Below, piece after piece: positions 1 to 64,000 of a DNA stretch of 64,000 bases (the first letter of the stretch is position 1; each line of letters starts with the position of its first letter). Source of the stretch: an uncultured Eubacteriales bacterium (lineage in GTDB: Bacteria > Acidobacteriota > Aminicenantia > Aminicenantales > Aminicenantaceae). Below the pieces are notes generated by a model. The model was not told where the DNA came from. It searched no databases and saw only the letters and a program-made list of their open reading frames with translations. The position numbers were made by a program, and so were the translations under genes. The stretch covers positions 7,456-71,455 of the forward strand of contig CAZYBE010000001.1 in the NCBI GenBank assembly GCA_964645765.1, given 5' to 3'.

Positions 1-61
1 AGTAACTTTGTTAAGTATCTGATAAAACGATAAGAGCGAAAAAAAGCCTCTGAAGGAGGTT

Positions 62-268
62 ATGATGTTTCTATTCGGTCCAATCGGCCCGACAGAGCTT
101 CTTCTCGTAGTTCTGATTGTCGTCATCATCTTCGGCGCAAGAAGGCTCCCAGAACTGGGCAAGTCTTTAGGAGAAGGCATAAAGAACTTCCGAAAATCTT
201 TCTCGTCAAAAGAAAAAGAAAACGAAACCCATCCAGAAAAACCCAAGCCACCGAATAAGGAAGAATGA
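62..268 (+). CDS. tatA: Twin-arginine translocase subunit TatA/E
   Basis: 68 aa. N-terminal '[42 protein letters not shown]' is the canonical TatA TM helix plus amphipathic helix. An AGGAGG SD lies upstream. Confidence 0.9.
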
Positions 269-376
269 CAGGCCCTATTGGAAAAACCTGCCCCGCAATC
301 CATAAAAACTCTAGCTCTTAAATTTTGTAAACCTCCTTCAGCTCTTAAAATCATTTGATACTCGCGGCCAAAAAAG

Positions 377-1294
377 ATGCCAGTCTTTGCCGGGTTTGAC
401 TTAGGGGGGACGCAGCTTAAGTACGGACTGGTTGACTCTCGCGGCCAAATCCTTCTTGAACAGAAGGCAGCCACACCATCGACAATCGAAGGCTTGCTCC
501 ATCTCCTCAAAAATATCTGGGAAGACCTCAAGAGAAGAGAAAAGAAAGGGATTAAAGCTGTGGGCTTTGGATTCCCCGGCATCTACAGTCTAAAAAAAAG
601 GCGCATTCTCCAATCACCCAATTATAGGGAACTCGACAACTTCGAGCTCAACCCTGCTCTTTCCCGGTTCATCGAAGTTCCGTTCTGGGTGAACAATGAT
701 GCCAACTTGGCTGCCTTCGGCGAGTTTAAGTGCGGGGCGGGTAAGGATGCTCAAAGCTTGGTTTTCTTTACCATAGGAACCGGTGTCGGTTCAGGAATCA
801 TCCTTGATGCCAAGCTCTGGATGGGCAAATGCGGCTATGGGGGAGAGCTGGGCCATATGATTGTCAATCCTGAAGGAGAGCGGTGTAACTGCGGAGGAAA
901 GGGCTGTCTGGAAACAGAAGTTTCAGCATCAAAGATTGTGAAAAAATACAACGCTTTGAAAAAGGCAGAAGAGGATATTTCTTCAGAAGAGGTTTTCCTC
1001 CGGGCTAAAAAAGGGGATGAGCATGCCCGTCGAGCTTTTGCTCAGGCAGGCTATTATCTGGGTATCGGACTTGGCACAGTCATAAATTTCCTGAACCCGG
1101 AGAAAATTCTCATCGGAGGCGCTGTCATGGCTGCGGGTAACTTGCTCCTTTTGCCTGCCATCGAAGAAGCAAGGAAGAGAGCGTTCAAGGCATCCTTCGA
1201 ATGTTGCCAGATTAAAAAGGCAACCCTCGGAAACAAAGCCGGATTTATCGGCGCAGCCATGTGGGCAAAAGATCAATTAGAAAAATCTGGCTAA
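377..1294 (+). CDS. ROK family sugar kinase (glucokinase-like)
   Basis: N-terminal 'GFDLGGTQLKYGLVD' ATP-binding motif and ROK zinc motif 'CNCGGKGCLE'; 305 aa. Confidence 0.85.
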   Translation: MPVFAGFDLGGTQLKYGLVDSRGQILLEQKAATPSTIEGLLHLLKNIWEDLKRREKKGIKAVGFGFPGIYSLKKRRILQSPNYRELDNFELNPALSRFIEVPFWVNNDANLAAFGEFKCGAGKDAQSLVFFTIGTGVGSGIILDAKLWMGKCGYGGELGHMIVNPEGERCNCGGKGCLETEVSASKIVKKYNALKKAEEDISSEEVFLRAKKGDEHARRAFAQAGYYLGIGLGTVINFLNPEKILIGGAVMAAGNLLLLPAIEEARKRAFKASFECCQIKKATLGNKAGFIGAAMWAKDQLEKSG

Positions 1295-1300
1295 CTCCTT

Positions 1301-2656
1301 TCAATCGACTGTTTCTGGATTGACCATGAAGTCTCTCAGGAATTCAAAATCCTGGGCCGTGATGCTTCCTCCGATGTAAGGAAATACGAGCTTATTGTGG
1401 AGTAAGGGGTCTCCATCCCGGGCTAACAGGCCTTTTCTGACAAGACCCTGCCATTCGTCAGTGCCCGGAACAGGGGAGAAAAAAGCCAGCCTCGGCCTGG
1501 CACCCAGGCGGCGAACATGAAGGATGCTCTCTTTCGCTGCAGCAATATCTTGACCCGGGAGTCCGACCAGGAGATAGACGCTGACCTCCTGTCGGCTGTA
1601 ACCAGCCTTCTCAAGGTGATGGAGCGCTCTCTCCAAATCTCCCTCTGAAAGTTTTGGGCAAGATTTGGCCAGCAGGTCTTTATCAAAGAATTCCTGGCTG
1701 AGGAAAAGACTCTGAAAGTTTGCTTTTTTGAAAAGAGAGGCGAGCTCAAAGTCAACCTCTTTCAGATGAAGGCCGTTGGGTGTGTGAAAAACAAGCGGAA
1801 GATTTCTTCGAATGACCTCTCTCAGGATGGGAAGAAAATGATGCTCCTTGTTGATAAGAAGGGCGTCATCGTAAAAAACAAAATTTCGAGTCTTATAATT
1901 ATTATAATGGCTTTCTATCTCCGAGACGACAGAAGAAGGATTCCTCTGCTCAAAATTTTGACAGAGCAGCGCAACCGCGCAGAAAGAGCAGTTGAAAGGG
2001 CAGCCTCTCGATGTCAGGACGGAAAGCGTCTCTTTATTCCTCATCAAATCAAAACAAGGCCAGGGAATCTCGTCAAGATATTCATAACGGTAATCAGGAC
2101 ATGAGCTATCCCCTAAGACTTGCCTGACCAGAGGAAGGAGGCCTCTCTCCGCCGGTCCCTGAAAAACAAGGTCAGCCCCGGAAAAGCGGCAGGCGTGCTT
2201 GGGCATCAAGGTGGAATACACTCCGCCCAGAACGATAGGAACCTGCCCGAATTTCCTGCGGATGAGCTCGACAACAAGCTGAACGCCTGGATACCAATAG
2301 GTCATGGTGCAGGTGACGAGAACAAGGTCAGGACAGGGAATTTTCTCAAGCTCACGGGAGAAAAGCTGGAGAGGAATTCCGTAGCGGGAGTATTTTCTGG
2401 GAATATTCTTCAGCGGAGCAGGCTTCGGAACTTCTTCCTTGGGAAAAGGGCCTCTTCCATCAGGCTTGCTTCTGTATTTTTTTTCTAAAAGAGAATGATG
2501 GCGGTCCAAGCAGTCGATAAAATGAAGCCGAAAGCTGGTGTGCTTTTTTAGAAGCGAAGCGACATAGAAAAGGCCGAGAGGCTTCAGCCAGAAATCATAA
2601 GCCGTGAAATCGTAAATCCAGGGATTAATGAGAAGGATGTTCTTTCTGGAAGGCAT
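1301..2656 (-). CDS. B12-binding domain radical SAM protein
   Basis: 'CPFNCSFC' CxxxCxxC radical-SAM cluster motif preceded by an N-terminal cobalamin-binding-like domain; 451 aa. Confidence 0.75.
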   Translation of the reverse strand: MPSRKNILLINPWIYDFTAYDFWLKPLGLFYVASLLKKHTSFRLHFIDCLDRHHSLLEKKYRSKPDGRGPFPKEEVPKPAPLKNIPRKYSRYGIPLQLFSRELEKIPCPDLVLVTCTMTYWYPGVQLVVELIRRKFGQVPIVLGGVYSTLMPKHACRFSGADLVFQGPAERGLLPLVRQVLGDSSCPDYRYEYLDEIPWPCFDLMRNKETLSVLTSRGCPFNCSFCAVALLCQNFEQRNPSSVVSEIESHYNNYKTRNFVFYDDALLINKEHHFLPILREVIRRNLPLVFHTPNGLHLKEVDFELASLFKKANFQSLFLSQEFFDKDLLAKSCPKLSEGDLERALHHLEKAGYSRQEVSVYLLVGLPGQDIAAAKESILHVRRLGARPRLAFFSPVPGTDEWQGLVRKGLLARDGDPLLHNKLVFPYIGGSITAQDFEFLRDFMVNPETVD

Positions 2657-2699
2657 CTATCTCTTTTGGTCTATCGGGCAGGGCCCCTTTTTATTGAAT

Positions 2700-2787
2700 T
2701 GGTGCGGAAGGTGGGACTCGAACCCACACGGTCTTATCGACCATAAACTCCTGAGGCTTACGCGTCTACCAATTCCGCCACTTCCGC
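2700..2787 (-). tRNA. tRNA-Leu (anticodon CAG), type II with long variable arm, CCA encoded
   Basis: The reverse complement folds as a cloverleaf: acceptor GCGGAAG/CTTCCGC, anticodon loop CTCAGGA, long variable arm, T-loop GGGTTCGAGTCCCAC, 3' CCA. Confidence 0.9.
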
Positions 2788-2986
2788 ACTCAGCGATAAT
2801 GAACAGCTTGTTTCGATTATGGCTTATTATAATTACATTCCGCCGAAGAGTAAAGACGGACAGCAGCGGAAAAAATTGCTTGACAAAAGCGAATACAATT
2901 CTTATTTTTATTGTTAAGGGTTGCATGTTAGGACTGCTTCAAAGAGAAAATTATTTCATACTTTTATTTTCAAAAAAGGAGGTCTG

Positions 2987-4135
2987 ATGAAACTTTTAAG
3001 CCGCCATCAAGTGGAGAACCTCTCCAAGTTCAAGAGTGAAAAATATTTAACAACCTCTTTTTATCTCAACACAGACAAAAGTCGGATGACAAAAAAAGAA
3101 ATAGCTCTTTCTTTGAAAAATCTTCTCAGCAGCGGAAAATTGCAGGCAGAGCAGATGGAAATGAGCAGGGAGAAGAAAGAGTCGCTTTTCCAAGACCTCG
3201 ATAAAATAAACCGCTTCTGTCTCGAACAGCTCGGCTCTTACAATTTCCACGGACTGGCCATATTCTCCTGCAGCGGCCAGAACTTCTGGCAACTTTTTAA
3301 CCTTCCCAGCCCGCCACGGAACAGAATCATCTTCGACCAGAATTCCTATGTCCGGCCCCTTTCGGCGATACTGGACGAGCATCGCCGCATTTTTGCCCTG
3401 ATTCTGCACCGGAGAGAAGCCAGATGGTACGACATTTTCATGGGGGAAATCACATCGCTCGAGAGCCTTTCGAGCGATGTCCCGAGCAAAGTCAGGGAAG
3501 GAGGCTTCGAAGGCTATGAATCGAAGAGAATCGAAAGGCACATTGCCACTCACCTCCATGACCATTTCAAGAAGGTCGCTCAAAAGACTTTCGATTTATT
3601 CAAGAAGAATCATTTTGACTGGCTCTTTCTGGGATGCAACGAGAAATACCGGGCAGACTTCGAGCCCCTCCTCCATCCCTATCTCAAAAGCAGGCTGCGG
3701 GGCTGGCTCAAGGCCATGCCCACCGATTCTGCGGCATCCATCCTCAAAGAATCGCTGGAACTGGAGAAAAATCTAAAAAAGGAAGAAGAAGGGGAGATCG
3801 TTCAGAATTTTGTCTCGGAACTGGAGAAGGGTGGCTTGGCTGTTTCAGGATTAAAAAATACACTCTCCAGCCTTAATCGCGGGGAGACCTTGACTCTGCT
3901 CATCACCCGCAACTTCTCAGCTCCGGGAAGAATCTGTCCTCAGTGCTACTCCCTGTTTATCGAAGAGCTCCGCTGCCCGACTTGTCAGAAGAAGACTGAA
4001 AAAGTGGTGGATGTCGTTGACGAAGCCGTAGAGGCGGCCATGAATAAACAGAGCACTGTCAAGCACATCAACCCTCCTTCAAGATTGAATAGATACGGAA
4101 AAATCGGAGCCCTGCTCAGGTACAAGACACAATAA
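2987..4135 (+). CDS. eRF1/Pelota-like (baeRF-type) domain protein with C-terminal C4 zinc ribbon
   Basis: AGGAGG SD before the ATG at 2987. The central region 'GLAVSGLKNTLSSLNRGETLTLLIT' resembles eRF1/Pelota domain 3 (AVYGxxEVxxALExGAVxTLLI). The C-terminus has 'CPQC...CPTC'. Family assignment is by motif recall only. Confidence 0.4.
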   Translation: MKLLSRHQVENLSKFKSEKYLTTSFYLNTDKSRMTKKEIALSLKNLLSSGKLQAEQMEMSREKKESLFQDLDKINRFCLEQLGSYNFHGLAIFSCSGQNFWQLFNLPSPPRNRIIFDQNSYVRPLSAILDEHRRIFALILHRREARWYDIFMGEITSLESLSSDVPSKVREGGFEGYESKRIERHIATHLHDHFKKVAQKTFDLFKKNHFDWLFLGCNEKYRADFEPLLHPYLKSRLRGWLKAMPTDSAASILKESLELEKNLKKEEEGEIVQNFVSELEKGGLAVSGLKNTLSSLNRGETLTLLITRNFSAPGRICPQCYSLFIEELRCPTCQKKTEKVVDVVDEAVEAAMNKQSTVKHINPPSRLNRYGKIGALLRYKTQ

Positions 4136-4140
4136 AAAAT

Positions 4141-4172
4141 TAATGCGTGTTTTTTCACCACCCAGCCTGAGC
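4141..4172. repeat. 32-bp remnant of a family-1 repeat right end
   Basis: ttaatgcGTGTTTTttCAcCACCCAGCCTGAgc matches the right terminus of copy A (ttaatgca..gcgtgttttcaaaccacccagcctgatcc). It lies between two convergent genes. Confidence 0.6.
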
Positions 4173-4184
4173 TATATCTTTATA

Positions 4185-7100
4185 TTATTTAGCCCTTGAA
4201 AACTTGACCTTGTCAAACAAGCTGTAGATGATGGGGATGACAAACAGAGTCAGAAAAGTCGTGGCTGTCAACCCTCCGAGAACCGTAATCGCCATCGGAG
4301 CCCGCATCTCCGACCCCTCTGAGGTGCTAATAGCCATGGGCAGCATTCCGACGATTGTCGTCAGAGCCGTGACGAGAACAGGCCGGAGTCGAGTTACGCA
4401 GCCCTGAAGAATGGCTTCTTTCTTCTCCACCCCTCTCCTCTTCAATTGGTTGATGTAGTCAATCATGACGATGGCGTTGTTGACAGCAATTCCTGCAAGG
4501 AGGATGACGCCAATCAGGGCCGCGAGGCTGATGGGCTGGCCCGAGACAAGCAAAGCCAGGATAACTCCAATTATAGCCAGGGGAATGGTGAACATGATAA
4601 TGAAAGGATGGAGGAAGGACTCGAACTGGGAAGCCATGATCATATAAACCAGGAGCGTTGCCAGGGCAAAGGCACCAGCCATGATTTTAAAGGCGTCTGT
4701 CATCTGTTCGTACTGGCCGCCGATTTCAACAAAGTAACCTGAAGGCAATCCCTTTTCAATTTCAGCTGTTCTCGTTTTAATGTCTCTGACAACGCTGCCC
4801 AAATCCCTGCCAGCGATATTGGCGCTCACGGTAACGACCCGGGCCTGGTTCTCCCTCGTTATTTTGATAGGGCCTTCACCTCTTGATATCGAAGCGACCT
4901 GGTCTAAACGGGCCATGGTCTTTAAAGGAGTCATGATGGGAATGTTTCTTATATCATCCACGGTATCCCTGAACTTTTCATCAAAACGAATACGAATATC
5001 GATTTCTTCATCCCCTTCCCTGTATCTAGTGGCCACCTTTCCCAAGGCTGCTGTCTGGACAGCATCAGCCACCTGGCTAACCATCAAACCCATCCGCGAT
5101 GCCTGCTCCCTGTTTACGGAGATGTGATATTCGGGTTTTCCTTTGGCAAGAGAATGGGTGACATCCCTCAATCCCTCCACATTGTTGATTCTGTTGACCA
5201 TGTTGTCGGCTATCTCTTTAAGTACAGGCAGCTCTTTGCCAAAGATTTTTATCTCTACAGCTGACCCGGCTCCTCCCATCATCATCTGGCTCATATCCAG
5301 GGCCTCAAACTTAACATCTTTTAATTTAGGGAGCTTCCCTCGAATCCTTTCTAAGATTTGAGCATCGGTAAGCTTTCTTTTATTCCTGTCAACCAGTCCT
5401 ACCCAGAGAAGCCCATGATGAGTCCCCTCGATGCCGAAGCCTCCGGCTGCATCAGCAGGGTTATCCTCTGCTTGAGAGCCGACTTGAGCCGTTATGACTT
5501 TTATCAACGGCTCCTGAGCCATCAGGTTTTCCACTATCTGGACAACTCTGTCTGTCTCTTCAATTGACGTTCCTACAGGCATTTTGACAGAAAGGATGAA
5601 CATGCTCCGGTCCATGGAAGGCATAAATTCTGTCCCGAGGAAAGGAATGATGGCCAAGGAGAGCAAGAACAAGCCTAATGTTCCTCCGAGAACCCGCCAC
5701 CTGCGCTCCAGCGACCACTTCAATAATTTCCTGTAAAAATTCCTGGCTTTGTCGAACCGGCCGGCAAGCCTGGTTACTCCCTCTTTATTCTGTCTGGCGC
5801 TGACCTTGAAGAGTAAAGATGCAACAAGAGGAACAATTGTCAAAGCAACAAAGAGCGAGGCGATCAGAGAGAAAGCTATGGCCAGAGCCAGCCCGCGCGT
5901 CAACTTACCCGTGATTCCCCGGGCAAAGACCATGGGGAAGAATACAGCAATGGTGGTTAATGTTGAAGCGGTGATGGCCATTCCCACTTCAGAGGCGCCG
6001 ATCTTTGCCGCCTCATTCCTCGGCTTCCCTTCTTCGATGTGACGAAAGGTGTTCTCGATGACAACGATGGCATTATCGACTAGCATCCCAACACCCAAGG
6101 CCAAGCCGCCAAGAGTCAATAAGTTGAGGGTATAGCCGGCGAGGTAAAAGGCGATGAAGGTGGTGATGATCGAAAGAGGGATGGCCAGGGCGATGGTGAT
6201 CGTCGGACGCCAGTTTTGAACAAAGATAAGAATAAAAAGAATGGCCAGGAAGCCGCCAACCACAGCGTTATTCACTGTCCTGTCAACAGCTTGCTGGATC
6301 ATGTCTGATTGGTCAAAAACAGAGTAAAATTTGATATCAGGAGGAAGGATTTGACTTATCTTCGCCAGCTCTTTTTTAACGTCTTTGGCGGTGATAACAG
6401 TATTAGCCCCGGAGCGCTTGTTGATGATCAAATAAACTGCCTTCTGGCCCTGGATTCTTGCCAGATAACGGGCCTCTTTCATTGTATCTTTAACATCTGC
6501 CACATCCCGAAGGTAAATAGGCTGACCGACTTGAGTCGAGCCAACCACAGTGTTGCGAATATCGTTTGTAGATTTGAATTCGCCGAGACTCCTCACTAAA
6601 AATTCATAATGCCTCTCCACAATCCGTCCTCCAGGAAGGTTCAGGTTTTCCATCCTGAGAGCAAGAAGAATCTGGTCGAGCGAAAGGCCAAGGGATTCAA
6701 GAGCTGCTTTGTTGATGTCAACCAGAATCTCTCTGATATCTGTGGAGAAAACCTGGGCTGAGGCCACTCCTTCAATTCTATCCAGCCGGGAGGAGACTTC
6801 ATCCTTGATCAATTGCTGGAGCTCATAAGTCGGCATCCTTCCCGAGGTTATGCCATAAAAAATAACTGGGATCTGGGAAAGGCTGAATTTCACCACCAAA
6901 GGATTTGAGGCATCCTCAGGGAGGTAGCTCCGGTAAAGACCAATCTGGTCCCTGACATCCTGGGCGGCGAAATCGAGGTTTGTCCCCCACTCGAATTCGA
7001 CCAAAACCAAGGAAACCCCTTCTGAGGTTATCGAGTTGACTTTTTTTACACCACCGACAGAGTTTATGACTTGCTCCAAAGGCTTGGTGATTGTATTCTC

Positions 7101-7277
7101 GATATCCTCTGGAGAAGCGCCGCGATAGGTGGTGATCACAGAGACTGTCGGAAATTCAATATCAGGGAAAAAATCCAGGCCGAGCTTGGTCAAAGCGATA
7201 AACCCTAAAACGACCAAAATCATGGCCAGCATGGCTGTTGTGACTTTGCGGTTGACAGAAAAATCTGGAAGTTTCAT
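4185..7277 (-). CDS. RND efflux transporter permease (AcrB/HAE1 family)
   Basis: 1030 aa with 12-TM topology and conserved AcrB-type periplasmic/TM segments. Its start codon overlaps the adaptor-gene stop. Confidence 0.95.
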   Translation of the reverse strand: MKLPDFSVNRKVTTAMLAMILVVLGFIALTKLGLDFFPDIEFPTVSVITTYRGASPEDIENTITKPLEQVINSVGGVKKVNSITSEGVSLVLVEFEWGTNLDFAAQDVRDQIGLYRSYLPEDASNPLVVKFSLSQIPVIFYGITSGRMPTYELQQLIKDEVSSRLDRIEGVASAQVFSTDIREILVDINKAALESLGLSLDQILLALRMENLNLPGGRIVERHYEFLVRSLGEFKSTNDIRNTVVGSTQVGQPIYLRDVADVKDTMKEARYLARIQGQKAVYLIINKRSGANTVITAKDVKKELAKISQILPPDIKFYSVFDQSDMIQQAVDRTVNNAVVGGFLAILFILIFVQNWRPTITIALAIPLSIITTFIAFYLAGYTLNLLTLGGLALGVGMLVDNAIVVIENTFRHIEEGKPRNEAAKIGASEVGMAITASTLTTIAVFFPMVFARGITGKLTRGLALAIAFSLIASLFVALTIVPLVASLLFKVSARQNKEGVTRLAGRFDKARNFYRKLLKWSLERRWRVLGGTLGLFLLSLAIIPFLGTEFMPSMDRSMFILSVKMPVGTSIEETDRVVQIVENLMAQEPLIKVITAQVGSQAEDNPADAAGGFGIEGTHHGLLWVGLVDRNKRKLTDAQILERIRGKLPKLKDVKFEALDMSQMMMGGAGSAVEIKIFGKELPVLKEIADNMVNRINNVEGLRDVTHSLAKGKPEYHISVNREQASRMGLMVSQVADAVQTAALGKVATRYREGDEEIDIRIRFDEKFRDTVDDIRNIPIMTPLKTMARLDQVASISRGEGPIKITRENQARVVTVSANIAGRDLGSVVRDIKTRTAEIEKGLPSGYFVEIGGQYEQMTDAFKIMAGAFALATLLVYMIMASQFESFLHPFIIMFTIPLAIIGVILALLVSGQPISLAALIGVILLAGIAVNNAIVMIDYINQLKRRGVEKKEAILQGCVTRLRPVLVTALTTIVGMLPMAISTSEGSEMRAPMAITVLGGLTATTFLTLFVIPIIYSLFDKVKFSRAK

Positions 7278-8383
7278 TCTATGACCTCTTCAATTTTTAT
7301 TTTTGCCCCGTCCTCAAGGCCGTAGTTCCCCTCGATGACAACCAGGTCTCCTTCCTTGAGCCCTCCGGTAACTTCTATAAGCTCTGAATTCTGAAGGCCC
7401 AGAAAGACTTCTCTTCTCTGAGCCACATCTCCCTGGGCAAGGAAGACATATTTATTCTCGAGCACAGCCTTCTGAGGAATGACCAAAGCGTTTTCATGGG
7501 TGCTGACTTCGAGTGTTATCTCGCCAAAAGTGTTAGGCCTTAGGACCAAATCAGGGTTTTCAACCATGATTTCAACCTTGAATTTCTTGGTCAGCGGGTC
7601 GGCCGTCATATTGACAAGAGAAACGTGGCCCTCAAAAACTCTATCCGGGATGGCCATAACTCTGAGATGGGCGATCTGGCCTTTTTTGATGCGGACAAAA
7701 TCCTGCTGAGAAACATCGGATGCTATTTTTATTCGAGAGAAATCCATGAGCGTTAGAACACCGCTCGTCGGAGAAAAGCCGCCCATCATCGGGTTGATGA
7801 CATCTCCGACTTCAGCGTTTCTTGATGCAACGATCCCGCTGAAGGGAGCCTTCATCAAAGAAACACCAAGGCTGTGCTGTGCCAAATTCAATGCCGCTCG
7901 AGCCTGTTGAAGCTGGGCTTCAGCCGCTTCATAAGCGAGCTTAACTTTCTCATACTGCTGGTCTGAAACTGCTTTTTCCTGTTTCAAGCGCTCCATCCTC
8001 TCCATGTTTTTCTGAGCATCATTATAATTCGCCTCAGCAACGGCCAAACCCGCTTTGGCCGCTTCGAGCTGAAGGCGGATGGCCCTTGTGTCCAGCTCGG
8101 CTAGAAGCTGTCCTTCCTCGACTCTGTCTCCCTCCTGGACATAGATCTTGGCGATTTTTCCTCCAACATCAGGTGTTATGTTGATTTTCTTCCAAGCTTC
8201 AATCACTCCTGTATAAAATAGTTTCTCGGAAATTTTCTGCTTCTTGACTTTGAAGACCTTGACTGAAGTGGCAATAAAAGTTTCTTCCTTTACAGTTTCT
8301 TTCTTGCTCTGCGAGCAGCGGATGGAAAAGGAAAGAAAAAGGAGAAGAAGAGCAAGAACTTTTGCGACTTTTGCTTTTTTCAT
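7274..8383 (-). CDS. RND efflux periplasmic adaptor (membrane fusion protein, HlyD/AcrA family)
   Basis: Signal/lipoprotein N-terminus, coiled-coil hairpin and beta-barrel domains. Start chosen at the MKKAKV codon, which has a strong GGAGGAG SD; the ORF track extends to 8416. Confidence 0.9.
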   Translation of the reverse strand: MKKAKVAKVLALLLLFLSFSIRCSQSKKETVKEETFIATSVKVFKVKKQKISEKLFYTGVIEAWKKINITPDVGGKIAKIYVQEGDRVEEGQLLAELDTRAIRLQLEAAKAGLAVAEANYNDAQKNMERMERLKQEKAVSDQQYEKVKLAYEAAEAQLQQARAALNLAQHSLGVSLMKAPFSGIVASRNAEVGDVINPMMGGFSPTSGVLTLMDFSRIKIASDVSQQDFVRIKKGQIAHLRVMAIPDRVFEGHVSLVNMTADPLTKKFKVEIMVENPDLVLRPNTFGEITLEVSTHENALVIPQKAVLENKYVFLAQGDVAQRREVFLGLQNSELIEVTGGLKEGDLVVIEGNYGLEDGAKIKIEEVIE

Positions 8384-8412
8384 TTGACTCCTCCATGCAT
8401 CTTTCAAGATTC

Positions 8413-9768
8413 TCATTCTTTTTTCACTTTTGCGTTCATCCCTTCCAGGTCAACTCCCATCGCTTTCTCGAGCTGTGCTCGAGAGATAACATAATCGTAT
8501 AAGGCCTGGGAATAATTTGTCTTAGCCTGGCTAAGGGCGGCTTGAGCAGAGCTGACATCGAGAGTTGTCGCCATCCCCTCAGAAAAATTCAGCTCGGCTA
8601 TTCTCAAACTCTCCTGTGCCTGTTCAACGTTTTTTTCTTGAGAAAGGAGGGATTCATGGGCCTCCTTCAGCTTCAGGATGGCCTGTCTGACTTCGAATTT
8701 TATCATCTCCTGAAGCCCTTTATCGGCAAGCTCTATCTCTTTAATCATGGCCTTGGACTGAGCCACCCTGGCGGAAGCGGCAAAACCATTAAAGATTGGA
8801 ATGGAGAAGGCAAGATTTACTGTATAATAGCTTTGCCAATTGTCTTTTCCGAAATTGAGGTTATCAGCCCAGAAGTTGTAATTCCCGGATAAAGCGACGG
8901 TCGGCAGACTGGAGGCCCGAGCCATCTTCAGCATCTCTCCTGCCATCTCTTTCTGATACCTGACCTGGCTGACTTCAGGTCTGTTGAAAAGCGCCTTGGC
9001 AATCGACTCTTCCAAATCAGGCTCGAAAGGCTCAAAAGCCAGCTCTCCTTTAATTTCAACTTCCTGGGAAAGGTCGAGCCCGAGCAGAGTTTTTAAAGCA
9101 AGTTCTGCAATCTTCAAGCTGTTGCGGGTCCTGATCAATTGAGGCTTCAGGTTGGCGACCTGAACTTCAGACCTCAAAAGGTCAAACCTGGAGGCCATGC
9201 CGACTTCATAGAGACTCTTGACATTCTTATAATGTTTCTCCACAACTTCTACAGCTTCCTCGGCCACATTGACGAAATTCTTGGCGAGAAGACAACTGTA
9301 AAAAGCCAGCTTGGTGTTGAAAACAGTCGTCTGCTTGGACTGCCTCACTCCTTCTTCAGTGGAAAGAAGATTGTAGTTGGCTTGCTTGAACCCAGAGGTC
9401 AAACGGCCGCTGGTAAAGATGGGGAGGGTCAGGGATAAGGAGAATTGATAATCCTTGGTAAAGTCGATAGACATTCTCTGCGGAGGTTGACCTGGAACAA
9501 AGGAAGGGAATTCCAGGACGAAAAGCTTTTCATCAAGGGTTTGGAGCCCCTGGGCATTCAGCGAGGGGAAAAAGCTCGCTGCAGCTTCCCTGACCTGAGC
9601 TCTGGCCGTTTCCACTTTCTCTTCAGCAACCAGATAATTTGGGTTCTGAGCTAAAGCCAGGCGGAGGCTCTCCTCAAGGGTCAGAGTCAGTGTTCCCTGA
9701 GGAAAGGAAAATTTAATTGAAGAAAAGACCAACAGGGCAACCCATAACAGTCTTCTTACTTTCTTCAT
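8413..9768 (-). CDS. TolC-family outer membrane efflux protein
   Basis: 451 aa with signal peptide and two repeated OEP coiled-coil/beta segments. Lies upstream of the MFP-RND pair. Confidence 0.9.
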   Translation of the reverse strand: MKKVRRLLWVALLVFSSIKFSFPQGTLTLTLEESLRLALAQNPNYLVAEEKVETARAQVREAAASFFPSLNAQGLQTLDEKLFVLEFPSFVPGQPPQRMSIDFTKDYQFSLSLTLPIFTSGRLTSGFKQANYNLLSTEEGVRQSKQTTVFNTKLAFYSCLLAKNFVNVAEEAVEVVEKHYKNVKSLYEVGMASRFDLLRSEVQVANLKPQLIRTRNSLKIAELALKTLLGLDLSQEVEIKGELAFEPFEPDLEESIAKALFNRPEVSQVRYQKEMAGEMLKMARASSLPTVALSGNYNFWADNLNFGKDNWQSYYTVNLAFSIPIFNGFAASARVAQSKAMIKEIELADKGLQEMIKFEVRQAILKLKEAHESLLSQEKNVEQAQESLRIAELNFSEGMATTLDVSSAQAALSQAKTNYSQALYDYVISRAQLEKAMGVDLEGMNAKVKKE

Positions 9769-9787
9769 TTTGATACTCCTTTTAACC

Positions 9788-10456
9788 TTATCTGTCCTTT
9801 TTTATCCCGGAGAGGAAAAAAGTATGGAGCAAATCAGTGCTTTCGTTTATGCTATATTCTCTTTCACGCATAGGGCCTCTGATATAAAATCCCCGGACCA
9901 TGGCTCCAAAGACAAAAGCAGCATCCTTAACGTCCATTTTTCTAAATTCACCGGATTCGGTTCCCTCCTTGATAATATCACAGATAACATTAAAGATTTT
10001 TTCCATCTTCATCTTTAACTTATGCGGAATTTTTGGATGGGCGATGGATATCCAATTTCCTTTTCTGGAACGAAGGTTCATAATCCTTTTCATTGCCTCT
10101 CTTTCCATAAAGAGAATCCGAGCTATGTTTTTCTTCTTCTGGCTGTAGGAAGAGATGAAATAAATCACTTCCTTCAATTTCTTTTCAGCACTCACCTTCT
10201 CCTTCTGAATTTTCATCAATCTTTTCTCGGATTCCTCAAAAGCGTTGCTAATAATCTCCATAAATATCTCTTTTTTGCTTGCAAAATACTTGTAGAGAGT
10301 TGCCTTGGAAAATTGAACTTCTCCGGCGATGTCGTCCACTCTTGTCGAGCTATAGCCTTTCCGGCCAAAAACTCTTTCAGCGGCTTCTAAGATGAATTTC
10401 TTGTTCTGCTTCTTTCTGAGATTATCCCTTTTAATCCTTAAGTTACTTTTCATCAT
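9788..10456 (-). CDS. TetR/AcrR family transcriptional regulator (likely efflux operon regulator)
   Basis: N-terminal HTH 'RVFGRKGYSSTRVDDIAGEVQFSKATLYKYFASKKEIF'. First gene of the TetR-TolC-MFP-RND cluster. Confidence 0.9.
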   Translation of the reverse strand: MMKSNLRIKRDNLRKKQNKKFILEAAERVFGRKGYSSTRVDDIAGEVQFSKATLYKYFASKKEIFMEIISNAFEESEKRLMKIQKEKVSAEKKLKEVIYFISSYSQKKKNIARILFMEREAMKRIMNLRSRKGNWISIAHPKIPHKLKMKMEKIFNVICDIIKEGTESGEFRKMDVKDAAFVFGAMVRGFYIRGPMREREYSINESTDLLHTFFLSGIKKDR

Positions 10457-10635
10457 TTTTTATACCAATCAGTTTTCTTAATGAACTAAGCAGTTTAATT
10501 TTTAAATCTCTAAAATAGCAGGTTCCCTCCCCCAAGTCAAGAGTTTACATTTTAAGATTTTATAACAATCTTTTCAAGTCCAATTTTTCCATCTGGAATT
10601 GTTTATCATTTTATTTTATATTTAATATTGAGCTC

Positions 10636-11364
10636 ATGGCTAAAAAACTCTTTTTTATTTTTCTGGCTTTCCTCGTCTTCTTGCCTTTGCTTCCGGCTCG
10701 CAATTCCTTTTTCTTCTCCTCATCGGACCAGGCGATTCCTCTCTGGTGGGAAATTAAAATCCTTCTTGTCTCTGATGGAGACTATAAAGTCAACGAAGGA
10801 AAATCATCCTATTTTGGCCGCTATTCTTTTACCATTATCTGGACAGGCTGCATGGAAAAAAACGAGGATGACTTTATCCTTTATTACGAAAATTCAGAAC
10901 TTGTTAGATTTGCCGCTGAAGAAAGGGCCATGTTTCCCGACTCTGTTCGAATCCTGTCCACAGAGGAGTTCCTGGATAAGCCTTCCTTCAATCTCAATTA
11001 CATCTTGAGAAAAGGCGAGAGCCTTTACTTTGACTTCGTCGTCAACGGCTTTCTCACTCCTCAGAACAATTCCCAGAATAAATTCTACCTCAACCTTCCT
11101 TCCTCTGAAGAAAACGCCCTCCACTCGCCGGAAATCAATTACGACTCATTTGTCAGCAAAGGCTCCAATCATATTTTTCTCGTTGAAAAAGATATTTATT
11201 CAGATTCGGTGGAAAAGAAGTCTTCGTGGGAGTGGAAGTATCAGAAATGGCATAACATTCAGGATAATCCTGTCTTCTTTTCCAATAGCCATGAGGTCAA
11301 GGTCGAAGTCTCAGTCAGGCCTCATTTTTCAAAAGGAGCCCGCAACGTTCAGGCGCGGGGGTGA
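10636..11364 (+). CDS. Secreted hypothetical protein
   Basis: Signal peptide 'MAKKLFFIFLAFLVFLPLLPA'. No recognisable domain. Confidence 0.5.
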   Translation: MAKKLFFIFLAFLVFLPLLPARNSFFFSSSDQAIPLWWEIKILLVSDGDYKVNEGKSSYFGRYSFTIIWTGCMEKNEDDFILYYENSELVRFAAEERAMFPDSVRILSTEEFLDKPSFNLNYILRKGESLYFDFVVNGFLTPQNNSQNKFYLNLPSSEENALHSPEINYDSFVSKGSNHIFLVEKDIYSDSVEKKSSWEWKYQKWHNIQDNPVFFSNSHEVKVEVSVRPHFSKGARNVQARG

Positions 11365-12248
11365 TATTTGTCGTAAAGATGGCGAATCCTCTGCCGGCTG
11401 ACATGAGTATAGATTTGAGTGGTGGTGATCTGGCTGTGACCGAGCATCAACTGCACAGACCTCAGGTCAGCCCCTCTCTCCAGAAGATGGGTGGCAAAGG
11501 AATGGCGAAGGATGTGGGGGCTGATTTTTGGCCCCAACCCTGCCTTCCTGGCATAAGCTCTTAAAAGCTTCCAGAAACCCTGTCGGGTGAAAACCTTTCC
11601 TCTGGACGTTAGGAAGAGGAACTCGCTTGGCCTCTTTAAAAGCCTGGGCCGGGCTTTGCCAAGGTAGCTGCGCACGGCGCTCGAAGCAGATTTTCCGATA
11701 GGGATGATTCTCTGCTTTCCTCCCTTGCCCATGCAGAGAAGAAATCTGTCGTCAAGGTTTAAGTCTTCAGGCTTCAAGGTCAAGAGCTCCGTGACCCTCA
11801 ATCCTGCGGCATAGATAAGCTCCAGCATAGCCTTATCCCTCGTTCCACGCAAATCCCTCTCGTCTGGCTGGTTGAGAAGGGTTTCGACCTCCTCCACTGT
11901 CAAAAATTTGGGCAGAGAAAACCAGCTCTTTGGATAAGAAAGATTCGCAGCCGGATTTCTCTTGACCGCGCCCTCTCGAACCAAAAATTTGTAAAAGCTT
12001 TTCAGAGAGGAAATGAGCCTGGCCAGGGAACGGGATGAAAGCCCGGTCCGGCTCTGAAGGTGGATGAATTTTATCAAATCTTCTTCTCCCGCCTTTAACC
12101 AGGGTTTTTTTCCTTTTTGCAAGAAAAGAAAAAGCTTCTTCAAATCTTGGGAGTAGGAAAGAAGGGTATTCGAAGAGAGGCCTTTTTCCACGGACAAAAA
12201 TTCAAGGAAGACCCGAAGGGCATGCTCAGCTCGAGAAAGATTGTTCAT
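11349..12248 (-). CDS. Tyrosine site-specific recombinase XerC/XerD
   Basis: C-terminal catalytic motif 'HILRHSFATHLLERGADLRSVQLMLGHSQITTTQIYTHV', and 299 aa is the typical XerCD size. Confidence 0.9.
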   Translation of the reverse strand: MNNLSRAEHALRVFLEFLSVEKGLSSNTLLSYSQDLKKLFLFLQKGKKPWLKAGEEDLIKFIHLQSRTGLSSRSLARLISSLKSFYKFLVREGAVKRNPAANLSYPKSWFSLPKFLTVEEVETLLNQPDERDLRGTRDKAMLELIYAAGLRVTELLTLKPEDLNLDDRFLLCMGKGGKQRIIPIGKSASSAVRSYLGKARPRLLKRPSEFLFLTSRGKVFTRQGFWKLLRAYARKAGLGPKISPHILRHSFATHLLERGADLRSVQLMLGHSQITTTQIYTHVSRQRIRHLYDKYHPRA

Positions 12249-12865
12249 GTGATAAAAGGATTTGAGCTTTTTTCCTGCCCGACTGTTGTCGAAGGGCCAT
12301 GCCCGGGGAGGATAATCGTCTCATCGGGCAAGGTCAGGATTTTATTCTTTATAGAATTCTCCAGCTCTTTCCAAGAGCCGCCTGGAAAATCAGTCCGCCC
12401 CACTCCACCCGAAAAAAGAGTGTCGCCGGAAAGGATAAATCCGTCTCCCAAGAAGCTGACACTTCCTGGAGAGTGGCCGGGAGTGTGGATGACTTCTAAA
12501 AAAGACTTCCCGATCCTTATCTTATCGCCTTCTTTGAGCAGACGATCTGGAGCAGGGGAATCCTTGGCCTCGAGAAAAAGGGCAAGCTCTGAGTGTTGCG
12601 ATTTTTCCAGCATGGGCTTGTCGGCAGAATGGATGCAGAGAGGGATGTTGAACCTTTCCTTGATATCACGGTTTGCGCCGACATGGTCCACATGGCCGTG
12701 AGTGTTGAGGACAATAACGGGTTTAAGGCCTTTCTTAGTGATCAAGCGGAAAATCTCTTCTGGTTCAGCTCCGGGGTCAACAACAGCACATTCCATAGTT
12801 TCCGGACAATAAACAAGGTAGCAATTGGTTTCCAGAGCGCCGACAACCAAAGTTTCGTATTTCAT
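12245..12865 (-). CDS. MBL-fold metallo-hydrolase (glyoxalase II-like)
   Basis: 'LNTHGHVDHVGAN' HxHxDH zinc motif; 206 aa. Confidence 0.85.
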   Translation of the reverse strand: MKYETLVVGALETNCYLVYCPETMECAVVDPGAEPEEIFRLITKKGLKPVIVLNTHGHVDHVGANRDIKERFNIPLCIHSADKPMLEKSQHSELALFLEAKDSPAPDRLLKEGDKIRIGKSFLEVIHTPGHSPGSVSFLGDGFILSGDTLFSGGVGRTDFPGGSWKELENSIKNKILTLPDETIILPGHGPSTTVGQEKSSNPFIT

Positions 12866-13051
12866 TTTTTTAAATATAAATCTATCCTTATCCTCGAGTC
12901 AAGAAATCACCGTTGTCTTGTCTTTTCGTCCAAAAAAAAATATAATCCAGCCTAATCAATGGAAAAGCTCAAGAAATATTAAACGACAATATGTTTTTGA
13001 AAAAAAGAAAATCTGAACTCTCCAAAGATATTCATTGCTGAAGTCTGAAGA

Positions 13052-14515
13052 ATGGAGCTGAGAAAAAAAATAGGCTTTTTCCTCGGTCCCCTGCTGTTTT
13101 TTTTGACTTATATCTCTCCTCTCCTTCCCCACCATCCTAAAGCCCGCAGCCTTCTGGCTGTTTTTCTTCTGGTTGTGGTCTGGTGGGTTACAGAATGTAT
13201 CCCCATTCCTGTCACCGCCTTGCTCATCCCTGTCTTTATCACAGCCTTCGGCATAGCATCGGCCAACGAGGCCTTTGCTCCTTTCGCCAATCCGATTATC
13301 ATGCTTTTCTTGGGGAGTTTTATTCTGGCAAGGGGAATGAGTGTCCATGCTCTCGACCGGAAATTGGCCTACTCCATTCTCTCTCTGAAGCCCATCGGGC
13401 ACAGGAAAACCAGAATCCTCTTCGCTCTGGGCTTGACCACGGCTTTTATCTCGATGTGGGTCAGCAACACCGCCACCACGGCCATGATGTATCCCATCGC
13501 CCTCGGCATCCTGAGCACATTTAACTCTGAAAAAAAAGAAAATTCTTCTTTCGGCCTTGTCCTCCTGCTCGCGAGCGCTTATGCTGCTTCGATTGGCGGA
13601 ATCGGCACGCCTGTCGGAAGTCCGCCTAACCTCATCGCCCTCGGCATGCTGGAAAAACTGGCTTCATTCAAGATTACTTTTTTCCAGTGGACACTCATCG
13701 GTCTTTTAATTCTCATCCCCATGTATCTCGCTCTTTTTCTAATCTTGAGATTCAGGCTGAGAAAGGAAAAAGATTCAAAAGAGACTCAAACAACTTTTTC
13801 GCCTGAATACGAAAAGGCTCAAAAGGGACTCACCAGACCCCAGCAGAATGTTCTCATCGCTTTCTGTGTCACTGTTGCGCTCTGGATTCTCCCTGGCCTT
13901 GTTTCTATCATTCTGGGAAGAGACTCTTCTCTTTCCCTCTGGCTTGAAAAGCACTTCCCAGAATCTGTGGTGGCCATCATCGGCGCAGGCCTTCTCTTTA
14001 TCCTTCCAGTTGACCTCAAGCGCGGCCAATTCACACTCTCTCTTAAGGAAGCCTTGAAGGTCGACTGGGGAACACTTCTCCTCTTCGGGGGAGGCCTGTC
14101 CTTGGGAATGCAGATGTTTGAAACCGGCCTGGCTGACGCCATGGGCAGATTCTTTATCTCCTCGGGTGGAAGCTCGGCCAGCCTCTCCTTGATCACCCTT
14201 GTCTCTGTGGTATTCAGCGTTTGTCTTACCGAAGTGGCCTCCAACACAGCGGCGGCCAACATGATCATCCCGGTTGTCATCGCCATCTCCAAGGCTGCCT
14301 CGGTGAATCCCCTGCCTCCTGTCATAGGCAGCGCTATTGGCTGCAGCTTTGCCTTCATGCTTCCTGTTTCAACTCCACCCAACGCTATTATTTACGGCTC
14401 TGGGCTGGTTCCTTTGACCAAGATGGTCAACTATGGCTTTTGGCTGGAAATCACTGGAATCATCATCATCTGGGTCGGTGTCAGGTTTGTTGCTCCATTC
14501 TTAGGATTGATTTAA
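13052..14515 (+). CDS. DASS/SLC13-family anion:sodium symporter
   Basis: 487 aa polytopic membrane protein with the repeated 'SNTAT/SNTAAA' hairpin motifs characteristic of the divalent anion:Na+ symporter family. Confidence 0.8.
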   Translation: MELRKKIGFFLGPLLFFLTYISPLLPHHPKARSLLAVFLLVVVWWVTECIPIPVTALLIPVFITAFGIASANEAFAPFANPIIMLFLGSFILARGMSVHALDRKLAYSILSLKPIGHRKTRILFALGLTTAFISMWVSNTATTAMMYPIALGILSTFNSEKKENSSFGLVLLLASAYAASIGGIGTPVGSPPNLIALGMLEKLASFKITFFQWTLIGLLILIPMYLALFLILRFRLRKEKDSKETQTTFSPEYEKAQKGLTRPQQNVLIAFCVTVALWILPGLVSIILGRDSSLSLWLEKHFPESVVAIIGAGLLFILPVDLKRGQFTLSLKEALKVDWGTLLLFGGGLSLGMQMFETGLADAMGRFFISSGGSSASLSLITLVSVVFSVCLTEVASNTAAANMIIPVVIAISKAASVNPLPPVIGSAIGCSFAFMLPVSTPPNAIIYGSGLVPLTKMVNYGFWLEITGIIIIWVGVRFVAPFLGLI

Positions 14516-14534
14516 CTCGTCACCCACATCACTA

Positions 14535-14555
14535 GGGTCAGGCTAAGCCTGACCC
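14535..14555. repeat. 21-bp perfect palindrome gggtcaggctAagcctgaccc (fused family-1 terminal inverted repeats; solo-TIR footprint)
   Basis: 10-bp arms identical to the TIR of the 26840..26961 element, joined head-to-head immediately after the DASS stop codon. Confidence 0.6.
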
Positions 14556-14612
14556 TCTCCTATCCCACTTTTTTATTTTATCAGCATTCAAGTTTTGATA
14601 TAATCAATTCTA

Positions 14613-14999
14613 ATGAACGCCCTCATCTCACACGAGGCATTCCAAGCATTCAAGGCTCTCAACCTCATATCTGCGAATTATAAGCCTGACGGACTGCTCA
14701 TTGGACACAAGAGAGGCCAAAGCTTTTTTGTCGAGAAAATTTTTCCCACTCTTTCTGGCTTTTTCACCTCGCTTGAAAATTATCAGGAGCTCGACCAGCT
14801 CTTCAAAGAAAAAATTATAGGTTTTTTTTCTTTCAAACGAGATGAAAGAAAAGTCAAAAAGGTTCTTGTCCCGTTTGCCTGCGGCAAGCTCTTTTTCAAG
14901 CTCGCCTCTAGAGGGAAAAAAATGATGAGCATCAAACCTTTTGTCATAGATTATGAAAAAAAATTTTTTCTAAAGCCAATCCAGAAAAAAATCCTATAA
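14613..14999 (+). CDS. Hypothetical protein (Lys-rich, 128 aa), first gene of the hyp-AMMECR1-S8 peptidase operon
   Basis: ORF is tightly spaced with the downstream AMMECR1 gene. No recognisable motif. Confidence 0.45.
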   Translation: MNALISHEAFQAFKALNLISANYKPDGLLIGHKRGQSFFVEKIFPTLSGFFTSLENYQELDQLFKEKIIGFFSFKRDERKVKKVLVPFACGKLFFKLASRGKKMMSIKPFVIDYEKKFFLKPIQKKIL

Positions 15000-15011
15000 A
15001 AAGAGATAATC

Positions 15012-15557
15012 ATGGAGAATCTTCTTAACAAAGGCCAGCAAAAATTACTCCTTGGCTTAGCTCGAAAAGCCATTGGGCATTACTTGAAAACAGGAAAAAC
15101 ACTTAAGGTCAAGACAGAAGATGAGGAGCTGAAGAGAAAAAAGGGAGCGTTCGTCACTCTCAAAGCCAACGAGCAACTTCGAGGCTGTATCGGATATCCC
15201 CTTCCTTACAAACCTTTATACGAGACAATTATCGACTCTGCCATCTCGGCCGCGACTCAGGATTTCCGCTTCGAGCCTCTATCCTTGGAGGAACTCCCGG
15301 AGATAAAAATTGAGATATCTGTGCTCAGCCTTCCCCAGCTCATCAAGGATATCAAGCAGGTCGAAGTCGGAAAGCATGGCATCATCGTTTCTAAAGGCCC
15401 CTGCCGAGGACTCCTGCTCCCCCAGGTGCCCGTGGAGTGGAACTGGGACCTGGAGACCTATCTCTGCCATGGATGTTTGAAAGCCGGACTGGATGAAGAC
15501 GAATGGAAGAAAGGAGCGCAGGTCGAAATCTTCTCGGCCCAAGTTTTTTCAGAGTAA
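15012..15557 (+). CDS. AMMECR1 domain protein
   Basis: 'GAFVTLKANEQLRGCIGYPLP' conserved AMMECR1 core with the invariant Cys; 181 aa. Confidence 0.8.
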   Translation: MENLLNKGQQKLLLGLARKAIGHYLKTGKTLKVKTEDEELKRKKGAFVTLKANEQLRGCIGYPLPYKPLYETIIDSAISAATQDFRFEPLSLEELPEIKIEISVLSLPQLIKDIKQVEVGKHGIIVSKGPCRGLLLPQVPVEWNWDLETYLCHGCLKAGLDEDEWKKGAQVEIFSAQVFSE

Positions 15558-15560
15558 GAA

Positions 15561-17492
15561 TTGAAAGCAAGGAGAATAGAACAAATCAGAAAATTTCTTT
15601 TCCTCAGCTTCACTCTTCTCTTTCTCCTCCTGCTCCAGGGAGAAAGCGGGGGGACTTTTCATCAGAGTCCTGGAATCCAGCAGAGGCAAAAAGACACCCT
15701 TTCAATCCGCCAGGAGGAAAAAAAGAACCCAGAGCGAAGGCAGCTTCGAGAGAACAAACTCAGCCAGAGGCTCAAGAATAAGCTTTCAGCCTGCCAGGAA
15801 AGCGACGCCGTCTTCAAAATATGGGTTTATTTCAAAGATAAAGGAATATTCTCTCAGTCAGCGCAAGGAAAAAAATTGGCAGAAATCCGCCAGAGCTTGG
15901 ACTGGCACTGCCGCTGGCGCCGCCTGAAAGTCCTCTCAGAAAGAAATATCGTTGATGAAGCGGATATTCCGCTTTTTTCATCTTATACAAAAAAAGTTGA
16001 ATCTCTGGCCAGACGGGTGAGGGCTCCCTCTCGCTGGCTCAATGCCCTGAGCGTCGAGGCTTGTCCCTCAGAAATCCAGGCCCTTTCCCAGCTTGAATTT
16101 GTGAGCAAAATCGACCTTGTCGCCTCATTCCAGCGCCACGAGCCTCTTTCTCCTTGCCCAGCAGACTCGGCTGAGCGAGAGCCAAGCAACCCGAACATCA
16201 ACTACGGCCGATCGTTTCTCCAGCTTGACCAGATCAATGTTCCCTACCTTCACCAGCTTGGCTACAGCGGAAGCGGTGTCCTGGTCTGCATGCTGGACGC
16301 AGGGTTCAGGAAAAGCCATGAAGTCTTCAGCAACGCGCACCTCGTCTCGGAATGGGACTTTGTCAACAATGACAACGATGTCCAGCAAAACCTTCTTGAC
16401 CCTAATGATTATTCCGACTCTCATGGAACCGCAACCTGGTCGCTGCTGGGAGGACATAAATTCGGCGAGCTCGTCGGACCTGCCTACGGAGCTGATTTTC
16501 TTCTGGCAAAAACAGAAACCGACAGATTCGAAAAGCCGATAGAGGAAGATTACTGGGTGGCTGGTATCGAATGGGCTGAGCGACTCGGCGCTGAAGTTGT
16601 CTCCTCTTCCCTGGGATACATAGACTGGTATACCTTTCAGGATATGGATGGAGGGACGGCTGTGACCACCAAGGCTGCCAACAGGGCTGCAACCCTGGGA
16701 GTGGTCGTGGTCAATGCTGCCGGGAATGAGCGGGGTAGCGCCTGGGGCCATATCATCGCTCCTGCGGATGGCTTTGACGTTATTGCTGTTGGGGCTGTGG
16801 ACTCTTCCGGCAAAATCTCCTCTTTCAGCTCACCAGGCCCGACATACGACGGCAGGACCAAGCCTGAGGTCTGCGCCTTAGGCGTTAACAACTGGATTGC
16901 GGGCAACAGGTCGGACGGCACAAGCACTTACGGCACAGGCTCTGGAACATCCTTCTCCACTCCCTTAGTGGCTGGCGTTGCAGCCTTGCTTCTTGAAATC
17001 CACCGCGACTGGACACCAGCTCAGGTACGCTCTGCCCTGCTCAGCTCTGCAAGCCGCAGCTCAAATCCTGATAACGACTACGGCTGGGGAATTGTCAATG
17101 CGGCTTCAGCCGCTAACATGGACCTTGCCCTGCTCAAGCTCCAGTCCACAGCTATCGATGATGATTCATCAGGCGCCAGCCTCGGCAACGGCAATGGACA
17201 AGTTGAAGCTGGAGAAACCATCGAGCTTCGTGTCAGCCTTGAAAATGAAGGCACGGCTACGGCTTATTCCCTTGAAGGGACTTTGAGTGCAACCAATCCT
17301 GAGGTGGTGATTGCCCATTCGAAGGTTGCATTCCCAGACCTTCCTCCTCTTTCCAGCCGATCAGCTCTTGAGCCCTTTGTGATAAGAATCCCGGCATATT
17401 ACCTTGGACATCATCTTGTCTTCCGCCTTCAAGCCAAAGGGCCAAACAGTCTGACTTTGTATGAAGCTATCAGAATTCCTATTACCCGCTGA
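15561..17492 (+). CDS. Secreted S8 family (subtilisin-like) serine peptidase
   Basis: Signal peptide; catalytic Asp ('VLVCMLDAGF'), His ('DSHGTATWSLLGG') and Ser ('GTSFSTPLVAGVAALL') motifs. Confidence 0.9.
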   Translation: MKARRIEQIRKFLFLSFTLLFLLLLQGESGGTFHQSPGIQQRQKDTLSIRQEEKKNPERRQLRENKLSQRLKNKLSACQESDAVFKIWVYFKDKGIFSQSAQGKKLAEIRQSLDWHCRWRRLKVLSERNIVDEADIPLFSSYTKKVESLARRVRAPSRWLNALSVEACPSEIQALSQLEFVSKIDLVASFQRHEPLSPCPADSAEREPSNPNINYGRSFLQLDQINVPYLHQLGYSGSGVLVCMLDAGFRKSHEVFSNAHLVSEWDFVNNDNDVQQNLLDPNDYSDSHGTATWSLLGGHKFGELVGPAYGADFLLAKTETDRFEKPIEEDYWVAGIEWAERLGAEVVSSSLGYIDWYTFQDMDGGTAVTTKAANRAATLGVVVVNAAGNERGSAWGHIIAPADGFDVIAVGAVDSSGKISSFSSPGPTYDGRTKPEVCALGVNNWIAGNRSDGTSTYGTGSGTSFSTPLVAGVAALLLEIHRDWTPAQVRSALLSSASRSSNPDNDYGWGIVNAASAANMDLALLKLQSTAIDDDSSGASLGNGNGQVEAGETIELRVSLENEGTATAYSLEGTLSATNPEVVIAHSKVAFPDLPPLSSRSALEPFVIRIPAYYLGHHLVFRLQAKGPNSLTLYEAIRIPITR

Positions 17493-17498
17493 AAAAAA

Positions 17499-17555
17499 GC
17501 AGCGTGCTCCGAACCTCCAAACCCTCACCCAAATCTCGGAATGAGGGATGCTTCC
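17499..17555. repeat. 57-bp terminal fragment of a family-1 (B-subtype) repeat
   Basis: Near-identical to the right end of the 21848..22132 element (gcagcgtgctccgaacctccaaaccctcaccca...gg(g)atgcttcc). Lies between two convergent genes. Confidence 0.7.
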
Positions 17556-17557
17556 AT

Positions 17558-18556
17558 TCAAAGATAAATTCTTATCCCGGCTCTTATCGAAAACCCATTT
17601 AAATTAATCCTTGCCGGCCTTGCCTCAGCATAAGGAGAAGACGGCTCTTGGGAGGAAAAGAAAAACCGGGAATATGATTTCCCGGTCTCTTCGCTTCGGA
17701 AATCAACCATCCACAGCTTTCCCTTATCACTTATTTTTTCGGAGCCTGAATCAGAAAGAGACCCCCAGTACCCCCAGGTATGACTCCACTCGTATTCTTC
17801 ACTTTTACTGCCGCTCCAATCGCTCGAGTCGACCATTCTTGCTTGAGCTTCGAGGAGGAAATGAAATCTCTTGCCAATTTTTATTTCCAGGCCTCCTTTT
17901 GCCTGGAGGCCAAAAGCCTTAGAGCTAGTTTTTTCAGAATATATTCCTGAAGAAAAGTAGTTGTCGATAAATTCAACCAGGGAGCCGTTTAGATTATTCT
18001 GGTCCTTGTACTCAAAATGGTAATCAAACTCTTCTTTATAATTTAATCTGGCCCAGTAATAGCCGCCGCCGCATCCAAGGAAAAAATTCACCCCGCGCCC
18101 AAAAGGAAAAGAATAATAGAAGGTCAGGATCAGCGGAATGCTCTGCAGTCTGTATCTTGGCTTCTGGAAGGATTGCTCATCGAGAAAAACGGTGCCGAAA
18201 TCCTGGGCCGAATGAAAATAGTCCTCCTCCGTGCTCAGGTGAAAAGAAACACTTCCTTGAGCATCACCGGATAGAAACTCCAATCCCAGTGCAAGAGAGA
18301 TACGAGGGGAAAAAGCGTATACGACCTCTGCTTGCAAGCTCCAGAGGCCATGCAGCTTTTTCAGGTCGCACTCCAGAGAATAAGGGCTCTGGTAATAATC
18401 TTCAATGTAGCTTTTCCAACCCTGGATATTCCGGTTTAAGTCTCCGCCATCAATCCAGCTCCCGCCTGGACAAAGCCTGAAGCTGAGCGGTGAGGCCCCG
18501 GCATTCAAGGAAAAAAGAAGAATTCCCAAAAGCAGGTTGAATATTTTTCCCTTCAT
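17558..18556 (-). CDS. Hypothetical outer-membrane beta-barrel-like protein
   Basis: Start moved to the MKGKIFNLLLGILLFSLNAGA signal peptide, because the upstream part of the ORF lies inside a repeat. Alternating amphipathic Tyr/Gly-rich strands. Confidence 0.5.
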   Translation of the reverse strand: MKGKIFNLLLGILLFSLNAGASPLSFRLCPGGSWIDGGDLNRNIQGWKSYIEDYYQSPYSLECDLKKLHGLWSLQAEVVYAFSPRISLALGLEFLSGDAQGSVSFHLSTEEDYFHSAQDFGTVFLDEQSFQKPRYRLQSIPLILTFYYSFPFGRGVNFFLGCGGGYYWARLNYKEEFDYHFEYKDQNNLNGSLVEFIDNYFSSGIYSEKTSSKAFGLQAKGGLEIKIGKRFHFLLEAQARMVDSSDWSGSKSEEYEWSHTWGYWGSLSDSGSEKISDKGKLWMVDFRSEETGKSYSRFFFSSQEPSSPYAEARPARINLNGFSIRAGIRIYL

Positions 18557-18611
18557 TCTGGACAAAGTCAAGGCTGCGGATTTACTGCGTTGCCAACTCA
18601 AAGATATTAAG

Positions 18612-18845
18612 GGATCAGGCTGGGTGGTGAGAAAACCGTTTGAATAGCTCAGACAGCGTGGCTCGTCAGCACGCCGCTTTTGCCCCAGCGAGTCAAAAGC
18701 GGCTTGGTTCAAGGCTTCGCTCTCCTCTCCCTTCGGTTGAGGAACCATGCCCACTCAGCCTTTCACACGGCCTTCTCGCCACTCTGCCTTCGCCTTCTCT
18801 GTTTAATGCAAAGCCTGCGTGTTTTCAAACCACCCAGCCTGATCC
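18612..18845. repeat. Family-1 structured intergenic repeat, full-length copy A (234 bp, MITE-like)
   Basis: Terminal inverted repeats ggatcaggctgggtgg / ccacccagcctgatcc. Internal conserved hairpin gccgcttttgccccagcgagtcaaaagcggc and core ggcttcgctctcctctcccttcgg..gaggaaccatgcccactcagcc. Confidence 0.85.
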
Positions 18846-18851
18846 ATAATT

Positions 18852-19607
18852 TTAACTCTTCTTCTCGAACTCTTTTCCCTTGAGCATCTCCTGGGCCTGA
18901 GCTTTACAATCATCAACGCCAGAAAACCAACGAGAGTCAGAGGGCATGTTCAAAACGAATTCCAGTTCCTCCCTCGCTTTATCCACCTGCTTGAGCTCGA
19001 GATAGGTATCGGCCAAATAGATTCGAGTCACCGGGTCGTTTGGACCAAACTCCTTGGACTTGAGAAGATGCTCGAGCGACTTTTTATTATCTCCGCCGGC
19101 AAATCCTGGCAGCTTGAAATAGACTCTTCCCAGCACCCTGTCCGGACCTCCATCCTCGTAGGACCGTTCGATCTCGATGACCTTGTTCATCGCTTCCTTT
19201 ATGTCGTCGACTAAGAACAGGCTTTTTAAAACGCCTCTCGCCTCTCCATAGACTCCATAAACCACGCCGAGCCAGTAATAACCATCCGGCCTGTTGGGCT
19301 TCGATTCCACTGCCTTCTTGCCGTAATAGATTCCCTGTTCGAAAATTATCTTTTTATCCTTGTTTTTTTCTGTGTGAGACCCGATGTAATAGTGCATCCT
19401 GGCAATCTTCCAGTAGGCGTCATACTTATCATCGATTTTGAGAAGAGCGTCCATGTACTTTGATAAAGCTTCCCGGGCTGTGGCCATATCCTTCATCTCG
19501 GCATAGAGCGCATCGGCTTGGGCAATCAGCTCCTTGGCATCCTGACAGAAGAGAGAAAGAGAAATAGAAAAAAAGATAAAAACCAGAAAAAATATTTTTC
19601 CTCTCAT
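18852..19607 (-). CDS. TPR-like secreted/lipo-protein
   Basis: Start set at MRGKIFFLVFIFFSISLSLFC (signal peptide) with a GGAG SD. Helical repeat composition. Confidence 0.55.
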   Translation of the reverse strand: MRGKIFFLVFIFFSISLSLFCQDAKELIAQADALYAEMKDMATAREALSKYMDALLKIDDKYDAYWKIARMHYYIGSHTEKNKDKKIIFEQGIYYGKKAVESKPNRPDGYYWLGVVYGVYGEARGVLKSLFLVDDIKEAMNKVIEIERSYEDGGPDRVLGRVYFKLPGFAGGDNKKSLEHLLKSKEFGPNDPVTRIYLADTYLELKQVDKAREELEFVLNMPSDSRWFSGVDDCKAQAQEMLKGKEFEKKS

Positions 19608-19665
19608 CGGTACTCCTTTTTTCGAGTATATATAGCATATTTTTCCCGTCAAGGACAATAAGAAG

Positions 19666-20325
19666 CTACCCATAAAAACTGTCCGCCCTCTCATCCAGCT
19701 CGACCAAATAACGCTCAATCGTGCGGCGCAACGCCTCCAGCTCATCCTCGCTCAAGTCAGGAGGAACGGTAAAATGCTCTCCATAGATGGCAACCACTTT
19801 AGAAAACGGATAAAACATTAAGAATTTATCCCAGCTCTTCAAAAACTTTTTTTTGGAGGTCGAGAAGGTGAAAGGGACGAGAACAGCCCCACTCTCCTGG
19901 GCAAGCTTTATTCCCCCAAGCTTCATCTCCCGATTAGGCCCTCGAGGACCGTCAGGAACGATTATCAGCTCCCCTCCGCTCTGAAGCTCTTTTATCATCT
20001 CGCTCCAGGCTTTAATGATGGCATGAGAGCCTGAGCCCCTTAGAATCTTGTACCCCCACCTGAACATGACTTGGGCGGCTATCTCTCCATCCTTGCTGGG
20101 GCTGATGAGAGGCATAATTCCTCTGCGGCGAAAAAAATAAGGGACGATAAAAATCCGTCCGTGCCAGACCAAAAAAATTACAGGCTTCCCTTCTTCTCTC
20201 AATCTCTTGTAGTCTTCTTCTCCGACGATTTTCATCCGTGTGGATTTCGCCCACAGCCACAAAACCATTTTCCCCAAGGCGCCGACGAACTTCCAGCGTA
20301 GATTCTCGAGAAAAGACATCGGCAA
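19666..20325 (-). CDS. DUF374 / lysophospholipid acyltransferase-family protein
   Basis: 'VIFLVWHGRIFIVPYFF...PSKDGEIAA' matches the DUF374 (LPLAT superfamily) core. Confidence 0.7.
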   Translation of the reverse strand: MPMSFLENLRWKFVGALGKMVLWLWAKSTRMKIVGEEDYKRLREEGKPVIFLVWHGRIFIVPYFFRRRGIMPLISPSKDGEIAAQVMFRWGYKILRGSGSHAIIKAWSEMIKELQSGGELIIVPDGPRGPNREMKLGGIKLAQESGAVLVPFTFSTSKKKFLKSWDKFLMFYPFSKVVAIYGEHFTVPPDLSEDELEALRRTIERYLVELDERADSFYG

Positions 20326-20363
20326 AAATCATACATCAAATAAAGGGGACAGGCTACTTTTTT

Positions 20364-21845
20364 CTAAGAAAGTGGCCTGTCCTTTTTTCCCCATTTCTCA
20401 ATAGCTAAACCAGCGATAAATCCCACGAGGCCTAATCCCAGACCGTAGGGAACAGAGAAAGGCCAGGGAATCCAGTTCAGCGGAAGGAGCTTCATCTCAG
20501 ACAAAAACCCGAGTGAAGAAAAGCCTCCTCCAAAAACAAGGCTCAGAAGGCCGGCAAGGGGAAATTTTCTCTTAATAAAAATCATAGCCATGCCTGGAAT
20601 AAAAAGACCTTCTGCCATAATTTCCGAGGCAAGGCCGAGGGTTTTCAAGATACTCTGAAACCTGGCCGCAACGAGAAAAGCGAGCCCGCCGACAAGCAAA
20701 GTCGAGAGGCGACTGGCAAAAATAATCCCTTTTTCCCTGCTTAAAGGAAAGAGTTGCTGCCAGACATCTCGAGTCAGAGAAAGCGCCCCGGTGTTGATGG
20801 CTGCAGCCATGGTTGACATAATTGCTGCTACCACACCCACAAAAAGAACTCCTCTTAAAAAGAATCCGCTGCTCGAGGAGATGATCTCAGAGTAGAGAGG
20901 GTTGGCAAGTTTTCGAGAAGCAAAGAGGGGCAGAGAGAGCATGCCGGTCAAAACCACAGTCCCGTAGAGGAGGAAAAAAGTCACCGATGCAGAAAAGAGG
21001 GCTCCCCGGGCATCCTGGACGGTGCGAGCGGCTTTAATTCTCTGCCAGGCAATCGGCGAGATGGTCCAGGCCAGAGTGAAAGAAAGAACAATCAGGATGT
21101 TCTTTTTGAAGTCAAAGAAAAAATTGAAATACTGGCTTTTGCCTAGTCTTGAAGCGAGGAGAGAAACATCTTTTAGTGATGAAAGGCCGAAAAGAAAAAA
21201 GAGAAGGCTGAAAAGGCCGGCGACAATGAGAAAAAACTTGATACCGTCGGCAATGGCGACAGAACGAAGGCCTCCGAAGATAGAATAGATGAGCACCACA
21301 GCTGTTCCTAAAGCCAAGCTCTTGAGGTAAGACGTGCCCAAGAAGGACTTCAAGAAATGGCCGATGGCGACCATCTGGGATGCGGCCAGGACCGCCATGT
21401 ACCAGATGACCAGCAGCGAAGCAAGATGACGAACAGCCCGGCCATAGCGCATCTCGACCAGGTCGGGCAGGGAGACTAAGGGCAGCTGCCGGATCGGCCG
21501 GACTAAAAAAAGGCCGAGAAAAAGGACTGTCAGCATGGCGGGCACTCCCATAATCCAGAATGAGCTCAAACCTGCTTCATAGGCCTGGTCAGAAGAGACC
21601 AGAGTCGATGTTGCCCCGAACCAGGAAGCACAAAGCGTCAAATAGACTAAAAAGCCAGAAAGATTTCTGGAGGCGAGAAAAAAATCGACAATATCCTTCA
21701 TCCTCTTTGAGAAAATGAAGCTCATGAGGAGGAGAAAGGCGATGTAGGCAAGAAAAATAAAGAAAAACTCAACCTTCACAGCGCCACTTATAGCAAAAAC
21801 CCCTCTTGCTTGGCAAATTATTTCAATTTTTGGAGACCATTTCAT
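20364..21845 (-). CDS. Sodium:solute symporter (SSF) family transporter
   Basis: 493 aa and about 13 TM segments. N-terminal 'DFFLASRNLSGF' is typical of SSF proteins. Confidence 0.75.
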   Translation of the reverse strand: MKWSPKIEIICQARGVFAISGAVKVEFFFIFLAYIAFLLLMSFIFSKRMKDIVDFFLASRNLSGFLVYLTLCASWFGATSTLVSSDQAYEAGLSSFWIMGVPAMLTVLFLGLFLVRPIRQLPLVSLPDLVEMRYGRAVRHLASLLVIWYMAVLAASQMVAIGHFLKSFLGTSYLKSLALGTAVVLIYSIFGGLRSVAIADGIKFFLIVAGLFSLLFFLFGLSSLKDVSLLASRLGKSQYFNFFFDFKKNILIVLSFTLAWTISPIAWQRIKAARTVQDARGALFSASVTFFLLYGTVVLTGMLSLPLFASRKLANPLYSEIISSSSGFFLRGVLFVGVVAAIMSTMAAAINTGALSLTRDVWQQLFPLSREKGIIFASRLSTLLVGGLAFLVAARFQSILKTLGLASEIMAEGLFIPGMAMIFIKRKFPLAGLLSLVFGGGFSSLGFLSEMKLLPLNWIPWPFSVPYGLGLGLVGFIAGLAIEKWGKKDRPLS

Positions 21846-21847
21846 TA

Positions 21848-22132
21848 TCCGTGATATTAAAACGACTGCGAGGGTGAGGGTTTGGAGGTGAGGAGTCCCC
21901 TATGATGCTCAGGCCAGCGGGCTCAAAAACACGCAACTTTTGCCCCAGCGAGGCAAAAGTTGCTCGGTTTCAGGCTTCGCTCTCCTCTCCTTCGGAGAGG
22001 AACCATGCCCGCTCAGCCTTCAAACGATTTTTTCACCCGTTGGCCTTCGCAGGTACTATTTTCCTCGCTGGGGAAAATCAGCGTGCTCCGAACCTCCAAA
22101 CCCTCACCCATATCACGGAATTAGGGATGCTT
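21848..22132. repeat. Family-1 repeat, B-subtype copy (about 285 bp) in a divergent promoter region
   Basis: Inverted termini tccgtgatat...gagggtgagggtttggaggt / acctccaaaccctcaccc...atatcacgga. Contains the same conserved hairpin (cgcaacttttgccccagcgaggcaaaagttgc) and core, with a perfect ctcctctcc-TTCG-gagagga hairpin. Confidence 0.85.
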
Positions 22133-22178
22133 CCTGGCCTTCGCCATCACAATCTTAATATGCTATAATTCAGCTGCG

Positions 22179-22829
22179 ATGAAGAGCCTAATTTGCGTGC
22201 TGCTCCTTTCTCTGCTCGGCTTTTCTCAGACTGTGGAAGAGGTGGCACTTAAAGCAGAAGGAAAGCTCCGTTCTGTCCAATCTATCCAAGCTAATTTCGA
22301 ACAAACGCTTTACCCCTCCTCTCTCTCCACGCCTTTAAAAGAAAGAGGAAAGTTCTACTTTAAAAAGCCGGATTTTATGAGATGGGAGTATAAAGATCCG
22401 GAGGAAAAAATTTTTATCTATAAAGAAGACGCATTCCTCATCTACTATCCCGAAGACAAAGAGCTTATCAAGAGTGCGACGTCAAAAGAGATTTATGAGT
22501 CAGAAGTCCTCTCTCTCCTTTCAGGCAAGAAAAGCTTCTTGAATAATTACCTTGTCGAGTTCAGCCCTTTCCCTTCTGAGAATCAAAACACCTGGAAATT
22601 GAAATTGACTCCGAAGGAGGAGGACGAATACTCATCCATCCTCCTCGAAATCGACGAAAAAAGCTGGCTCATCCGAAAAGCCATTTTTTTTGACTGGAGC
22701 GGCAACAAATCTGAATTTCATTTCTCCCAAATAAAGACTAACCTCCCATTCCCTCAAAAGCTGTTTGAACTCGAATTGCCTGCGGACGTTGAGATTTTCA
22801 CAGATGGACCGGTCAAGAAGAGCAAATAA
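22179..22829 (+). CDS. LolA-like outer-membrane lipoprotein carrier protein
   Basis: Signal peptide; 'GKFYFKKPDFMRWEYKDPEEKIFIY' matches the LolA fold signature. Confidence 0.7.
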   Translation: MKSLICVLLLSLLGFSQTVEEVALKAEGKLRSVQSIQANFEQTLYPSSLSTPLKERGKFYFKKPDFMRWEYKDPEEKIFIYKEDAFLIYYPEDKELIKSATSKEIYESEVLSLLSGKKSFLNNYLVEFSPFPSENQNTWKLKLTPKEEDEYSSILLEIDEKSWLIRKAIFFDWSGNKSEFHFSQIKTNLPFPQKLFELELPADVEIFTDGPVKKSK

Positions 22830-22893
22830 AGCCAAAAAAAATCCCCTGGCAAAACCTTTCCCTTCTTTTTCCGTATCAACTCTTGAGGACAGG

Positions 22894-23466
22894 ATGTCCT
22901 CCATGGATGAAGATAAGAAACTCGTTGAAAGAACGATCAAAGGCGAGAAGGAGGCCTTTGAATTGATCATCCGCAAGTATCAACGGCCCTTGTTCAACTC
23001 CATCGGACGAATGGTTGGAGAAAGGGAGCTCGCCCTTGAATTCACCCAAGACGTGTTCTTAAAAACATACTCCTCGCTTCATACTTATCAGCCTCAGTAC
23101 AAATTCAGCACCTGGCTTTTCAAAATTGCCTCAAATTATGTTATCGATTTCTGGCGAAAGAAAAAAATCAACACTCTCTCCCTCGATGAACGGCAAGGCT
23201 CAAATGGCCACAACTGCGCTCTTGCGGTCGCAGCCGATGAAAAATCTATTATCCAGAAGTTCGAGATATCCCAGTTAAGGACAAAGATTGAAGATGTTTT
23301 AAAAGAGGTGCCTCCTCCGCTGAGAGAAGTCTTCATCTGGAGGCACATCAACGAGCTCAGCTATGAGGAGATTGCGGAAATCAAAGGCTTGCCTGTCGGC
23401 ACGGTCAAGACCAGAGTCTTTCAAGCCAAAGAATTAATCCGAAAGCTTCTGGAGGGAAAAAAATGA
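22894..23466 (+). CDS. ECF-subfamily RNA polymerase sigma-70 factor
   Basis: Region 2 'FLKTYSSLHTY...FSTWLFKIASNYVIDFWR' and region 4 'LSYEEIAEIKGLPVGTVKTRVFQA'. Confidence 0.9.
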   Translation: MSSMDEDKKLVERTIKGEKEAFELIIRKYQRPLFNSIGRMVGERELALEFTQDVFLKTYSSLHTYQPQYKFSTWLFKIASNYVIDFWRKKKINTLSLDERQGSNGHNCALAVAADEKSIIQKFEISQLRTKIEDVLKEVPPPLREVFIWRHINELSYEEIAEIKGLPVGTVKTRVFQAKELIRKLLEGKK

Positions 23467-24041
23467 AGTGCCTCAGCATTGAGCAGATTTATTTCTACAT
23501 CGAGAAGGAGCTTTCGCCGGCTCGAAACAGGGAAATCAAGGAGCATCTCGCTACCTGTCAAAAATGCAGGAATGCCTTTGAGGAGAGGAAGCTTCTGGTC
23601 AAGGCAGCGAATAGCCTGCCTCTCTGGGAAACGCCTCCGGAGTTCACCCGGAAAGTCATGGCCAGAATTGGCCCGGTCAAAACCCTTCCCTCTGCCTGGA
23701 TAAAAGCCGCAGCCGCAGCTCTGGCTTCAATCTCAGTGACGCTTCTCGTCATGTATCTTGCCACCGGTCAGAATCTTTCAACTCTCCTCCTCGGGTTGAA
23801 TCATGGCCTATGGAATTATGTCAGGAGTTTTCTGCCGGCCCTGCTCAAACTCTTCAAGGTCACTTCGCTCATTTTCGGAGTCATTCAGCAATTTACAGGA
23901 TATTTGCTCAAGGCATTTTCCTGGTTGAAAGCATTAACCAGTTTTCAAATCCAGTTGACCATTTCCATAATCGCCGTTATTTCGATTGCCATCCTTATCT
24001 ATGGCATAAAAAGAATAATACTCATTGGAGAAAAAACATGA
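23463..24041 (+). CDS. Anti-sigma factor (zf-HC2 zinc-finger type), membrane-anchored
   Basis: N-terminal 'HLATCQKCRNAFEE' HxxxCxxC motif, a TM segment, and an ATGA overlap with the sigma gene. Confidence 0.75.
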   Translation: MKCLSIEQIYFYIEKELSPARNREIKEHLATCQKCRNAFEERKLLVKAANSLPLWETPPEFTRKVMARIGPVKTLPSAWIKAAAAALASISVTLLVMYLATGQNLSTLLLGLNHGLWNYVRSFLPALLKLFKVTSLIFGVIQQFTGYLLKAFSWLKALTSFQIQLTISIIAVISIAILIYGIKRIILIGEKT

Positions 24042-24937
24042 AAAATAAAATCATATTGGCCCTCTTCCTTTTCTTCCTGGTTTTAAGCCCTCTCTCTCTC
24101 CAATGCCAGCAGAGTTTTACCCTGAAAAAAGATATTTATGTCGCTAAAGATGAAGTCCAGAATAACGTCGTCACTTTTGGGGGAGAGGTCCTTGTCGAAG
24201 GAAGAGTCAAAGAAAGCGTTATTGCTTTCGGCGGCAAAATAACCATTGCCGGCGAAGTCGGACACTTAGTTTTAGGATTTGGCACAAACATCCTTCTCAA
24301 GCCTACGGCAGTCGTCAAAGGAGATGTCGCCTCTTTGGGAGGCAGCCTCGAGAAAGAGTCAGGCTGCCGTGTCGATGGAGACACGATTTATTTCAAGACG
24401 TCGGAAGACACGAAGGAGCTGCTCAAGGAAGGTTTAAAAGGCATCTTGTCCATCTCCCTCTTTCCCATCTTCTTGATTTTTAAATTGCTCTCACTCTCCA
24501 TCTGGTTGCTCCTCGGAGTGCTCATGGCCGTGCTCTTCCCCCGCCAGATTTCTTCTGCCTCCAACCAGATCAGAAAATCTTTCTTGTCCGTCTTTGCCAT
24601 CGGCTTTGTCGCCATCATCATTTTCACCGGCCTGGCGGTCTTCTCCGCTCTTCTCTGCCTGATCTTGATCGGAATCCCCATGCTCCTGGCACTTATCTTC
24701 CTTGTCATCGTCATCCAAATCTTCGCCCGGGTTACCGTTTTCTACTTCTTCGGCGAAAGCCTTATGGCCGCCTTCGGAAAAAGCAAGCCCTCAGCCATCG
24801 CCGCTATACTCCTTGGCCTGGTTCTGGTCAGCCTCATCACCTTCATCCCAATCCTCGGTCTTCTCATCTCTTTCTTCCTGAGCATTATCGGCTGGGGAGC
24901 GACCTTAAAGACAAAGTTCGGAACAAAAGAGGGCTGA
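24038..24937 (+). CDS. Membrane protein with bactofilin-like beta-helical repeats (third gene of the ECF sigma module)
   Basis: Signal peptide. The repeats 'VVTFGGEVLVEGRVKESVIAFGGKITIAGEVGHLVLGFG' resemble bactofilin/polymer-forming cytoskeletal repeats. C-terminal TM helices. The start overlaps the anti-sigma stop codon (ATGA). Confidence 0.5.
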   Translation: MKNKIILALFLFFLVLSPLSLQCQQSFTLKKDIYVAKDEVQNNVVTFGGEVLVEGRVKESVIAFGGKITIAGEVGHLVLGFGTNILLKPTAVVKGDVASLGGSLEKESGCRVDGDTIYFKTSEDTKELLKEGLKGILSISLFPIFLIFKLLSLSIWLLLGVLMAVLFPRQISSASNQIRKSFLSVFAIGFVAIIIFTGLAVFSALLCLILIGIPMLLALIFLVIVIQIFARVTVFYFFGESLMAAFGKSKPSAIAAILLGLVLVSLITFIPILGLLISFFLSIIGWGATLKTKFGTKEG

Positions 24938-24951
24938 TTCAGCGGCGAAAG

Positions 24952-26730
24952 CTATCGGCTTCCGTTGAGACGCGCGGCCAATCGGTCATATTCCTGCCAA
25001 ATCTCGTAAGGGATGTGTCTTCGGAACTGTGATAAAAATTCCTTAATCTCCCGCAGCTCCGGCTGCCACTCGCTGGGGTTAATCTCAAAAAGCTTTTCCA
25101 GCCTGTCTGCAGGGATGCTCAATCCTTCAAGCGTTAAATCTTTGATATTTGGAACGAGGCCCAGAGGAGTCTCCCTTGCGCCAACGCGATTATTGACTCT
25201 ATCGACAATCCATTTCAACACCCTTGCATTATCACCGAAGCCGGGCCAGATGAATTTCCCTTTCTCGTCCACCATGAACCAGTTCACTGCATATATCCTT
25301 GGGGGACGGCTCAACAATCGCCCGATATTAATCCAGTGCCGGAAATAATCGCCCATATTGTAGCCGCAGAAGGGAAGCATGGCCATCGGGTCTCTTCTCA
25401 GGACGCCGACCTCGCCAGCCGCGGCCGCTGTTGTTTCCGAGCCAGTCCTTGCTCCCATGAAAACTCCATGAGGCCAATTGAAAGCCTCTGCCACGAGAGG
25501 AATGAGGCGAGAACGCCTGCCGCCCAGGATAATGGCCGAGATGGGGACACCTTTGAAGTTGTCGAATTCTTTGGAGAGAGTGGGGCAATTATAAAGGGAA
25601 ACCGTAAACCGGGAGTTGGGGTGGGCTGCTTTTGTCTTTTTCGAAGGGTCCCACGGCTTTCCCTGCCAGTCCACCAAGTTTCTGGAAAGTGGGTCATCAA
25701 ACCCCTCCCACCAAGGCTCGTTGGTCTTCAGGTCGAGGGCAGTGTTGGTGAAAATCGTCGGGTAAAAATTCGAAGCTTTTAACGTCCTGATCATGTTGGG
25801 GTTTGTTTTCATCGATGTCCCGGGTGCAACACCGAAAAACCCGGATTCGGGGTTGATCGCATAGAGCCTGCCGTCAGGGCCGATATTCAGCCAGGCGATA
25901 TCGTCCCCAATGGTCCAGACTCTGTATTCAGGAAGAGCAGACTCGAGCATGGCCAGGTTCGTTTTCCCGCAGGCAGAAGGCATGGCAGCAGTCATATAGG
26001 TGATGTTTCCGTGAAGGTCTTCAACGCCGATGATGACCATATGCTCGGCCAGCCAGCCGTATCGATATCCAAGCCAGGAGGCAATCCTCAGCGAGAAGCA
26101 TTTCTTTCCCAGAAGGGCATTTCCACCATAGCCCGAGCCGATACTCCAGACCAAGTTGTCGTCCGGAAAATGCATGATGAAGCGTTTGTTAGGGTCGAAA
26201 TCTCCGACAGAATGAAAACCCCTGACGAAATTATCATGTTTACCGATCTTTTCCACGATGCATTTTCCCATGCGGGTCATGATTCGCATGCTGAGCGCGA
26301 CGTAAGAGACGTCTGTAAGCTGCACACAGGCTTTCGAATAAGGGGAATCCGGATGGCCCATCATGTAGGGCAAGACATACATTGTTTTTCCCTGCATGCA
26401 TCCTTTGGAGAGCTTCGTCAGCAGGTCTTTCGCTTTTTTCGGATTCATCCAGTTGTTGTTAGGGCCTGTGGTCTCTTTTTCAGGATGACAAACGTAAGTT
26501 AAATGCTCGGTGCGAGCCACATCTGTCGGATGGCTGCGATGAAGATAGGATTTGGGCCAGGCCTGCTGGTTCAGCTCATAAAAGATATCATGCCGGCCAA
26601 TTTTCTCCTCCTTCATTCCCATCTCAATAAGCCGGCGTGCTTCTCCTTCTGAGCCATCACACCAATAAATGTTTCTCGGTTTGGTGAGGCGCGCCTGCTC
26701 CTCAACCCATTCTTCAAGTGGAGTCGTCAT
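24952..26730 (-). CDS. pckG: Phosphoenolpyruvate carboxykinase (GTP)
   Basis: 592 aa, with GTP-PEPCK motifs, P-loop 'GSGYGGNALLGKKC' and 'YMTAAMPSACGKTNLAM'. Confidence 0.95.
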   Translation of the reverse strand: MTTPLEEWVEEQARLTKPRNIYWCDGSEGEARRLIEMGMKEEKIGRHDIFYELNQQAWPKSYLHRSHPTDVARTEHLTYVCHPEKETTGPNNNWMNPKKAKDLLTKLSKGCMQGKTMYVLPYMMGHPDSPYSKACVQLTDVSYVALSMRIMTRMGKCIVEKIGKHDNFVRGFHSVGDFDPNKRFIMHFPDDNLVWSIGSGYGGNALLGKKCFSLRIASWLGYRYGWLAEHMVIIGVEDLHGNITYMTAAMPSACGKTNLAMLESALPEYRVWTIGDDIAWLNIGPDGRLYAINPESGFFGVAPGTSMKTNPNMIRTLKASNFYPTIFTNTALDLKTNEPWWEGFDDPLSRNLVDWQGKPWDPSKKTKAAHPNSRFTVSLYNCPTLSKEFDNFKGVPISAIILGGRRSRLIPLVAEAFNWPHGVFMGARTGSETTAAAAGEVGVLRRDPMAMLPFCGYNMGDYFRHWINIGRLLSRPPRIYAVNWFMVDEKGKFIWPGFGDNARVLKWIVDRVNNRVGARETPLGLVPNIKDLTLEGLSIPADRLEKLFEINPSEWQPELREIKEFLSQFRRHIPYEIWQEYDRLAARLNGSR

Positions 26731-26839
26731 ACTCTATCTCATCTCCTTGAGAAAGACGAATAGCATAGCACAAAAATTTTGTCAAAAGCCCAGTCATCAA
26801 TTTTATTAAGGAAGCATGCGGAAATCCATAATAAGAGCC

Positions 26840-26961
26840 GGGTCAGGCTGGATGCTTGAGAAAACCGTTTGAAGGCTGCGGCTTAATGGCTCGAAAACAC
26901 GCCATTCAGCCTCCGCAAGTGGGCAAAGCCTGCGTGTTTTCGAAAGCATCCAGCCTGACCC
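26840..26961. repeat. Family-1 repeat, internally deleted copy C (122 bp)
   Basis: TIRs gggtcaggctggatgctt / aagcatccagcctgaccc. Subterminal segments match copy A (gagaaaaccgtttgaa ... gcaaagcctgcgtgttttc) but the central core is absent. Confidence 0.8.
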
Positions 26962-27006
26962 ATAACCAGGTTTTCTATCACGGAAAAAAGATGCTATCAT
27001 TTCTTG

Positions 27007-27035
27007 TTGACATCTAGGACAATCTGTCCTATTTT
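27007..27035 (+). promoter_or_regulatory. Sigma-70-like promoter TTGACA-17-TATTTT with embedded palindrome TAGGACAatcTGTCCTA upstream of the SPFH gene
   Basis: Consensus -35 hexamer, a 17-nt spacer and an AT-rich -10. A 7-bp-arm perfect inverted repeat spans the spacer and -10. Confidence 0.5.
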
Positions 27036-27099
27036 TTAACAAATCAATCTCTTAGGTGAAAAAGGCATTTACTATAAAATCCCTTTTTAAGGAGGTCAC

Positions 27100-28050
27100 A
27101 TGATTGGATATCTTTTTGCCTTTATTTTGGGAGCTTTGGCCGTGATTTTCCTCATCTCAAAGAGAGGGCGTGCGGGTGGCGGTGCTTTTGGCAACTTTAT
27201 TAGAGGGGGCGCCAGGTTGATCCTCACCGCCATAATTGTTTTGATCCTCATCGCTGTATTGGCTCAGTCTTTGACCATTATCCAAGCAGGCACAGTGGGA
27301 GTCGTCAAACGGCTGGGCGCAGTCCATCGTGAGTTGTCACCTGGATTACACTTCATCTTTCCTTTACTCGACAAAGTCGTTGTTTATCCGACAATTAAAA
27401 AAACCTACGAGGCCTCTGACATTCCGGCATCGAGCAAGGCAGACTTCCCCGACATTATCATTACCGCGCTCAGCTCTGATGGCCAGCAAATCAAGGTGGG
27501 CATCACAGCCCGGTTCATGATTCAACCGGGCAAAGCCGCCTGGATTCTGCAGAATCTGGGAACAGAAGAGGAATATGTGGAAAAAGTGGTTAAGACTGAG
27601 ATTCGTGGCTCCGGACGGCGGGTGCCGACTAAATTTTCCGCTTACGACCTCTACACCAAGCTCAGCTATGAAGCCCAACAAGTTCTTTTTGACGAGATTG
27701 CCCCTAAATTTGATAAGAACGGCCTCATCCTTGACGAATTGGTTCTGAGGAATATCACCTTCACGGCTGAGTATGCCAAAACACTGGAGGAGAAACAGAT
27801 CGCCCTGGAGAATATCACCACTGAAAAAAACAAGCTGGAGCAGGAAAAGATTCGAAAGGAGCAAAAGATTGTGTCTGCTGAAGGGGATGCGAAGAGTATT
27901 GAAATCCGGCAGGCTGCTTTGAGCAAAAATCCAACCATTATCCAGTGGGAATTCGTGCAGAGGCTGGCTCCGAATATCCAGTGGGGCATTCTGCCGCAAA
28001 ACATAGTGCCCTTTGTGAATCTTCAGGCGTTGACCGGCGCACAGAAATAA
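27100..28050 (+). CDS. SPFH/band-7 domain protein (prohibitin/HflKC-like)
   Basis: N-terminal TM, SPFH core and a coiled-coil C-terminal region. Confidence 0.8.
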   Translation: MIGYLFAFILGALAVIFLISKRGRAGGGAFGNFIRGGARLILTAIIVLILIAVLAQSLTIIQAGTVGVVKRLGAVHRELSPGLHFIFPLLDKVVVYPTIKKTYEASDIPASSKADFPDIIITALSSDGQQIKVGITARFMIQPGKAAWILQNLGTEEEYVEKVVKTEIRGSGRRVPTKFSAYDLYTKLSYEAQQVLFDEIAPKFDKNGLILDELVLRNITFTAEYAKTLEEKQIALENITTEKNKLEQEKIRKEQKIVSAEGDAKSIEIRQAALSKNPTIIQWEFVQRLAPNIQWGILPQNIVPFVNLQALTGAQK

Positions 28051-28121
28051 AAATTAAAAAGACCAAGCAAAGCTTACGTCTAAGTTTTAGCTTAATCACA
28101 TTTGCCGTCTCCTGACCCTGT

Positions 28122-28802
28122 TTGAAGTTCTTTGCCTTTCCCTCTCTTCTATATTATTTTTGGTTGAAAAATATGTGGATTATTGCTATTTCGATTTCAG
28201 CTCTTTGCTCTGCGACTCTTGTCATCTGGTCTGATTACAAGAAGCAGAAGCTTCTTGTCTACCTGTTCAAACCTCTGACCATGGTTTTCATCATTGTCCT
28301 TCCGCTCCTGGGAAAAGCAGCCTCGACAAATTATAAATGCTTGATTCTGAGTGGACTCGGATGCTCGCTTCTGGGAGATATCTTTTTAATGCTTCCGAAA
28401 AGACGCTTCATACAGGGTTTGATCAGCTTCTTGATTGCCCATCTTTTTTACAGCGCAGCTTTCTTATCCGCTATAAGGTTGCGATTTTCAATCTGGCCCA
28501 TTTTCCCTTTGCTTCTTTATGCACTCATCTTTTTTATGGCTCTCTCTCGCCACCTGGAGGAAATGAAATTTCCTGTTGTTGCCTATATGCTGGTGATAAT
28601 TGCTATGGCCTGGCTCGCCGCTCAGCGATACCTCCAAATCAAAGAAATGAAGCCGCTTCTGGCTTTTATCGGAGCCATTTTATTCGTCATCTCCGATTCT
28701 TCACTCGCCGTCAACCAATTTGTCCGAAAGCACCAATTCGGGCAGGCGCTGACTCTAAGCACATACTTCGCTGCCCAGTGGCTCGTCGCCTGCTCAGTCT
28801 GA
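28122..28802 (+). CDS. YhhN-family membrane protein (lysoplasmalogenase-like)
   Basis: Multi-TM protein with the YhhN pattern 'LLGDIFLM'. The true start may be the ATG at 28173. Confidence 0.65.
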   Translation: MKFFAFPSLLYYFWLKNMWIIAISISALCSATLVIWSDYKKQKLLVYLFKPLTMVFIIVLPLLGKAASTNYKCLILSGLGCSLLGDIFLMLPKRRFIQGLISFLIAHLFYSAAFLSAIRLRFSIWPIFPLLLYALIFFMALSRHLEEMKFPVVAYMLVIIAMAWLAAQRYLQIKEMKPLLAFIGAILFVISDSSLAVNQFVRKHQFGQALTLSTYFAAQWLVACSV

Positions 28803-28959
28803 GTTCTTTCTCTCAAAAAAAATTCCAGACCAAAAAATTCTTCTTTTCCAGAACTCAGGTTTTTATCTCCTTCTTAATCACAAAGCTGTAGAATGACCTG
28901 AAATAAATTATGAGAAAATAGAGAATTTGATAGACAGAAGAAGTCAGGCAGGGATTCTT

Positions 28960-29517
28960 TTAAAGCTCTAAGATCTCTTTTTCCTTGGCTGCGGCGAGCT
29001 CTTCGATCTTCTTGGAGTATTCGTCGGTTATTTCCTGGAGCTTATCAAAGCCCTTGTATTTATCATCCTCGGTAATCTTCTTATCTTTTTCCAGCTCTTC
29101 AATTTTCTCTTTTATCTCCCTTCTCATCACCCGAAGAGCCATCTTCTCATCCTCGAGCATTTTCCGGATGTGTTTGGCCATCTCCTTTCTTCTCTCCTCA
29201 TCCAAAGGCGGGATCGGGACTTTGAGAATCTTTCCGTCGTTAATCGGGTTAAGACCCAGGTCAGCGCTCTTAATGGCCTTATCGATAGTATCCAGCAAGG
29301 ACGAGTCCCAGGGCTGAACTGTGATCAGAGTTGGGTCAGGGACTCCAAGCGTGGCCACCTGATTGAGGGGCATCAAGCTTCCGTAGTAGTCCACTTTTAT
29401 ATCTTCAAAAATGCTGATATTCGCCCTTCCTGTCCTCAATCGGCTCAAGTCTTTACGAAAATGCTCCGCTGAGACCTTCATCTTTTTCTCAAGCTCTATC
29501 AACAATTCTTTGACCAT
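28960..29517 (-). CDS. frr: Ribosome recycling factor
   Basis: 185 aa. 'VDYYGSLMPLNQVATLGVPDPTLITVQPWD' is the canonical RRF sequence. Confidence 0.95.
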   Translation of the reverse strand: MVKELLIELEKKMKVSAEHFRKDLSRLRTGRANISIFEDIKVDYYGSLMPLNQVATLGVPDPTLITVQPWDSSLLDTIDKAIKSADLGLNPINDGKILKVPIPPLDEERRKEMAKHIRKMLEDEKMALRVMRREIKEKIEELEKDKKITEDDKYKGFDKLQEITDEYSKKIEELAAAKEKEILEL

Positions 29518-29579
29518 CTTTATCCCTATTTATTTCCTGAACACCGTCACGCCGTTAATATAAACATAATATTTCATCT

Positions 29580-29694
29580 ATCATCGCGAGGAGCGGAGCG
29601 ACGTGGCGATCTCATCAAACTAAGAGATTGCCACGCCCTTCGGGCTCGCAATGACAGGCTCATCACCACGCTCCCTCTGGTCGCTCGCCATGAC
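29580..29694. repeat. Family-2 palindromic hairpin element (composite, 115 bp) in the pyrH-frr intergenic region
   Basis: Arms aTCATCGCGAGGagcggagcgaCGTGGCGATCTCAT / GAGATTGCCACGccCTTCGggCTCGCAATGAC, plus a third related arm. Confidence 0.8.
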
Positions 29695-29721
29695 TATGTA
29701 ACAAAATTCATTGCGTCTATA

Positions 29722-30441
29722 TCAATAGACTTTTGTCCCGACTTTCTGGCCCAAAACAGCCCTCTTGATATTTCCTCTCTTCTTGAGACTGAAAACAATA
29801 ATCGGCAAGTTATTATCCTTGCAGAGAGAGATGGCCGTTGTATCCATAACCTTCAGCCCCCTCTTAATGACATCCAGATAGCGGATAGTCTCAAACTTCT
29901 TGGCGGTCTTATCTTTTAAAGGGTCCGCGGTATAAACGCCATCAACCTTTGTCGCTTTCAATATCACCTCAGCCTTGATCTCCAGAGCTCTTAAGGCTGA
30001 GGCTGTGTCTGTGGTGAAATAGGGACTTCCGGTGCCGGCGCTGAAGATGATAGCCCTCCCTTTCTCAAGATGCCTTATCGCCCTTCTCCTAACAAAAGGC
30101 TCGGCAACAGCTTTGATCTCAATCGCAGAGATGTGACGGGTGTTGATACCCTCCTTCTCCAGAGCATCTTGAAGAGCAATTCCATTCATGACCGTGGCCA
30201 GCAAGCCAATATAGTCGGCCGAAGCCCTGTCCATCCCAGTCTCAACTCCAACCACTCCCCGAAAGATATTCCCGCCTCCAATCACGATGGCCACCTGGAC
30301 ACCCAAATCGTGGATTTCTTTTATCTCTTGAGCAATGGACTTCGCTGTTTGGAGGTCGATACCAAAGCTGAGTTTGCCGAGGAGAGATTCTCCTGAGAGT
30401 TTTAACAAAATTCTTTTATATGCCGGCTCAATCTGAGGCAT
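29722..30441 (-). CDS. pyrH: UMP kinase
   Basis: 239 aa with '[12 protein letters not shown]' and '[10 protein letters not shown]' motifs. Confidence 0.95.
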
Positions 30442-30453
30442 GGTCAGTATTCT

Positions 30454-31050
30454 TTAAGATTCGCCCAGCTCAAACCGGGCAAACCGTTTTATGCGAATGT
30501 TCTCGCCAAATTTGGCGATATGAGAAGCAACAAGCTCCCTGACCGAAATCTTGTCGTCCTTGACGTAAGGCTGGTCCATTAAACAGACTTCCTGGTAGAA
30601 TTTGCTGAGTTTCCCCTGGATAATCTTCTCCACAACTTCTGGCGGCTTTTTTGAATCCTTGAATTGTTCGCGGATAATATCCTTTTCCTGCTCTAAAACC
30701 TGCGCGGGAACATCCTCTGAGGAGATGTACCTGGGCTTTGAGGCAGCGATATGCAAGGTAAGGTTTTTCACCAACTCTTGGAATTCTTGGTTACGGGCGA
30801 CAAAGTCTGATTCACAATTGACCTCGATAAGCACTCCAATCCTTCCGTTGAGATGAATGTAAGAACCGATTATCCCTTCTGCTGTCTCCCGGCTCATCTT
30901 ATCCTTGGCCCGGGCATATCCTTTTTTTCTCAAAACGAGAATAGCCTTTTCGATGTCTCCCTCGCTCTCCTGCAGAGCCTCCTTGCATTCCATGACTCCG
31001 ATCCCAGTCCGCTGCCGGAGCTCTTTGACCTTCTCAGTTGTGATTTCCAT
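30454..31050 (-). CDS. tsf: Translation elongation factor Ts
   Basis: 'VKELRQRTGIGVMECKEALQESEGDIEKAILVLRKKG'. Start placed at MEIT, which follows a GAGGAAGGA SD. Confidence 0.9.
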   Translation of the reverse strand: MEITTEKVKELRQRTGIGVMECKEALQESEGDIEKAILVLRKKGYARAKDKMSRETAEGIIGSYIHLNGRIGVLIEVNCESDFVARNQEFQELVKNLTLHIAASKPRYISSEDVPAQVLEQEKDIIREQFKDSKKPPEVVEKIIQGKLSKFYQEVCLMDQPYVKDDKISVRELVASHIAKFGENIRIKRFARFELGES

Positions 31051-31064
31051 AGCTTTTTCCTTCC

Positions 31065-31877
31065 TCAAACTGGCTTCTTGGGCTCACTTCCCATCCTCTC
31101 TTCACCTTCTTCAGAAGAAGATTCTGAAGCGCTAAGGGTTTCTTCCTTCGGTGGAGCCTCCTCCTTTTTGGCTTGCTGAAGCTCTTTCTGGATTTTATTC
31201 TTTTTGCCTTCGATGATAGCCTCAGAGACTTTCGATGTGAACAATTCAATGGCTCTGACAGCGTCATCATTTCCCGGAATCGGGTAGTCAATATTCTCCG
31301 GGTTGCCGTTGGTGTCAACAATAGCCACAATCGGAATGTTGAGCTTCTGCGCTTCGAGTATGGCTATCTCTTCTTTGGTCGAATCTATGATGAACATAGC
31401 TCCGGGGAGCTCGGCCAAATGTTTTATTCCCCCCAGATTCCTGCTGAGCTTTCTATAGACTTTTTCCATTTTCGACTGCTCTTTTTTTGAAAGAAGCTCC
31501 CATCGCCCGTCTTCTTTCATCTCTTCCAGCTCGACCAGCCTGCCCACACCGCCTTTGACGACATTGAAGTTGGTCAGCAATCCACCCAGCCATCGCTGGT
31601 TGACATAGCAGGATTCGCACTTCTGAGCAAGATCTCGGATGATGTCTTGAGCCTGTTTCTTGGTTCCGACCAGGAGAATTTCTTTGCCGCTCTCGACAAC
31701 GGTTCTTATGAAGTTAAGCGCTTCCTTGAAAATTTTAATCGTCTTCTGCAGGTCGATGATGTAGATTCCATTCCTCTGGCCAAAGATGTAATCCTTCATC
31801 TTCGGGTTCCACCTTTTTGTCTGGTGGCCAAAATGGACGCCAGCTTCTAAAAGTTCTTTCATCGTGACTGAAACCAA
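31065..31877 (-). CDS. rpsB: 30S ribosomal protein S2
   Basis: '[22 protein letters not shown]' is the canonical S2 N-terminus. Confidence 0.95.
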
Positions 31878-31891
31878 CTTAAATCCTCCCT

Positions 31892-32296
31892 TTATCTCTT
31901 GTGGTACTGAGGAGCCTTGCGGGCGCCCAGCAACCCATATTTCTTTCTTTCCTTGATCCTTGCGTCTCGGGTCAAAAGCCCGGCTCCCTTAAGTGTGGGC
32001 CTCAACTCCCTGTTGAACTCGGTTAATGCCCTGGCGATTCCCAATCGAATCGCATCAACCTGTCCGCTCACTCCGCCGCCGTTGACCCTGATGAAGATAT
32101 CAAATTTGCTCTCTGTCTCTGTCAGGCGGAGAGGCTGCTTGATGACGTGCTTTTGTCTTTCCAGGTGGAAATATTCATTGAACTGGCGAGGTGTTTTGTT
32201 CACGTATAAAGTGATGTCTCCTTTTCCAGGGCGGAGAAAGACCCTCGCCACTGATGTTTTTCTCTTCCCTGTTCCGTAATACTGGATTAAGCTCAA
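31892..32296 (-). CDS. rpsI: 30S ribosomal protein S9
   Basis: '[16 protein letters not shown]' and the C-terminal '[10 protein letters not shown]'. Confidence 0.95.
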
Positions 32297-32304
32297 TTTT
32301 CCTC

Positions 32305-32733
32305 CTAAAACTCGTGAACCTGGGGTTTTTGAGCCTGATGAGGATGGTCAGGGCCTTTGTAGACCTTGAGCTTTTTATACAAAGCTCGGCCGAGCTTCCC
32401 TTTGGGAACCATTCCCCAGACTGCTCTTCGAATGACCTCTTCAGGTTTCTTCTCTAAAAGCTCTTTAAGGGTTTTGACTTTCAGCCCTCCGGGGTAAAGA
32501 GAATGAGAATAATATTTTTTGTCTTCAAGCTTTTTCCCGGTGACATGAATTTTTTCGGCATTGATGACAATCACGAAATCTCCGCAATCAAGAAAAGGGG
32601 TAAACTTAGGCTTCCTCTTTCCCCGGAGCAAAACTGCAATTTCAGTGGCCAGCCTTCCCAGGGTTTTTCCTTGGGCATCAATCAGCCACCAATTCTTGCG
32701 GATCTCACTTTTCTTCAGACTATACGTTTTCAT
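32305..32733 (-). CDS. rplM: 50S ribosomal protein L13
   Basis: '[32 protein letters not shown]'. Confidence 0.95.
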
Positions 32734-32849
32734 CGCTTTAAATCTCGGATTGTATGCCCTGAGGCAACGACGATGTTCTAAAATACAAAATCTTCAGCGA
32801 GTTGTCAACCTTTAACTGGCTAAAATCAATATCTTAACCTATTTGTTCA

Positions 32850-33542
32850 TCAATGAACCCAGACTCTTGCTCTTCTCCTTCTCATAAAAACTTTGACCAG
32901 GGCGATTCCAATCAAGAAACCGCCGACATGAGCAAACCAGGCTACGCCGCCTCCAATGCCGATATTCATCACCTGGCCCACAAACCAAAGTCCGAGAACG
33001 ATAAAAGCGGGCACAGGAATAATCCAGATAAAAACAAGGGTCAAAACCCTTGCCGCCGGGTAGAGGACAAAATAGGCACCGAGCACACCGGCAATGGCAC
33101 CGCTGGCTCCAATCATCGGGACCTTGGAAGAGGGATGGAAGATGATGTGAACAAGGCTCGCCCCCAATCCTGAGATAAGATAGAAAAAAATAAATCGAAT
33201 TGACCCGAGAAAATCCTCGATATTGTTGCCGAATATCCAGAGGTAGAGCATATTGCCGAAAAGATGGAGGAAGCCACCGTGAAGGAACATCGCTACGAGG
33301 AGTGTCAAAGGAGGAGATATTCGAGCGAGAGAGCCTCCCTGAAAACGAATATCGACAGAAGTGAAATGCGTGAGCTCGTAAGGAATGGCCCCCATCTTGT
33401 AAACATAGTATTGAAGCCCATACTGCATTCCCTGGGGAGAAAAAAATTGATAGAGGAAGATTAAGATATTCGCTGCGATAAAGACAACAGTGATTAAAGG
33501 AAATCGAGAAGTAGGGTTTTCATCTTTAAGCGGAATAAACAT
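32850..33542 (-). CDS. Rhomboid family intramembrane serine protease
   Basis: 'GASGAIAGVLGAY' catalytic Ser motif and an 'AHVGGFLIG' His helix. Confidence 0.85.
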   Translation of the reverse strand: MFIPLKDENPTSRFPLITVVFIAANILIFLYQFFSPQGMQYGLQYYVYKMGAIPYELTHFTSVDIRFQGGSLARISPPLTLLVAMFLHGGFLHLFGNMLYLWIFGNNIEDFLGSIRFIFFYLISGLGASLVHIIFHPSSKVPMIGASGAIAGVLGAYFVLYPAARVLTLVFIWIIPVPAFIVLGLWFVGQVMNIGIGGGVAWFAHVGGFLIGIALVKVFMRRRRARVWVH

Positions 33543-33603
33543 TTTTTATGGATTATGAAGGGAAAACTATCAAAAATTTATTTTGAAAGAAAGGTTTTTC
33601 TTC

Positions 33604-34629
33604 TTATTTCTTCCCTCTCAATTCGTCTTCAAGTCTTTTTCTTTCTGCGGCCCTTTTCCTTACTTCATCGCCTTTCTGTCCCCATCTATCCGCTTCAGCA
33701 AGGTATAAATCTTCCTTCTCTGGATAAAGGCCGACAAAAACGTTCCTGTAGAGGATGTTGAGGTATGTGTATGGGTCCGCAAAATTGGGATCCAGCTCAA
33801 TAGCTTTCATCAAGGCTTTTTCACTTTCTTCCCCACACTTTTGCTTTTCTTCATAAGAAAGAACATTCTGGAGACGAAAAGCCTTCCAATTTCGATTCAC
33901 TCCTATAGCATACCAGATTGAAGCATTATTCGGGTCAAATTTGAGGCGAAGCTTATGATATTCATAAGCTTTATCAAAGATAGGAGCGGGTTTGATATTG
34001 TCGTAGAATTGGGCAGCGTAAGCATAACCTTCCGGGTTTTCAGGGTCGAGCTCGATCCGTCTCAGATACATCTCTTCGGCTTTCTGGAATGGGGTCTTGA
34101 TGGCTCTCCCTTCTGCATCTTTCCTTTGCTCATCTGACCCGCCAGAATATTTTTGATAGAATTGGGCAACAACATAGTAGTTCCCCATGTTGGTCGGCTC
34201 CATCTGGAGAATCCTGAGGTATAATTTTTCAGATTCTTCAAAATTCTGCAGCTTATCGTACATATCGGCCAAGGAGTAAATAATTTGCTTGTTGTTAGGA
34301 AAGAGTTCAAGCGCCTTTTTTAATGCTTCCAGAGCTTTATCTGCCTTCTGTTTATTCTGCGCGCTCTCATCGCCGGGCTTGTAAAGGCTCTTGTAGCTTT
34401 CGCCGAGATATTGATAAGCTTCGGCAAGATTCGGGTTGCTGGCGACTGCCTTCTCATAATAATCGATGGCCTTGCGGTATTCTTCATTTTTGAAATACTG
34501 GTTTCCCTGGGAAAAATTATAATTGGCTGTTAGTCTGCTGACCTTTAGCTTCCCGCAGCCTGATGAAGCAAAGATTAAGCCCAACGCGATGAAAACGAAC
34601 AACGCTGTTCTTGACGCTTTGCTCGACAT
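33604..34629 (-). CDS. TPR-repeat lipoprotein
   Basis: Start set at MSSKAS with an AGGAGG SD; lipobox-like 'FASSGC'; multiple TPR motifs. Confidence 0.6.
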   Translation of the reverse strand: MSSKASRTALFVFIALGLIFASSGCGKLKVSRLTANYNFSQGNQYFKNEEYRKAIDYYEKAVASNPNLAEAYQYLGESYKSLYKPGDESAQNKQKADKALEALKKALELFPNNKQIIYSLADMYDKLQNFEESEKLYLRILQMEPTNMGNYYVVAQFYQKYSGGSDEQRKDAEGRAIKTPFQKAEEMYLRRIELDPENPEGYAYAAQFYDNIKPAPIFDKAYEYHKLRLKFDPNNASIWYAIGVNRNWKAFRLQNVLSYEEKQKCGEESEKALMKAIELDPNFADPYTYLNILYRNVFVGLYPEKEDLYLAEADRWGQKGDEVRKRAAERKRLEDELRGKK

Positions 34630-34731
34630 CCTGACCTCCTTTGTCTTCAAGTCCATTCTTCTCTAAAAATTTAATTTATAAAAATATGCCATCAAAGTCA
34701 AGAAAAACAGGGAGTTGCACTCTTCCCCGAT

Positions 34732-36057
34732 TCAGCCCTTTCTCATGAGCAAGCGGATGGGCGTTCCCCAGAAACCAAACTTTTCCCGCAAAAGTTTGGT
34801 GAAAAATTTCTGATAGGAAGGAGCAAGGGATAGCCGCGAAGAACTGAAGAGGGCAAATGTCGGAGGGAGGGTTCCCTTTTGAGTCATGTATTTTATCCTG
34901 AATCTTTTCTTGTCTTTTGAGAGAGGGGAATAATTCTTGTTCACCCCAGATAAAAATCTGTTCAGCTGCGATGTTGCTACTCTTTTGCACCCGTTCCGGT
35001 AGACTTGCTCGGCGAAGTCAAGAATATTTATAACTCTTTGCCCGGTTAGAGCCGAGATAAAGAGAAGGGGCGCGTAACTGACAAAGTCGAGCCTGGCATA
35101 AACTCGGTTCCTAAAATTCTCTGAAGTCTTATGGTCTTTCTCGACCAAATCCCACTTGTTCAGGGCAATGAGTAACGGTCTCCCCGATTCATGGGACAAA
35201 TGGGCGATGGCCAAATCTTGACGGGTGGCAAATTCCCTGGCATCCATGGTCAAGCAAACAACATCCGCCTGGGTGATATCCTTCTTGGCTTTGATGATAC
35301 TCGCCTTTTCTCTTCTATCGCGGGTGCGGATCAGTTTCTTTATTCCTGCGGTATCGACCAGGACGAAAGCTTTTTTCTCCCTGAAGATCATAGTATCGGT
35401 GCTATCCCTGGTCGTTCCAGGAATCTCACTAACGATGAGCCTCGGCTCCCCGCAGATGCGGTTGACGATAGAAGATTTTCCGACATTGATCCGGCCGACA
35501 ATGGCTATCCGCAGCGGCTTTGTTTCCCTTTTTTCTGTAACAGGCCCGGGCAAGACTTCAATAAGGCCTGACTCAAGAATCTCCAGATTTCTTTTATGCT
35601 CGGCTGATATGGCAAAGATTTTCTCCGCTCCCAGCCGGTAATAATCGCCAAGCTTGGCTTCCTCGGGTGGAGTATCGATCTTGTTGACCACGACAAAAAC
35701 CGGCTTGTTCAACTTTTTCAAAGAAAAATAAAGCTCCTCCTCTGCCGGAAGGAGTTCGCGCTTTCCATCCAGGACAAAAAGGACAAGGTCTGCCTTCTCG
35801 GCAGCCTGCTTTGCCTTTTCTCTGACCAAAGACGAGATGGGGTCTTCTGCAGAATCGTAAAATCCTCCGGTATCAACCAGGATAAACTTCTTTGTGTCCA
35901 AGAAGCAGATGGAAGAGACCTGGTCGCGGGTCATGCCGGGCAAGGAATGAACAAGCGATTTGCGCTCTTTCGAAAGACGGTTAAAGAGGGTGGATTTCCC
36001 GACATTGGGGAAGCCGATGATGGCAACATTCGGTAGTTTTTTCATCGAGAAGCTCAT
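34732..36057 (-). CDS. der: Ribosome biogenesis GTPase Der (EngA)
   Basis: Two tandem GTPase domains ('GFPNVGKSTLFNRL' and 'GRINVGKSSIVNRI') plus a KH-like C-terminus. Confidence 0.95.
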   Translation of the reverse strand: MSFSMKKLPNVAIIGFPNVGKSTLFNRLSKERKSLVHSLPGMTRDQVSSICFLDTKKFILVDTGGFYDSAEDPISSLVREKAKQAAEKADLVLFVLDGKRELLPAEEELYFSLKKLNKPVFVVVNKIDTPPEEAKLGDYYRLGAEKIFAISAEHKRNLEILESGLIEVLPGPVTEKRETKPLRIAIVGRINVGKSSIVNRICGEPRLIVSEIPGTTRDSTDTMIFREKKAFVLVDTAGIKKLIRTRDRREKASIIKAKKDITQADVVCLTMDAREFATRQDLAIAHLSHESGRPLLIALNKWDLVEKDHKTSENFRNRVYARLDFVSYAPLLFISALTGQRVINILDFAEQVYRNGCKRVATSQLNRFLSGVNKNYSPLSKDKKRFRIKYMTQKGTLPPTFALFSSSRLSLAPSYQKFFTKLLREKFGFWGTPIRLLMRKG

Positions 36058-36083
36058 CCTTTTTCAGGTCAAGAATGCAGAGG

Positions 36084-36662
36084 CTAATCCGCCACCAAAT
36101 CGTAAAGCGGCAGAAAAGGTCGGCTCAGGTTGATATGGCCACTCAGTGTTTCTCTCTCCTGCCCTTCGATCAGGATGAAGACTTTTTTGATCGAATCAAA
36201 ATTGTAAGCGAGGGAATTGACTATAGAATAAACCGTGGAAATTTCAGCCGTGGAGCCTGAAAGATTCTTCTGGACAATATCCTCTGAAAAATCGACATAG
36301 GCCACTCCCTCCTTGGTCAGATAGAGCTCTCTCAGCTTTGTCTCTGGAGGAACCGGGGAGATCAGGCCCTTCTTGGAGCCTTTTATCAGCTCCTCGATGG
36401 TTTGCTTGGCCTGGCTAACAACGGACGAGTCCGAAGCTATATCTCTTTCTTCCCGATGGAGCAGGGCATCATTTTCTGAGAGGAAAAAGAGGATAACTTT
36501 TCTTGTTTTTTCAGGCGTTGGAGCTTTCAGCCCAGGTTGAGCAGGGGGAGCCTCAGGAGAGGATTTTATCTTCTCCTCCACTCCGCTGCGGAAAAAAACA
36601 AGGACAAGAATGACCAAGAAAACAAGGAGAAGGCTTAGAATTGCCAGTCTTTTCCCGCTCAT
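36084..36662 (-). CDS. GerMN-domain protein
   Basis: N-terminal TM. 'AYVDFSEDI...TLSGHINLSRP' resembles the GerMN domain. Translationally coupled to the amidase gene. Confidence 0.5.
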   Translation of the reverse strand: MSGKRLAILSLLLVFLVILVLVFFRSGVEEKIKSSPEAPPAQPGLKAPTPEKTRKVILFFLSENDALLHREERDIASDSSVVSQAKQTIEELIKGSKKGLISPVPPETKLRELYLTKEGVAYVDFSEDIVQKNLSGSTAEISTVYSIVNSLAYNFDSIKKVFILIEGQERETLSGHINLSRPFLPLYDLVAD

Positions 36663-37486
36663 CTTTTCCCTTCTTCAGAAGATTGAGCAATATAATTTTC
36701 CAAACCTCTAAACACTGCCTGAGCAACTTTCATCTGAAAATCTTCGCTCCTTAATTTTCTCTCCTCTTCAGGGTCAGAAATAAAGGCCACTTCAACCAGG
36801 ACCGCAGGACAGGCCACCCCGCATAAGACTTTAAACGGCGCCTGCTTGATTCCTCTGTTCTTTGTTAAGAAGAGTGAGTTGAGCTCGTTCTGGATGCCTT
36901 CAGCAAGAATGCTGCTTTGGTTGAGGTAGGCGGTCTGAGCCATGTCCCATAAAATCATCTTAATGTCATCTTCGTTTTCGCTGCTGATTCCCTTCTCTAA
37001 TTCTGTGGGATTGTTCTCCATGTAAGCCAACTTTCTCGCTTCTTCGTCAGTCGCTTCCATGCTCAGAAAAAATGTCTCCGACCCGCGAGCTTCTCTGCGA
37101 AAAGAGCTGTTGACATGAATGCTGATGAACAAGTCAGCCTTGTTGTTATTGGCCCTGGCCGCTCTATTTTCAAGGGAAACATCGACATCTTCATCTCTGG
37201 TCAGAACGACCCGAAGAGCCAAATTCCGCTCTATTATAGCTTTCAGCTTGAGGCTGACAGCCAGAGAAATGTTCTTCTCCAGAGTTCCAAACCTGCCTTT
37301 TGCTCCTGGTTCCAAGCCGCCGTGGCCCGGGTCAATGACGATGGTTTTTATCCCCCGAGAGAAAGAGTTACTCGGTTTTGAGATATCTTGGGCTTTCGGA
37401 GAGGATTGGTCTTGAGAAAAGGAGAAGAGAGAGAAGAAGAGAAGAAATCCTGCTGAGAATGCAATTTTTTTATTCCAGCCACACAA
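36659..37486 (-). CDS. N-acetylmuramoyl-L-alanine amidase (Amidase_3, AmiC/CwlD-like)
   Basis: 'IVIDPGHGG...GAKG' and 'DLFISIHVNSS' zinc-binding motifs. Confidence 0.85.
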   Translation of the reverse strand: MCGWNKKIAFSAGFLLFFSLFSFSQDQSSPKAQDISKPSNSFSRGIKTIVIDPGHGGLEPGAKGRFGTLEKNISLAVSLKLKAIIERNLALRVVLTRDEDVDVSLENRAARANNNKADLFISIHVNSSFRREARGSETFFLSMEATDEEARKLAYMENNPTELEKGISSENEDDIKMILWDMAQTAYLNQSSILAEGIQNELNSLFLTKNRGIKQAPFKVLCGVACPAVLVEVAFISDPEEERKLRSEDFQMKVAQAVFRGLENYIAQSSEEGKR

Positions 37487-37516
37487 TTCTTTTCTTTGTC
37501 TCTCAGAGATTAAATT

Positions 37517-37864
37517 TGGAGGCGGCGGGAATCGAACCCGCGTCCGAAGACATTCAACACGAGGCTTCTACATGCATATCCTCTCCTTCAATCTCGTTCT
37601 GCAGCGTCCGAAGAGGAGGGACACAGCCGAACCAGCCCCGATGGAACTTCGCTTGCCAGGCCCAGGACCAACCCGGCTTGCTATCCCGCTTGTCGACGTT
37701 TCTCAAGCGCCGCAGGAGAGCACTTGAAAACCGGCATGCCTATTCTTTAGGCAGCAACAGGCAGAGTTTCTGCGCTTAGTTTTTTTTCCACCGTTTAACG
37801 AGGTGGGTGGGACCTCGACATGCCGCCTTTGTCTCATTGTCTCCGTCGAATCCTGTTCGCCCCC
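37517..37864 (-). ncRNA. ssrA: tmRNA (transfer-messenger RNA)
   Basis: 5' GGGGGCGAACAGGATTCGACGG and 3' tRNA-like end ...GGACGCGGGTTCGATTCCCGCCGCCTCCA. An internal reading frame ends ...GAA ACT CTG CCT GTT GCT GCC TAA, giving a tag that ends ...ETLPVAA. CCA is not encoded. Confidence 0.9.
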
Positions 37865-37960
37865 ATAACTCAAGCTAAGATTATATTTTGACCTGAAATC
37901 TTTGTCAACACATTGAATTTCAAAGGAACGATCTTTCTTTCCGTGGTGAAAAGCCTCGTT

Positions 37961-38113
37961 ATGGATCAGGCTGGGTGTCTCGAAGACACGCCGCTTTTGC
38001 CCCAGCGAGTCAAAAGCGGCTCGATTCCAGGCTTCGCTCTCCTCTCCCTTCGGTCGAGGAACCATGCCCGCTCAGCCCTCCATACGGTCTTCTCAACACC
38101 CAGCCTGATCCAT
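37961..38113. repeat. Family-1 repeat, copy D (about 153 bp), adjacent to the tmRNA 5' end
   Basis: Perfect 17-bp TIRs atggatcaggctgggtg / cacccagcctgatccat. Conserved hairpin and core. Confidence 0.85.
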
Positions 38114-38165
38114 TTCATACCACGAATTTGCGGATTCTTCTAATTTTAAATATTAAAAACGAATT

Positions 38166-39029
38166 CTACTTAACTGCCCTCATACACAATTGAAGGGGAA
38201 GGAAAAACCTGGAAAGAAATCTTTGCGGCTTTTTTGGCAGCCATTCAAGCATTGCCTCTGCGGTCTTAAAATAACAAAATGGAATTCTTACATACTTCTT
38301 ATTCAGCTTCCTGTTTATCCGCCAGAATCCGTCCCATGAAGTAAAATTCACCCGCTTGAGTATTTCCTCAACCTCTGAATACGTCCATTCTTTCAGGTGG
38401 AACCCCTCTGGCTCATCTGAAAAATATTTAGAGATATCATGAGGCCCGAAAAAAGCATGGGGCGTTCTGAATATATACGAACCGCCACTGAGGAGAATTC
38501 TTTTCACAAGCCAAAAATGGTCTTCGATATCTTCAGGATGGAGATGCTCGATAAGCTGGTCACTGAAGGCAACATCAACTGAATCGCTTTCGATGTCCAG
38601 GTTAAAGCCGTCGTAAATAATCAATTCGAAGTTCGCTGGGACATGAAGTTTTTCCAGTCTTTGATCGGAAATATCCACGGCGTAGACTTTCTTGACATGT
38701 TTGCAAACCTCGAAAGCAAAATGACAATCTCCAGGGCCAAATTCAACAAAAATAGTGGAATCATTCAGGTGCTCCTTCACCAACTGCAATTTCTGTCTGT
38801 TAGAAGCTCGGATTTCATCAATACCTTTCTTTGCCTTATTCCTGGGATGATCGGGAACATTTGTGAAAAGCTCATCATACAAAACAGGAAAAAGCTTTTT
38901 TCTCTCTTCTCTATTAGCTTTTTTTAATTTCATTGCAATAGAACTTTCGACTTCATAATGCCTTCTCACCTCTTCAAAAGTCCTGTCTCTCGGAAGTTTC
39001 CTTTTTAGCTTCATTGAATCTTTTGACAT
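38166..39029 (-). CDS. Class I SAM-dependent methyltransferase
   Basis: Motif I 'VEFGPGDCHFAFEV' and motif II 'VYAVDISD'. Confidence 0.7.
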   Translation of the reverse strand: MSKDSMKLKRKLPRDRTFEEVRRHYEVESSIAMKLKKANREERKKLFPVLYDELFTNVPDHPRNKAKKGIDEIRASNRQKLQLVKEHLNDSTIFVEFGPGDCHFAFEVCKHVKKVYAVDISDQRLEKLHVPANFELIIYDGFNLDIESDSVDVAFSDQLIEHLHPEDIEDHFWLVKRILLSGGSYIFRTPHAFFGPHDISKYFSDEPEGFHLKEWTYSEVEEILKRVNFTSWDGFWRINRKLNKKYVRIPFCYFKTAEAMLEWLPKKPQRFLSRFFLPLQLCMRAVK

Positions 39030-39152
39030 GGATGGAAGATTAATTTTCTGTTCATAAGAGAAATTTGGAAGAAGGCCTTTCCATTTCTTCTTGTTATTCT
39101 GTTTACTCGGCGGGAGAATATCAATTCGTTAGATAAGAGTCAACATTGGGAA

Positions 39153-39230
39153 TGGCGGGGCCGACGAGACTCGAACTCGCGACCTCTGGCGTGACAGGCC
39201 AGCGTTCTAACCAAACTGAACTACGACCCC
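39153..39230 (-). tRNA. tRNA-Asp (anticodon GTC), CCA encoded
   Basis: GGGGTCGTAGTTCAGTTTGGTTAGAACGCTGGCCTGTCACGCCAGAGGTCGCGAGTTCGAGTCTCGTCGGCCCCGCCA, with anticodon loop CTGTCAC. Confidence 0.9.
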
Positions 39231-39301
39231 GCCGCAGGGTAATAAAATTATAGTCACAACATACCAGAGTTGCAATAGTTTTGTAGGTAATGAATACACT
39301 T

Positions 39302-39337
39302 GAGATTGCCACGCTCCCTTCGGGAGCTCGCAATGAC
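39302..39337. repeat. Family-2 element, half copy (right arm only) next to tRNA-Asp
   Basis: GAGATTGCCACGctCCCTTCGGGagCTCGCAATGAC matches the right arm of the 29580 element. The UUCG-capped mini-hairpin is preserved. Confidence 0.7.
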
Positions 39338-39362
39338 GACACAGAGCAAAAAAGAAAGAGCC

Positions 39363-40262
39363 CTACATTTTTTCAAGGGCAGCGATTCTTGCCTCGACGG
39401 GAGGATGAGTGCTGAACATGTTGTTGACCGCTCCCTTCAAATCCTTGAGCGGGTTGACGATGTAGAGATGGGCTGTCGCCTTGTTGGCTGCCTCCAGAGG
39501 CTCGGTGTCAGCGGCAATCTTCTTCAAAGCAGAGGCAAGGCCAGGAGGATAGCGGGTGAGAAAAGCGCCGTTGGCATCAGCCAGGAATTCTCTCTTGCGG
39601 GAAATGGCAAAGCGAATGACCTGGGCGATAAGCGGAGAAAGAACAGCCAGCACAAGTCCGGCCACAACCAGTATGGCAGCAGCATTGCCGCCTTTTCCCC
39701 TATTGGTTCTTGCTCTTCTCCTCCCTCCTCCCCAGAAAAAACTCCTGAGAATCCAGTCGCTGAGCAAGGCAACGACTCCGACCATGACCACGGCCAAGGT
39801 CTGAACGAGGACATCGTAATTCTTGATGTGGGACATCTCATGGGCAATCACCCCTTCGAGCTCCACCCTGTTCAGTTTCTGGAGCAAGCCTTTGGTGACG
39901 ACGACGACTGAATTTTTCGGGTTTCTACCCGAGGTGAAAGCATTGGGCGCAGTGTCATCGATAATATAACAGCGAGGCTTGGGCAGGCCGGCGGCAATAG
40001 CCAGGCCTTCAACGACATTGTAGAGATAAGGATAATCTTGCTTCTCAACCGGCTTGGCCCGGCTCATGGCCAGAACGATTTTATCGCTGTAATAATAACT
40101 GGCAAAAGTCGAGGCCACAGCGATGATGGCGGCCAGAATCAATCCCTGAGTTCCGAAGCCTGTCAGCTCTCCAAAAAGCCAGGCCAAAAGAAAAACCCAG
40201 CTAAGAAAAAACAGAATAAGAAAGAACGATTTCCATTTGTTTCGGGCAATCTGTTCATACAT
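39363..40262 (-). CDS. htpX: M48-family zinc metalloprotease (HtpX homologue)
   Basis: 'GVIAHEMSHIKNYD' HExxH motif with four TM segments. Confidence 0.9.
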   Translation of the reverse strand: MYEQIARNKWKSFFLILFFLSWVFLLAWLFGELTGFGTQGLILAAIIAVASTFASYYYSDKIVLAMSRAKPVEKQDYPYLYNVVEGLAIAAGLPKPRCYIIDDTAPNAFTSGRNPKNSVVVVTKGLLQKLNRVELEGVIAHEMSHIKNYDVLVQTLAVVMVGVVALLSDWILRSFFWGGGRRRARTNRGKGGNAAAILVVAGLVLAVLSPLIAQVIRFAISRKREFLADANGAFLTRYPPGLASALKKIAADTEPLEAANKATAHLYIVNPLKDLKGAVNNMFSTHPPVEARIAALEKM

Positions 40263-40280
40263 CCTGAATTCGGTCGGCGA

Positions 40281-40835
40281 TTAAAACTGCACTTTCACCG
40301 GTCCCTTGGCTTCAGCTTCCTCAATCTCAAAATATTCTTTTTCCTTGAAGTTAAACATCCCGGCGATGATGTTGGAAGGGAAAACCTGCTGTTTGACGTT
40401 AAACTTCATCACCGAGTCATTGTAGAATTGCCGGGCATAGGCAACCTTTCCTTCTGTTCCGGCCAGCTCCTCCTGGAGCATCAAGAAATTCTGGTTGGCT
40501 TTGAGCTCAGGATAGTTCTCAACGACAGCAAAAAGAGATTTCAAAGCTCCTCTGAGCATATTCTCAGCTTCCCCTTGTTCTTTAACTGACTCGGCGTTCA
40601 TGGCCTTGGAACGGGCTTCAGTGACCCTCTGGAAAACTTCCCTTTCGTGCTTGGCATAGCCCTTGACGGTCTCCACCAAGTTAGGGATAAGGTCGTACCT
40701 TCGCCTCAACTGGACATCAACCTGGGCCCAAGCGTTGTCGCATCGATTCCTCAAACCAATCAGGCTGTTGTAGAAACCGACAAAGATGATCACGATGACA
40801 ACCAAGGCAATGAGTAAGATCAATGCAATTCCCAT
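40281..40835 (-). CDS. LemA family protein
   Basis: Start at MGIALILL (TM). '[25 protein letters not shown]' is the LemA signature. Paired with htpX. Confidence 0.85.
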
Positions 40836-40905
40836 ATTTGTCTCCTCAAAAGCGAAAAATTTTATCCTAAATAATAAACTATTTTGAAAGGCAAAAGTCA
40901 AATAC

Positions 40906-41056
40906 GGGGCTCAGGCTAAGCTGTGAGAAAACACGCAGCTTTTGTCCCGGCGAGACAAAAGCTGCTCGGTTTCAGGCTTCGCTCTCCTCTCCCTTCGGTC
41001 GAGGAACCATGCCCGCTCAGCCCTCAAACGGTTTTCTCACAGCTTAGCCTTCGCCC
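40906..41056. repeat. Family-1 repeat, copy E (about 151 bp) in a divergent promoter region
   Basis: TIRs ggctaagctgtgagaaaac / gttttctcacagcttagcc (19 bp perfect). The hairpin carries compensatory changes (cgcagcttttgtcccggcgagacaaaagctgc), and the conserved core is present. Confidence 0.85.
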
Positions 41057-41147
41057 TGGCCAATATTCTTTTAAAAAAGCCAACTTATTGTTAATTTTAA
41101 TTCGGCTAGATTGACAAAAAAGATGTGCTTCAGCTTAATTAAAAAAA

Positions 41148-41176
41148 TTGACTTGACTTGTACACAATGGTATATA
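41148..41176 (+). promoter_or_regulatory. Near-consensus sigma-70 promoter TTGACT-17-TATATA for the citrate synthase gene
   Basis: Hexamers with a 17-nt spacer about 65 bp upstream of the ATG. An AGGAGG SD lies at the gene start. Confidence 0.6.
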
Positions 41177-41242
41177 TAAACGTCTCTTTTGAATCAATAA
41201 TTATAAAATTTATGCCCTAATCTCTAAAAGGAGGTTTATTAA

Positions 41243-42571
41243 ATGGCTTCTCTAAAGCAAAAGCTTGCTGCAAAAATCGGCCCTATGCGCGAAAAGGTCG
41301 GCGCAATCATGAAAGCGCACGGCGAGATGAAGATTTCCGACGTCAACGTAGCCCAGGCTTACGGCGGCATGCGCGGTGTCAAGTGCATGGTTTGGGAAAC
41401 ATCCGCCCTTGACCCCATGGAAGGTATTCGTTTCCGAGGCTTCACCATTCCTGAGCTTCGAGAAAAGCTGCCCAAGTCTCCCAAGGGAGAAGAGCCTCTG
41501 CCGGAAGGAATCTTCTACCTCTTGCTCCTCGGCGAAATGCCTACAGACCAGGATGTCAAAGAGATTACAAAAGAATGGCAGAAGAGGAGCAAACTCCCGA
41601 GATACTTGGTCAATGTCCTTAAAGCCATCCCCAAAGATGTCCATCCCATGACCCAGTTCTCGTTAGGGATCCTCACCCTCCAGAAAGACTCTATCTACGC
41701 TCAGAAGTACACAGAGGGAATAAGCAAGATGGAATACTGGGACTCGACCTACGAGGACGTGATGAACCTTCTGGCCAAGCTCCCCTCGATTGCAGCCTAT
41801 ATCTACCGCAAATCTTACAAAGGCGCCAAGCACATTCCCGCCAATCCCAAGCTTGACTGGGGCGGAAACTTTGCCCATATGCTCGGTGTTAAGGACGAAG
41901 CCTTCAAAGAACTCATGCGCCTATACCTTGTCATTCACAGCGACCATGAAGGCGGAAACGTCTCGGCCCACACCTCTCATCTCGTCGGCTCAGCTCTTTC
42001 CGACGCCTACTATTGCCTCTCGGCTGGCATGAACGGCTTAGCCGGTCCTTTGCACGGACTGGCCAACCAGGAAGTCCTGCGCTGGATCTGGGACTTGAAG
42101 GAAAAAATTGGTGACGAGCCAACCAAAGACCAGCTGAAAAAATATGTTTGGGATACGCTCAATGCCGGCCAGGTCGTTCCCGGATATGGCCATGCTGTTC
42201 TCCGCAAGACAGACCCCAGATACACAGCCCAGCGAGAGTTCGCCCTCAAGCACCTTCCTGACGACAAAATCTTCAGAATCGTCAGCACTCTCTACGAAGT
42301 CGTTCCCGATATTCTTATGGAGCAAGGCAAGGCGAAAAACCCCTGGCCGAATGTCGACGCTCACTCCGGATGTCTGCTCTACCACTACGGCGTGAAAGAA
42401 TGGGATTTCTACACAGTCTTCTTCGGCGCTTCTCGTGCTATGGGCGTGCTCTCCCAGCTAATCTGGAGCAGGGCGCTCGGGCTTCCCATCGAAAGGCCCA
42501 AGAGTGTGACCACGGACTGGATCGAAGGCCAGATCAAGCAGGCCCAGGCTGTGCCTAAACAGCCAAGCTGA
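41243..42571 (+). CDS. Citrate synthase (eukaryotic/mitochondrial-type)
   Basis: 442 aa. 'GYGHAVLRKTDPRYT' and 'HSGCLLYHYG' catalytic His/Asp regions resemble the eukaryotic-type CS N-terminus. Confidence 0.9.
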   Translation: MASLKQKLAAKIGPMREKVGAIMKAHGEMKISDVNVAQAYGGMRGVKCMVWETSALDPMEGIRFRGFTIPELREKLPKSPKGEEPLPEGIFYLLLLGEMPTDQDVKEITKEWQKRSKLPRYLVNVLKAIPKDVHPMTQFSLGILTLQKDSIYAQKYTEGISKMEYWDSTYEDVMNLLAKLPSIAAYIYRKSYKGAKHIPANPKLDWGGNFAHMLGVKDEAFKELMRLYLVIHSDHEGGNVSAHTSHLVGSALSDAYYCLSAGMNGLAGPLHGLANQEVLRWIWDLKEKIGDEPTKDQLKKYVWDTLNAGQVVPGYGHAVLRKTDPRYTAQREFALKHLPDDKIFRIVSTLYEVVPDILMEQGKAKNPWPNVDAHSGCLLYHYGVKEWDFYTVFFGASRAMGVLSQLIWSRALGLPIERPKSVTTDWIEGQIKQAQAVPKQPS

Positions 42572-42622
42572 AGCTGGTTAAAAGCAGATCAATTCAGCAG
42601 CGCAGAAAAAGAATTTTTAAAA

Positions 42623-42648
42623 GGGGGCATTCCAGTGCCCCCTTTTTT
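42623..42648 (+). terminator. Rho-independent terminator after citrate synthase
   Basis: GGGGGCA-ttccag-TGCCCCC stem-loop followed by TTTTTT. Confidence 0.8.
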
Positions 42649-42781
42649 ATATCGTCTGTTCACATAGACAAAACACTCTTTCAAACCATCTTTGTCAAAA
42701 AAACTTTGAGTTAGCCAAACTGCAAAAGCTTAAGGCTTCAGCCTTTTTTTTTGATAAGTTGCTCAAAATAAGACAAGGAAA

Positions 42782-42869
42782 GTTGACTTAAATCAAATCT
42801 GTTGCCTCTAAGTCAACTTATCTTGACTTAGAAGGGAAAATCGAATATAAATCAAGCTAGGTTGACTTA
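42782..42869 (+). promoter_or_regulatory. Operator-like array of four GTTGACTTA motifs (one forming a palindrome TAAGTCAAC-ttatc-TTGACTTA) upstream of, and overlapping, the Fic start codon
   Basis: Motifs at 42782-42790 (fwd), 42809-42817 (rev), 42823-42830 (fwd) and 42861-42869 (fwd, overlapping the ATG). Confidence 0.5.
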
Positions 42870-44020
42870 TGGACAATAGAGTTGGAAAATTTATAGTTCA
42901 ACCTGCTGGATATAAGGCATTTATTCCTAATCCGTTACCACCAGAACCTCCTATTAATTTTGACGACGAATTGCAATCTTTATTATCAAAAGCAGATAGA
43001 ACTCTCGCCAGGCTAGATGGAATTACAACTGTTTTACCTAACCCAGACCTTTTTATTGCCATGTATGTGAAAAAAGAAGCGCTTTTAAGCTCTCAGATCG
43101 AGGGAACACAGGCTTCCTTGGAGGGGATTCTTGAATTTGAAGCAGATTTACCACCCAAGGAAGACATTAATGAGGTAAAAGAGGTCATAAATTATGTAAA
43201 GGCAATGAATTATGGAATTGAAAGGTTAAAAGAATTGCCGATGTCTTTAAGGCTTATTAAGGAAATCCATAAAATCTTGTTGGAAGGGACAAGAGGGGCA
43301 CATAGAGATCCCGGAGAATTTAGAAGGTCTCAAAACTGGATTGGTCCTCCTGGTGCTTCTTTGAATGAAGCGATCTATATTCCACCGCCACCTGATATGG
43401 TTCTTTCAACAATGGGTGAGCTTGAAAAATTCTTGCATAGTAAAGATAACATTCCACCCTTAGTAAGAATTGCTTTGATTCATGCCCAATTTGAAACGAT
43501 TCATCCCTTCATAGATGGCAACGGAAGAGTTGGCAGGCTTCTTATAACTTTCTACCTTTTCTGGAAAGGAATCTTAGCAAGACCGCTTTTATATTTGAGC
43601 TTTTATCTAAAAAAGAACAAAGCAGATTATTACGACACGCTTATGAAATTACGCCTGGAAGGAGCATATGAAAATTGGCTAAAATTTTTTCTGAACGGTG
43701 TAAGTGAAACGTCAGAAGAGTCAGCGAACACTGCCCGAGAAATAATAAAATTAAAAGACGATCTGATAACGAAAATCTATGAGAACTCTATATCAAGTGT
43801 TTATGCTGTTAAGCTTATAGATTTACTTTTTTTGACTCCGTTGATTAGTGTCAAAGATGCATATAAAAGATTGAAAATTTCAAATCAAGCAGCAAATGAA
43901 TTGTTCAAGAGATTTGAAAGCATCGGCATTCTAAAAGAGATAACAGGGAAACGAAGATATAAAAGGTATATTTTTAAAAGCTACGTGGACATTATAGCAA
44001 GGGGAACAGAGGGGGATTAA
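42869..44020 (+). CDS. Fic family protein (class II, intramolecular inhibitory motif) with C-terminal wHTH
   Basis: Canonical Fic motif 'HPFIDGNGRVGRLL'; upstream inhibitory 'SSQIEG' (S/TxxxEG/N); 383 aa. Confidence 0.9.
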   Translation: MDNRVGKFIVQPAGYKAFIPNPLPPEPPINFDDELQSLLSKADRTLARLDGITTVLPNPDLFIAMYVKKEALLSSQIEGTQASLEGILEFEADLPPKEDINEVKEVINYVKAMNYGIERLKELPMSLRLIKEIHKILLEGTRGAHRDPGEFRRSQNWIGPPGASLNEAIYIPPPPDMVLSTMGELEKFLHSKDNIPPLVRIALIHAQFETIHPFIDGNGRVGRLLITFYLFWKGILARPLLYLSFYLKKNKADYYDTLMKLRLEGAYENWLKFFLNGVSETSEESANTAREIIKLKDDLITKIYENSISSVYAVKLIDLLFLTPLISVKDAYKRLKISNQAANELFKRFESIGILKEITGKRRYKRYIFKSYVDIIARGTEGD

Positions 44021-44023
44021 GGC

Positions 44024-45136
44024 TTGAACAAAAAAGTAACAGACAAATTGGAGAAAATCCTAACTGGTTACTTTAAGGAAATCCACAAGACCTACACAGC
44101 AGGAGACTTCAGGGAGGAAAGTTTTTATCCAGCTTTTAAACCACTGGTTGAAGAATGCTCCAAGCTTCTTCCCCTTCAAGAAGCTGCTAATGTTCTAATC
44201 CAGCCCAAAAAGGAAGAAGCTGGCTTACTTGATTTTCGTATCGGGAAAAATGGAGAAATCGTAGGATATATTGAAGCAAAGTCGCCTGATGCCAACCTCA
44301 ATGAGGTTGAAGATTCTGAGCAGCTAAAAAGATATCGAGAATCGCTGCCTAACCTGATTTTAACCAACTTCTTAGAATTCAGATTATACAGGCAGGGAAA
44401 TTTAATAGATAAAGTGGAAGCGGGCCGCCAATTCACCCTGCAAACCTTAAAGTTTCCACCCAAGCCTGAGAAGCTAGATTTATTCTTCGGGCTACTACAG
44501 AAATTCTTCCTCTATTCCATACCAAAGATTCGGAAATCATCCGACCTTTCTGTGGAGCTGGCGAACCGAACACGGCTCCTCGAGCACAGCCTGCAAGAAG
44601 AGCTTAAAAGAGAAAATGAGGAAGTCACAAGATTCTACAAAGCCTTTCAGGAAGAGCTCATCGAGTCTTTGACCAAAGAAAGATTCGCCGACCTCTACGC
44701 TCAGACCATTGCCTACGGCCTTTTCGCTGCCAGGATGAAGGTTCAGAATGGATTTAAAAAGGAAGTTGCCTGGCAGTTCATTCCAGAAAGCTTATCCCTG
44801 CTCAGAGAAATTTTTTATTCCTTCACCGGGCCCAATCTGCCAGAATCTATGTCCTGGCTTGTGGACGAAATAGCTCAGGTGCTGGAAAAAGCTGACATCC
44901 CGGCAATTCTTCAAGAATTTAAAACTGTGCGCTGGGAAGAAGACCCTGTCATTCACTTCTATGAAACCTTCCTTAAAACTTATAATCCCACTGAAAGGCA
45001 AAGGCTGGGAGTTTATTACACTCCTCTGCCCGTGGTTTCCTATATTGTTAAATCCATCCATAAGCTTTTAAAGGAGAAATTTGGAAAGACAGAAAGGGCC
45101 GAAAGCTTTCTCTCGATGAAATCAACCATTATTTGA
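44024..45136 (+). pseudogene. 5' remnant of an MmeI-like type IIG restriction-modification enzyme (PD-ExK nuclease + helical linker + start of gamma-class N6A methyltransferase)
   Basis: TTG start 3 nt after the Fic stop. N-terminal 'LLDFRIG...GYIEAK' PD-(D/E)xK motif. MTase motif X/I 'FYETFLKTYNPTERQRLGVYYTPLPVVSYIV'. The ORF stops before motif IV (NPPY/F) and the TRD, and only about 200 bp of non-coding DNA follows. Confidence 0.6.
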
Positions 45137-45335
45137 AAATAGCAAAAGCCATTCGCCTGACCATGGAGATTCAGAAGAAAATCGATAAAATCTTTTAAAA
45201 GCAATCTCATTCACTTTATAAAATGAATGTGCTATAGTCTTTTTGCAAATTTAATCCCGATGGGTCATGATTAAGGTTGACTTCTTTTTCTATTCAGTGG
45301 TTAAATTCTAGCTTCTCTCAAGAGGAGGATAGAAA

Positions 45336-46391
45336 ATGGAATACAAAATCTGTCTCATCGGCTGCGGCACAGTCGGGCAGGGTCTTGTGGAGATTCTTGT
45401 TGAAAAAAATGATGAATTGAGGAACAAGCTGGATTTTGAACCAAAAATCGTCGCCATCTGCGATAAGCTCAAGGGGTCTCTTCTCATTCCAGAAGGCATC
45501 AATATAAAAAAGCTTCTTCAGCTCCTCCAGCAAAAGAGGAGAATCGATGAATACCTGGGAGAAAAGCATAACGAGGCAGAGGGGGAAGACCCTCTGGAAA
45601 TTATTGAAAAATGCGAGGCTGACATCGTTGCCGAATTGACCTACACGGATATCAAGACCGCTGAGCCGGCCACGAGCTATATCAGGAAAGCCCTCAGAAC
45701 AGGAAAACATGTCGTCACCTCCAACAAGGGTCCGGCCGCTCTCTATTATGCCGAATTGAAAAAACTGGCGCGCAAGAACGATGTCTTCTTCAGGATTGAA
45801 GGGACGGTGATGAGCGGAACCCCAGTTTTCAGTCTCTTCGAGAACGGATTTGCCGGAAACGAGATTAGAGAAATACGAGGAATCCTGAACGGAACCACGA
45901 ATTTCATCCTCTCCAAAATGGAAGAGGAGAACATGGATTACGGAAAGGCTTTAAAACTCGCTCAAAACTTAGGCTTAGCTGAAGCTGACCCGACAGCAGA
46001 CGTTGAAGGCTACGATGCTCTGGCTAAAATCATCATCCTCTCCAACGTCCTTCTCGAAGCCAACATCAAGCCTGCTGATGCCAAAAGGCAAGGAATCACC
46101 TCTCTGACCAAGAAAAAAATCCAGGCGGCAAAAAAGCAGGGATACAGATACAAGCTTGTCGCTTCAGCCAGAAAAGAAAACGGCAAGGTTTCGGCCAGTG
46201 TCTCTCCTCAAAAGCTCCCTCTCTCCGACCCTCTGACTGGAATCATGGGGGCCAACAATGCTTTGTCCTTTGACCTCGATTTGCTGGGAAAAGTCATCAT
46301 CCAGGGCCCTGGAGCAGGAAAAACCGAGACGGGCTATTCCATCCTGGTCGATATGCTGGGCATTCACCGGCGTCTTTCAAAACAAAATTAA
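45336..46391 (+). CDS. hom: Homoserine dehydrogenase (short form, no ACT domain)
   Basis: 'IGCGTVGQG' NAD-binding motif; 'ILNGTTNFIL' and 'AEADPTADVEGYDALAKI' homoserine-DH signature. Confidence 0.8.
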   Translation: MEYKICLIGCGTVGQGLVEILVEKNDELRNKLDFEPKIVAICDKLKGSLLIPEGINIKKLLQLLQQKRRIDEYLGEKHNEAEGEDPLEIIEKCEADIVAELTYTDIKTAEPATSYIRKALRTGKHVVTSNKGPAALYYAELKKLARKNDVFFRIEGTVMSGTPVFSLFENGFAGNEIREIRGILNGTTNFILSKMEEENMDYGKALKLAQNLGLAEADPTADVEGYDALAKIIILSNVLLEANIKPADAKRQGITSLTKKKIQAAKKQGYRYKLVASARKENGKVSASVSPQKLPLSDPLTGIMGANNALSFDLDLLGKVIIQGPGAGKTETGYSILVDMLGIHRRLSKQN

Positions 46392-46457
46392 GAGCTCTGT
46401 AGAATAAAAATAAGCTTGTAAGCATAAATTGAAGAATCCAGAAGAAGGAGTGAGAGC

Positions 46458-47693
46458 ATGCACTTCAAGCTCTTAAGCAAAAAGGACCTCAAGGCTATGG
46501 ATGCTTTGGTCGATTCCTACGGCGGGGCAAAAGAGATTTCAAACGAGATTCAGTCCAGGAGGGATTATCCAACCAGGAAGAAAATCGCCGCTCAAAAAGG
46601 ATTCGCCGAGATGCTGGAGAAGGCAGAGCAATACGCCAAAAAATTTGCCAAGGTTGAGGACTTCGTCGAAAAAAACAGAATCCGCGTGACCAGGAAGGGA
46701 ATCTGCACCACCCAGGTTTCAGGATTCCAGGCCGCCCGCCCCACTTTTGACTGCGTCAGAAGAGTTGCGGAGAACGCCGATGTGCTTTTCCCGACAGAGA
46801 TGATTTCAGTTGTGAGTCTGACCGACCATTATGTCTACAGCGGCGACCTGCTGGCGACCCTGGCCATGGCTGAGAATATTCTTAGCGCAAGCAAGTTCTG
46901 CTCGACCAACCTCATCGGGACTCCGCTTCCAGAAGAGCGATTTGCAAGGCTGGAGAAGGCGACAGGCGAGAAATTCGAGCGCAGAGACCTGGGAAAGGGA
47001 TTGAGCCAGATCATCCTGAAGAACATGGGCACACCCTACGGAAACTTAGGAGGGGTCGAGGTCGGAAATAACAACCATCTCGTCTATCTCGACGGAGTGA
47101 CAAGGGCAGCCCTGGAAACAGGCGCGAATTTCTTCCTGAACCCGAGCTGGTCAACCATCGTCGCTGCCTGCTGCTACGCAAGGGAAATTCCCAATCTCTC
47201 TTTCAAGATATCGATGCTCCTCTCCACTCAAAACGCCATCCAGTTGCGGATGCTCTTGAATATCTTCAAGGAATATCTGCGCGATGACGGGACAACGCCG
47301 ATCTACGAGATTAACATCGGAAATGCCGCAACTGCCGAGACTTTTATCCAATGCTACGACGAGATAGAAGCTTCCGGCCTTCCCAAAATCCATCTTGCTG
47401 CCCATCTCAGAATCAATCCTGATTTGGGCCTGGCCGATTTCAACTGGACTGAGAATGCCTTCAAGGTGCTCGATGCTGGCAGAGATTTGACAATCAAATA
47501 CGAGAGTGACGGAGAATCCCGGCCTTATGACACCATGCAAGCCTATTTCCTCTCTGATGAAGAGAGGGATGAAAAGGCTGAGCTCGTTGGCGATGTCATC
47601 TACCATAAATGCCTCCGCTGCGACCAGGATGCCAAAGAAATCATGAGAAGAGGGCACGAGGCAAGGTTTGCCAGGGTTTCCTATAAGAAATGA
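46458..47693 (+). CDS. Hypothetical enzyme (411 aa, Cys-rich, unknown family) in the hom/PLP cluster
   Basis: Well-formed ORF with an AGGAG SD. No motif recognised with confidence; conserved-looking Cys pairs ('VAACCYARE', 'CLRCDQD'). Confidence 0.5.
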   Translation: MHFKLLSKKDLKAMDALVDSYGGAKEISNEIQSRRDYPTRKKIAAQKGFAEMLEKAEQYAKKFAKVEDFVEKNRIRVTRKGICTTQVSGFQAARPTFDCVRRVAENADVLFPTEMISVVSLTDHYVYSGDLLATLAMAENILSASKFCSTNLIGTPLPEERFARLEKATGEKFERRDLGKGLSQIILKNMGTPYGNLGGVEVGNNNHLVYLDGVTRAALETGANFFLNPSWSTIVAACCYAREIPNLSFKISMLLSTQNAIQLRMLLNIFKEYLRDDGTTPIYEINIGNAATAETFIQCYDEIEASGLPKIHLAAHLRINPDLGLADFNWTENAFKVLDAGRDLTIKYESDGESRPYDTMQAYFLSDEERDEKAELVGDVIYHKCLRCDQDAKEIMRRGHEARFARVSYKK

Positions 47694-47737
47694 ATCCTTC
47701 GAACTTGACGAGTCCAAAAAGAATCAGGAGATGAGGG

Positions 47738-48529
47738 ATGGATTTGGGCATCAAAAACAGAGTGGCTCTTGTGGCTGCAGCGAGCCGCGGACTGGGAAAG
47801 GCAATTGCCTTCCAGCTTTCGAGGGAAGGCGCAAAGGTCGTCATCTGCGCCAGGAATAAGGAAAGGCTTTTCAAGACGAGGGATGAAATCGCAGCGGGAA
47901 CAGGCGCGCAGGTAAAAGCTTTCGTTGCTGATGTCGCGGATAGAGCCAAGGTGAGGAGCCTGGTCCAGCAGACTGTGGAAGCCTTCGGCACTGTGGACAT
48001 TCTGGTCTCGAATGCCGGAGGACCCCCATCAGGCATGGCCGAGGACTTCGCTCTGGATGACTACCAGAAGGCTCTGGAACTCAACCTTTTGAGCACTGTC
48101 AGCCTCTGCTATGAAGTCATGCCCTTGATGAAGAAGCAGCGCTGGGGAAGAATCATCTTCATGACTTCAGTCTCTGCCAAGCAGCCGATCGAAAACCTCA
48201 TTCTCTCCAACACTTCGAGGGCAGGCGTCCTGGGCTTCTCCAAGTCCCTTTCAAGCCAGCTCGCGCCTTACGGGATAACTGCCAATTCTGTCTGTCCTGG
48301 ATATACCAGGACGGAAAGGGTCGAAGAGCTTGCCAGGTCTTTTGCGGAAAGCGGGAAAGGCACGGTCCATGACTTCTACAGGAATATCGAGAAATCCATT
48401 CCCATTGGTCGCTTGGCAAGCCCTGAAGAAGTTGCCAATGCCGTGGCTTTCCTTGCTTCTGAGAGAGCGAGCTATATCACTGGTGTGGCCCTTCAGGTCG
48501 ATGGCGGCTATATCAAATCTCTTTTTTGA
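47738..48529 (+). CDS. SDR family oxidoreductase (FabG-like)
   Basis: 'VALVAAASRGLGKAIA' TGxxxGxG variant, 'NAGG', and a catalytic Ser/Tyr/Lys 'YxxxK'-type region. Confidence 0.85.
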   Translation: MDLGIKNRVALVAAASRGLGKAIAFQLSREGAKVVICARNKERLFKTRDEIAAGTGAQVKAFVADVADRAKVRSLVQQTVEAFGTVDILVSNAGGPPSGMAEDFALDDYQKALELNLLSTVSLCYEVMPLMKKQRWGRIIFMTSVSAKQPIENLILSNTSRAGVLGFSKSLSSQLAPYGITANSVCPGYTRTERVEELARSFAESGKGTVHDFYRNIEKSIPIGRLASPEEVANAVAFLASERASYITGVALQVDGGYIKSLF

Positions 48530-48557
48530 TACACGGCAAGATTTGATGTAAATATAT

Positions 48558-48641
48558 GTCATCGCGAGGCGCGAAGCGCCGTGGCGATCTCATTAAATAA
48601 ATAATGAGATGGCCACGCTCCTTTCAGGAGCTCGCCATGAA
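48558..48641. repeat. Family-2 palindromic hairpin element (84 bp) between the SDR and cupin genes
   Basis: GTCATCGCGAGGcgcgaagcgcCGTGGCGATCTCAT-loop-ATGAGATGGCCACGctcctttcaggagCTCGCCATGA. The inner mini-hairpins show compensatory changes relative to copy 1. Confidence 0.8.
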
Positions 48642-48688
48642 AATATAACAAATTTTATTGCATATATAATAGCTAAAGGAAGGATCAG

Positions 48689-49051
48689 ATGACAGATGAT
48701 AAAAAAAATTGGGAAGGAATTCCTTATCCTGAGATGATACAGGGACTTCCTGGGGTCGACATTTCTCTCAAGGGAATAAGAGGCTGGCTCCTTCAGAGCG
48801 AAGATAAGCAGGTCGTGTTTTTTGACATCGAGCCGGTCGGCGAAATTCCACCCCATTCCCATTGCGCTCAATGGGGCATTGTTGTCGAAGGAAAGATGTC
48901 GCTGACCATAGGGGGCAAGACAAAGGTTTATCAAAAGGGAGACTGGTACTATATTCCTGAAGGAGTCGTGCACTCTGCCGCATTCCTCACCAGGGTCAAC
49001 GCCATCGATATCTTTGACCATCCGCAGCGTTATAAGGTAAAAAAAGCATAA
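48689..49051 (+). CDS. Cupin domain protein
   Basis: 120 aa with 'PPHSHCAQWGIVVEG...GDWYYIPEGVVHSA', the two cupin motifs. Confidence 0.8.
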   Translation: MTDDKKNWEGIPYPEMIQGLPGVDISLKGIRGWLLQSEDKQVVFFDIEPVGEIPPHSHCAQWGIVVEGKMSLTIGGKTKVYQKGDWYYIPEGVVHSAAFLTRVNAIDIFDHPQRYKVKKA

Positions 49052-49102
49052 GGCTTCGAAAAGCCGACAACAGGCTATGAGAGAATTAGCCTCCAAATAA
49101 AG

Positions 49103-50356
49103 ATGGAAAAAATCGACAACAAGCAAAGAGCTCTTTTCGAAGCGCTCTTCTCCGAAAACATGAAAAGCTTCGAAGGCTATGTCATCGGAAAAATGTTGGG
49201 GTATATAAACGACCCGAAGATCATTTCATTTGCCGGCGGCCTGCCCAGCAGCGAAGCCTTTCCTCTGGACATCATTCACAAGGCGGCTAAAAAGTCTCTT
49301 TGGAAGGATTGGGAGCTTGCGCTTCAATATTCCTCCATTCCCGGAGAGAAAGAGCTGATAGAGGCGGCCATTGATTATCTCAAGAGAGATGACATTTCCA
49401 TCGGGCCTGAGAATATCATGATCACCACCTCCGGACAGCACGGCCTGGACCTGGTCGGCAGGCTTTTCCTGGATTCGCAAGATTATATCGTCATCGACCT
49501 CCCCACGTTTGGGGGCGCGCTGGCCGCTTTTGAGCTCGAGGTTGCTCAATATATCGCCAGGGACATTCAAGAAGACGGCTCTGATGTCAGGGGAATGGAA
49601 CAAGGGATTGAAGAGTTTTTATCCAAAGGGAAAAAGCCAAAATTCATCTATGTCGTCCCGGATTTTCAGAACCCTTCAGGCATTACTATCTCTTTCGAGA
49701 AGAGGCTTTCACTTCTTTCTTTGAGCAAGAAATATGGAATCCCTCTGGTCGAGGACAGCCCTTACCGGGAGCTGAGATACAAAGGAAAAAGCCTTCCTTC
49801 CATCTATTCCCTGGATAAAAACCAGGGGAATGTCATCGGCGTCTATACTTTCTCCAAAATCCTCTGTCCTGGAATTCGGGTTGGCTTCAACATCGGCCCG
49901 CCAGAAATCATCAAGAAGTTCAATGCCATAAAAAGCGCCAACATTCTCAACACGCCAAAGCTCAACCAGGACATCTGCACCATCTTCCTGCGGGAATGCG
50001 ACCTGGATGCTCATTTCAAGAAAGCTATTGGCTATTACAGCCGAAAACTGGATTTTTTCCTAAAAGCCCTGGAAGAGAATTTTTCTAATGATATGGCCGC
50101 GAAATGGACAAAGCCTGAAGGGGGGCTTTTCCTCTGGGTCGAAGTTCCGGAGGAGATAAACACTCTTGAGCTCTACTACATGGCCCTTGAGGAGAAAGTT
50201 GCTTTTGTCCCTGGCGAAGTTTTTTATCCCAAAGGCTTTCGCAAATACAACACGATGAGGGTCAACTTCTCCTACCCGACAAAGGACGAGATTTTCGAGG
50301 GTGTGAAGAGGTTGAGCTCTGTAATCAAGAAATATAAAGCCAGGAAAAAAATTTAG
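49103..50356 (+). CDS. PLP-dependent aminotransferase (class I/II fold)
   Basis: 417 aa. 'YTFSKILCPGIRVGF' is a PLP-Lys region of the SxxK type. Confidence 0.75.
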   Translation: MEKIDNKQRALFEALFSENMKSFEGYVIGKMLGYINDPKIISFAGGLPSSEAFPLDIIHKAAKKSLWKDWELALQYSSIPGEKELIEAAIDYLKRDDISIGPENIMITTSGQHGLDLVGRLFLDSQDYIVIDLPTFGGALAAFELEVAQYIARDIQEDGSDVRGMEQGIEEFLSKGKKPKFIYVVPDFQNPSGITISFEKRLSLLSLSKKYGIPLVEDSPYRELRYKGKSLPSIYSLDKNQGNVIGVYTFSKILCPGIRVGFNIGPPEIIKKFNAIKSANILNTPKLNQDICTIFLRECDLDAHFKKAIGYYSRKLDFFLKALEENFSNDMAAKWTKPEGGLFLWVEVPEEINTLELYYMALEEKVAFVPGEVFYPKGFRKYNTMRVNFSYPTKDEIFEGVKRLSSVIKKYKARKKI

Positions 50357-50379
50357 GAATCATGAAAAAGGGAGGAATC

Positions 50380-51777
50380 ATGACTCAAAACCAACAATAC
50401 AGTCCAGGCGTCATGAAATATATCGAAGAGGCGAAGAAAGCTCTGGAGCAAAGAAGAGCACAGCTTGAACGGGTGAAAAAATTCAAGTTCGACACCCTTG
50501 CTGTTCATGGCCTCTACACAGTCGAGGAAGCCCTAAGCCATAACCAGGGCTCTGTCATCGAGCCCCTCTATCTTTCCGCATCTCAAGCCTACAGGGATTC
50601 TGACGAACTGGAGGCAGCTCTGGCTTATCTAATTCCAACCTGGTGCTACACGCGCATCACCAACCCGACAGTCCAATTTTTAGAATGGACTCTAGCTTTG
50701 CTCGAAGGCTATCAGACTGGATACGACACTTCCTGCATGGTGACAGCCTCTGGAATGTCAGCCATTATGTCGGCTGTCGATGCTTTCCTAATCAAGCAGA
50801 AAGATGGGCCTGAAAAAATCAACTTCGTCTCCTCGGTCCAGCTCTACGGCGGCGCCTTCCAGCATTTTTCCGTGCGCAAGATGCAGGAAAGAGGAATAGA
50901 AGTCCGCTGGGTCGGGCATCAGGAGGACGTGGAAGAATGGAAGGCCAAGATTGACGAAAACACCCGCTTTCTTTATTCTGAGGCGCCGAGCAACCCCCAG
51001 CAATCCTTTTGTGACATCAAAGCTCTTGCTGATTTAGCTCATTCCTGGCAAATTCCTTTTATCATCGATTCAACCTGTGCTACTCCGGCCTTGATGCGCC
51101 CCATCGGCTATGGAGCGGATATCGTCATTCATTCTTTAACCAAGTCAATAACTTCAGGAGGATTGGCCATCGGAGGAGCCTTAATCAGCCGCATGCCTAT
51201 CGTTAGCAAGATAAAGAACAACCACCCTCTCTTCAAGGAAAGCTTTTCCGAATATGTCAAGCTCCTCCCTCATCGGGATATGGGTCCGGCTGCATCTCCT
51301 TTAAACGCGCTTTTTGCCCTGAACGACCTGCGCACGCTCCGCTCCAAGATAGACCTGGTCAGCCAAAATTCTGAGAAGGTCGCGGATTTTCTAAGCCATC
51401 ATCCCCGCGTCTATCATGTCGATTATCTGGGCCTTGAAAGTTTCCATCTCCACAATCTGGCCAAAAGATACATGAAGCTTGTGGATTCAGACGACGGAAA
51501 AGGAAATGAAATAAACCGCTACGGCCACCTGCTCAGCTTCAGGGTTGACGGGCCTGCGCAGAATGCACGAAAAGTTTTTGACAAGTTCAAGCTTATTTTC
51601 AGGGCCACGGATTTGGGAAGAATCAAGAGCGTGGCCACCATTCCGGCAATCTCAACCCACCAGCAGCAGGGTGAGGAAGCGCGCAAGATGGCTGACATCC
51701 CGCCTCAGCTGATAAGGCTCTGCGTTGGGGCTGAAAATCCTGACGACGTCATCGCTGACCTGGACCAAGCCCTCTAG
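50380..51777 (+). CDS. Cys/Met-metabolism PLP-dependent enzyme (O-acetylhomoserine sulfhydrylase / cystathionine gamma-synthase-like, divergent)
   Basis: 'FDTLAVHGLYT' N-terminal motif and PLP-Lys 'SLTKSITSGGLAIGG'. Start placed after a GGGAGGA SD. The C-terminus is longer than typical. Confidence 0.7.
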   Translation: MTQNQQYSPGVMKYIEEAKKALEQRRAQLERVKKFKFDTLAVHGLYTVEEALSHNQGSVIEPLYLSASQAYRDSDELEAALAYLIPTWCYTRITNPTVQFLEWTLALLEGYQTGYDTSCMVTASGMSAIMSAVDAFLIKQKDGPEKINFVSSVQLYGGAFQHFSVRKMQERGIEVRWVGHQEDVEEWKAKIDENTRFLYSEAPSNPQQSFCDIKALADLAHSWQIPFIIDSTCATPALMRPIGYGADIVIHSLTKSITSGGLAIGGALISRMPIVSKIKNNHPLFKESFSEYVKLLPHRDMGPAASPLNALFALNDLRTLRSKIDLVSQNSEKVADFLSHHPRVYHVDYLGLESFHLHNLAKRYMKLVDSDDGKGNEINRYGHLLSFRVDGPAQNARKVFDKFKLIFRATDLGRIKSVATIPAISTHQQQGEEARKMADIPPQLIRLCVGAENPDDVIADLDQAL

Positions 51778-51785
51778 CATGTTTT

Positions 51786-53309
51786 TCAAACAAAAGTTTC
51801 TTGATTTGTTGCCTTCATACGTTCTTCCTGCGTCATATTTGCCAGGTTTTCTATTTTCTTTACATCCAGATTCAGCCCTTGTCCTACGCGGCGGCCGTAA
51901 TCAGGGTCAGCCTTGTAGAAGATAGCGCATTGACGGTATTGGATTCGCTTCTGCGCGCCACCCAGATGGTCTACAATATTGCCGATGAGGTGCTCCCGGT
52001 CGGTATCGGTCATGACCTTCCGGAAGAGGTCGCCAGCCTGAATGAAGTCATCGTTGGGGTGAATGTACCGCTGGCGCGCAGCCTTCCCGGAGATCTTAAA
52101 GGGGGGTTCGGAGACCTCTGGCTTTGGTTCTGGGCCGCCGAAGCTATTGGGATAGTAATTAGGACTCCCTCCGAAGTTACTGTCAAAGCGCATGAAACCG
52201 TCACGCTGGAAGTTGTCGACCCTGCATGCCTTGGCCGCGTTCACCGGCAACAGGTGATAATTTGGCCCGAGGCGGTGGCGATGAGTATCATGGTAACTGA
52301 AGAGGCGGCCCTGAAGCATCTTATCTGGGGATGCCGCGATGCCGGGAACGAAATTGGCCGGAGAGAAGGCAGCCTGTTCAACTTCTGCGAAGTAGTTTTC
52401 AGGGTTTTTGTTCAAGGCTAACCTGCCGATGGTCATGGGCGGGAAGTCTGCATGCGGCCAGACCTTGGTGATATCGAAGGGGTCGAATCGGTAGTTTTCC
52501 GCCTGATCCGGCGTCATGATCTGCACCTCCAGCCTCCAGGATGGATAGTCTCCGCGCTTGATCGCCGCATAGAGGTCACGAGTGGCATGGTCGGGATCCT
52601 TGCCCTTCATGACTTCCGCATCCTGCCGGGTGAAGTTCTGAATGCCTTGTTCGGTCTTGAAGTGATACTGGACCCAGAAGTACTCACCCTTTTCGTTATA
52701 CCATTTAAAGGTGTGGCTGCTGTAGCCGTTCATATGGCGAAAGGTCCTGGGTGTGCCGCGGTCTGAGAAAAGAATCGTAACCTGATGGACGGACTCCGGT
52801 GTCAGCGAGAGAAAATCCCAAAACATGTCAGGATCTTTGAGGTTGGTCGCAGGGTGTTTTTTCTGGGTGTGAATGAAGTCAGGAAATTTCAGGGGATCGC
52901 GGATAAAAAAGACAGGGGTATTGTTACCCACGAGATCATAGTTGCCTTCTTCTGTGTAGAACTTCACTGCAAACCCGCGGGGATCACGCTCGGCATCTGC
53001 GGACCCCTTTTCCCCTCCAACGGTAGAGAAGCGGATAAAAACCTCGGTCCGTTTCCCCACTTGAGAGAGGAATTTGGCTCTGGTGTATTTCGTCATATCA
53101 GTCGTGACTTCAAAATACCCGTAGGCTCCCGCTCCCTTTGCATGAACCACCCTCTCGGGGATGCGTTCCCGTTCAAAATGGGAGAGCTTCTCCAGGAGAT
53201 GGACGTCCTGCATCAATACAGGTCCCGGGTTGCCGGCGGTGAGCGAATTCTGGTCGTCATCCACCGGCGCGCCAAAATTGTTCGTTAGCGTTTTGTTAGG
53301 GTTTTTCAT
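51786..53309 (-). CDS. katA: Monofunctional heme catalase
   Basis: '[23 protein letters not shown]' proximal His region and the conserved catalase core; 507 aa. Confidence 0.95.
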
Positions 53310-53382
53310 AGTAGCCTCCTTTTATTTTTTAGCGAACGCTTTATGGAGTTCCCAGCGGCCCGCTGCAGGGAACTTCAAAAAA

Positions 53383-53817
53383 CTAATGCTTCTTTTTCTG
53401 GCATTCTTTACAGTAGCCATAATATTCAAAACGCATCCCATCGACCTTAAAACCCGCCTTTTGTTCCACACGCTCTGAAGGCACAGGCAATCGGGCTTTG
53501 AAGTCCTCAATCTTTCCGCATCCTTTGCAGACAAGATTCAGATGATCGGATATATCCCCCTCGTAGCGGTTATCCCTATCGCAGAATTCCAGTTCCTTGA
53601 TCAATCCTTCCTTCTTTAAGATATCCAGCGTGTAATAGACCGTTGATAGGCTTATCCTCGGAATCCTTGTCCGTGCTATAGCAAAGATATCAAGGGCGCT
53701 CGGGTGGGTCTTCGCCTGGAAGAGGATGTCAAGAATCTGAAGCCGCTGTGGCGTGAGCTTGAACTTCTTTTTCTTCAGTCCCTGGATAAGCTGTGTTCTA
53801 ATCTCTTTCGGGCTCAT
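53383..53817 (-). CDS. perR: Fur-family peroxide regulator (PerR-like)
   Basis: 'LTPQRLQILDIL' HTH and 'CKGCGK' Zn site. Lies directly upstream of catalase. Confidence 0.8.
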   Translation of the reverse strand: MSPKEIRTQLIQGLKKKKFKLTPQRLQILDILFQAKTHPSALDIFAIARTRIPRISLSTVYYTLDILKKEGLIKELEFCDRDNRYEGDISDHLNLVCKGCGKIEDFKARLPVPSERVEQKAGFKVDGMRFEYYGYCKECQKKKH

Positions 53818-53870
53818 CGCATTTTATTCGGAATGATTCCGATTTATACTTTAACGACTGCATGATCATT

Positions 53871-53886
53871 TGTCAATAGATTGACA
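53871..53886 (-). promoter_or_regulatory. Fur/PerR-box-like palindrome TGTCAAT-AG-ATTGACA upstream of perR
   Basis: Perfect 7-2-7 inverted repeat about 55 bp upstream of the perR start. Confidence 0.5.
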
Positions 53887-54029
53887 TTTATCATCTTCTG
53901 GCGATATGGTCTTTTCTCGCTCAATAACAAGGATTCTAAGCTTGAGGGGAGAGAAATCAGGCAACCTAAAAAAGAAATTCTCTCTAATCTCTTCCGGGAG
54001 CAGCAGATTTTGTCAATTCATATAATCAA

Positions 54030-54360
54030 TTATCCTTCAGCAAGAATATTAAGAAGTTCTCCAGCACAATAGATTCGACTACGTTTGCGGCCAGACACTT
54101 CTTTGAGAATTCCCAGTTTTATAAGGCGCTCCACCGATGCTTTAGCAGTAGGCCAGGTTATCTTCAAGTAATCGCTTATTCCCGGCAAACTGACAAAGGG
54201 GTTTAAAAATAGCATATCTAATAACTGGAAAGCCGGCATGGAAACCGACTCTTTCTGAAGTTGTTGGCGATATTTCTTTTGCAGGTCTAAAATTTTATGG
54301 CCAGTTTCTTCTGCAACTTTTGACTGCTCTGCAGCTGCACGAATATTTTAATAATATGTA
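54030..54360 (-). pseudogene. 3' remnant of a second Fic-family gene (C-terminal wHTH region only)
   Basis: Translation '...LDMLFLNPFVSLPGISDYLKITWPTAKASVERLIKLGILKEVSGRKRSRIY' aligns with the C-terminus of the Fic protein at 42869..44020. No Fic motif is encoded upstream. Confidence 0.55.
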
Positions 54361-54568
54361 AAGTTATCTAAGCTATCTTTGATAAGATTTCTGCTTATCA
54401 AAATATTTAGCCATTAGTTTTGATAACACTCATTTGCAATTAATATACGCTTTAATCATGCCTATCATGTTGCAGCCCGTAAGCAGAGGAAAGACCTTTT
54501 TTAACTTTTTCAAGCTCATCTTCAGGTCCACGGATGGGCCGGACTTTGGGAAAAGTCTTTTGAGAACC

Positions 54569-55861
54569 TTATTCTTTCCTCTCCAGAAAATACCTCATAC
54601 CAACAAAGTCAAAGGTTAAAGCATAGGGCCTGAAGAATCCGTGTGAAATCAAGCCTCCGATACGAAACCTGAAGGCATTCTCTAAAGGAAAAGCGCCTGT
54701 ATACAATCCGCGAACGTTGTGCTCCTTGGCATCGCCAAGCGTCAATTCCTCGACCACGAATGGAATGACCTTCACTTTCCCTCCTCCGCCGACCCCTTCA
54801 GCGGCAAAGCTCTCTTGCAAGTTGATGCCTGCTTCCTTAAGGGTAGATTCAGCGCAGGTGAATCCACCGCCTGCTAACCCCGTGTCCACAAAAAAAAGGA
54901 GCGGCTGGCTCTTGTTAACTGTTCCCCAGGCCACCATGTAGTGGTCACCGGCCATCCAAAAGGGAATCACTATAGTTTCTTTTGCCCGCGCTTCTCGCTC
55001 CACTCGCTTCAGGTTTTCCTTCGTCTTGCGACGCAGAACGAGCTCACCCTGGGGATAATCCAGGGTAGGGATGAAGTGATAGAGCAAAACTGTTCCGATA
55101 ATTCCGTCGACTCGCTTCCCTCCAAAGACAGGCTGAGAGAAACGGCGGACATCCATGAGATGCACAGGAACGTTCTTGAGGGTGAAGTCGCCGAGTGTCA
55201 GGAAGTCCACCCGTCCATGCTGGAAGGCCGCCTGTTTTCCGCCTGCAAAAGTGCCTGTCACCGACCCAAACTGCACTATGTTCAACTCCTTGGCGAATTC
55301 GGTGTCAATGATGACCTCAGCACCGCCTGTATCGATGAAGAAGTTAACAGGCTCGCCTTCATTGACTCGCACCTGGATAACTGGCAATGGGTCGGTCATA
55401 ACGAACTTCAGATGACTGACCTCAGCTTTCCCTTCGATTTGGTAGGGCGTGATGCCTTTAAAGCTCTCAAGCTTCTTTGCTACCGCTTCTTGACCTGTAG
55501 CACGGAAGAACGGTGCGGCTTGCTTGAAATCGCCCTGGCGATAAAAAACTTCTGCCATCAAAGATTTAGGAGCTTGCTCCTCAGGCTTAAGTTCGATGGC
55601 TTTGGCTAACCACTTCTGGGCATTATCCAAGCGGTTAGCCAGCAGAGAAATGCTGCCCAAGCGAATAGCAGCCTGAAAATTCGCGGGCTCTGCAGCCAGA
55701 ACTTTAGTGTAGAGCTTCTCTGCTTCGACAAACTTTCCTGCCTTGAATAGGCTATCGGCAGTTTCAAGCTCGCTTTGCCCACTTTGAGCTTCATCGCTCA
55801 TCAGGGTTACACCTCCAAGCGAGAGTAGAATGGCAATACAAACAACCTTGAATGAAGTCAT
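54569..55861 (-). CDS. Secreted TPR + tandem retropepsin-like aspartic protease domain protein
   Basis: Signal peptide, TPR repeats, and two DTG-type motifs ('FFIDTGGAEV', 'FFVDTGLAGG'). Confidence 0.7.
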   Translation of the reverse strand: MTSFKVVCIAILLSLGGVTLMSDEAQSGQSELETADSLFKAGKFVEAEKLYTKVLAAEPANFQAAIRLGSISLLANRLDNAQKWLAKAIELKPEEQAPKSLMAEVFYRQGDFKQAAPFFRATGQEAVAKKLESFKGITPYQIEGKAEVSHLKFVMTDPLPVIQVRVNEGEPVNFFIDTGGAEVIIDTEFAKELNIVQFGSVTGTFAGGKQAAFQHGRVDFLTLGDFTLKNVPVHLMDVRRFSQPVFGGKRVDGIIGTVLLYHFIPTLDYPQGELVLRRKTKENLKRVEREARAKETIVIPFWMAGDHYMVAWGTVNKSQPLLFFVDTGLAGGGFTCAESTLKEAGINLQESFAAEGVGGGGKVKVIPFVVEELTLGDAKEHNVRGLYTGAFPLENAFRFRIGGLISHGFFRPYALTFDFVGMRYFLERKE

Positions 55862-56055
55862 AACCTGCTCCTTTCCAATATGTGTGAAAAATAACATTGA
55901 CAATTTCTCACATCGGATTCGATATTACCGAAGTCACCGTAAGCGATTTGAGCAAGGCGCATCAAATTCATCAACCCTGCATTGGGCAGATAGGAAGTTG
56001 CTTTTATGAATGGCAACATTTTATTCACCTTTAATTTTAGAAACCTCTCTGACTC

Positions 56056-57468
56056 TCAAAGATTAAAACAGACAACCTTTGGCTCTGTCATCTCCAGCAG
56101 CGCAAACTTAATCCCTTCCCGGCCGAGGCCGCTCCATTTTACGCCGCCGAATGGCATCATGTCGATGCGGTAATCGGTGGAATCGTTGACCATCACTCCG
56201 CCGACCTCGAGCTCCTTGATGGCCTTGAAGGCATTCTCCAAGGAGCGGGTGAAGATGGCTCCGTGAAGACCGTACTTGACGCTGTTGGAAAGCTTGATGG
56301 CCTCATCCAGAGAGGAAACCTTATAGAGATTCACCACTGGCCCGAAGACTTCCTCGCAGTTGAGCCTCGCAGCCTGAGGCATGTTCTTGAAGACAGTTGG
56401 CTCGAAAAGAGTCCCTTTTCTCTTTCCTCCGCTGAGAAGCTTGGCACCTTGCTCGATGGCTTCCTTGACCCATCTTTCCACCCGGGCTGCTTCTTCCTCT
56501 GTGATCATCGGCCCCATGTCTGTCTCCTCATCAAGCTGAAAGCCAACCTTCATCTTCTTGGTGCGCTGGACAAACATCCTCTCGAACTCACCGTAGACAG
56601 CTTCATGGATATAGATTCGCTGGACGCCGATGCAGTTCTGGCCCACAGCCCAGAAAGCACCTGAGACAGAAAGCTCGACAGCCTTGGGAAGGTCAGCATC
56701 GTCCATGACAATCACCGGCGAGTTTGAGCCGAGCTCCATGCCTATTTTCTTCAAGCCTGCTTTTTTGACAATGTCCAGGCCTGCCTCGGTTCCTCCAGTA
56801 AAAGAAATCATCCTCACTCTTGAGTCTGTGACCAATGCATCGGCGATTCTTGAAGCACGGCCGGTGACGATGTTCAAGATCTTCCAGGGAAGCCCGGCCT
56901 CGACCAGTGCCTCCCCCAGTTTTAATGCGGAAAGAGGAGTGACGGTCGCGGGCTTGAGGACAATAGAATTTCCGGCGGCAATGGCTGGCCCGACTTTATG
57001 GGCAACGAGGTTCAAGGGGTCGTTGAACGGGGTTATGGCGACGATAACGCCGATGGGAAAGAGGCAGTAGTAGCCAACCCTATTTTCCGACCCGATGCGG
57101 CTGTCAAAGGGAATGGTCTCGCCGACAATCCTTCGCGCTTCTTCAGCGGAGATGGTGATGGTGTCAACGCAGCGGCTGACCTCTTTGCGTGCCTCGCGGA
57201 TGGTCTTGCTTCCTTCAGTGGCTATCGTCCTGGCAAACTCCTCCTGGCGGCTTCTTACGATTTCAGCGGTCCTGTAAAGGACCGAGATTCGCCGGTGAAC
57301 AGGAAGGTCGCGGTTAATTCTAAACCCTTCCTCTGCTGCTCCGATGGCTGCTTCCACATCCTTCTTATCCCCGGCAGGGACAGTGTCAATCAATTCGTTG
57401 TTGTAAGGGTTGCGGACTTCAATCTTCTCGACCTTGTCAACCCATTTTTCTCCGATGAGCATTCTCAT
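56056..57468 (-). CDS. NAD(P)-dependent aldehyde dehydrogenase
   Basis: 470 aa with 'FTGGTEAG' and a catalytic Cys 'GQNCIG'. Confidence 0.9.
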   Translation of the reverse strand: MRMLIGEKWVDKVEKIEVRNPYNNELIDTVPAGDKKDVEAAIGAAEEGFRINRDLPVHRRISVLYRTAEIVRSRQEEFARTIATEGSKTIREARKEVSRCVDTITISAEEARRIVGETIPFDSRIGSENRVGYYCLFPIGVIVAITPFNDPLNLVAHKVGPAIAAGNSIVLKPATVTPLSALKLGEALVEAGLPWKILNIVTGRASRIADALVTDSRVRMISFTGGTEAGLDIVKKAGLKKIGMELGSNSPVIVMDDADLPKAVELSVSGAFWAVGQNCIGVQRIYIHEAVYGEFERMFVQRTKKMKVGFQLDEETDMGPMITEEEAARVERWVKEAIEQGAKLLSGGKRKGTLFEPTVFKNMPQAARLNCEEVFGPVVNLYKVSSLDEAIKLSNSVKYGLHGAIFTRSLENAFKAIKELEVGGVMVNDSTDYRIDMMPFGGVKWSGLGREGIKFALLEMTEPKVVCFNL

Positions 57469-57530
57469 TTTCTCGCCTCCATTTTTATTTTCAGAGAATA
57501 AACGACTCTTTCATAAAAATCAACATTGAA

Positions 57531-57712
57531 AGGTGTTGGGAGATAGCCTTGCTCCCAATCGGATTTTTAACGCCATCTCCATTCGCTCTTCTCGGCGGCT
57601 GCGTAACTCACTTCGTTCAGACATACTCGCCGCCCGACTTCGTCGGATTCCCTCGAAGAGCGAACTCCGATGGCTAAATCCTCAATGGTCGCTACGGCTA
57701 TCTCCCAACACC
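57531..57712. repeat. Family-3 palindromic element (182 bp) in the ALDH/murA divergent region
   Basis: Perfect 18-bp TIRs aggtgttgggagatagcc / ggctatctcccaacacct, with internal nested inverted repeats (ccatctccattcgctcttc / gaagagcgaactccgatgg). Confidence 0.75.
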
Positions 57713-57805
57713 TATATCTCGAATATGGTAACACATCATGTCTTTCTTTCAATGAAAATAGCGGGCGGTTGAATTTTGGGTATCGTTCATTTAGAATGTT
57801 GGCAA

Positions 57806-59068
57806 ATGGAAAAAATCAGGATTAGCGGGAATAACAACCTCCAGCTAAAAGGGAAAGTCAAAATCAGCGGAGCCAAGAACGCTGTTTTACCCGCCATCGT
57901 TGCCTGCCTCTTGACCAAAGAAAAGGTCCGCCTGAAGAATGTCCCTCTGGTTAAAGACGTCTTCACCATATTAACCCTGATGAAAGAGCTCGGCGCAAGC
58001 TACCAGTTGAAAAAAAATTCTTTATCCATCCAGGTCAAAGACTTCAAATCGGCCGAAGCTTCTTATGAGCTGGTCCGGGCGATGAGGGCATCCATCCTCG
58101 TCCTGGGTCCGCTTTTGGCTCGCTTCGGAAAAGCTATTGTCGCTTTGCCCGGCGGCTGCGCCATAGGCTCTCGTCCCATAGACCTCCACATCCACGGGCT
58201 TGAAAAGCTGGGAGCCTCGATAAACCTCGAGCACGGCTACATCAAGGCTGAAGCAAAAAGTCTCAATGGAACAGTGATAGAATTCGAGAAGAAAACAGTC
58301 GGAGGGACTGAAAACTTGGTCATGGCGGCCGCATTGGCCAAAGGTGAGACAATTTTAAAAAAATGCGCTCTGGAACCAGAAGTGACAAACCTCTGTGAGC
58401 TGTTGATCAAAATGGGAGCCAAGATTGACGGCGCTGGAGAAGAGACCATCCGGATCAAGGGAGTCGAAGAGCTTGGGGGCGCCTCTCATGACATCATCCC
58501 TGACCGGATTGAGGCAGGAACTTTCCTCGTTGCCGGGGCTTTAACCAAAGGGAATATCATCCTGACTCACACTCGGCCTGACCACCTCGACGTTATCATT
58601 GAAAAATTGAGGTATTCAGGCGCAACGATAGACAAGCTCAACAATCATTCTCTCCGGGTTATCGGAAGCGAAGAGATCAAGCCTCAAGATATCACCACTT
58701 CCCCCTACCCAGGATTCCCGACGGATATGCAGGCGCAGTTTATTGTCTTGATGACTCAGGCTTCAGGGACATCAATCATCACCGAGACCATTTTCGACAG
58801 GCGCTTCTCCCACATCAACGAACTCCTCCGCCTTGGCGCCAATATCGAAGTCTCTGGAGATAAGGCCGTTGTCAAAGGAAAAACTCCGCTCTCCGGAGCA
58901 GAGATCATAGCCACTGATTTGAGGGCTTCGGCCTCTCTTGTCCTGGCGGGTCTGATTGCCAAGGGAGAAACAATCGTCAACGATGTCGAACACCTGGACC
59001 GTGGCTATGAGAGACTTGAAGAGAAGCTCAAGTCTCTCGGAGGCCTCATTGAAAGAATAAGAGAATAG
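57806..59068 (+). CDS. murA: UDP-N-acetylglucosamine 1-carboxyvinyltransferase
   Basis: 'KISGAKNAVLP' N-terminus and the catalytic 'PGGCAIGSRPID' Cys loop. Confidence 0.95.
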   Translation: MEKIRISGNNNLQLKGKVKISGAKNAVLPAIVACLLTKEKVRLKNVPLVKDVFTILTLMKELGASYQLKKNSLSIQVKDFKSAEASYELVRAMRASILVLGPLLARFGKAIVALPGGCAIGSRPIDLHIHGLEKLGASINLEHGYIKAEAKSLNGTVIEFEKKTVGGTENLVMAAALAKGETILKKCALEPEVTNLCELLIKMGAKIDGAGEETIRIKGVEELGGASHDIIPDRIEAGTFLVAGALTKGNIILTHTRPDHLDVIIEKLRYSGATIDKLNNHSLRVIGSEEIKPQDITTSPYPGFPTDMQAQFIVLMTQASGTSIITETIFDRRFSHINELLRLGANIEVSGDKAVVKGKTPLSGAEIIATDLRASASLVLAGLIAKGETIVNDVEHLDRGYERLEEKLKSLGGLIERIRE

Positions 59069-59123
59069 GAGAAGAGGCCTTTAGCTTCTCAAGATTCTCT
59101 TTCCATAATTTGAAATCTAAAAA

Positions 59124-59597
59124 ATGCCATACTTGATCGACGGCAATAACTTGATGGGGCATATCTTCCCCCACAATTTCAGGGAAAAGCAAAGCAAATA
59201 CAACCTGATCCATGACCTATTGATTTTTCAGCAACGAAAAAGGACAAGGGTTTTTGTTGTTTTTGACGGAGCTGCTGAGCCGGACCTGGAGAAATTTCAG
59301 AAAAAAGAGTTTTCAATCATCAATCCTCCTTTGGGCCAGAAAGCTGATGGAATCATTAAAGAAATCATTTCCCGCGAGACAGACCTAAGAAGATTCTTCG
59401 TCGTCAGCTCGGACCGGGAGATTAAAAGATTTGCCAGGTCAAAAGGAGCCAAAGCTTTGAGCTCGAAAGAGTTTAACCGTGAGCTCAAAACGGCCTTGAA
59501 GCAAAACATGAGGTTCCAGGAATTCCAGAAAGAAGTCTCAGAGCTTTCTCCCCTCGAGATAGACCATTGGCTCATGATTTTTAAAAACAGAAAATGA
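59124..59597 (+). CDS. NYN-domain (YacP-like) predicted RNA-binding/ribonuclease protein
   Basis: 'MPYLIDGNNLMG...VFVVFDG...FVVSSDREI' matches the YacP/Rae1-like NYN pattern. Confidence 0.7.
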   Translation: MPYLIDGNNLMGHIFPHNFREKQSKYNLIHDLLIFQQRKRTRVFVVFDGAAEPDLEKFQKKEFSIINPPLGQKADGIIKEIISRETDLRRFFVVSSDREIKRFARSKGAKALSSKEFNRELKTALKQNMRFQEFQKEVSELSPLEIDHWLMIFKNRK

Positions 59598-60463
59598 ACA
59601 ATATCTCTATAATCGGCGCCGGGAGGCTGGGGACATCGCTGGCCTCTGCACTTGGAAAGAAAGGATACAGCATAAAAGCACTCTCTTGCAAAAAAAGTTC
59701 TTCGGCAAAAGAGAGCCAAAAAATCGTCGGAAAAGGCAAGGCTCTGACCGATAATGTCCGAGCGGCAAGGCTCGGAGATTTAGTCTTTCTGTGTCTGCCG
59801 GATGAAGAGATTGAGAAAGTCGCCGCGCAACTGGCAAAGTCTAATATCGATTGGTCGAAAAAGCTTGTCTTCCACTGTTCAGGTCTCCTTCCTTCAAAAA
59901 TCCTCAAGCCCTTAAAGGACAAGGGAGCCTTGATAGCTTCCTTCCATCCTGTCCAGTCCTTTGCCCAAAAAAAAACCGAGCCGGCAGACTTCAAGAGCGT
60001 CTATTTTGGACTCGAGGGATGCAGCAAGGCTCTGACTTCGGCTCGAAAGATTGTACGGAAGCTCGGCGGTCATCCTTTCATTCTCAAGGCGAAAGACAAA
60101 GCCATTTACCATTCAGCCTGCAGCATAGCCTCCAACTTTCTGGTTGTGCTTTTAGATATGGCCGTCTCCTTGCTCAAGCAAACAGGCTTGAATGAAGAAA
60201 AAGCCTTCCAAGTCCTTCTGCCCTTAGTTCAAGGGACTTTACACAATGTAAAAAAATTTAACATGGGCACGTCTCTGACCGGCCCTGTCATCAGAGGAGA
60301 CCAGAAAACTGTAAACAGCCATCTTAAAGCTCTCCGTGCTTTTCCTTCCTATCCTGAAACATACCGGAAGCTGGCTGAGCAGGCCTTGGAAATAGCAAGA
60401 AGAGAAAAAAGATTGTCTTCGCAAAAAATCAGGGCAATGAAAGCCCTGCTCCAAGAAAGATAA
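59594..60463 (+). CDS. Rossmann-fold NAD(P)-binding protein (DUF2520/ProC-like)
   Basis: 'ISIIGAGRLGTSLASAL' dinucleotide-binding motif; ATGA overlap with the upstream gene. Confidence 0.6.
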   Translation: MNNISIIGAGRLGTSLASALGKKGYSIKALSCKKSSSAKESQKIVGKGKALTDNVRAARLGDLVFLCLPDEEIEKVAAQLAKSNIDWSKKLVFHCSGLLPSKILKPLKDKGALIASFHPVQSFAQKKTEPADFKSVYFGLEGCSKALTSARKIVRKLGGHPFILKAKDKAIYHSACSIASNFLVVLLDMAVSLLKQTGLNEEKAFQVLLPLVQGTLHNVKKFNMGTSLTGPVIRGDQKTVNSHLKALRAFPSYPETYRKLAEQALEIARREKRLSSQKIRAMKALLQER

Positions 60464-61373
60464 CCTCCTCTTCAAGCTCGATGCCGAACTCTTCCTTCAC
60501 CCGCCTCTTGAGTTCCTGGGCAAGGCGGCGAACATCCTGGGCTGAAGCATTCCCTTGGTTAATGATGAAATTCGCGTGGCCCGGATAGACAAGCGCTCCT
60601 CCTACCCGCATATTCTTCGCACCAACTTTTTCCAGATAATAGCCAGCAGGAACTTTCTTTCCGTCCGGAAGGACGACGTTCTTGAAATAGCTCCCGGCAT
60701 AGGCTGTCCCTTCTGGGGGATGCTTTTCCCTGCGAACTTCCAAATTGCCCTCAACCTTCGCTTTTATCTTCTCTCTTTCCCCTTCATCAAGCTCAAAAAC
60801 AGCCTGCAAGAGGATTTCATGCCTTTTCTTGAGAATGCTCTGGCGGTAACCGAACTCGAAATAATCTCTTTTGACTCTGACCTGCTCACCTTTTTGATTG
60901 AGAAGCAGAGCTTCTTTTAAAAAATCCCCGATGCTTTGGTCGAAGGCGCCAGCATTGCCAAAGACAGCCCCGCCGATTGTCCCTGGAATTCCCGCTAAAA
61001 ATTCAAACCCGGTTAGCTCTTCTTTTATCGAAAGTTGAAGCACATCACTCAAAAAGCAGCCAGAGAAAGTTTCTATCTCTGTTTTACGCCTGAGTTCCTT
61101 TCCGGCTACCGCGTTTTTTACAATCAGGCCAGGGAATCCATCATCATCGAACAAAAGGTTATTCCCCCCTCCGATAAGAAAATAAGGCATGGAGGTCGAG
61201 CGCGCCAAAAGAATCGAGGCCACAAGTTCCTGGATTATTGAAGCTTCAAAAAAATAGTCGGCTTTGCCGCCGATTCTAAAGTTTGAATGATCCTTAAGAG
61301 ATACAGATTCTTCTAAGGGCTTGCCAATCTTATCCAGAAAAACAGCGGGAAAATCTGCTCTTCTGTCAGCCAT
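60429..61373 (-). CDS. murB: UDP-N-acetylenolpyruvoylglucosamine reductase
   Basis: FAD-binding 'FRIGGKADYF...LIGGGNNLL' and the C-terminal MurB domain. Confidence 0.9.
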   Translation of the reverse strand: MADRRADFPAVFLDKIGKPLEESVSLKDHSNFRIGGKADYFFEASIIQELVASILLARSTSMPYFLIGGGNNLLFDDDGFPGLIVKNAVAGKELRRKTEIETFSGCFLSDVLQLSIKEELTGFEFLAGIPGTIGGAVFGNAGAFDQSIGDFLKEALLLNQKGEQVRVKRDYFEFGYRQSILKKRHEILLQAVFELDEGEREKIKAKVEGNLEVRREKHPPEGTAYAGSYFKNVVLPDGKKVPAGYYLEKVGAKNMRVGGALVYPGHANFIINQGNASAQDVRRLAQELKRRVKEEFGIELEEEVIFLGAGLSLP

Positions 61374-61425
61374 TTGTATTATTCTATATGACCTTCACCT
61401 AAATTTCCAAATATTCTCTATTTAA

Positions 61426-61611
61426 GGGGAAGATCCTAAATTCCGTGATAATCATAAAATTGCAGCGGGGGTCCTGGCACGGCGTGCTCCCCGTCCGTCC
61501 TCGCTGCACCCATCCCCCCGTGGGGAACCCCTGCAGCTGCGGGCGTTGCGGGGAGCACGCCGCGCCACCCCAATGCTGGTCATTGGCTATCACGGAATTT
61601 AGGATGCTATC
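61426..61611. mobile_element. Family-1 (B-subtype) MITE-like element flanked by an 8-bp target-site duplication CTATTTAA
   Basis: Imperfect TIRs of about 25 bp (ggggaagatcctaaattccgtgata / tatcacggaatttaggatgctatcc). Direct repeats CTATTTAA lie at 61418-61425 and 61612-61619. The GC-rich, highly self-complementary interior has no ORF. Confidence 0.75.
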
Positions 61612-61752
61612 CTATTTAAACATGAATAAGATCTTGGCATATTTTTTGCTTGCTAGATTTATGAGTTTAGATTTTTGGCTTCTTGAATCTCTGATATTGA
61701 CATTTTTTTCAGAGAAGGCTATTATGCAAAAAATTTCATGCGAGGTCTAAGA

Positions 61753-62943
61753 ATGAAAAAAACGGGGCTGATAGCTTTAGCATTAATCCTTTTTATTTCT
61801 TATCTACCGGCTCAAACCGAGACTGCCAATGAAGATTACGTCAAAGCGATGACAACCGCAGACCGGGCTCAGAGGGCTAATCTTCTCAGAGAGTATCTGA
61901 CGAAATATGCCGGGAAAGGAACCCAGTACGAGAATTATGCCAACGGCAATCTCTGCCTCCTTGCTTATCAAGGAAAGACAGCCGAAGAAACCATAAATTA
62001 TGGCGAAAAGGCTCTGGCTATGGGCGGCCTGGATGACCTCATTAAGTGTCAAATTTTAATCACTCTTTCAGGAATTTACGGCGAGCGCGGACAGAACTTG
62101 GAAAAAGCGAAAAGCTATGCTTCCCAAGCTGCGGAGATCGCAAAGGCCAGCAGAGGCAAAGAATCTGAAGAGACAGGTCGGGCTTCATGGGAAAAGCTTT
62201 TAGGCTATGCTTACTTTGCCCAGGGACAGGCCTTTGACAAGGCTAAGGACGCTAAAAGCGCCGTAGGCCCCTACATAGAGTCCTACAAAATCTTGAATGA
62301 CAAGCAAATCTTGATTAATCTGAAAAAAGTGGGAAAGACGCTCTATGAATTCAAGTTTTACAATGAAGCGGAAAAAGCTTTTGCAATTGTGGCCGAGGTT
62401 TTTAAGGATTTTGAAAGTTACAGCCTCTACGCCAGGATCCTTCACCGGACAGGGAAGAAAAATGAAGCTCTCAAGTACTATAAAATGGCCTATATGAAAC
62501 AGAAGAGCGGGGAAACTGCCTTTAACATCGGAATCATCGAAGCTGAAAACGCCAAATCAAACCCTGCACTCGCTCAGGAGGCCCTCCATTATTTTCTCGA
62601 TGCCAGCTTATTATCGGCTGCCCATTCGCAAAAAGCGATGGGACTCGCCGAAGACCTTTTCTTCAACACCTTAAACAAAGACCTCAAATACAATGAAAAA
62701 GCCAAAGAACTCCAGGAAAGAACCGCAAAACTGGAAGAGCTCACCAAAGCCTTTAACGAAAAATTCGGGGAAAAGAACGAAGAGGACTTGACAGAAGCAG
62801 AAAAAAAGGAGATGCAGAATCTGAACGCTCAGATTGAATCCGAAAAAAAGGCCATCCAAAAACTCGGTGATGAGCAGAAGCTCGCTCTGGACAAGTGGAA
62901 TGTCCAGATCGAAGAGGCAAAGAAAAGATTAGGCATCAAATAG
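61753..62943 (+). CDS. Secreted TPR-like / coiled-coil hypothetical protein
   Basis: Signal peptide 'MKKTGLIALALILFISYLPAQ' and a C-terminal Lys/Glu-rich coiled coil. Confidence 0.5.
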   Translation: MKKTGLIALALILFISYLPAQTETANEDYVKAMTTADRAQRANLLREYLTKYAGKGTQYENYANGNLCLLAYQGKTAEETINYGEKALAMGGLDDLIKCQILITLSGIYGERGQNLEKAKSYASQAAEIAKASRGKESEETGRASWEKLLGYAYFAQGQAFDKAKDAKSAVGPYIESYKILNDKQILINLKKVGKTLYEFKFYNEAEKAFAIVAEVFKDFESYSLYARILHRTGKKNEALKYYKMAYMKQKSGETAFNIGIIEAENAKSNPALAQEALHYFLDASLLSAAHSQKAMGLAEDLFFNTLNKDLKYNEKAKELQERTAKLEELTKAFNEKFGEKNEEDLTEAEKKEMQNLNAQIESEKKAIQKLGDEQKLALDKWNVQIEEAKKRLGIK

Positions 62944-62970
62944 AGTCAAGCTGCCCTCCCCTCCATTTGA

Positions 62971-64000
<1,030 letters not shown>

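What the first reader, a model, noticed from the sequence alone, without database searches (positions are those of the whole stretch)
2987..4135. Stand-alone eRF1/Pelota-like (baeRF-type) protein with a C-terminal zinc ribbon next to tRNA-Leu
The 382-aa protein carries a segment (GLAVSGLKNTLSSLNRGETLTLLIT) that resembles domain 3 of eRF1/Pelota/Dom34, and it ends in a CxxC...CxxC ribbon. Bacterial eRF1-like proteins are rare. They are thought to act in ribosome rescue or in conflict systems. This one has its own TTGACA promoter and sits between a tRNA gene and the efflux operon, with a family-1 repeat remnant just downstream at 4141-4172.
Basis: partly seen in the sequence, partly recalled or inferred. 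Interest (0 to 1): 0.55.

Follow-up and report, generated by a model that had tools for sequence, protein, structure and literature searches.

The report
Balon-like bacterial eRF1 homolog, GGQ→GGF
This gene encodes a bacterial copy of the archaeal/eukaryotic release factor eRF1, from the same protein family as the ribosome "hibernation" factor Balon of mycobacteria; it most likely parks in idle ribosomes rather than ending translation, and the one new detail is that its whole clade replaces the catalytic glutamine with a bulky aromatic residue.

Summary
Bases 2987-4135 (+) encode a 382-aa, three-domain aeRF1-like protein in a Candidatus Aminicenantes genome.

**Family.** It passes Pfam baeRF_family10 (65 bits against a cut-off of 27.1). 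The experimentally solved mycobacterial hibernation factor Balon (Msmeg1130) scores 125 bits on the same model. Ribosome-bound Msmeg1130 is also the best structural match (TM 0.72-0.76), ahead of aRF1/eRF1 and Pelota.

**Zinc ribbon.** The four cysteines are invariant, but the ribbon is the ancestral aRF1 insert inside domain 3, not a C-terminal tail.

**Catalytic loop.** The loop is the best-conserved block, yet GGQ is GGF here. Across 127 distant relatives the position is aromatic in 84% and Gln in 3%. There is no NIKS motif.

**Context.** The gene is a single-gene unit with a footprinted TTGACA-17-TATyTT promoter. It is vertically conserved across Aminicenantia between tRNA-Leu(CAG) and an RND efflux operon.

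**Reading.** Most likely it is a Balon-type plug of the ribosomal A site and peptidyl-transferase centre (PTC), confidence about 0.6. The main rival is a glutamine-less peptidyl-tRNA hydrolase. Bacterial eRF1 homologs are not rare.

**Verdict.** A new member of a known kind, with modest interest.

The parts
2987..4135 (+). Coding sequence of the 382-aa baeRF family 10 (Balon-related aeRF1-like) protein, stop codon included
   Evidence: ORF and sequence. Pfam PF18854 at 65 bits against a cut-off of 27.1. Orthologs at 49-97% identity across Aminicenantia. Model pLDDT 82, best fold match Balon Msmeg1130.
2987..3337 (+). N-terminal domain (about aa 1-117): a beta-strand (SFYLN), a long helical hairpin (aa 36-84), then three strands. 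No NIKS motif and no His-Pro motif.
   Evidence: DSSP of the model. The hairpin tip (aa 50-62) is unconserved in 127 representatives. Residues 1-161 alone hit only Balon chains in PDB (8v9j_z E 0.0029; 8rd8_B E 0.28), not aRF1.
3344..3361 (+). Conserved junction motif S-Y-V-R-P-L (family consensus P-Y-v-R-P-L), at the position of eRF1's YxCxxxF region and of Msmeg1130's P-F-I-H-P-L
   Evidence: P124 is conserved in 91% and L125 in 96% of 127 representatives. Alignments to eRF1 and Msmeg1130.
3338..3772 (+). Middle (RNase-H-fold, eRF1 domain 2-like) domain, about aa 118-262
   Evidence: PF18854 covers aa 121-258; eRF1_2 covers aa 137-213, sub-threshold.
3476..3541 (+). Catalytic-loop equivalent, DVPSKVREGGFEGYESKRIERH (aa 164-185). 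GGF (bases 3500-3508) replaces GGQ. Basic residues R181, R184 and H185 follow in the downstream helix.
   Evidence: This is the most conserved block in 42 orthologs. It aligns on 'VPGKQRKGGQS..QRFARL' of aRF1/eRF1. Aromatic at position 174 in 84% of 127 representatives, Gln in 3%. Low pLDDT at aa 170-177.
3773..4132 (+). C-terminal (Pelota/eRF1 domain 3-like) domain, about aa 263-382
   Evidence: PF03465 eRF1_3 covers aa 267-380, E 0.0022, sub-threshold. TIGR03676 aRF1 match runs to aa 381.
3926..4006 (+). Zinc ribbon inserted in domain 3 (aa 314-340; C317-P-Q-C320 ... C330-P-T-C333)
   Evidence: The four Cys are invariant in orthologs and kept in 113 of 127 representatives. The site aligns with the aRF1 insert (4af1). 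The second knuckle aligns with M. mazei aRF1 'NCPKCG'. The ZnR is described as an ancestral aeRF-1 feature in PMC6514570.
2880..2908 (+). Sigma-70-type promoter of the gene: -35 TTGACA (2880-2885), 17-nt spacer, -10 TATTTT (2903-2908)
   Evidence: Consensus scan gives 10 of 12 matches. CTTGACAA and TATyTT are invariant in 12 orthologous intergenic regions whose mean identity is 44%.
2978..2982 (+). Shine-Dalgarno GGAGG, 4 nt before the ATG
   Evidence: Sequence. Invariant in 12 loci.
2700..2787 (-). tRNA-Leu(CAG), a divergently transcribed neighbour. Its promoter-like site is at 2854-2826 (-). This is context, with no demonstrated functional link.
   Evidence: ARAGORN and Rfam. Promoter scan. 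ATTATA and AGAGTAAAG blocks are conserved. The tRNA lies on the opposite strand within 1.5 kb in 51 of 60 Aminicenantia loci.
4144..4182 (+). Remnant of an interspersed intergenic repeat between the gene and the convergent RND pump gene (context)
   Evidence: Repeat family D4: 4144-4182, 18816-18854 (82%), 38082-38120 (64%).
4185..10456 (-). Convergent RND efflux operon (pump 4185-7277, MFP 7274-8416, OEP 8413-9768, TetR-like 9788-10456). A positional neighbour on the opposite strand, not co-transcribed.
   Evidence: ORFs. Pfam annotation of the orthologous loci L001/L002. Convergent downstream in 59 of 64 loci.

Best explanation
The gene encodes a Balon-type ribosome-silencing (hibernation) factor of the bacterial aeRF1 clade, Pfam baeRF family 10.

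**Shown here**
- It has the three-domain tRNA-mimic architecture of aRF1/Balon.
- It belongs to the same Pfam family as the solved hibernation factor Msmeg1130, and it resembles the ribosome-bound form of that protein best.
- It lacks NIKS, and it lacks the catalytic Gln. GGQ is GGF here and GG-W/F/Y clade-wide.
- It keeps the aRF1 zinc ribbon, the invariant Gly-Gly, and the basic helix behind the loop.
- It is a single-gene unit with its own conserved sigma-70-type promoter, inherited vertically in Aminicenantia.

**Inferred**
- Under stress or starvation the protein enters the ribosomal A site independently of the mRNA codon, since the N-domain tip is unconserved.
- The middle domain extends its Gly-Gly loop toward the peptidyl-transferase centre (PTC). 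There the aromatic side chain stacks on rRNA: either the A-site crevice at A2451/C2452, or A2602, the base that Balon's lasso loop wraps. This would block both tRNA accommodation and hydrolysis.
- The domain-3 zinc ribbon occupies the site where Balon carries the beta-loop that contacts EF-Tu(GDP).
- The net effect would be reversible inactivation and protection of ribosomes.
For: - Pfam PF18854 at 65 bits, above the cut-off of 27.1. Msmeg1130 Balon scores 125 bits on the same model.
- hhalign of the broad clade profile against Msmeg1130: probability 99.1%, E 1.8e-18 over 287 columns.
- Foldseek best hits are 8v9j_z/8v9l_z (ribosome-bound Msmeg1130), E 1.7e-23, TM 0.72-0.76. Then aRF1 4af1 at 2.4e-20, P. 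urativorans Balon at 3.4e-18, and Pelota at about 1e-7.
- The N-domain alone hits only Balon chains.
- No NIKS: the hairpin tip is unconserved.
- The catalytic Gln is replaced by an aromatic residue in 84% of 127 representatives and in 118 of 120 Aminicenantes orthologs.
- The basic residues after the loop are conserved: R181 66% (plus K 13%), R184 83%, H185 80%. This fits the large-subunit rRNA binding proposed in PMC6514570.
- Neighbourhoods of distant clade members lean towards stress, proteostasis and rescue: ClpB and DnaJ; DnaK/GrpE, a sigma factor and an M50 protease; ArsA-HSP20; ArfB-like plus SNase; YacP plus RtcB. This matches the neighbourhoods reported for Balon (PMC10901736).
- PADLOC finds nothing.
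Against: - There is no experimental datum for any GG-aromatic member.
- It fails all three curated NCBIfam Balon equivalog models by a wide margin: 66 against 330, 57 against 480 and 32 against 320 bits. It scores as well on aRF1, 70.5 against 234.7.
- It has no His-Pro motif in the N-domain. Balon's lasso loop and bL27 trap cannot be recognised from sequence.
- The loop is the most conserved part of the protein, with fixed length and invariant Gly-Gly. Burroughs and Aravind associate that pattern with catalytically active families, whereas inactive baeRF families have variable loops (PMC6514570).
- No RaiA/HPF gene is adjacent in any of the loci examined. Only about 20 of roughly 50 window genes were scanned against Pfam.
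- The aromatic-into-PTC step is pure inference. The model's loop has pLDDT below 50.
Confidence: 0.6

Rival explanations
1. It is a catalytically active, glutamine-independent peptidyl-tRNA hydrolase or ribosome-rescue factor. The Gly-Gly loop reaches the PTC as in aRF1, and backbone-mediated catalysis releases peptides from stalled ribosomes, independent of the stop codon. This would parallel ArfB or Vms1.
For: - The loop context is almost identical to aRF1: 'VPGKHKMGGQSQRRYERI' in A. pernix aRF1 against 'VPGRHDQGGWSQARFQRH' and 'VPSKVREGGFEGYESKRIERH' in the clade.
- The GG is invariant, and the loop length is fixed within each subtype. PMC6514570 links that pattern to active families and names family 10 as potentially active.
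- NCBI names some clade members 'Vms1/Ankzf1 family peptidyl-tRNA hydrolase'.
- Some relatives sit next to RtcB, a YacP/Rae1-like nuclease, or an ArfB-like gene.
- From general knowledge of bacterial RF1/RF2 mutagenesis (my recollection, not checked here): the Gln side chain mainly selects water, and several substitutions keep partial activity.
Against: - The Gln is replaced by W/F/Y in 84% of representatives, and only 3% have Gln.
- The window subtype also lacks the downstream 'SQ' glutamine.
- The family member with a solved structure (Msmeg1130) is a non-hydrolysing hibernation factor (PMC10901736).
- A bulky aromatic residue at the position that coordinates the hydrolytic water is hard to reconcile with catalysis.
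- The NCBI 'Vms1' name rests on a sub-threshold acVLRF1 similarity (27.7 bits against a cut-off of 125).
Confidence: 0.2
2. It is a codon-specific alternative termination factor: a bacterial aRF1 that reads stop or sense codons.
For: It has the three-domain aRF1 architecture, an aRF1-like middle domain and the zinc ribbon. PMC6514570 raises the possibility that full-length baeRF-1 proteins recognise stop codons.
Against: - There is no NIKS, and the hairpin tip that carries it in aRF1 is unconserved.
- The N-domain has no detectable sequence similarity to aRF1 N-domains.
- There is no catalytic Gln.
- It scores 70.5 bits against the aRF1 equivalog cut-off of 234.7.
- baeRF-1 proteins have never displaced RF1/RF2 in the bacteria that carry them (PMC6514570).
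Confidence: 0.03
3. It is a component of a biological-conflict or anti-phage system that targets or rescues ribosomes.
For: Burroughs and Aravind proposed conflict-driven origins for baeRF-1 rescue pathways (PMC6514570). A HicAB pair and an HNH gene lie a few kb away in one distant locus.
Against: - PADLOC gives no hit.
- In Aminicenantia the gene is a single-copy, vertically inherited core gene in a fixed housekeeping neighbourhood. The tRNA-Leu is upstream in 51 of 60 loci and the RND operon downstream in 59 of 64.
- It has no linked partner gene and no mobile-element hallmarks at the locus.
Confidence: 0.03

Closest known systems
Balon, mycobacterial type (Msmeg1130 / MSMEG_1130; PDB 8V9J, 8V9L; Helena-Bueno et al. 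2024, PMC10901736)
   Same: - Same Pfam family, PF18854.
- Best structural match over the full length, TM 0.72-0.76.
- hhalign probability 99%.
- Same three-domain layout and length of about 375-382 aa.
- Shared 'S-[LF]-Y-[LF]-N-x-D' first strand and 'P-[YF]-[VI]-[RH]-P-L' junction motif.
- No NIKS.
   Different: - Only about 15% identity, and 57 bits against a cut-off of 480 on the curated MSMEG_1130 family model.
- Msmeg1130 has '...ERAGQMREQ...' where this clade has an invariant GG followed by an aromatic residue. The register differs by one residue between HMMER and hhalign.
- This clade keeps an intact Cys4 zinc ribbon. Sequence alignments to Msmeg1130 stop at that insert, so its state there was not determined.
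Balon, Psychrobacter type (AOC03_06830; PDB 8RD8/8RDV/8RDW)
   Same: Same fold and A-site tRNA-mimic architecture (Foldseek E 3.4e-18, TM 0.63). Full-length sub-threshold match to NF052287 (66 bits).
   Different: - 12-14% identity.
- The Psychrobacter protein has 'REHPAND' after the first strand, presumably the HP motif. The window protein has 'NTDKSRMTKKE', with no His-Pro in its N-domain.
- Balon has a lasso loop instead of a GG loop, plus a bL27 trap and a beta-loop for EF-Tu (PMC10901736). This protein has an aRF1-like GG loop and a zinc ribbon.
Archaeal/eukaryotic class-I release factor aRF1/eRF1 (TIGR03676; PDB 4AF1, 3AGK, 1DT9)
   Same: - The middle and C-terminal domains align over residues 102-351.
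- The loop context VP-x-K-x-x-x-GG and the basic helix behind it are shared.
- The zinc ribbon sits at the same insertion point in domain 3.
   Different: - GGQ is GGF.
- There is no NIKS, and the N-domain is not detectably similar.
- 70.5 bits against a cut-off of 234.7.
- It occurs in a bacterium. Per PMC6514570, baeRF-1 proteins have never displaced RF1/RF2.
Pelota/Dom34
   Same: Shares the middle and C-terminal domain folds (Foldseek E 1e-7 to 1e-4). Also lacks a catalytic Gln.
   Different: Pelota has an Sm-like beta-barrel N-domain and a poorly conserved loop (PMC6514570). Here the N-domain is the aRF1/Balon type and the loop is the best-conserved segment. Pelota is the most distant of the three comparators.
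Vms1/ANKZF1-like release factors (acVLRF1, PF18859 / NF041024)
   Same: The sister subtype of this clade carries GGWSQ, which resembles the GGxSQ motif of aVLRF-1/acVLRF-1. It gets sub-threshold to weak acVLRF1 hits and, in some records, the NCBI name.
   Different: The window protein gives no acVLRF1 hit and has no Gln in the loop. It has the full three-domain aRF1 layout, which acVLRF1 lacks (PMC6514570).

Membership tests
Pfam PF18854 baeRF_family10 (bacterial aeRF-1 clade, Burroughs & Aravind 2019) | Score above the curated gathering threshold of the family HMM | tested here: met
   65 bits against 27.1, residues 121-258 matching profile positions 2-140 of 143. Distant clade members score 83-115 bits and Msmeg1130 scores 125 bits.
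Pfam PF18854 baeRF_family10 (bacterial aeRF-1 clade, Burroughs & Aravind 2019) | Three-domain classical aeRF-1 architecture (N-domain, RNase-H-fold middle domain, Pelota-like C-domain) | tested here: met
   Sub-threshold eRF1_2 and eRF1_3 matches. The model and the full-length Foldseek alignments to Balon, aRF1 and eRF1 agree.
Pfam PF18854 baeRF_family10 (bacterial aeRF-1 clade, Burroughs & Aravind 2019) | Conserved basic residues at the start of the helix after the catalytic loop | tested here: met
   K180, R181, R184 and H185 are invariant or nearly so in orthologs. In 127 representatives R184 is 83% and H185 is 80%.
Pfam PF18854 baeRF_family10 (bacterial aeRF-1 clade, Burroughs & Aravind 2019) | [quoted passage not shown] | tested here: not met
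   The loop is DVPSKVREGGFEGYESKRIERH, with no Gln. Position 174 is aromatic in 84% and Gln in 3% of representatives. A Gln exists only as 'GGWSQ' in the sister subtype and as 'AGQ' in Msmeg1130.
Balon ribosome hibernation factors (Helena-Bueno et al. 2024; NCBIfam NF052287/8/9) | Passes a curated Balon equivalog model | tested here: not met
   66.2 against 330, 57.1 against 480 and 32.2 against 320 bits. The same holds for nine other clade members.
Balon ribosome hibernation factors (Helena-Bueno et al. 2024; NCBIfam NF052287/8/9) | Homology and fold similarity to a structurally validated Balon | tested here: met
   Foldseek top hits are 8v9j_z/8v9l_z, E 1.7e-23, TM 0.72-0.76. hhalign probability 99.1%. 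Same Pfam family. The paper's own operational definition (iterated HMMER from Balon or aRF1, at least 300 aa, bacterial) would include it.
Balon ribosome hibernation factors (Helena-Bueno et al. 2024; NCBIfam NF052287/8/9) | Absence of the aeRF1 NIKS and GGQ motifs | tested here: met
   No NIKS, and the hairpin tip is unconserved. GGQ is GGF. Unlike the Psychrobacter Balon, the Gly-Gly and the aRF1-like loop context are retained.
Balon ribosome hibernation factors (Helena-Bueno et al. 2024; NCBIfam NF052287/8/9) | HP motif in the N-domain that contacts A1492/A1913 | tested here: not met
   No His-Pro dipeptide in residues 1-117. The loop aligned with 'REHPAND' of the P. urativorans protein reads 'NTDKSRMTKKE' (weak alignment, E 0.28). 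Where the motif sits in Balon was inferred from the sequence and the preprint's wording, so this is a sequence-level test only.
Balon ribosome hibernation factors (Helena-Bueno et al. 2024; NCBIfam NF052287/8/9) | Lasso loop around A2602, bL27 trap, and EF-Tu(GDP)-binding beta-loop | not testable with these tools
   These features are defined on cryo-EM structures. No superposition in the ribosome context is available, and the model's loop has pLDDT below 50. The zinc ribbon lies at the insertion site where PMC6514570 describes a 2-beta-strand insert in other baeRF families.
Balon ribosome hibernation factors (Helena-Bueno et al. 2024; NCBIfam NF052287/8/9) | mRNA-independent binding to the ribosomal A site; inhibition of translation; induction in stress or stationary phase | not testable with these tools
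   Needs biochemistry, cryo-EM or transcriptomics.
Balon ribosome hibernation factors (Helena-Bueno et al. 2024; NCBIfam NF052287/8/9) | Typical location in stress-response operons, often next to raiA/hpf | tested here: inconclusive
   Here and in about 60 Aminicenantia loci the gene is monocistronic, between tRNA-Leu and a convergent RND operon. Distant relatives sit near ClpB, DnaJ, DnaK-GrpE, HSP20-like, RtcB and ArfB-like genes, but no hpf was seen.
Classical aRF1/eRF1 (TIGR03676) | Equivalog HMM cut-off; GGQ; NIKS/YxCxxxF stop-codon motifs | tested here: not met
   70.5 against 234.7 bits, with only residues 117-381 matching. GGF replaces GGQ, there is no NIKS, and the N-domain does not hit aRF1.
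Classical aRF1/eRF1 (TIGR03676) | Zinc ribbon inserted in the C-terminal Pelota-like domain | tested here: met
   C317/C320/C330/C333 are invariant. The ribbon aligns with the insert of 4af1 and with the 'NCPKCG' knuckle of 3ir9.
Pelota/Dom34 | Sm-like beta-barrel N-domain; variable, Gln-less loop | tested here: not met
   The N-domain is alpha/beta with a long helical hairpin. The loop is the best-conserved block. Pelota hits are weak, E 1e-7 or worse, with TM below 0.45.
Vms1/VLRF1-type peptidyl-tRNA hydrolases (PF18859, NF041024) | GxuQ / GGxSQ loop with a catalytic Gln; HMM match | tested here: not met
   The window protein gives no PF18859 hit and has no Gln in the loop. Only the sister GGWSQ subtype gives acVLRF1 hits, far below the NCBIfam cut-off (27.7 against 125).
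Known anti-phage defence systems (PADLOC-DB 2.0) | Match to any defence-system protein model | tested here: not met
   0 families at E <= 1.

The most novel reading that the evidence does not exclude
The GG-aromatic, zinc-ribbon-bearing branch of baeRF family 10 may be a mechanistically distinct class of A-site factor. This branch covers this protein and most of its about 2,400 cluster representatives in Aminicenantes, WOR-3, Cloacimonadota, Zixibacteria, Chloroflexi, Gemmatimonadota, Deltaproteobacteria and some Actinomycetota. On this reading it is an almost unaltered aRF1 middle domain whose catalytic Gln has been specifically swapped for Trp/Phe/Tyr. The loop would fully enter the PTC, unlike Balon's lasso, which stays outside U2585. 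The aromatic ring would insert into the A-site crevice, either freezing peptidyl-tRNA as an 'anti-release factor' or catalysing release without glutamine. It would then be the evolutionary intermediate between aRF1 and Balon.
Probability: 0.25. Interest if true: 0.6.

Novelty: new member of a known kind. Interest (0 to 1): 0.36.

Why it matters
It extends the recently discovered Balon/aeRF1-type hibernation machinery to Aminicenantia, an uncultured and globally abundant sediment lineage known for slow growth. There it is a fixed, vertically inherited core gene rather than a sporadically transferred one.

It also clarifies the literature. Pfam baeRF family 10, singled out in 2019 as possibly catalytic because of a conserved glutamine, contains both the validated hibernation factor Msmeg1130 ('AGQ') and a much larger set of proteins in which that position is aromatic. 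The Gly-Gly, the loop context and the aRF1 zinc ribbon are all kept in that larger set.

This gives a concrete, testable handle on how a release factor was converted into a ribosome silencer: a W/F-to-Q swap, GG-to-AA, and Cys-to-Ser in the ribbon.

For genome annotation, these proteins are currently labelled 'hypothetical', 'eRF1' or 'Vms1/Ankzf1 peptidyl-tRNA hydrolase'. None of those labels is supported.

Tried and rejected
- **PADLOC scan** for defence systems: nothing.
- **Structured leader or riboswitch upstream:** Rfam finds only the tRNAs and the tmRNA. The 5' leader folds no better than shuffles, z = -0.75. Its sequence is not conserved apart from the promoter and the Shine-Dalgarno site.
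- **Operon partner or functional link to the RND efflux genes:** rejected. The pump operon is on the opposite strand and convergent. In the Saccharicenans group an unrelated 741-aa gene is inserted between the two.
- **HPF/RaiA next to the gene:** not found in the window ORFs scanned or in 10 annotated loci of relatives.
- **Broad-profile scan of reference genomes:**
  - The first attempt failed because alignment A2 had no conserved 7-10 column stretch.
  - The narrower alignment A3 returned almost only Aminicenantia, so the taxonomic spread of distant members rests on a few named cluster members.
- **Second homology search** with the broad profile: it again returned mostly Aminicenantes because of the word index.
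- **Locating Msmeg1130's state at the zinc-ribbon site** with the C-domain alone: no Balon hit.
- **The 'AGQ' to 'GGW' correspondence:** it differs by one residue between HMMER and hhalign, so I treat it as approximate.
- **Pelota as the closest relative:** rejected, as it is the most distant of the three comparators.
Full report
**1. The observation**

The window contains an ORF at 2987-4135 (+) of 382 codons. The mechanical ORF list begins at an upstream TTG (2921). The real start is the ATG at 2987. It is preceded by GGAGG (2978-2982), every homolog begins MKL..., and the GGAGG and ATGAAA blocks are invariant in 12 orthologous loci.

The quoted segment GLAVSGLKNTLSSLNRGETLTLLIT is residues 283-307. 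The CxxC...CxxC is C317/C320/C330/C333. tRNA-Leu(CAG) lies at 2700-2787 on the minus strand. The RND pump gene lies at 4185-7277 on the minus strand. The downstream 'repeat remnant' is real: 4144-4182 matches 18816-18854 at 82%, which is the tail of a larger interspersed repeat.

The organism is a member of Candidatus Aminicenantes. The best homologs, at 63-97% identity, come from Aminicenantes/Aminicenantales MAGs.

**2. What the protein is**

*Sequence profiles.* Pfam assigns residues 121-258 to PF18854 baeRF_family10, at 65 bits against a gathering score of 27.1. eRF1 domain 2 and domain 3 match below threshold. NCBIfam gives full-length but far sub-threshold matches:

| Model | Bits | Cut-off |
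|---|---|---|
| aRF1 (TIGR03676) | 70.5 | 234.7 |
| AOC03_06830 Balon family | 66.2 | 330 |
| MSMEG_1130 Balon family | 57.1 | 480 |
| Rv2629 Balon family | 32.2 | 320 |

PADLOC finds nothing.

*Structure.* An AlphaFold2 model built on 42 orthologs has pLDDT 82.3 and pTM 0.64. Its best PDB matches are:

| Match | Foldseek E-value | TM-score |
|---|---|---|
| Ribosome-bound Msmeg1130 Balon (8v9j_z/8v9l_z) | 1.7e-23 | 0.72-0.76 |
| aRF1 (4af1) | 2.4e-20 | about 0.5 |
| P. urativorans Balon | 3.4e-18 | 0.63 |
| Eukaryotic eRF1 | about 1e-16 | about 0.5 |
| Pelota/Dom34 | 1e-7 or weaker | below 0.45 |

*Link to a validated Balon.* The Msmeg1130 segment printed in the alignment is itself a strong PF18854 member, at 125 bits. 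A profile of the broad clade aligns to it with 99.1% probability, E 1.8e-18. So the window protein shares a Pfam family with an experimentally validated A-site hibernation factor (Helena-Bueno et al. 2024, PMC10901736).

**3. Anatomy**

*N-domain (about aa 1-117).* It has a first strand, SFYLN-x-D, which is also seen in Msmeg1130 as SLYFNAD. A long helical hairpin (aa 36-84) follows, then three strands. The hairpin tip, where aRF1 carries NIKS, is unconserved across 127 distant representatives. On its own, this domain hits only Balon chains in PDB, not aRF1.

It has no His-Pro dipeptide. The loop aligned with 'REHPAND' of the Psychrobacter Balon reads 'NTDKSRMTKKE' (weak alignment).

*Junction.* A strongly conserved P-Y-v-R-P-L motif (P124 91%, L125 96%) sits at the junction between the N and middle domains. 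It corresponds to eRF1's YxCxxxF region and to Msmeg1130's P-F-I-H-P-L.

*Middle domain.* DVPSKVREGG[W/F]EGYESKRIERH is the most conserved block of the protein. It aligns residue for residue with the GGQ loop of aRF1/eRF1, 'VPGKQRKGGQS..QRFARL'. The Gly-Gly is invariant, but the catalytic Gln is Phe here.

- In Aminicenantes-like orthologs the position is W in 107 and F in 11 of 120.
- In 127 representatives at 26-53% identity it is aromatic in 84% and Gln in 3%.

Two loop subtypes exist. The window's subtype is GG-x-x-G-[YL]-E-x-KRIERH. A shorter one is QGGW[SA]QARFQRH, very close to A. pernix aRF1 'MGGQSQRRYERI'.

Burroughs and Aravind (PMC6514570) singled out family 10 for a 'well-conserved glutamine'. 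My data suggest that this refers to the 'SQ' glutamine of the short subtype, to the 'AGQ' of actinobacterial members such as Msmeg1130, or to both. The alignment register for 'AGQ' is uncertain by one residue. The window protein has no glutamine in the loop.

*C-domain.* The Cys4 ribbon (aa 314-340) is an insert within domain 3 at the site of the aRF1 zinc ribbon. It is retained in 113 of 127 representatives. One actinobacterial member has lost the cysteines. PMC6514570 describes a 2-beta-strand remnant at this site in many baeRF families. Separately, the Balon paper describes a unique beta-loop in the C-domain that contacts EF-Tu(GDP). Whether these are the same element was not tested here.

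**4. Genomic setting**

*Promoters.* The gene is a single-gene transcription unit. A TTGACA-17-TATTTT site lies at 2880-2908. In 12 orthologous intergenic regions with only 44% mean identity, several blocks are invariant: CTTGACAA, TATyTT, GGAGG and ATGAAA. The reverse-strand -10 and -35 of the divergent tRNA-Leu promoter are also conserved: the ATTATA core of the -10 is invariant, and the -35 block (AGAGTAAAG) only largely so. The leader has no significant structure and no Rfam match.

*Synteny.* Among GTDB species-representative genomes, 80 loci were retrieved, and all but one come from Aminicenantes-type genomes (49-87% identity).

- tRNA-Leu(CAG) lies on the opposite strand within 1.5 kb in 51 of 60 loci with enough flank.
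- The radical-SAM gene lies upstream in 52 of 60.
- The RND pump is convergent downstream in 59 of 64.

This indicates vertical inheritance of a core gene, not the sporadic transfer typical of baeRF-1 genes. The adjacency to the efflux operon is positional only. The operon is on the opposite strand, and in Saccharicenans an unrelated gene is inserted between them.

*Distant relatives.* Members of the wider clade occur in Deltaproteobacteria, Anaerolineae, WOR-3, Cloacimonadota, Zixibacteria, Gemmatimonadota, Syntrophaceae and Actinomycetota. Their neighbourhoods vary but lean towards stress, proteostasis or rescue genes:

- ClpB with a DnaJ-domain gene.
- DnaK/GrpE with a sigma factor and an M50 protease.
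- ArsA-HSP20.
- An ArfB-like gene plus SNase.
- A YacP/Rae1-like NYN nuclease plus RtcB.

Two further loci lie between uvrC and uvrB. No hpf/raiA neighbour was seen.

**5. Mechanism**

*Best explanation, confidence about 0.6.* The protein is a Balon-type ribosome-silencing factor.

Shown here:
- The fold, and shared family membership with a solved hibernation factor.
- Loss of the codon-reading motif and of the catalytic Gln.
- Retention of the rRNA-binding basic helix.

Inferred:
- Codon-independent A-site binding.
- Insertion of the GG loop toward the PTC, with the aromatic ring stacking on rRNA (the A-site crevice or A2602) to block accommodation and hydrolysis.
- The zinc ribbon as the elongation-factor-facing element.
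- Expression under stress.

*Main rival, confidence about 0.2.* It is a Gln-independent peptidyl-tRNA hydrolase or rescue factor. The argument for it is the extreme, aRF1-like conservation and fixed length of the loop, which Burroughs and Aravind associate with active families. The RtcB, YacP and ArfB neighbours of some relatives also fit. The arguments against are the aromatic replacement of the water-coordinating residue and the behaviour of Msmeg1130.

*Minor rivals, about 0.03 each.* A codon-specific termination factor and a conflict-system component are both unlikely.

**6. Comparison and membership**

It is a member of Pfam baeRF_family10. The HMM score, the architecture and the basic helix are all met. 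The 'conserved glutamine' ascribed to that family is not.

It is a Balon homolog in the broad sense used by Helena-Bueno et al. However, it is not a member of any of the three curated Balon equivalog families. It lacks a recognisable HP motif. It differs from the solved Balons by its intact GG loop and zinc ribbon, which are aRF1 features.

It is not an aRF1 (no GGQ, no NIKS, below cut-off), not a Pelota, and not a Vms1-type hydrolase.

The mix of a Balon-like N-domain with an aRF1-like loop and ribbon suggests an intermediate position between aRF1 and Balon. That is inference only, since no tree was built.

**7. Novelty and verdict**

The family is catalogued (Pfam, 2019) and its general function was established for a family member in 2024. 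The ortholog is already present in public MAGs, annotated as hypothetical or as eRF1. Hence the rating: new member of a known kind.

I found no published description of three points in the papers searched:
- The clade-wide GGQ-to-GG-aromatic substitution together with a retained zinc ribbon.
- The fact that Pfam family 10 unites this clade with Msmeg1130.
- The gene's status as a fixed core gene of Aminicenantia.

These are worth a specialist's note, but they do not change the category. Interest 0.36.

Noticed in passing
window 18631-18789, 21909-21990, 37948-38106, 40893-41051 (partial copy 4144-4182): An interspersed intergenic repeat family of about 80-160 nt. It contains a hairpin (GC..CTTTTGCCCCAGCGAG.CAAAAG..GC) and a CTTCGCTCTCCTCTCC tail. 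One copy lies immediately beside the tmRNA gene, and a 39-nt tail remnant lies just after the baeRF gene. It looks like a REP/MITE-type element.
   Followed up: partly
window 29576-29721, 48554-48668, 39309-39337: A second, unrelated repeat family (ATCATCGCGAGG.GCG.AGCG.CGTGGCGATCTCAT ... CCACGCTCC...CTCGCCATGA), in two long copies and one short copy, all intergenic.
   Followed up: no
window 37516-37864 (-): A tmRNA gene whose predicted tag peptide is only 8 residues long (AETLPVAA), shorter than the usual tag of about 10-11 residues.
   Followed up: no
window 59124-59597 (+); L083 5459-5932 (+), 6001-7143 (+), 7164-8630 (-): The window encodes a YacP/Rae1-like NYN-domain protein 55 kb from the baeRF gene. 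In a Gemmatimonadota relative (35% identity), a YacP-like gene sits 68 bp upstream of the baeRF10 gene on the same strand, with an RtcB RNA ligase gene convergent downstream. This may be an RNA-damage or rescue module. It was seen in only one locus.
   Followed up: partly
window 4109-4128 (- strand): A terminator-like hairpin plus T-run on the minus strand, lying inside the last 27 bases of the baeRF coding sequence. It is plausibly the terminator of the convergent RND efflux operon, so the two transcription units would overlap at their 3' ends.
   Followed up: no
window 2826-2908: Back-to-back divergent promoters within about 80 bp. TTTACT-17-TATAAT on the minus strand serves tRNA-Leu(CAG), and TTGACA-17-TATTTT on the plus strand serves the baeRF gene. 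Both are conserved by footprinting in 12 loci. A growth-rate-controlled tRNA promoter abutting a putative hibernation-factor promoter could allow reciprocal regulation, but this is speculation.
   Followed up: partly
protein P0143 and its 28-member cluster; also P0145, P0249: Rare members of the GG-aromatic clade have a true G-G-Q ('PGGGQYGFDERHIERR'). In P0143 this comes with a 22-residue insertion just upstream in the loop and an intact zinc ribbon. One cluster member is labelled Zixibacteria. These would be the best candidates for catalytically active bacterial aeRF1 proteins.
   Followed up: no
window 28960-29517 (-), 31892-32733 (-), 34732-36057 (-): Translation-related genes elsewhere in the window: ribosome recycling factor, ribosomal proteins S9 and L13, and the GTPase Der/EngA. 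No hpf/raiA was found among the ORFs scanned, which were about 20 of roughly 50.
   Followed up: partly
L045-L047, L058-L063, L066, L069, L071, L075, L076, L079 (Saccharicenans-type loci): In the Saccharicenans branch, about 2.5 kb is inserted between the baeRF gene and the RND pump. In L047 it is a single 741-aa minus-strand gene. In some of these loci (for example L045-L047), extra genes also separate the baeRF gene from the tRNA-Leu and radical-SAM pair.
   Followed up: partly

Follow-up and report, generated by a model that had tools for sequence, protein, structure and literature searches.

The Correia elements of Neisseria (NEMIS/CREE) are MITEs of ~100–160 bp that duplicate only TA and whose conservation lies in their ends. 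REPs are 20–40 nt long, carry a GTAG head, lie mainly at gene 3′ ends, are associated with RAYT genes, and leave no target duplication. For BOX and ERIC/IRU elements, we know of no described three-way junction with invariant loops. The IS66 family is known mostly from Proteobacteria. Its hallmarks are inverted repeats of 20–30 bp starting with GTAAGCG and direct repeats of 8 bp (PMC11946415).

Aminicenantes are abundant and uncultured, and the literature searched holds no report on their mobile or structured non-coding DNA. The DNA analyzed here, a stretch of 64,000 nucleotides (the window), had been described in an earlier note as carrying a dense, modular family of MITE-like repeats, family 1. 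Such a family is present: mechanical repeat detection recovers it (repeats D1, D2, and D5; inverted pairs I7, I8, I10, and I12, with 89–92% complementarity), a covariance model matches it, and deleted forms are seen. It is not a single family, however; a second family, defined by outer repeats, had been merged in, and the real ends carry duplications of 8–10 bp in many copies.

Family-1 Modules in the Window

Copies are built alike, with an outer inverted repeat, a hairpin whose loop (CCCCAGCGAG) is conserved, and a conserved core, GGCTTCGCTCTCCTCTCC...GAGGAACCATGCCCGCTCAGCC. In our model, the ~150-nt family-1 unit folds as a three-way junction. P1 is the long closing stem, P2 is a 9–10-bp hairpin with the near-invariant loop CCCCAGCGAG, and P3 is a near-invariant bipartite hairpin with the asymmetric loop AACCRTGCCC. 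A covariance model was seeded with 42 family-1 copies and the window was searched with cmsearch, filters off. Four full copies were found, all matched on the + strand at 141–167 bits. Six equivalent copies had been counted before; four of these hold full modules, whereas 26840–26961 is core-less and 61426–61611 is not a member (see below). The modules and their fragments are as follows.

37962–38111, model match on + with − the better-folding strand: family-1 module, cmsearch 167 bits
40907–41055, model match on +, feature strand −: family-1 module, cmsearch 165 bits
21905–22051, model match on +, feature strand −: family-1 module in the center of the 21832–22134 composite, cmsearch 156 bits
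18645–18794, model match on +: family-1 module inside the long form 18612–18845, cmsearch 141 bits
~26840–26961, − strand: core-less family-1 shell with P1 arms only, no P2 loop or P3, cmsearch 54 bits
4144–4172, no strand: solo arm of the family-1 P1 stem (TGCGTGTTTTTTCACCACCCAGCCTGAGC), direct repeat D4, inverted pairs I5, I13, and I18
14535–14555, no strand: minimal palindrome GGGTCAGGCT-A-AGCCTGACCC of 21 nt, two P1 tips, cmsearch 12.7 bits

RNA folds of the 37962–38111 module reach −70.2 kcal/mol on the + strand and −88.9 kcal/mol on the − strand (z-scores of −6.9 and −8.6, respectively). The module at 40907–41055 occupies the spacer that separates the divergently oriented genes for LemA and citrate synthase; here, as in many copies of the GCTC...TTCGC type, an outer inverted repeat or target duplication is not recognizable. 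Alignment identifies the orthologous spacer of a related MAG (L095:1528–1768), which lacks the module, as an empty site; the pair is syntenic at 77–83% amino-acid identity, the flanking gene DNA is ~70% identical, and the species differ. Pfam assigns the genes flanking the copies to SSF/LolA, PEPCK/SPFH, and LemA/citrate synthase, in agreement with the neighbors named previously (SSS/lolA, pckG/SPFH, lemA/citrate synthase).

Three short stretches had been taken for terminal remnants. The first is a solo P1 arm (4144–4172) and the second a palindrome of two P1 tips (14535–14555); the third, 17499–17555, is no remnant of family 1 and is treated with the composites. The palindrome is followed by a T-run, is terminator-like, and is located after the ORF 13052–14515. 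It may represent a footprint, or else a seed hairpin.

Fold, Covariation, and Strand

The sequences of P1 and P2 differ between copies, and the changes are strongly compensatory. The hairpin variants gccgc/gcggc, gcagc/gctgc, and gcaac/gttgc had been quoted correctly, and the claim of compensation that was built on them is borne out. The covariation score of the seed alignment is 0.262 versus 0.088 when shuffled (0/500 shuffles reach it), in a test that related sequences may pass against shuffles even when no structure exists. Slid-partner controls, which retain relatedness, score 4–6 times lower than the true pairing, and on the seed alignment they give 0.045–0.083. Two-sided changes occur in 25 pairs (203 cells) of the seed alignment, and a larger, model-fitted alignment shows covariation in 43 of 49 pairs. 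One P2 pair shows all four Watson-Crick pairs (GC 31, AU 30, CG 27, UA 15). Copies were collected by searching for an exact core 18-mer, which inflates the apparent conservation of that 18-mer but not conservation elsewhere (the 3′ half of P3 lay outside the search pattern); the majority-base frequency is 0.94 in the P2 loop and in the 3′ half of P3, and 0.74–0.78 in the P1 arms.

TC/TC mismatches are conserved as internal loops at three or four sites. The UUCG-capped stem, described earlier as conserved, is not, as its loop length and sequence vary freely across copies. There is no conserved ORF, and an SD-ATG-like stretch in P3 runs into frameshifting indels between copies, which marks the element as non-coding. 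An Rfam 15 search of the window reached gathering scores only for tmRNA and two tRNAs, and a permissive search over a single copy gave only noise (E ≥ 0.75), hammerhead and other three-way-junction ribozymes included. The family thus matches no described Rfam family at gathering or permissive thresholds.

The strand described in the earlier note is the poorer folder. Its reverse complement is more stable in 77/77 copies, by a mean difference of −16 kcal/mol with RNA parameters. On this reverse strand (G-rich, − in the window), the TC/TC loops become tandem G-A pairs. On the model strand, A-C mismatches outnumber G-U (97 versus 32), counts that are made up of non-independent events. When DNA energy parameters are used, fold stability is almost equal on the two strands, and the strand call therefore rests mainly on RNA-type energetics and the mismatch counts. 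G-U pairs are rare (about 1–3% of cells, ~1% on the model strand), so covariation alone is no argument for RNA. Selection at the RNA level and selection at the DNA level both stand as readings.

Composite Elements and Target Duplications

The TCAGGCT repeats, previously regarded as terminal inverted repeats, were rejected as transposition termini. They form the internal stem P1, and its boundaries lack a target duplication (the mean length of the longest direct match is 3.64 nt, versus 3.61 nt in the control). The mobile unit often extends beyond the family-1 module: many copies have outer inverted repeats of ~25 nt with target duplications of 8–10 bp. The outer repeats read GTAAGCATC...TTCCGTGAT (consensus G[G/T]AAGCATC..TTCCGTGAT; 17–24/26 positions match). 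An intact unit bounded by these ~25-nt terminal inverted repeats measures 185–420 nt, and the duplicated target is AT-rich. The larger elements and derivatives in the window are listed here, none with an assigned strand.

37924–38141: complete composite MITE of 218 nt, outer inverted repeat AGGAACGATCTTTCTTTCCGTGGTGA / TCATACCACGAATTTGCGGATTCTTCT enclosing a family-1 module
21832–22134: three-layer composite, family-1 module central, inverted pair I14
18612–18845: long form, inner module 18645–18794 within a second, oppositely oriented P1-type stem, I12
26810–26998: outer inverted-repeat shell (GGAAGCATGCGGAAATCCATAATA... / ...TATCACGGAAAAAAGATGCTATC) enclosing the core-deleted family-1 shell 26840–26961
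61426–61611: MITE with outer inverted repeats only (GGGGAAGATCCTAAATTCCGTGATA / TATCACGGAATTTAGGATGCTATC), GC-rich palindromic interior unrelated to family 1
17482–17555: half element from the right side of a 21832-type composite, comprising an intermediate repeat arm and the outer right inverted repeat

An 8-bp target duplication lies on either side of the complete composite, AATTTCAA (37916–37923) and AATTTTAA (38142–38149), with 7/8 positions matching. The composite is 95% identical over 218 nt to L084, a copy at an unrelated locus, and its flanks were aligned with those of sister copies. The stretch 21848–22132 had been listed as a family-1 copy, which is right for its center; the whole is a composite with outer inverted repeats at 21832–21856 and 22110–22134 and an intermediate pair at 21872–21895 / 22086–22109. 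No clear target duplication was visible in the flanks inspected around 21832–22134. The half element at 17482–17555 is 88% identical to 22061–22134 (D3; I16 agrees), which identifies the supposed remnant 17499–17555 as the right end of an outer composite. In the long form, the arms of the second stem lie at 18612–18644 and 18795–18845, and this shell scores 54 bits in cmsearch on the − strand; the architecture recurs in at least 12 loci. The element at 61426–61611 has a perfect 8-bp target duplication (CTATTTAA, 61418–61425 and 61612–61619). It was rejected as a family-1 copy (cmsearch 10.7 bits, E 1.2; no blastn match) and has only the outer inverted repeat, which is distinct from that of family 1, in common with 21832–22134.

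About a dozen copies have target duplications of 8–10 bp, including several perfect ones. Those of 9 bp include the perfect duplications of L059 (AAGCTCAAC) and L106 (CAAAAAAGA) as well as L057 (TTGTGCAGA), L064 (TTTCTTGAG), and L063 (GTTTTTAGG); L015 (GTCATCAA), like 61426, has 8 bp and L084 (AATATTATGC) has 10 bp. Outer inverted repeats of this one kind surround very divergent junction variants (e.g., L059, L095). Family-1 modules nest in one another and lose parts by deletion, and nested, long-form, and core-deleted derivatives are all seen.

The outer ends GTAAGCATC and GGAAGCATC (~25 nt) carry 6/7 of the IS66 signature. No autonomous element or transposase bounded by these inverted repeats was found in ~720 kb of Aminicenantes loci, where the repeats never form a pair spaced 0.5–4 kb apart. 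A metagenome scan for an autonomous element with these ends returned chance matches, and the sole 2.2-kb pair encloses an FG-GAP protein.

Range and Genomic Placement

Across at least 21 Aminicenantes MAGs, the family counts no fewer than 95 true copies, at loci unrelated to one another. Most mobile units carry the internal ~150-nt junction module. The preference for divergent promoter regions proposed from the window extends to the larger set: among 107 copies, 29 lie in divergent and 3 in convergent gene spacers, and convergent spacers hold only 3 of the 70 classifiable copies. Orientation shows no preference relative to genes (20 co-directional versus 18 opposed) and no bias relative to local GC skew (47 versus 46). 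Such random orientation fits a selfish element rather than a cis-acting RNA. In the window, insertions are seen directly upstream of the −35 boxes of the tmRNA and lemA promoters.

Discussion

The repeats are an undescribed lineage of non-autonomous DNA transposons (MITEs) that is confined to Aminicenantes. On balance, we favor, as somewhat probable, the reading in which their folded core is under selection as a cis-acting platform for the element's own propagation. The elements would be mobilized in trans by a DDE transposase; the start of the terminal inverted repeats and the length of the duplications point to the IS66 family. Selection on a folded single strand may maintain the junction module; the likeliest strand is the G-rich one (− in the window), where the conserved TC/TC loops would form tandem sheared G-A pairs. 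Our committed guess for its role is that of the platform: intrastrand pairing would bring the two element ends together, and the transposase or a host factor would recognize the near-invariant P2 loop and P3. Such a role would explain why there is constraint on stem complementarity and not on stem sequence. The core is more conserved than the transposon ends, which is atypical for MITEs, and the module could have a function, or a mobility, of its own.

We regard as rather unlikely a reading of the three-way junction as functional structured RNA, be it a ribozyme, a small RNA, or a signal for processing or cis-regulation; such an RNA would be carried by the MITE or exapted from it, and selection would act at the RNA level. 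Invariant loops with covarying stems are the classic signature of functional RNA, and the pattern persists over deep divergence, including variants with 73–75% GC (L019, L050). One strand is far more stable with RNA parameters (by −16 kcal/mol on average, in 77/77 copies), the conserved loops there become tandem G-A pairs, a common RNA motif, and the excess of A-C over G-U on the model strand corresponds to wobble pairs on the reverse strand, where P2 followed by GCGUGUUUUC resembles an intrinsic terminator and could set a 3′ end. However, G-U pairs at about 1–3% of cells are scarce for an RNA family, the element contains no conserved promoter, Rfam yields no match, and with 20 versus 18 gene orientations, read-through from host genes would yield the poorer-folding strand at every second copy. 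A pseudoknot is also without covariation support, as the loop variants CCTTAGTGAG (L090, L095) lack partner changes elsewhere. A broader claim, that the ~150-nt junction represents a new class of functional folded nucleic acid riding on Aminicenantes MITEs, we judge unlikely. It might take the form of a structured RNA (ribozyme, protein-sponging RNA, or transposon-control RNA) or of a strand-specific single-stranded-DNA signal, with a dedicated protein reading the near-invariant P2 loop and P3, and it would explain both the conservation of the interior above the ends and the presence of one core within several different outer shells.

Quite unlikely, in our estimate, is a fold without function, in which palindromic DNA acquires a compensatory look from a few subfamily masters and from arm-to-arm correction, whether through gene conversion inside the palindrome or through templated repair within a strand, and the core only looks conserved because the copies are young and were picked by an exact 18-mer. 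Strict Watson-Crick complementarity with few G-U intermediates is what DNA-level correction would give, many copies per genome fall in common subfamilies so that the counted events are not independent, and the caveat on shuffle tests of related sequences applies. Yet the slid-partner controls score 4–6 times lower despite their retained relatedness, a single P2 pair shows the four Watson-Crick types in comparable numbers, and the TC/TC mismatches, which arm-to-arm correction should remove, persist. Moreover, in one and the same set of copies the stems have diverged by 20–25%, whereas the P2 loop and the 3′ half of P3, both outside ascertainment, stand at 94%, and youth alone is thus not enough for the conservation of the core. 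Very improbable is an independently mobile ssDNA hairpin element (REPIN-like or IS200/IS605-PATE-like) moved by an HUH (Y1) enzyme, although landing in other palindromes would explain both the nesting and the P1 boundaries without target duplications. HUH nick sites likewise combine a conserved loop with a variable stem, further inverted repeats are enriched in the flanks (18/64 copies versus 11% in the control), and at six loci other small palindromic elements are inserted exactly after the P2 loop CCCCAGCGA(G). Against this, replication-coupled ssDNA transposition should give an orientation bias where we count 47 versus 46 relative to GC skew, neither flank has a conserved tetranucleotide, the REP-type GTAG head is absent, no Y1 transposase was seen, and the composite clearly uses its outer inverted repeats to move, leaving target duplications.

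An interior fold conserved above the ends is the inverse of the usual MITE pattern, and ~100 diverged copies with strong covariation offer a comparative data set on selection for transposon-borne structure. The covariance model and the outer-repeat signature let annotators mask or label about 2% of such genomes. Insertions upstream of −35 boxes, as at tmRNA and lemA in the window, may rewire promoters. If the RNA reading were true, the junction would be a new phylum-wide RNA class.

Among described systems, family 1 resembles Correia elements in its inverted repeats, its intergenic and promoter-adjacent placement, the long hairpin it would form if transcribed, and the coexistence of full and deleted forms, but Correia elements have neither the invariant three-way-junction core nor the nesting hierarchy of family 1. 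With BOX and ERIC/IRU, it shares modular, non-coding, structured intergenic repeats whose variants arise by insertion at fixed internal sites; those elements belong to other phyla, are unrelated in sequence, and are without a demonstrated shell of inverted repeats and target duplications. REPs, BIMEs, and REPINs offer a parallel in mosaic palindromic units that alternate in orientation, in correlated hairpin changes, and in serving as insertion targets. A REP/REPIN identity was nevertheless rejected, as family 1 has no GTAG head, avoids convergent 3′ spacers (3/70), and has an outer shell that duplicates 8–10 bp; an IS200/IS605-derived PATE identity was likewise rejected, given the inverted repeats and duplications, the lack of a fixed flank, and the lack of skew bias. 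IS66 differs from the outer shell in the seventh base of the repeat, several duplications here are perfect at 9 bp, and TnpA/B/C were not found with these ends. The likeness to IS66, a candidate parent family, lies in the length of the outer repeats (~25 nt), in their start (GTAAGCA or GGAAGCA), and in duplications of 8–10 bp, compared with 8 bp for IS66 (PMC11946415).

A Structured Module and a Second, Outer Repeat Family

The family-1 repeat is real and far above chance. Its common hairpin and core can be read in four of the six copies claimed in an earlier note, and mechanical repeat detection recovered the same four (direct repeats D1, D2, and D5), with terminal inverted pairs (I7, I8, I10, and I12) of 89–92% complementarity. 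A covariance model, proposed in that note as a check, was built from 42 diverse copies (seed alignment A5, model R1) and run across the window with filters off. It returned four full matches of 141–167 bits and one core-less shell.

37962–38111, + strand: full family-1 match
40907–41055, + strand: full family-1 match
21905–22051, + strand: full family-1 match
18645–18794, + strand: full family-1 match
26840–26962: core-less shell, 54 bits

The 61426 element scored 10.7 bits (E = 1.2). When each claimed copy was compared with the window by blastn, 61426–61611 matched only itself, and alignment revealed that all it has in common with the ends of 21832–22134 and with 17482–17555 is a distinct outer inverted repeat (..ATCCTAAATTCCGTGATA..). 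By model, blastn, and alignment, the claimed "at least six copies" come down to four, with one shell besides, and two loci represent a second, outer family.

The palindrome at 14535–14555 (GGGTCAGGCT-A-AGCCTGACCC, then a T-run) consists of two family-1 outer-stem tips placed head to head. It resembles an intrinsic terminator after ORF 13052–14515 and may be a footprint left by excision or deletion, or the type of hairpin from which the stem grew.

Conservation of Pairing and of Unpaired Loops

Folding and alignments define the module as a three-way junction. Stem P1 has ∼27 pairs and corresponds to the terminal inverted repeats of the earlier note. P2 is a 9–10 bp hairpin capped by CCCCAGCGAG. 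P3 comprises GGCT/AGCC, GC/GC, and CCTCTCC/GGAGAGG with a 10 nt asymmetric loop, AACCRTGCCC; its terminal loop varies freely in length and sequence. When RNAalifold was given 85 copies in an uncleaned MAFFT alignment, indels threw the outer stems out of register, so that P3 alone was recovered; a hand-defined structure on the cleaner seed alignment took its place.

In the seed alignment, 85% of cells form a standard pair, and changes on both sides occur at 25 pairs (203 cells). The covariation score was 0.262, compared with 0.088 for shuffled alignments (0 of 500 reached the observed value) and 0.045–0.083 for slid partners, which bears out the compensatory stem changes described previously. 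The covarying pairs lie in P1 (20) and P2 (5), with none in P3. The larger alignment, fitted to the model, shows covariation at 43 of 49 pairs, with one pair in P2 found as GC (31), AU (30), CG (27), and UA (15). The majority-base frequency is 0.94 in the P2 loop and 0.94 in the 3′ half of P3 plus the asymmetric loop (the P2 loop and the 3′ half of P3 lie outside the search pattern), as against 0.74–0.78 in the P1 arms and 0.81–0.82 in the P2 stems. The interior is better conserved than the ends, the reverse of the usual transposon pattern. In GC-rich variants (L019 and L050, from other assemblies, and the JAWODN01 copies), almost all stem bases have been replaced, while the fold and the invariant parts persist.

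A pseudoknot pairing the P2 loop with the core or J2/3 was not found, as loop variants occur without a compensating partner; reading both strands by eye gave no hammerhead-like core (CUGANGA/GAAA) around the junction. A small ORF in P3, suggested by GGAGAGG-AACC-ATG as an SD and start codon, was rejected: the start position may be A, G, T, or C, and a 1 nt indel farther on changes the frame between copies.

The Folding Strand

On the strand read in the earlier note, three conserved 2×2 internal loops (P1a, P1b, and P3a) are 5′-TC/5′-TC, and the common P3b variant, CCTC-TC-CC..GG-TC-GAGG, has a fourth. Read from the complement, these loops become 5′-GA/5′-GA, the stable tandem sheared G-A motif, flanked in every case as Y-GA-R. 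Well-paired columns hold 97 A-C mismatches (wobbles on the other strand) versus 32 G-U, although the events so counted are not independent of one another. Under RNA parameters, all 77 copies folded more stably as the reverse strand; the gain averaged 16 kcal/mol, or 9 kcal/mol when G-U pairs were disallowed. Under DNA parameters, the two strands differed little. These features suggest, with moderate confidence, that selection acts on one single strand, the window's − strand. Because G-U pairs are rare throughout, covariation alone does not indicate RNA. On the − strand at 40935–40965, and at the equivalent site of other copies, a conserved GCGUGUUUUC comes after the P2 hairpin, giving an intrinsic-terminator-like score. 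Because P1 uses this U-tract as its 3′ arm, the terminator and P1 would compete.

The Outer Shell and Its Target Duplications

The TCAGGCT repeats had been taken for the element's termini, a role that P1 does not fill: no target duplication was detected at its boundaries, where the longest direct flank match averaged 3.64 nt versus 3.61 nt for mismatched flank pairs. These flanks are enriched in further inverted repeats. The outer shell has inverted repeats of ∼25 nt (G[G/T]AAGCATC..TTCCGTGAT; ends GTAAGCATC..TTCCGTGAT), and alignment of the flanks placed within it GATCAGG-type copies, several long forms, and the very divergent L059 and L095 variants.

Target duplications at outer-shell boundaries (L numbers, loci from other assemblies)
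L059: AAGCTCAAC, perfect, 9 bp
L106: CAAAAAAGA, perfect, 9 bp
L084: AATATTATGC
L015: GTCATCAA
L057: TTGTGCAGA
L064: TTTCTTGAG
L063: GTTTTTAGG
L023: 7/8
L030: 7/8
L147: 9/10
Window 61426–61611: CTATTTAA, perfect
Window 37924–38141: AATTTCAA / AATTTTAA

The shell also carries other interiors, a GC-rich palindrome at 61426 and that of L147:1399–1650, a true outer-shell MITE found in the metagenome scan. The long form (18612–18845; at least 12 loci) holds the module inside another P1-type stem, which is oriented the opposite way, and a blastn-short repeat search resolved three layers in L030 and L052: outer repeat, reversed P1 shell, and module. The shelled copy at 26810–26998 has lost P2 and P3. 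One empty site is provided by L095, from a related MAG, an orthologous spacer without the 40907 insertion, both flanking genes of which have 77–83% protein identity. The lineage is of MITE type, having inverted repeats, target duplications, and nested and deleted derivatives. A metagenome scan with AAGCATCNNNNNNTTCCGTGAT for a parent transposase gave 120 loci, almost all chance matches, and a paired-repeat search in 720 kb of Aminicenantes loci yielded MITE-sized units only; neither revealed a transposase. The 2.2 kb repeat pair of L202 was discarded as an autonomous parent, as it encloses an FG-GAP protein.

P2 seems to be a nested-insertion hot spot. A hairpin-rich element of ∼145 nt, matching no Rfam family, is inserted directly after the P2 loop CCCCAGCGA(G), at one fixed point, and at least five MAGs carry it; it is either a site-specific insertion into the hairpin loop or a spreading subfamily. 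Members of another subfamily, from several MAGs, have a small palindrome, AAAATGGGGCCnnGCCCCATTT, in place of P2 or within it, in some cases as a double unit. A third, unrelated intergenic family has two GC-rich hairpins (..CATCGCGAGGAGCGGAGCGACGTGGCGATCTCAT.. and ..CCACGCTCC-loop-GCTCGCCATGAC..), its copies being 77–86% identical (direct repeats D9, D10, and D14).

L053:10–153; L028:3618–3757; also L016, L017, L033, and L067: P2-loop insertion
L007; L029:2716–2936; L051:4078–4261; L076:2298–2518: palindrome AAAATGGGGCCnnGCCCCATTT
Window 29576–29721; 48554–48668; fragment 39309–39337: third family

Placement near Promoters

Flanking ORFs were called for 107 copies with the elements masked. Divergent genes flanked 29 copies and convergent genes 3; tandem genes were co-directional with the folding strand at 20 and opposed at 18. 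Insertion in divergent spacers, as originally noted, therefore holds: 5′ regions are preferred and 3′-3′ spacers avoided. There was no orientation preference relative to transcription in the tandem contexts and, in a test for single-stranded DNA transposition, no bias relative to local GC skew (47 versus 46).

Two window insertions, the 37924 and 40907 units, abut −35 boxes.

37880–37908, − strand: tmRNA promoter TTGACA-17-TATAAT, a perfect sigma-70 consensus, 16 nt upstream of the tmRNA 5′ end (37864)

The MITE end at 37924 is 16 nt from this promoter, at its UP-element position, and the 40907 unit adjoins a lemA −35-like TTGACT, read from the sequence and conserved in L095. Target duplications are AT-rich, which would explain the promoter-proximal bias. 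At four non-orthologous loci (L021, L103, L046, and window 40893–40906), the left boundary reads AAAGTCAA(A)TA, the reverse complement of which, TTGACTTT, is −35-like; the motif is present in the L095 empty site. The element may thus have a target preference for promoter −35/UP regions.

Distribution

Scanning one genome per species with the core 18-mer GGCTTCGCTCTCCTCTCC gave at least 108 loci. By eye, 14 of the matches listed are chance hits in unrelated phyla; the remainder are true copies, all, among the matches listed, in Candidatus Aminicenantes MAGs, at least 21 of which carry them. Among these matches, the family is confined to Aminicenantes. In 720 kb of these loci, cmsearch made 121 matches and added only a handful of copies lacking the exact 18-mer; the core is therefore truly conserved, not merely selected by the search. 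Viral contigs gave five chance 18-mer matches, none fitting the model. No Rfam family matched at gathering or permissive thresholds, and a literature search found no account of these repeats. The element is an undescribed, structured, nested MITE.

Many MAGs titled "uncultured Eubacteriales" (CAZGMN01, CAZJYC01, CAZJXZ01, CAYTBG01, and CAYTTR01 series) carry this Aminicenantes-specific repeat. They include the source of L095, which is syntenic with the window (77–83% protein identity). Their taxonomic label looks wrong.

What the Fold May Do

The original observation was thus confirmed in part and its interpretation, selection on secondary structure, supported in part. We infer that a folded single strand is under selection and that a DDE transposase, perhaps an IS66-family enzyme, mobilizes the element in trans. 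Our committed guess is that the junction acts in cis as a platform for the element's own propagation: stem pairing would draw the two ends of the element to each other, and a putative transposase or host factor would bind the invariant loops. We favor this because orientation is random, no promoter is conserved, and the core is retained in all of the different shells. Chief among the rivals is a functional RNA carried by the MITE, which accords with the pattern of invariant loops and varying stems and with the strong strand asymmetry under RNA energetics, but fits poorly with random orientation and the scarcity of G-U pairs. If the junction is a functional RNA or a single-stranded DNA signal, the interest of the element is raised.

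A palindrome that drifts while one arm corrects the other, with no function for the fold, does not account for unpaired loops that stay invariant, TC/TC mismatches that persist, or the four-way pair variation in a 10 bp hairpin. A single-strand mechanism of HUH or REPIN type is not supported either, there being no skew bias and no fixed flank, whereas the outer shell makes target duplications. An inverted repeat starting GTAAGC and an 8 bp duplication are hallmarks of the IS66 family (PMC11946415). The start of the outer repeat and the duplication resemble this hallmark, a likeness that we treat as a lead and not as membership.

Follow-up and report, generated by a model that had tools for sequence, protein, structure and literature searches.

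Repeat sites and their gene context

We analysed a window of 64 kb of DNA from an Aminicenantes-like lineage and compared it with relatives and with metagenome and viral stretches, cited below under labels such as L001 and L280. Copies of a palindromic repeat lie in the pyrH-frr spacer, in the SDR-cupin spacer and between htpX and tRNA-Asp (Table 1). A first-pass annotation had reported repeats at these three sites, and all three are present at the positions and in the gene contexts that it gave. Nevertheless, they are not three long palindromes, as it had proposed, but comprise three, two and one units of a single module of about 34-38 nt. The extents assigned to the two longer elements were also too short, AT-rich arms extending both to the ends listed in Table 1. 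The copy beside tRNA-Asp, correctly located but described as half of a long palindrome, is one solitary unit (U4), and neither a partner unit nor arms were detected in its surroundings.

Table 1. Genes, composite elements and repeat units of the 64-kb window; scores are those of the covariance model.
Feature	Position	Strand	Remarks
frr	28960-29517	-	Pfam RRF; co-oriented with pyrH; flanks E1
E1	29556-29724	.	complete MITE-like composite in the pyrH-frr spacer; site empty or rearranged in relatives
E1 left arm	29556-29578	.	TAATATAAACATAATATTTCATC; inverted partner of right arm; same arm in orthologue L280
U1	29579-29614	-	tagged end outward; 34.8 bits, E 5.7e-9
U2	29623-29656	+	GAGATTGCCACG-CCC-TTC-GGG-CTCGCAATGAC; 47.6 bits, E 3.3e-13
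U3	29662-29694	+	degenerate 5' half; 19.4 bits, E 6.5e-4
E1 right arm	29695-29724	.	..TAACAAAATTCATTGCGTCTATATCA; AT-rich terminal inverted-repeat arm, common to E2
pyrH	29722-30441	-	Pfam AA_kinase; co-oriented with frr; flanks E1 (context 28960-30441)
tRNA-Asp	39153-39230	-	adjoins U4
U4	39301-39338	+	solitary, between htpX stop (39363, minus strand) and tRNA-Asp; 61.8 bits, E 6.9e-18 (U4 is one of the 47 training sequences of the model)
SDR gene	47738-48529	+	Pfam adh_short; co-oriented with cupin gene; flanks E2
E2	48544-48671	.	composite in the SDR-cupin spacer
U5	48557-48592	-	tag outward; 47.4 bits, E 4e-13
U6	48605-48642	+	apex CTCCT-TTC-AGGAG; 49.2 bits, E 1e-13
cupin gene	48689-49051	+	Pfam Cupin_2; flanks E2 (context 47738-49051)

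E1 runs from a left arm through U1, an 8-nt spacer, U2 and U3 to a right arm. In the RNA fold its left and right arms are base-paired, and the final TCA of the element is the pyrH stop codon (TGA, minus strand). The tag of U1 is degenerate (ATCAT in place of GTCAT) and, by comparison with strains L001, L002 and L004, this unit is a chimera created by a 39-nt deletion between CTCGCGA repeats. U2 belongs to a nested extra dimer that the orthologous copy in L280 lacks, and a unit identical to U2 occurs in an unrelated deltaproteobacterial MAG (L022). Alignment of E1 with E2 identifies U3 as the dimer's original right-hand partner, orthologous to U6. E2 in turn consists of a truncated left arm, U5 (apical hairpin GCGC-GAA-GCGC on the plus strand), a 12-nt AT spacer, U6, with a degenerate tag (ATGAA), and a right arm.

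A covariance model trained on 47 units (46 of which come from other organisms) found exactly six units in the 64 kb with E values from 7e-18 to 6.5e-4, the next match having E=0.2. In addition, GAGATNGCCACG occurs five times against 0.8 expected, a number reached in none of 100 shuffles. The predicted folds are much more stable than those of shuffled sequences (z -4.2 to -8.1), with -64.3 kcal/mol for the whole of E1 as RNA (z -4.2) and -54.0 kcal/mol for E2 (z -8.1).

Architecture of the unit

Across the family the basic unit measures about 32-45 bp. On the tagged strand its parts are, in order, a YGTC tag, a 5-bp AT-Y-GC stem whose middle pair covaries, an asymmetric internal loop of fixed form (GA facing GUG, GAA or GCG), a GC-rich apical stem that varies between units and is capped by a C-GNA-G triloop, the returning strand of the stem and a CTC tail. 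Several of its features are conserved although the search pattern did not force them. Of 152 units, 145 have a Watson-Crick N/N' pair and 149 have C as the final base; in the set of 415 units, a G precedes AGAT in 379 (the outermost base of the CTC tail, read on the other strand), and the C of GTC is kept in 410. A purine follows ATGAC in 400 of the 415, giving the tag TGTC in 73% (T outside GTCAT, 304 units) and CGTC in 23% (C outside GTCAT, 96 units).

The covariation noted in the first-pass annotation is genuine, in the N/N' pair as well as in the apical stem. Among 47 distinct units, 93.8% of cells are paired versus 75.8% in shuffles, and 89 cells have changed on both sides versus 26; neither value was reached in any of 500 shuffles, and slid controls gave 30-43%. 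On the other hand, the caps described as differing between copies (TTCG, TTTC and GAA) are one single loop when the units are set in the fully symmetric register, where the TTC triloop on the GAGAT..ATGAC strand is GAA on the opposite, tagged strand. The term UUCG-capped reflects an artefact of register and depends on orientation, U2 reading GAA in the pyrH-frr mRNA. The loop is strongly strand-biased: GC-TNC-GC was counted 37 times on one strand versus a single time on the other. On the tagged strand it reads GCGNAGC, a DNA mini-hairpin that is stable as DNA and much less stable in its RNA form (PMC13037366, PMC3201870).

Adjacent units in genome loci are mostly arranged with their tags outward (HH, 44 pairs), and the tags-inward (TT) and tandem (HT) arrangements account for 10 pairs each. 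The base flanking the dimer is a pyrimidine on the left and a purine on the right in 44 of 44.

Insertion polymorphism and distribution

Both spacers differ in length and content among relatives. The pyrH-frr spacer has 204 nt in the window and 239 nt in L001, L002 and L004, which carry one extra unit. In relatives with Frr identities of 83-92% it contains no unit and is only 47-101 nt long. The SDR-cupin spacer of 159 nt corresponds to 14-28 nt in relatives at 85-87% identity; the site is empty in L336 (28 nt) and L337 (14 nt), L335 holds a half element, and the left arm is fuller in L334. The copy orthologous to E1 contains a plain dimer in L280 and the nested dimer in L001, and related phages carry units at differing positions. 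Comparison of filled with empty sites gave neither a readable target-site duplication nor a clean excision footprint; the terminal TA of the composite could be either a duplication or part of the repeat. With spacers empty in close relatives and unit number differing between strains, the sites are recent and mobile insertions and not conserved regulators of pyrH/frr or of the operons. The same two observations weaken the earlier idea that the element could set the expression of pyrH versus frr, since relatives with Frr 83-90% identical do without it in spacers of 47-61 nt.

In this lineage the composite is formed by two tags-outward units and AT-rich arms that end in TAATACAAACGCA and TGCGTTTGTATTA, with 13-bp terminal inverted repeats, and has a length of 123-176 bp. 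We found 32 full composites with distinct flanks and TAATACAAACGCA...TGCGTTTGTATTA ends, measuring 121-176 bp between the matched end motifs, and the terminal arm motif lies downstream in 51 of the 82 metagenome matches to a pattern of unit end plus tail. The element is multi-copy, has unrelated flanks, differs between close relatives both in presence and in unit number, and can gain nested units. As a result of the size of the family, the refuting case named in the first-pass annotation, that of only three copies, does not hold: the composite alone occupies at least 56 distinct flanking contexts (56 distinct downstream flanks), and stretches with the core unit number at least 120 for genomes and at least 120 for viruses. 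A nearly invariant 22-nt core is shared by at least 17 phylum-level bacterial lineages, CPR bacteria included, and by many viral or phage contigs. This near-invariance across phyla exceeds the conservation usual for ordinary selfish repeats and speaks against the origin proposed below. Altogether, the earlier interpretation is partly supported, its description of a REP/BIME-type dispersed family of imperfect, covarying palindromic hairpins inside operons being the part that stands.

Signal at the DNA or RNA level

The first-pass annotation had taken the covariation as an argument for a transcribed, structured RNA. This step does not follow, since hairpins of single-stranded DNA yield an identical signal, and covariation thus gives no proof of RNA function. 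A selected cis-acting RNA, acting as stabiliser, attenuator or RNase target and tuning pyrH versus frr and SDR versus cupin, would fit the position of the elements within co-directional gene pairs, where transcription is expected, as well as their covarying stems and the very stable RNA hairpins predicted for them. Moreover, E. coli REPs are established mRNA stabilisers (summarised in PMC3733652 and PMC12306157), and in the present family units favour gaps between co-directional and between convergent genes: they lie in 72 co-directional, 29 convergent and 15 divergent arrangements, the last being depleted, with all such counts of gene context resting on crude ORF calls. Depletion between divergent genes would also follow from selection for or against an effect at the RNA level. 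Against such an RNA, the same spacers lack the element in relatives with 83-90% identical proteins, the number of units differs between strains, and the core unit is scattered through unrelated contexts in many phyla and in phages. Furthermore, the loop motif is stable in DNA and not in RNA, and neither orientation nor wobble pairing betrays a transcribed strand, with the tagged strand of solitary units falling in the mRNA in 29 cases and the other strand in 31, and wobble-type mismatches being symmetric between strands (8 vs 12). We therefore regard a selected RNA as unlikely. The strand-specific C-GNA-G loop motif, the lack of orientation bias and the symmetric wobbles together favour an interpretation at the level of DNA rather than RNA, and the putative effect of the elements on mRNA is probably a by-product.

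Rho-independent terminators or attenuators between the genes would likewise appear as GC-rich hairpins downstream of stop codons. However, no T tract follows any unit and terminator scans find no terminator-like site at the elements, while both orientations occur and gaps between divergent genes are occupied too, so that intrinsic termination was rejected as very improbable.

Relation to known repeat families and search for a linked enzyme

The closest likeness is to the superfamily of CGTC-tagged REPs, which includes dRS3 of Neisseria and RPE-4 and RPE-6 of Rickettsia (Di Nocera, De Gregorio & Rocco 2013, PMC3733652). Its members share with our units an unpaired terminal CGTC tag that is often TGTC, with CCTC as a further variant, and complementary A-T at stem positions 1 and 2; the 3-nt unpaired tail at the untagged end agrees in form, but its sequence is CTC here and CCA in the published families. 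All six window units, and the alignment of units, keep AT/AT without exception; in the other genomes it is not independent evidence, because the scan patterns fixed those bases. In the superfamily HH dimers predominate, with TT rare and HT negligible (44/10/10 here), the repeats lie mainly between co-directional and convergent genes, some dimers sit inside larger lineage-specific palindromes, and the repeats occur in several phyla with no dedicated transposase (PMC3733652). There are also differences. The stem of CGTC-1 to CGTC-4 is described as having 8-9 bp with no interruption, and the loop as having 4-5 nt (PMC3733652), whereas the present unit has a 5-bp basal stem, a fixed 3x2 (CAC/TC) internal loop and a variable apical stem of 4-9 bp with a mostly 3-nt loop; in addition, CGTC REPs were published from five phyla (PMC3733652), as against at least 17 phylum-level lineages and viral contigs here. 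With its interrupted stem and variable apex, the unit does not belong to the four described CGTC families and shares only the wider layout, which is that of the CGTC/TGTC-tagged REP superfamily when the comparison is made by layout and not by consensus letters.

The units also resemble REP, BIME and REPIN sequences of E. coli and Pseudomonas, which are hairpin units of about 35 nt with a conserved unpaired tetranucleotide, form inverted pairs that, across a short spacer, fold into a single long hairpin, and occur in intergenic clusters of variable unit number within operons; their secondary effects on mRNA stability are known. This shared architecture raises the question whether the elements are classical GTAG-type REPs/REPINs that owe their mobility to a RAYT (TnpA-REP) gene at another genomic locus, and RAYTs do work in trans on single-stranded REP DNA (PMC3479197, PMC8266576). 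Nevertheless, the tag here is YGTC and not GTAG, and RAYT-linked REPs are lineage-specific in sequence, with the RAYT gene flanked by REPs, while our core is near-identical across phyla. No such gene was found near the units: tblastn detected no Y1 transposase in the window and the first genome loci, a weak test with approximate queries, and a Pfam census of 150 unit-adjacent ORFs gave 197 families, none more than twice and no recurring Y1 transposase family among them. The CGTC survey likewise found no RAYT with CGTC repeats on its flanks (PMC3733652). We accordingly rejected the GTAG assignment and consider mobilisation by such a RAYT distinctly improbable.

The composite resembles bacterial MITEs, such as Correia of Neisseria and Nezha of cyanobacteria, in being short and non-coding, with terminal inverted repeats (13 bp here), AT-rich ends, many copies in different flanks and a long hairpin when transcribed. 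Unlike them, the composite has as its core a pair of independently dispersed REP-type units, and a search of 2.4 Mb of DNA revealed no parental IS sharing its ends, the only distant end pair being a chance match inside phage genes. A match to a known IS end, which would have spoken against the first-pass interpretation, was not seen. Among other candidates, integron attC sites were rejected on finding no RYYYAAC...GTTRRRY core sites in the elements, and CRISPR repeats because the units are mostly inverted pairs and not regularly spaced direct repeats; Rfam gave no match at gathering score.

In the genome loci, the 2.5 kb around units hold no recurrent gene family; in the viral loci, recurrence near units is confined to the structural genes of a single phage clade. 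The elements are thus not tied to any adjacent gene family, in agreement with Di Nocera et al. (2013, PMC3733652), whose CGTC REPs were found to have no dedicated transposase.

The dRS3 repeats of Neisseria, members of the CGTC-1 family, are reported to serve as phage integration sites, which counts for a reading of the units as host or phage signals on single-stranded DNA, such as priming sites or landing pads of mobile elements, whose conserved core is read by a widespread protein. The near-invariant core in at least 17 phylum-level lineages and phage contigs points the same way, as do the C-GNA-G mini-hairpins in single-stranded initiation signals that primases read (PMC13037366). However, the units show no positional regularity and no linked gene family, and copy number and position vary between close relatives, which makes such signals very improbable.

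Proposed origin and significance

We conclude, with a probability of about 0.7, that the three sites hold copies of a palindromic DNA repeat of the REP/MITE kind, both non-autonomous and non-coding, i.e. selfish hairpin DNA. By analogy with REP/RAYT and IS200/IS605 systems, and from the chemistry of the loop motif, copying would proceed via a single-stranded DNA hairpin on the tagged strand, recognised by a putative enzyme acting in trans. An element inserted in an operon would be co-transcribed and form a stem-loop of very high stability (-54 to -64 kcal/mol) that lacks a U tract. As a by-product, this stem-loop might block 3' exonucleases or be a substrate of RNase III, and could shift the pyrH/frr or SDR/cupin ratio.

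More tentatively, and with considerable doubt, the unit may be the substrate of a putative enzyme of very wide distribution that works on single-stranded DNA. The candidate would be a transposase or nuclease carried by mobile elements, or else a protein of host replication or repair, reading the invariant 22-nt hairpin base, the asymmetric internal loop and the C-GNA-G tip. Such an enzyme would explain the presence of the core in at least 17 phylum-level lineages, CPR included, and in phages, as well as new palindromic inserts at hairpin tips. If this is true, the units would represent a pan-bacterial mobile-DNA system.

Hairpin units in the window

The first-pass annotation had reported three UUCG-capped palindromic hairpin copies inside operons and assigned them to the REP/BIME type. 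The three sites are present in the sequence as it described them, and the string GAGATNGCCACG occurs five times in the window against 0.8 occurrences expected, a count that none of 100 shuffles reached. A covariance model trained on 47 units, of which 46 came from other organisms, matched exactly six units in the window (E 7e-18 to 6.5e-4), the next match having E=0.2. Therefore, while the sites stand, the "three copies" are 3 + 2 + 1 copies of one module.

Coordinates of the sites, hairpin units, composite elements and second repeat family in the window
Feature	Position	Strand	Remarks
Site 1			204-nt spacer between pyrH (29722-30441, minus) and frr (28960-29517, minus)
Site 2			159-nt spacer between the SDR gene (47738-48529, plus) and the cupin gene (48689-49051, plus)
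Site 3			between the htpX stop (39363, minus) and tRNA-Asp (39153-39230, minus)
Unit	29579-29614	-	covariance-model match
Unit	29623-29656	+	covariance-model match
Unit	29662-29694	+	covariance-model match
Unit	39301-39338	+	covariance-model match
Unit	48557-48592	-	covariance-model match
Unit	48605-48642	+	covariance-model match
E1 (composite element)	29556-29724		terminal TCA (29722-29724) forms the stop codon of pyrH (minus-strand TGA)
E2 (composite element)	48544-48671		left arm truncated
Second repeat family	18609-18850, 21870-22110, 26840-26961, 37959-38114, 40907-41057		partial copy 4144-4182

Another, unrelated repeat family in the window is larger, at about 120-240 bp, and its ends (GGRTCAGGCTGGGTG..GAGAAAAC / GTTTTC..CACCCAGCCTGAYCC) are terminal inverted repeats; it is presumably the first family of the first-pass annotation. 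One of its copies directly adjoins a tmRNA gene (37517-37864; tag peptide AETLPVAA).

Structure of the unit

On strand A, opposite to the tagged strand, the sequence of a unit is GAGAT-N-GC / CAC / G-(variable stem)-(loop)-(variable stem)-C / TC / GC-N'-ATGAC, with the core ATTGCGAG...GCAAT. In the internal loop, CAC is the usual 5' side (TTC and CGC are less frequent), with TC on the 3' side. Several constant features were not imposed by the search patterns: N and N' form a Watson-Crick pair in 145 of 152 units of other genomes (T:A 109, C:G 30, G:C 6), the last base is C in 149 of the same 152, G precedes AGAT in 379/415 units and a purine follows ATGAC in 400/415. Hence the opposite, tagged strand opens with TGTC (73%) or CGTC (23%), followed by AT.

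The sequence of the apical segment varies widely, yet it is palindromic. A perfect stem of at least 5 bp from the closing G-C pair was found in 112 of 269 distinct apical sequences, compared with 0.6% of shuffles. Among 47 distinct equal-length units, standard pairs occupied 93.8% of cells (75.8% in shuffles) and 89 cells were changed on both sides (26 in shuffles); none of 500 shuffles matched the observed pairing values, and a shift of the partner by 1-3 columns lowered pairing to 30-43%. The TTCG, TTTC and GAA caps noticed in the first reading are not different caps: in the fully complementary register there is one triloop, T-N-C on strand A with a C-G closing pair, and ViennaRNA prediction likewise gives triloops. 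The loop is strongly strand-biased: strand A has GC-TNC-GC in 37 distinct apical segments versus 1 for the other strand, and C-TNCG-G in 35 versus 2. On the tagged strand the loop is C-GNA-G, often GCGNAGC, described as an "extraordinarily stable" DNA mini-hairpin with a Tm of about 76 °C; as RNA, the related tetraloop hairpin r(GCGAAAGC) has a Tm of about 39 °C (PMC13037366). The stability of such mini-hairpins depends on the closing pair (PMC3201870).

No Rfam family matched the elements at gathering score. A relaxed Rfam search returned a SAH riboswitch on E1 (29582-29680) below threshold, with 21 bits against a gathering score of 37 and E 0.06, which we judged to be a chance match to GC-rich nested hairpins; a miRNA match was also taken as chance. 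A literature search with the sequence string retrieved unrelated primers only, and the motif is absent from the REP, RAYT and RepRanger papers.

Spurious open reading frames running through units were observed at 39300-39911(+) of the window and at 2224-2406(-) of L021, a locus from outside the window, with the recurrent peptide strings ..RLPRSLRELAMT.. and ..SLRGDRF..GSLAMTC. Translations of units (..SLRG.., ..LAMT..) repeatedly give rise to spurious "hypothetical proteins" when MAGs are annotated and likely populate clusters of that name.

Dimers and composite elements

Adjacent units formed 44 inverted pairs with tags outside, 10 with tags inside and 10 tandem pairs, with internal spacers of 4-74 nt conserved within a lineage. 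Beyond the flanking Y and R bases the flanks are unrelated. General insertion of dimers into pre-existing palindromes was rejected for the family at large, as flank complementarity in the general sample (3.33 of 12 positions) was close to that of controls (3.19). The arms belong to the element and are specific to the lineage. E1 and E2 have about 27 nt in common beyond the right-hand unit, and a metagenome scan for the unit end plus this tail yielded 82 contigs, of which 65 had a recognisable unit directly upstream and 51 the terminal arm motif; the family matches had 56 distinct downstream flanks. In the composite, TAATACAAACGCA with an AT-rich arm is followed by a tags-out dimer and then by a second AT-rich arm with TGCGTTTGTATTA; 32 full copies with different flanks were found, with 121-176 bp between matched end motifs. 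Since the end of E1 supplies the pyrH stop codon, the insertion abuts or replaces the original gene end; REP termini supplying stop codons were reported by Di Nocera et al. (PMC3733652).

Evidence of mobility

Comparison of the two spacers among relatives revealed filled, partial and empty sites. In the near-identical strains L001, L002 and L004 the pyrH-frr spacer is 239 nt long and holds one extra unit; a 39-nt deletion between two copies of CTCGCGA accounts for the version in the window. Here the strain copy L280 has just a simple dimer of two units, and therefore the second dimer of L001 is nested in the centre of the first. The corresponding spacer of the relative L125 (9899-10001; Frr 92% identical) contains sequences resembling both AT-rich arms and an unrelated 35-nt centre where two REP units would be, with no units; either the core was lost or the arms are older than the units. 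Relatives with Frr 90%, 87% and 83% identical have spacers of 47-61 nt and no trace of the element. Likewise, the SDR-cupin spacer measures 28 nt and 14 nt in relatives at 87% and 85% identity, whereas one relative at 89% has half an element and one at 96% a fuller left arm. A target-site duplication was not readable in two filled-versus-empty comparisons because the spacers had diverged too far.

The element is multi-copy, lineage-specific in position and variable in unit number, it can nest, and it is independent of its neighbours. For the window, this removes the tempting reading of a conserved operon regulator: the pyrH-frr hairpins are selfish insertions of recent origin. In two metagenome composites, L270 and L291, new palindromic segments of 24-39 nt lie in the internal or apical loop of a unit, suggesting nested insertion at the tips as the way in which the variable apical hairpins grow.

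Distribution across bacteria, phages and plasmids

An exact-pattern scan of one genome per species found at least 120 genome stretches with the unit, where about 20 are expected by chance (20 specified bases, equal base frequencies). Record titles of the genome matches listed name at least 17 phylum-level lineages. Among these matches are Chloroflexota, Bacillota, Bacteroidota, Pseudomonadota (alpha, beta, gamma), Thermodesulfobacteriota and other "delta" groups, Nitrospirota, Armatimonadota, three CPR groups, Margulisiibacteriota, Spirochaetota, Elusimicrobiota, Atribacterota, Balneolaceae, Rhodothermaceae, KSB1, Melainabacteria, Actinomycetota and Xenobia. Closed chromosomes and isolates (Leeuwenhoekiella marinoflava DSM 3653, Ochrovirga pacifica, Thioalkalivibrio ALE14, Vreelandella sulfidaeris) are also among those listed; the closed Dehalococcoidia chromosomes OZ253540 and OZ220731 are examples of complete genomes with the unit. 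By the names of its nearest named protein relatives, the organism of the window is Aminicenantes-like, and it is present in the JGI samples 3300032797, 3300033062, 3300039214 and 3300032020.

A scan of viral sequences likewise gave at least 120 stretches with the unit. It is rare in plasmids and cultured phages, with 5 records in each collection. About 30 viral matches, about a quarter of those listed, belong to one phage clade (L143, L154, L156, L209, L232 and about 25 further IMG/VR loci) with capsid, portal and terminase genes in common and capsid proteins 74-94% identical. In L156 an 8-bp inverted repeat, CATGCCAG/CTGGCATG, encloses the unit a short way downstream of the capsid gene. Unit positions differ between members of the clade, and a conserved feature downstream of the capsid gene was rejected on this ground.

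Relationship to CGTC-tagged REPs and search for an enzyme

The REP/BIME-type label proved right. The layout fits the superfamily of CGTC-tagged REPs that Di Nocera et al. described (PMC3733652). As described there, superfamily members have a terminal unpaired CGTC, often TGTC, stems opening with A-T and a 3-nt tail; our unit follows this layout, its tail agreeing in form but not in sequence. Tags-outside ("HH") dimers predominate in both, some dimers are embedded in lineage-specific palindromes, and insertions lie mainly between co-directional and convergent genes (here 72 + 29, versus 15 divergent). In contrast, the four CGTC families are described with an uninterrupted stem of 8-9 bp, a loop of 4-5 nt and a CCA tail, whereas the present unit has a stem interrupted by a fixed internal loop, a variable apex and a CTC tail. 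Judged by these descriptions, the element is a structurally distinct variant that extends the superfamily.

The superfamily is described as having no dedicated transposase (PMC3733652), and likewise no linked enzyme was found here. All-against-all clustering of ORFs near units in genome and viral loci was uninformative on a linked transposase, the largest cross-locus clusters in viral loci being structural genes of the one phage clade. A Pfam census of 150 unit-adjacent ORFs gave 197 families, none seen more than twice. A tblastn search with approximate sequences of IS608 TnpA and the E. coli RAYT, a weak test, returned nothing below E=1, and no Y1 transposase was seen in the window or the first genome loci. 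No IS with the same arms as the composite was found; the single distant end pair in 2.4 Mb of DNA (in L227) is a chance match inside phage ORFs that by eye resemble terminase genes. A candidate autonomous element in L021, with two units 2.3 kb apart, was also rejected, as by eye the intervening ORFs resemble ordinary cellular genes and not transposases.

Proposed propagation and possible effect on mRNA

We propose that copying would proceed through an ssDNA hairpin formed by the tagged strand, which a trans-acting enzyme would read. This is suggested because the tag and hairpin layout is common to REPs, which RAYTs cut as ssDNA (PMC3479197), because only the tagged strand carries the DNA-type mini-hairpin loop, and because solitary units are not biased towards either orientation with respect to transcription (29 versus 31) and wobble mismatches are equal on both strands (8 versus 12). 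The last two observations leave the function as a transcribed, structured RNA, put forward in the first reading, unsupported.

The predicted RNA folds of the whole elements are stable (E1 -64.3 kcal/mol, z -4.2; E2 -54.0 kcal/mol, z -8.1); no T run follows the elements and a terminator scan found nothing at them. A transcript of an operon with an insertion would therefore carry a very stable hairpin without a U tract. In E. coli REPs, such a hairpin can stop 3' exonucleases or draw in RNase III, and by analogy this would shift the ratio of upstream to downstream message. As the element is absent from close relatives, any such effect would be a by-product and not designed control, and regulation of pyrH and frr is unlikely to be the reason for its existence.

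The remaining surprise is a 22-nt core that is near-identical over many phyla, CPR bacteria and phage contigs, without a known engine. The question of the mobilising enzyme of CGTC-tagged REPs has stood since 2013. A motif this sharp and widespread makes it testable, by comparing presence or absence of the motif with gene content across genomes.
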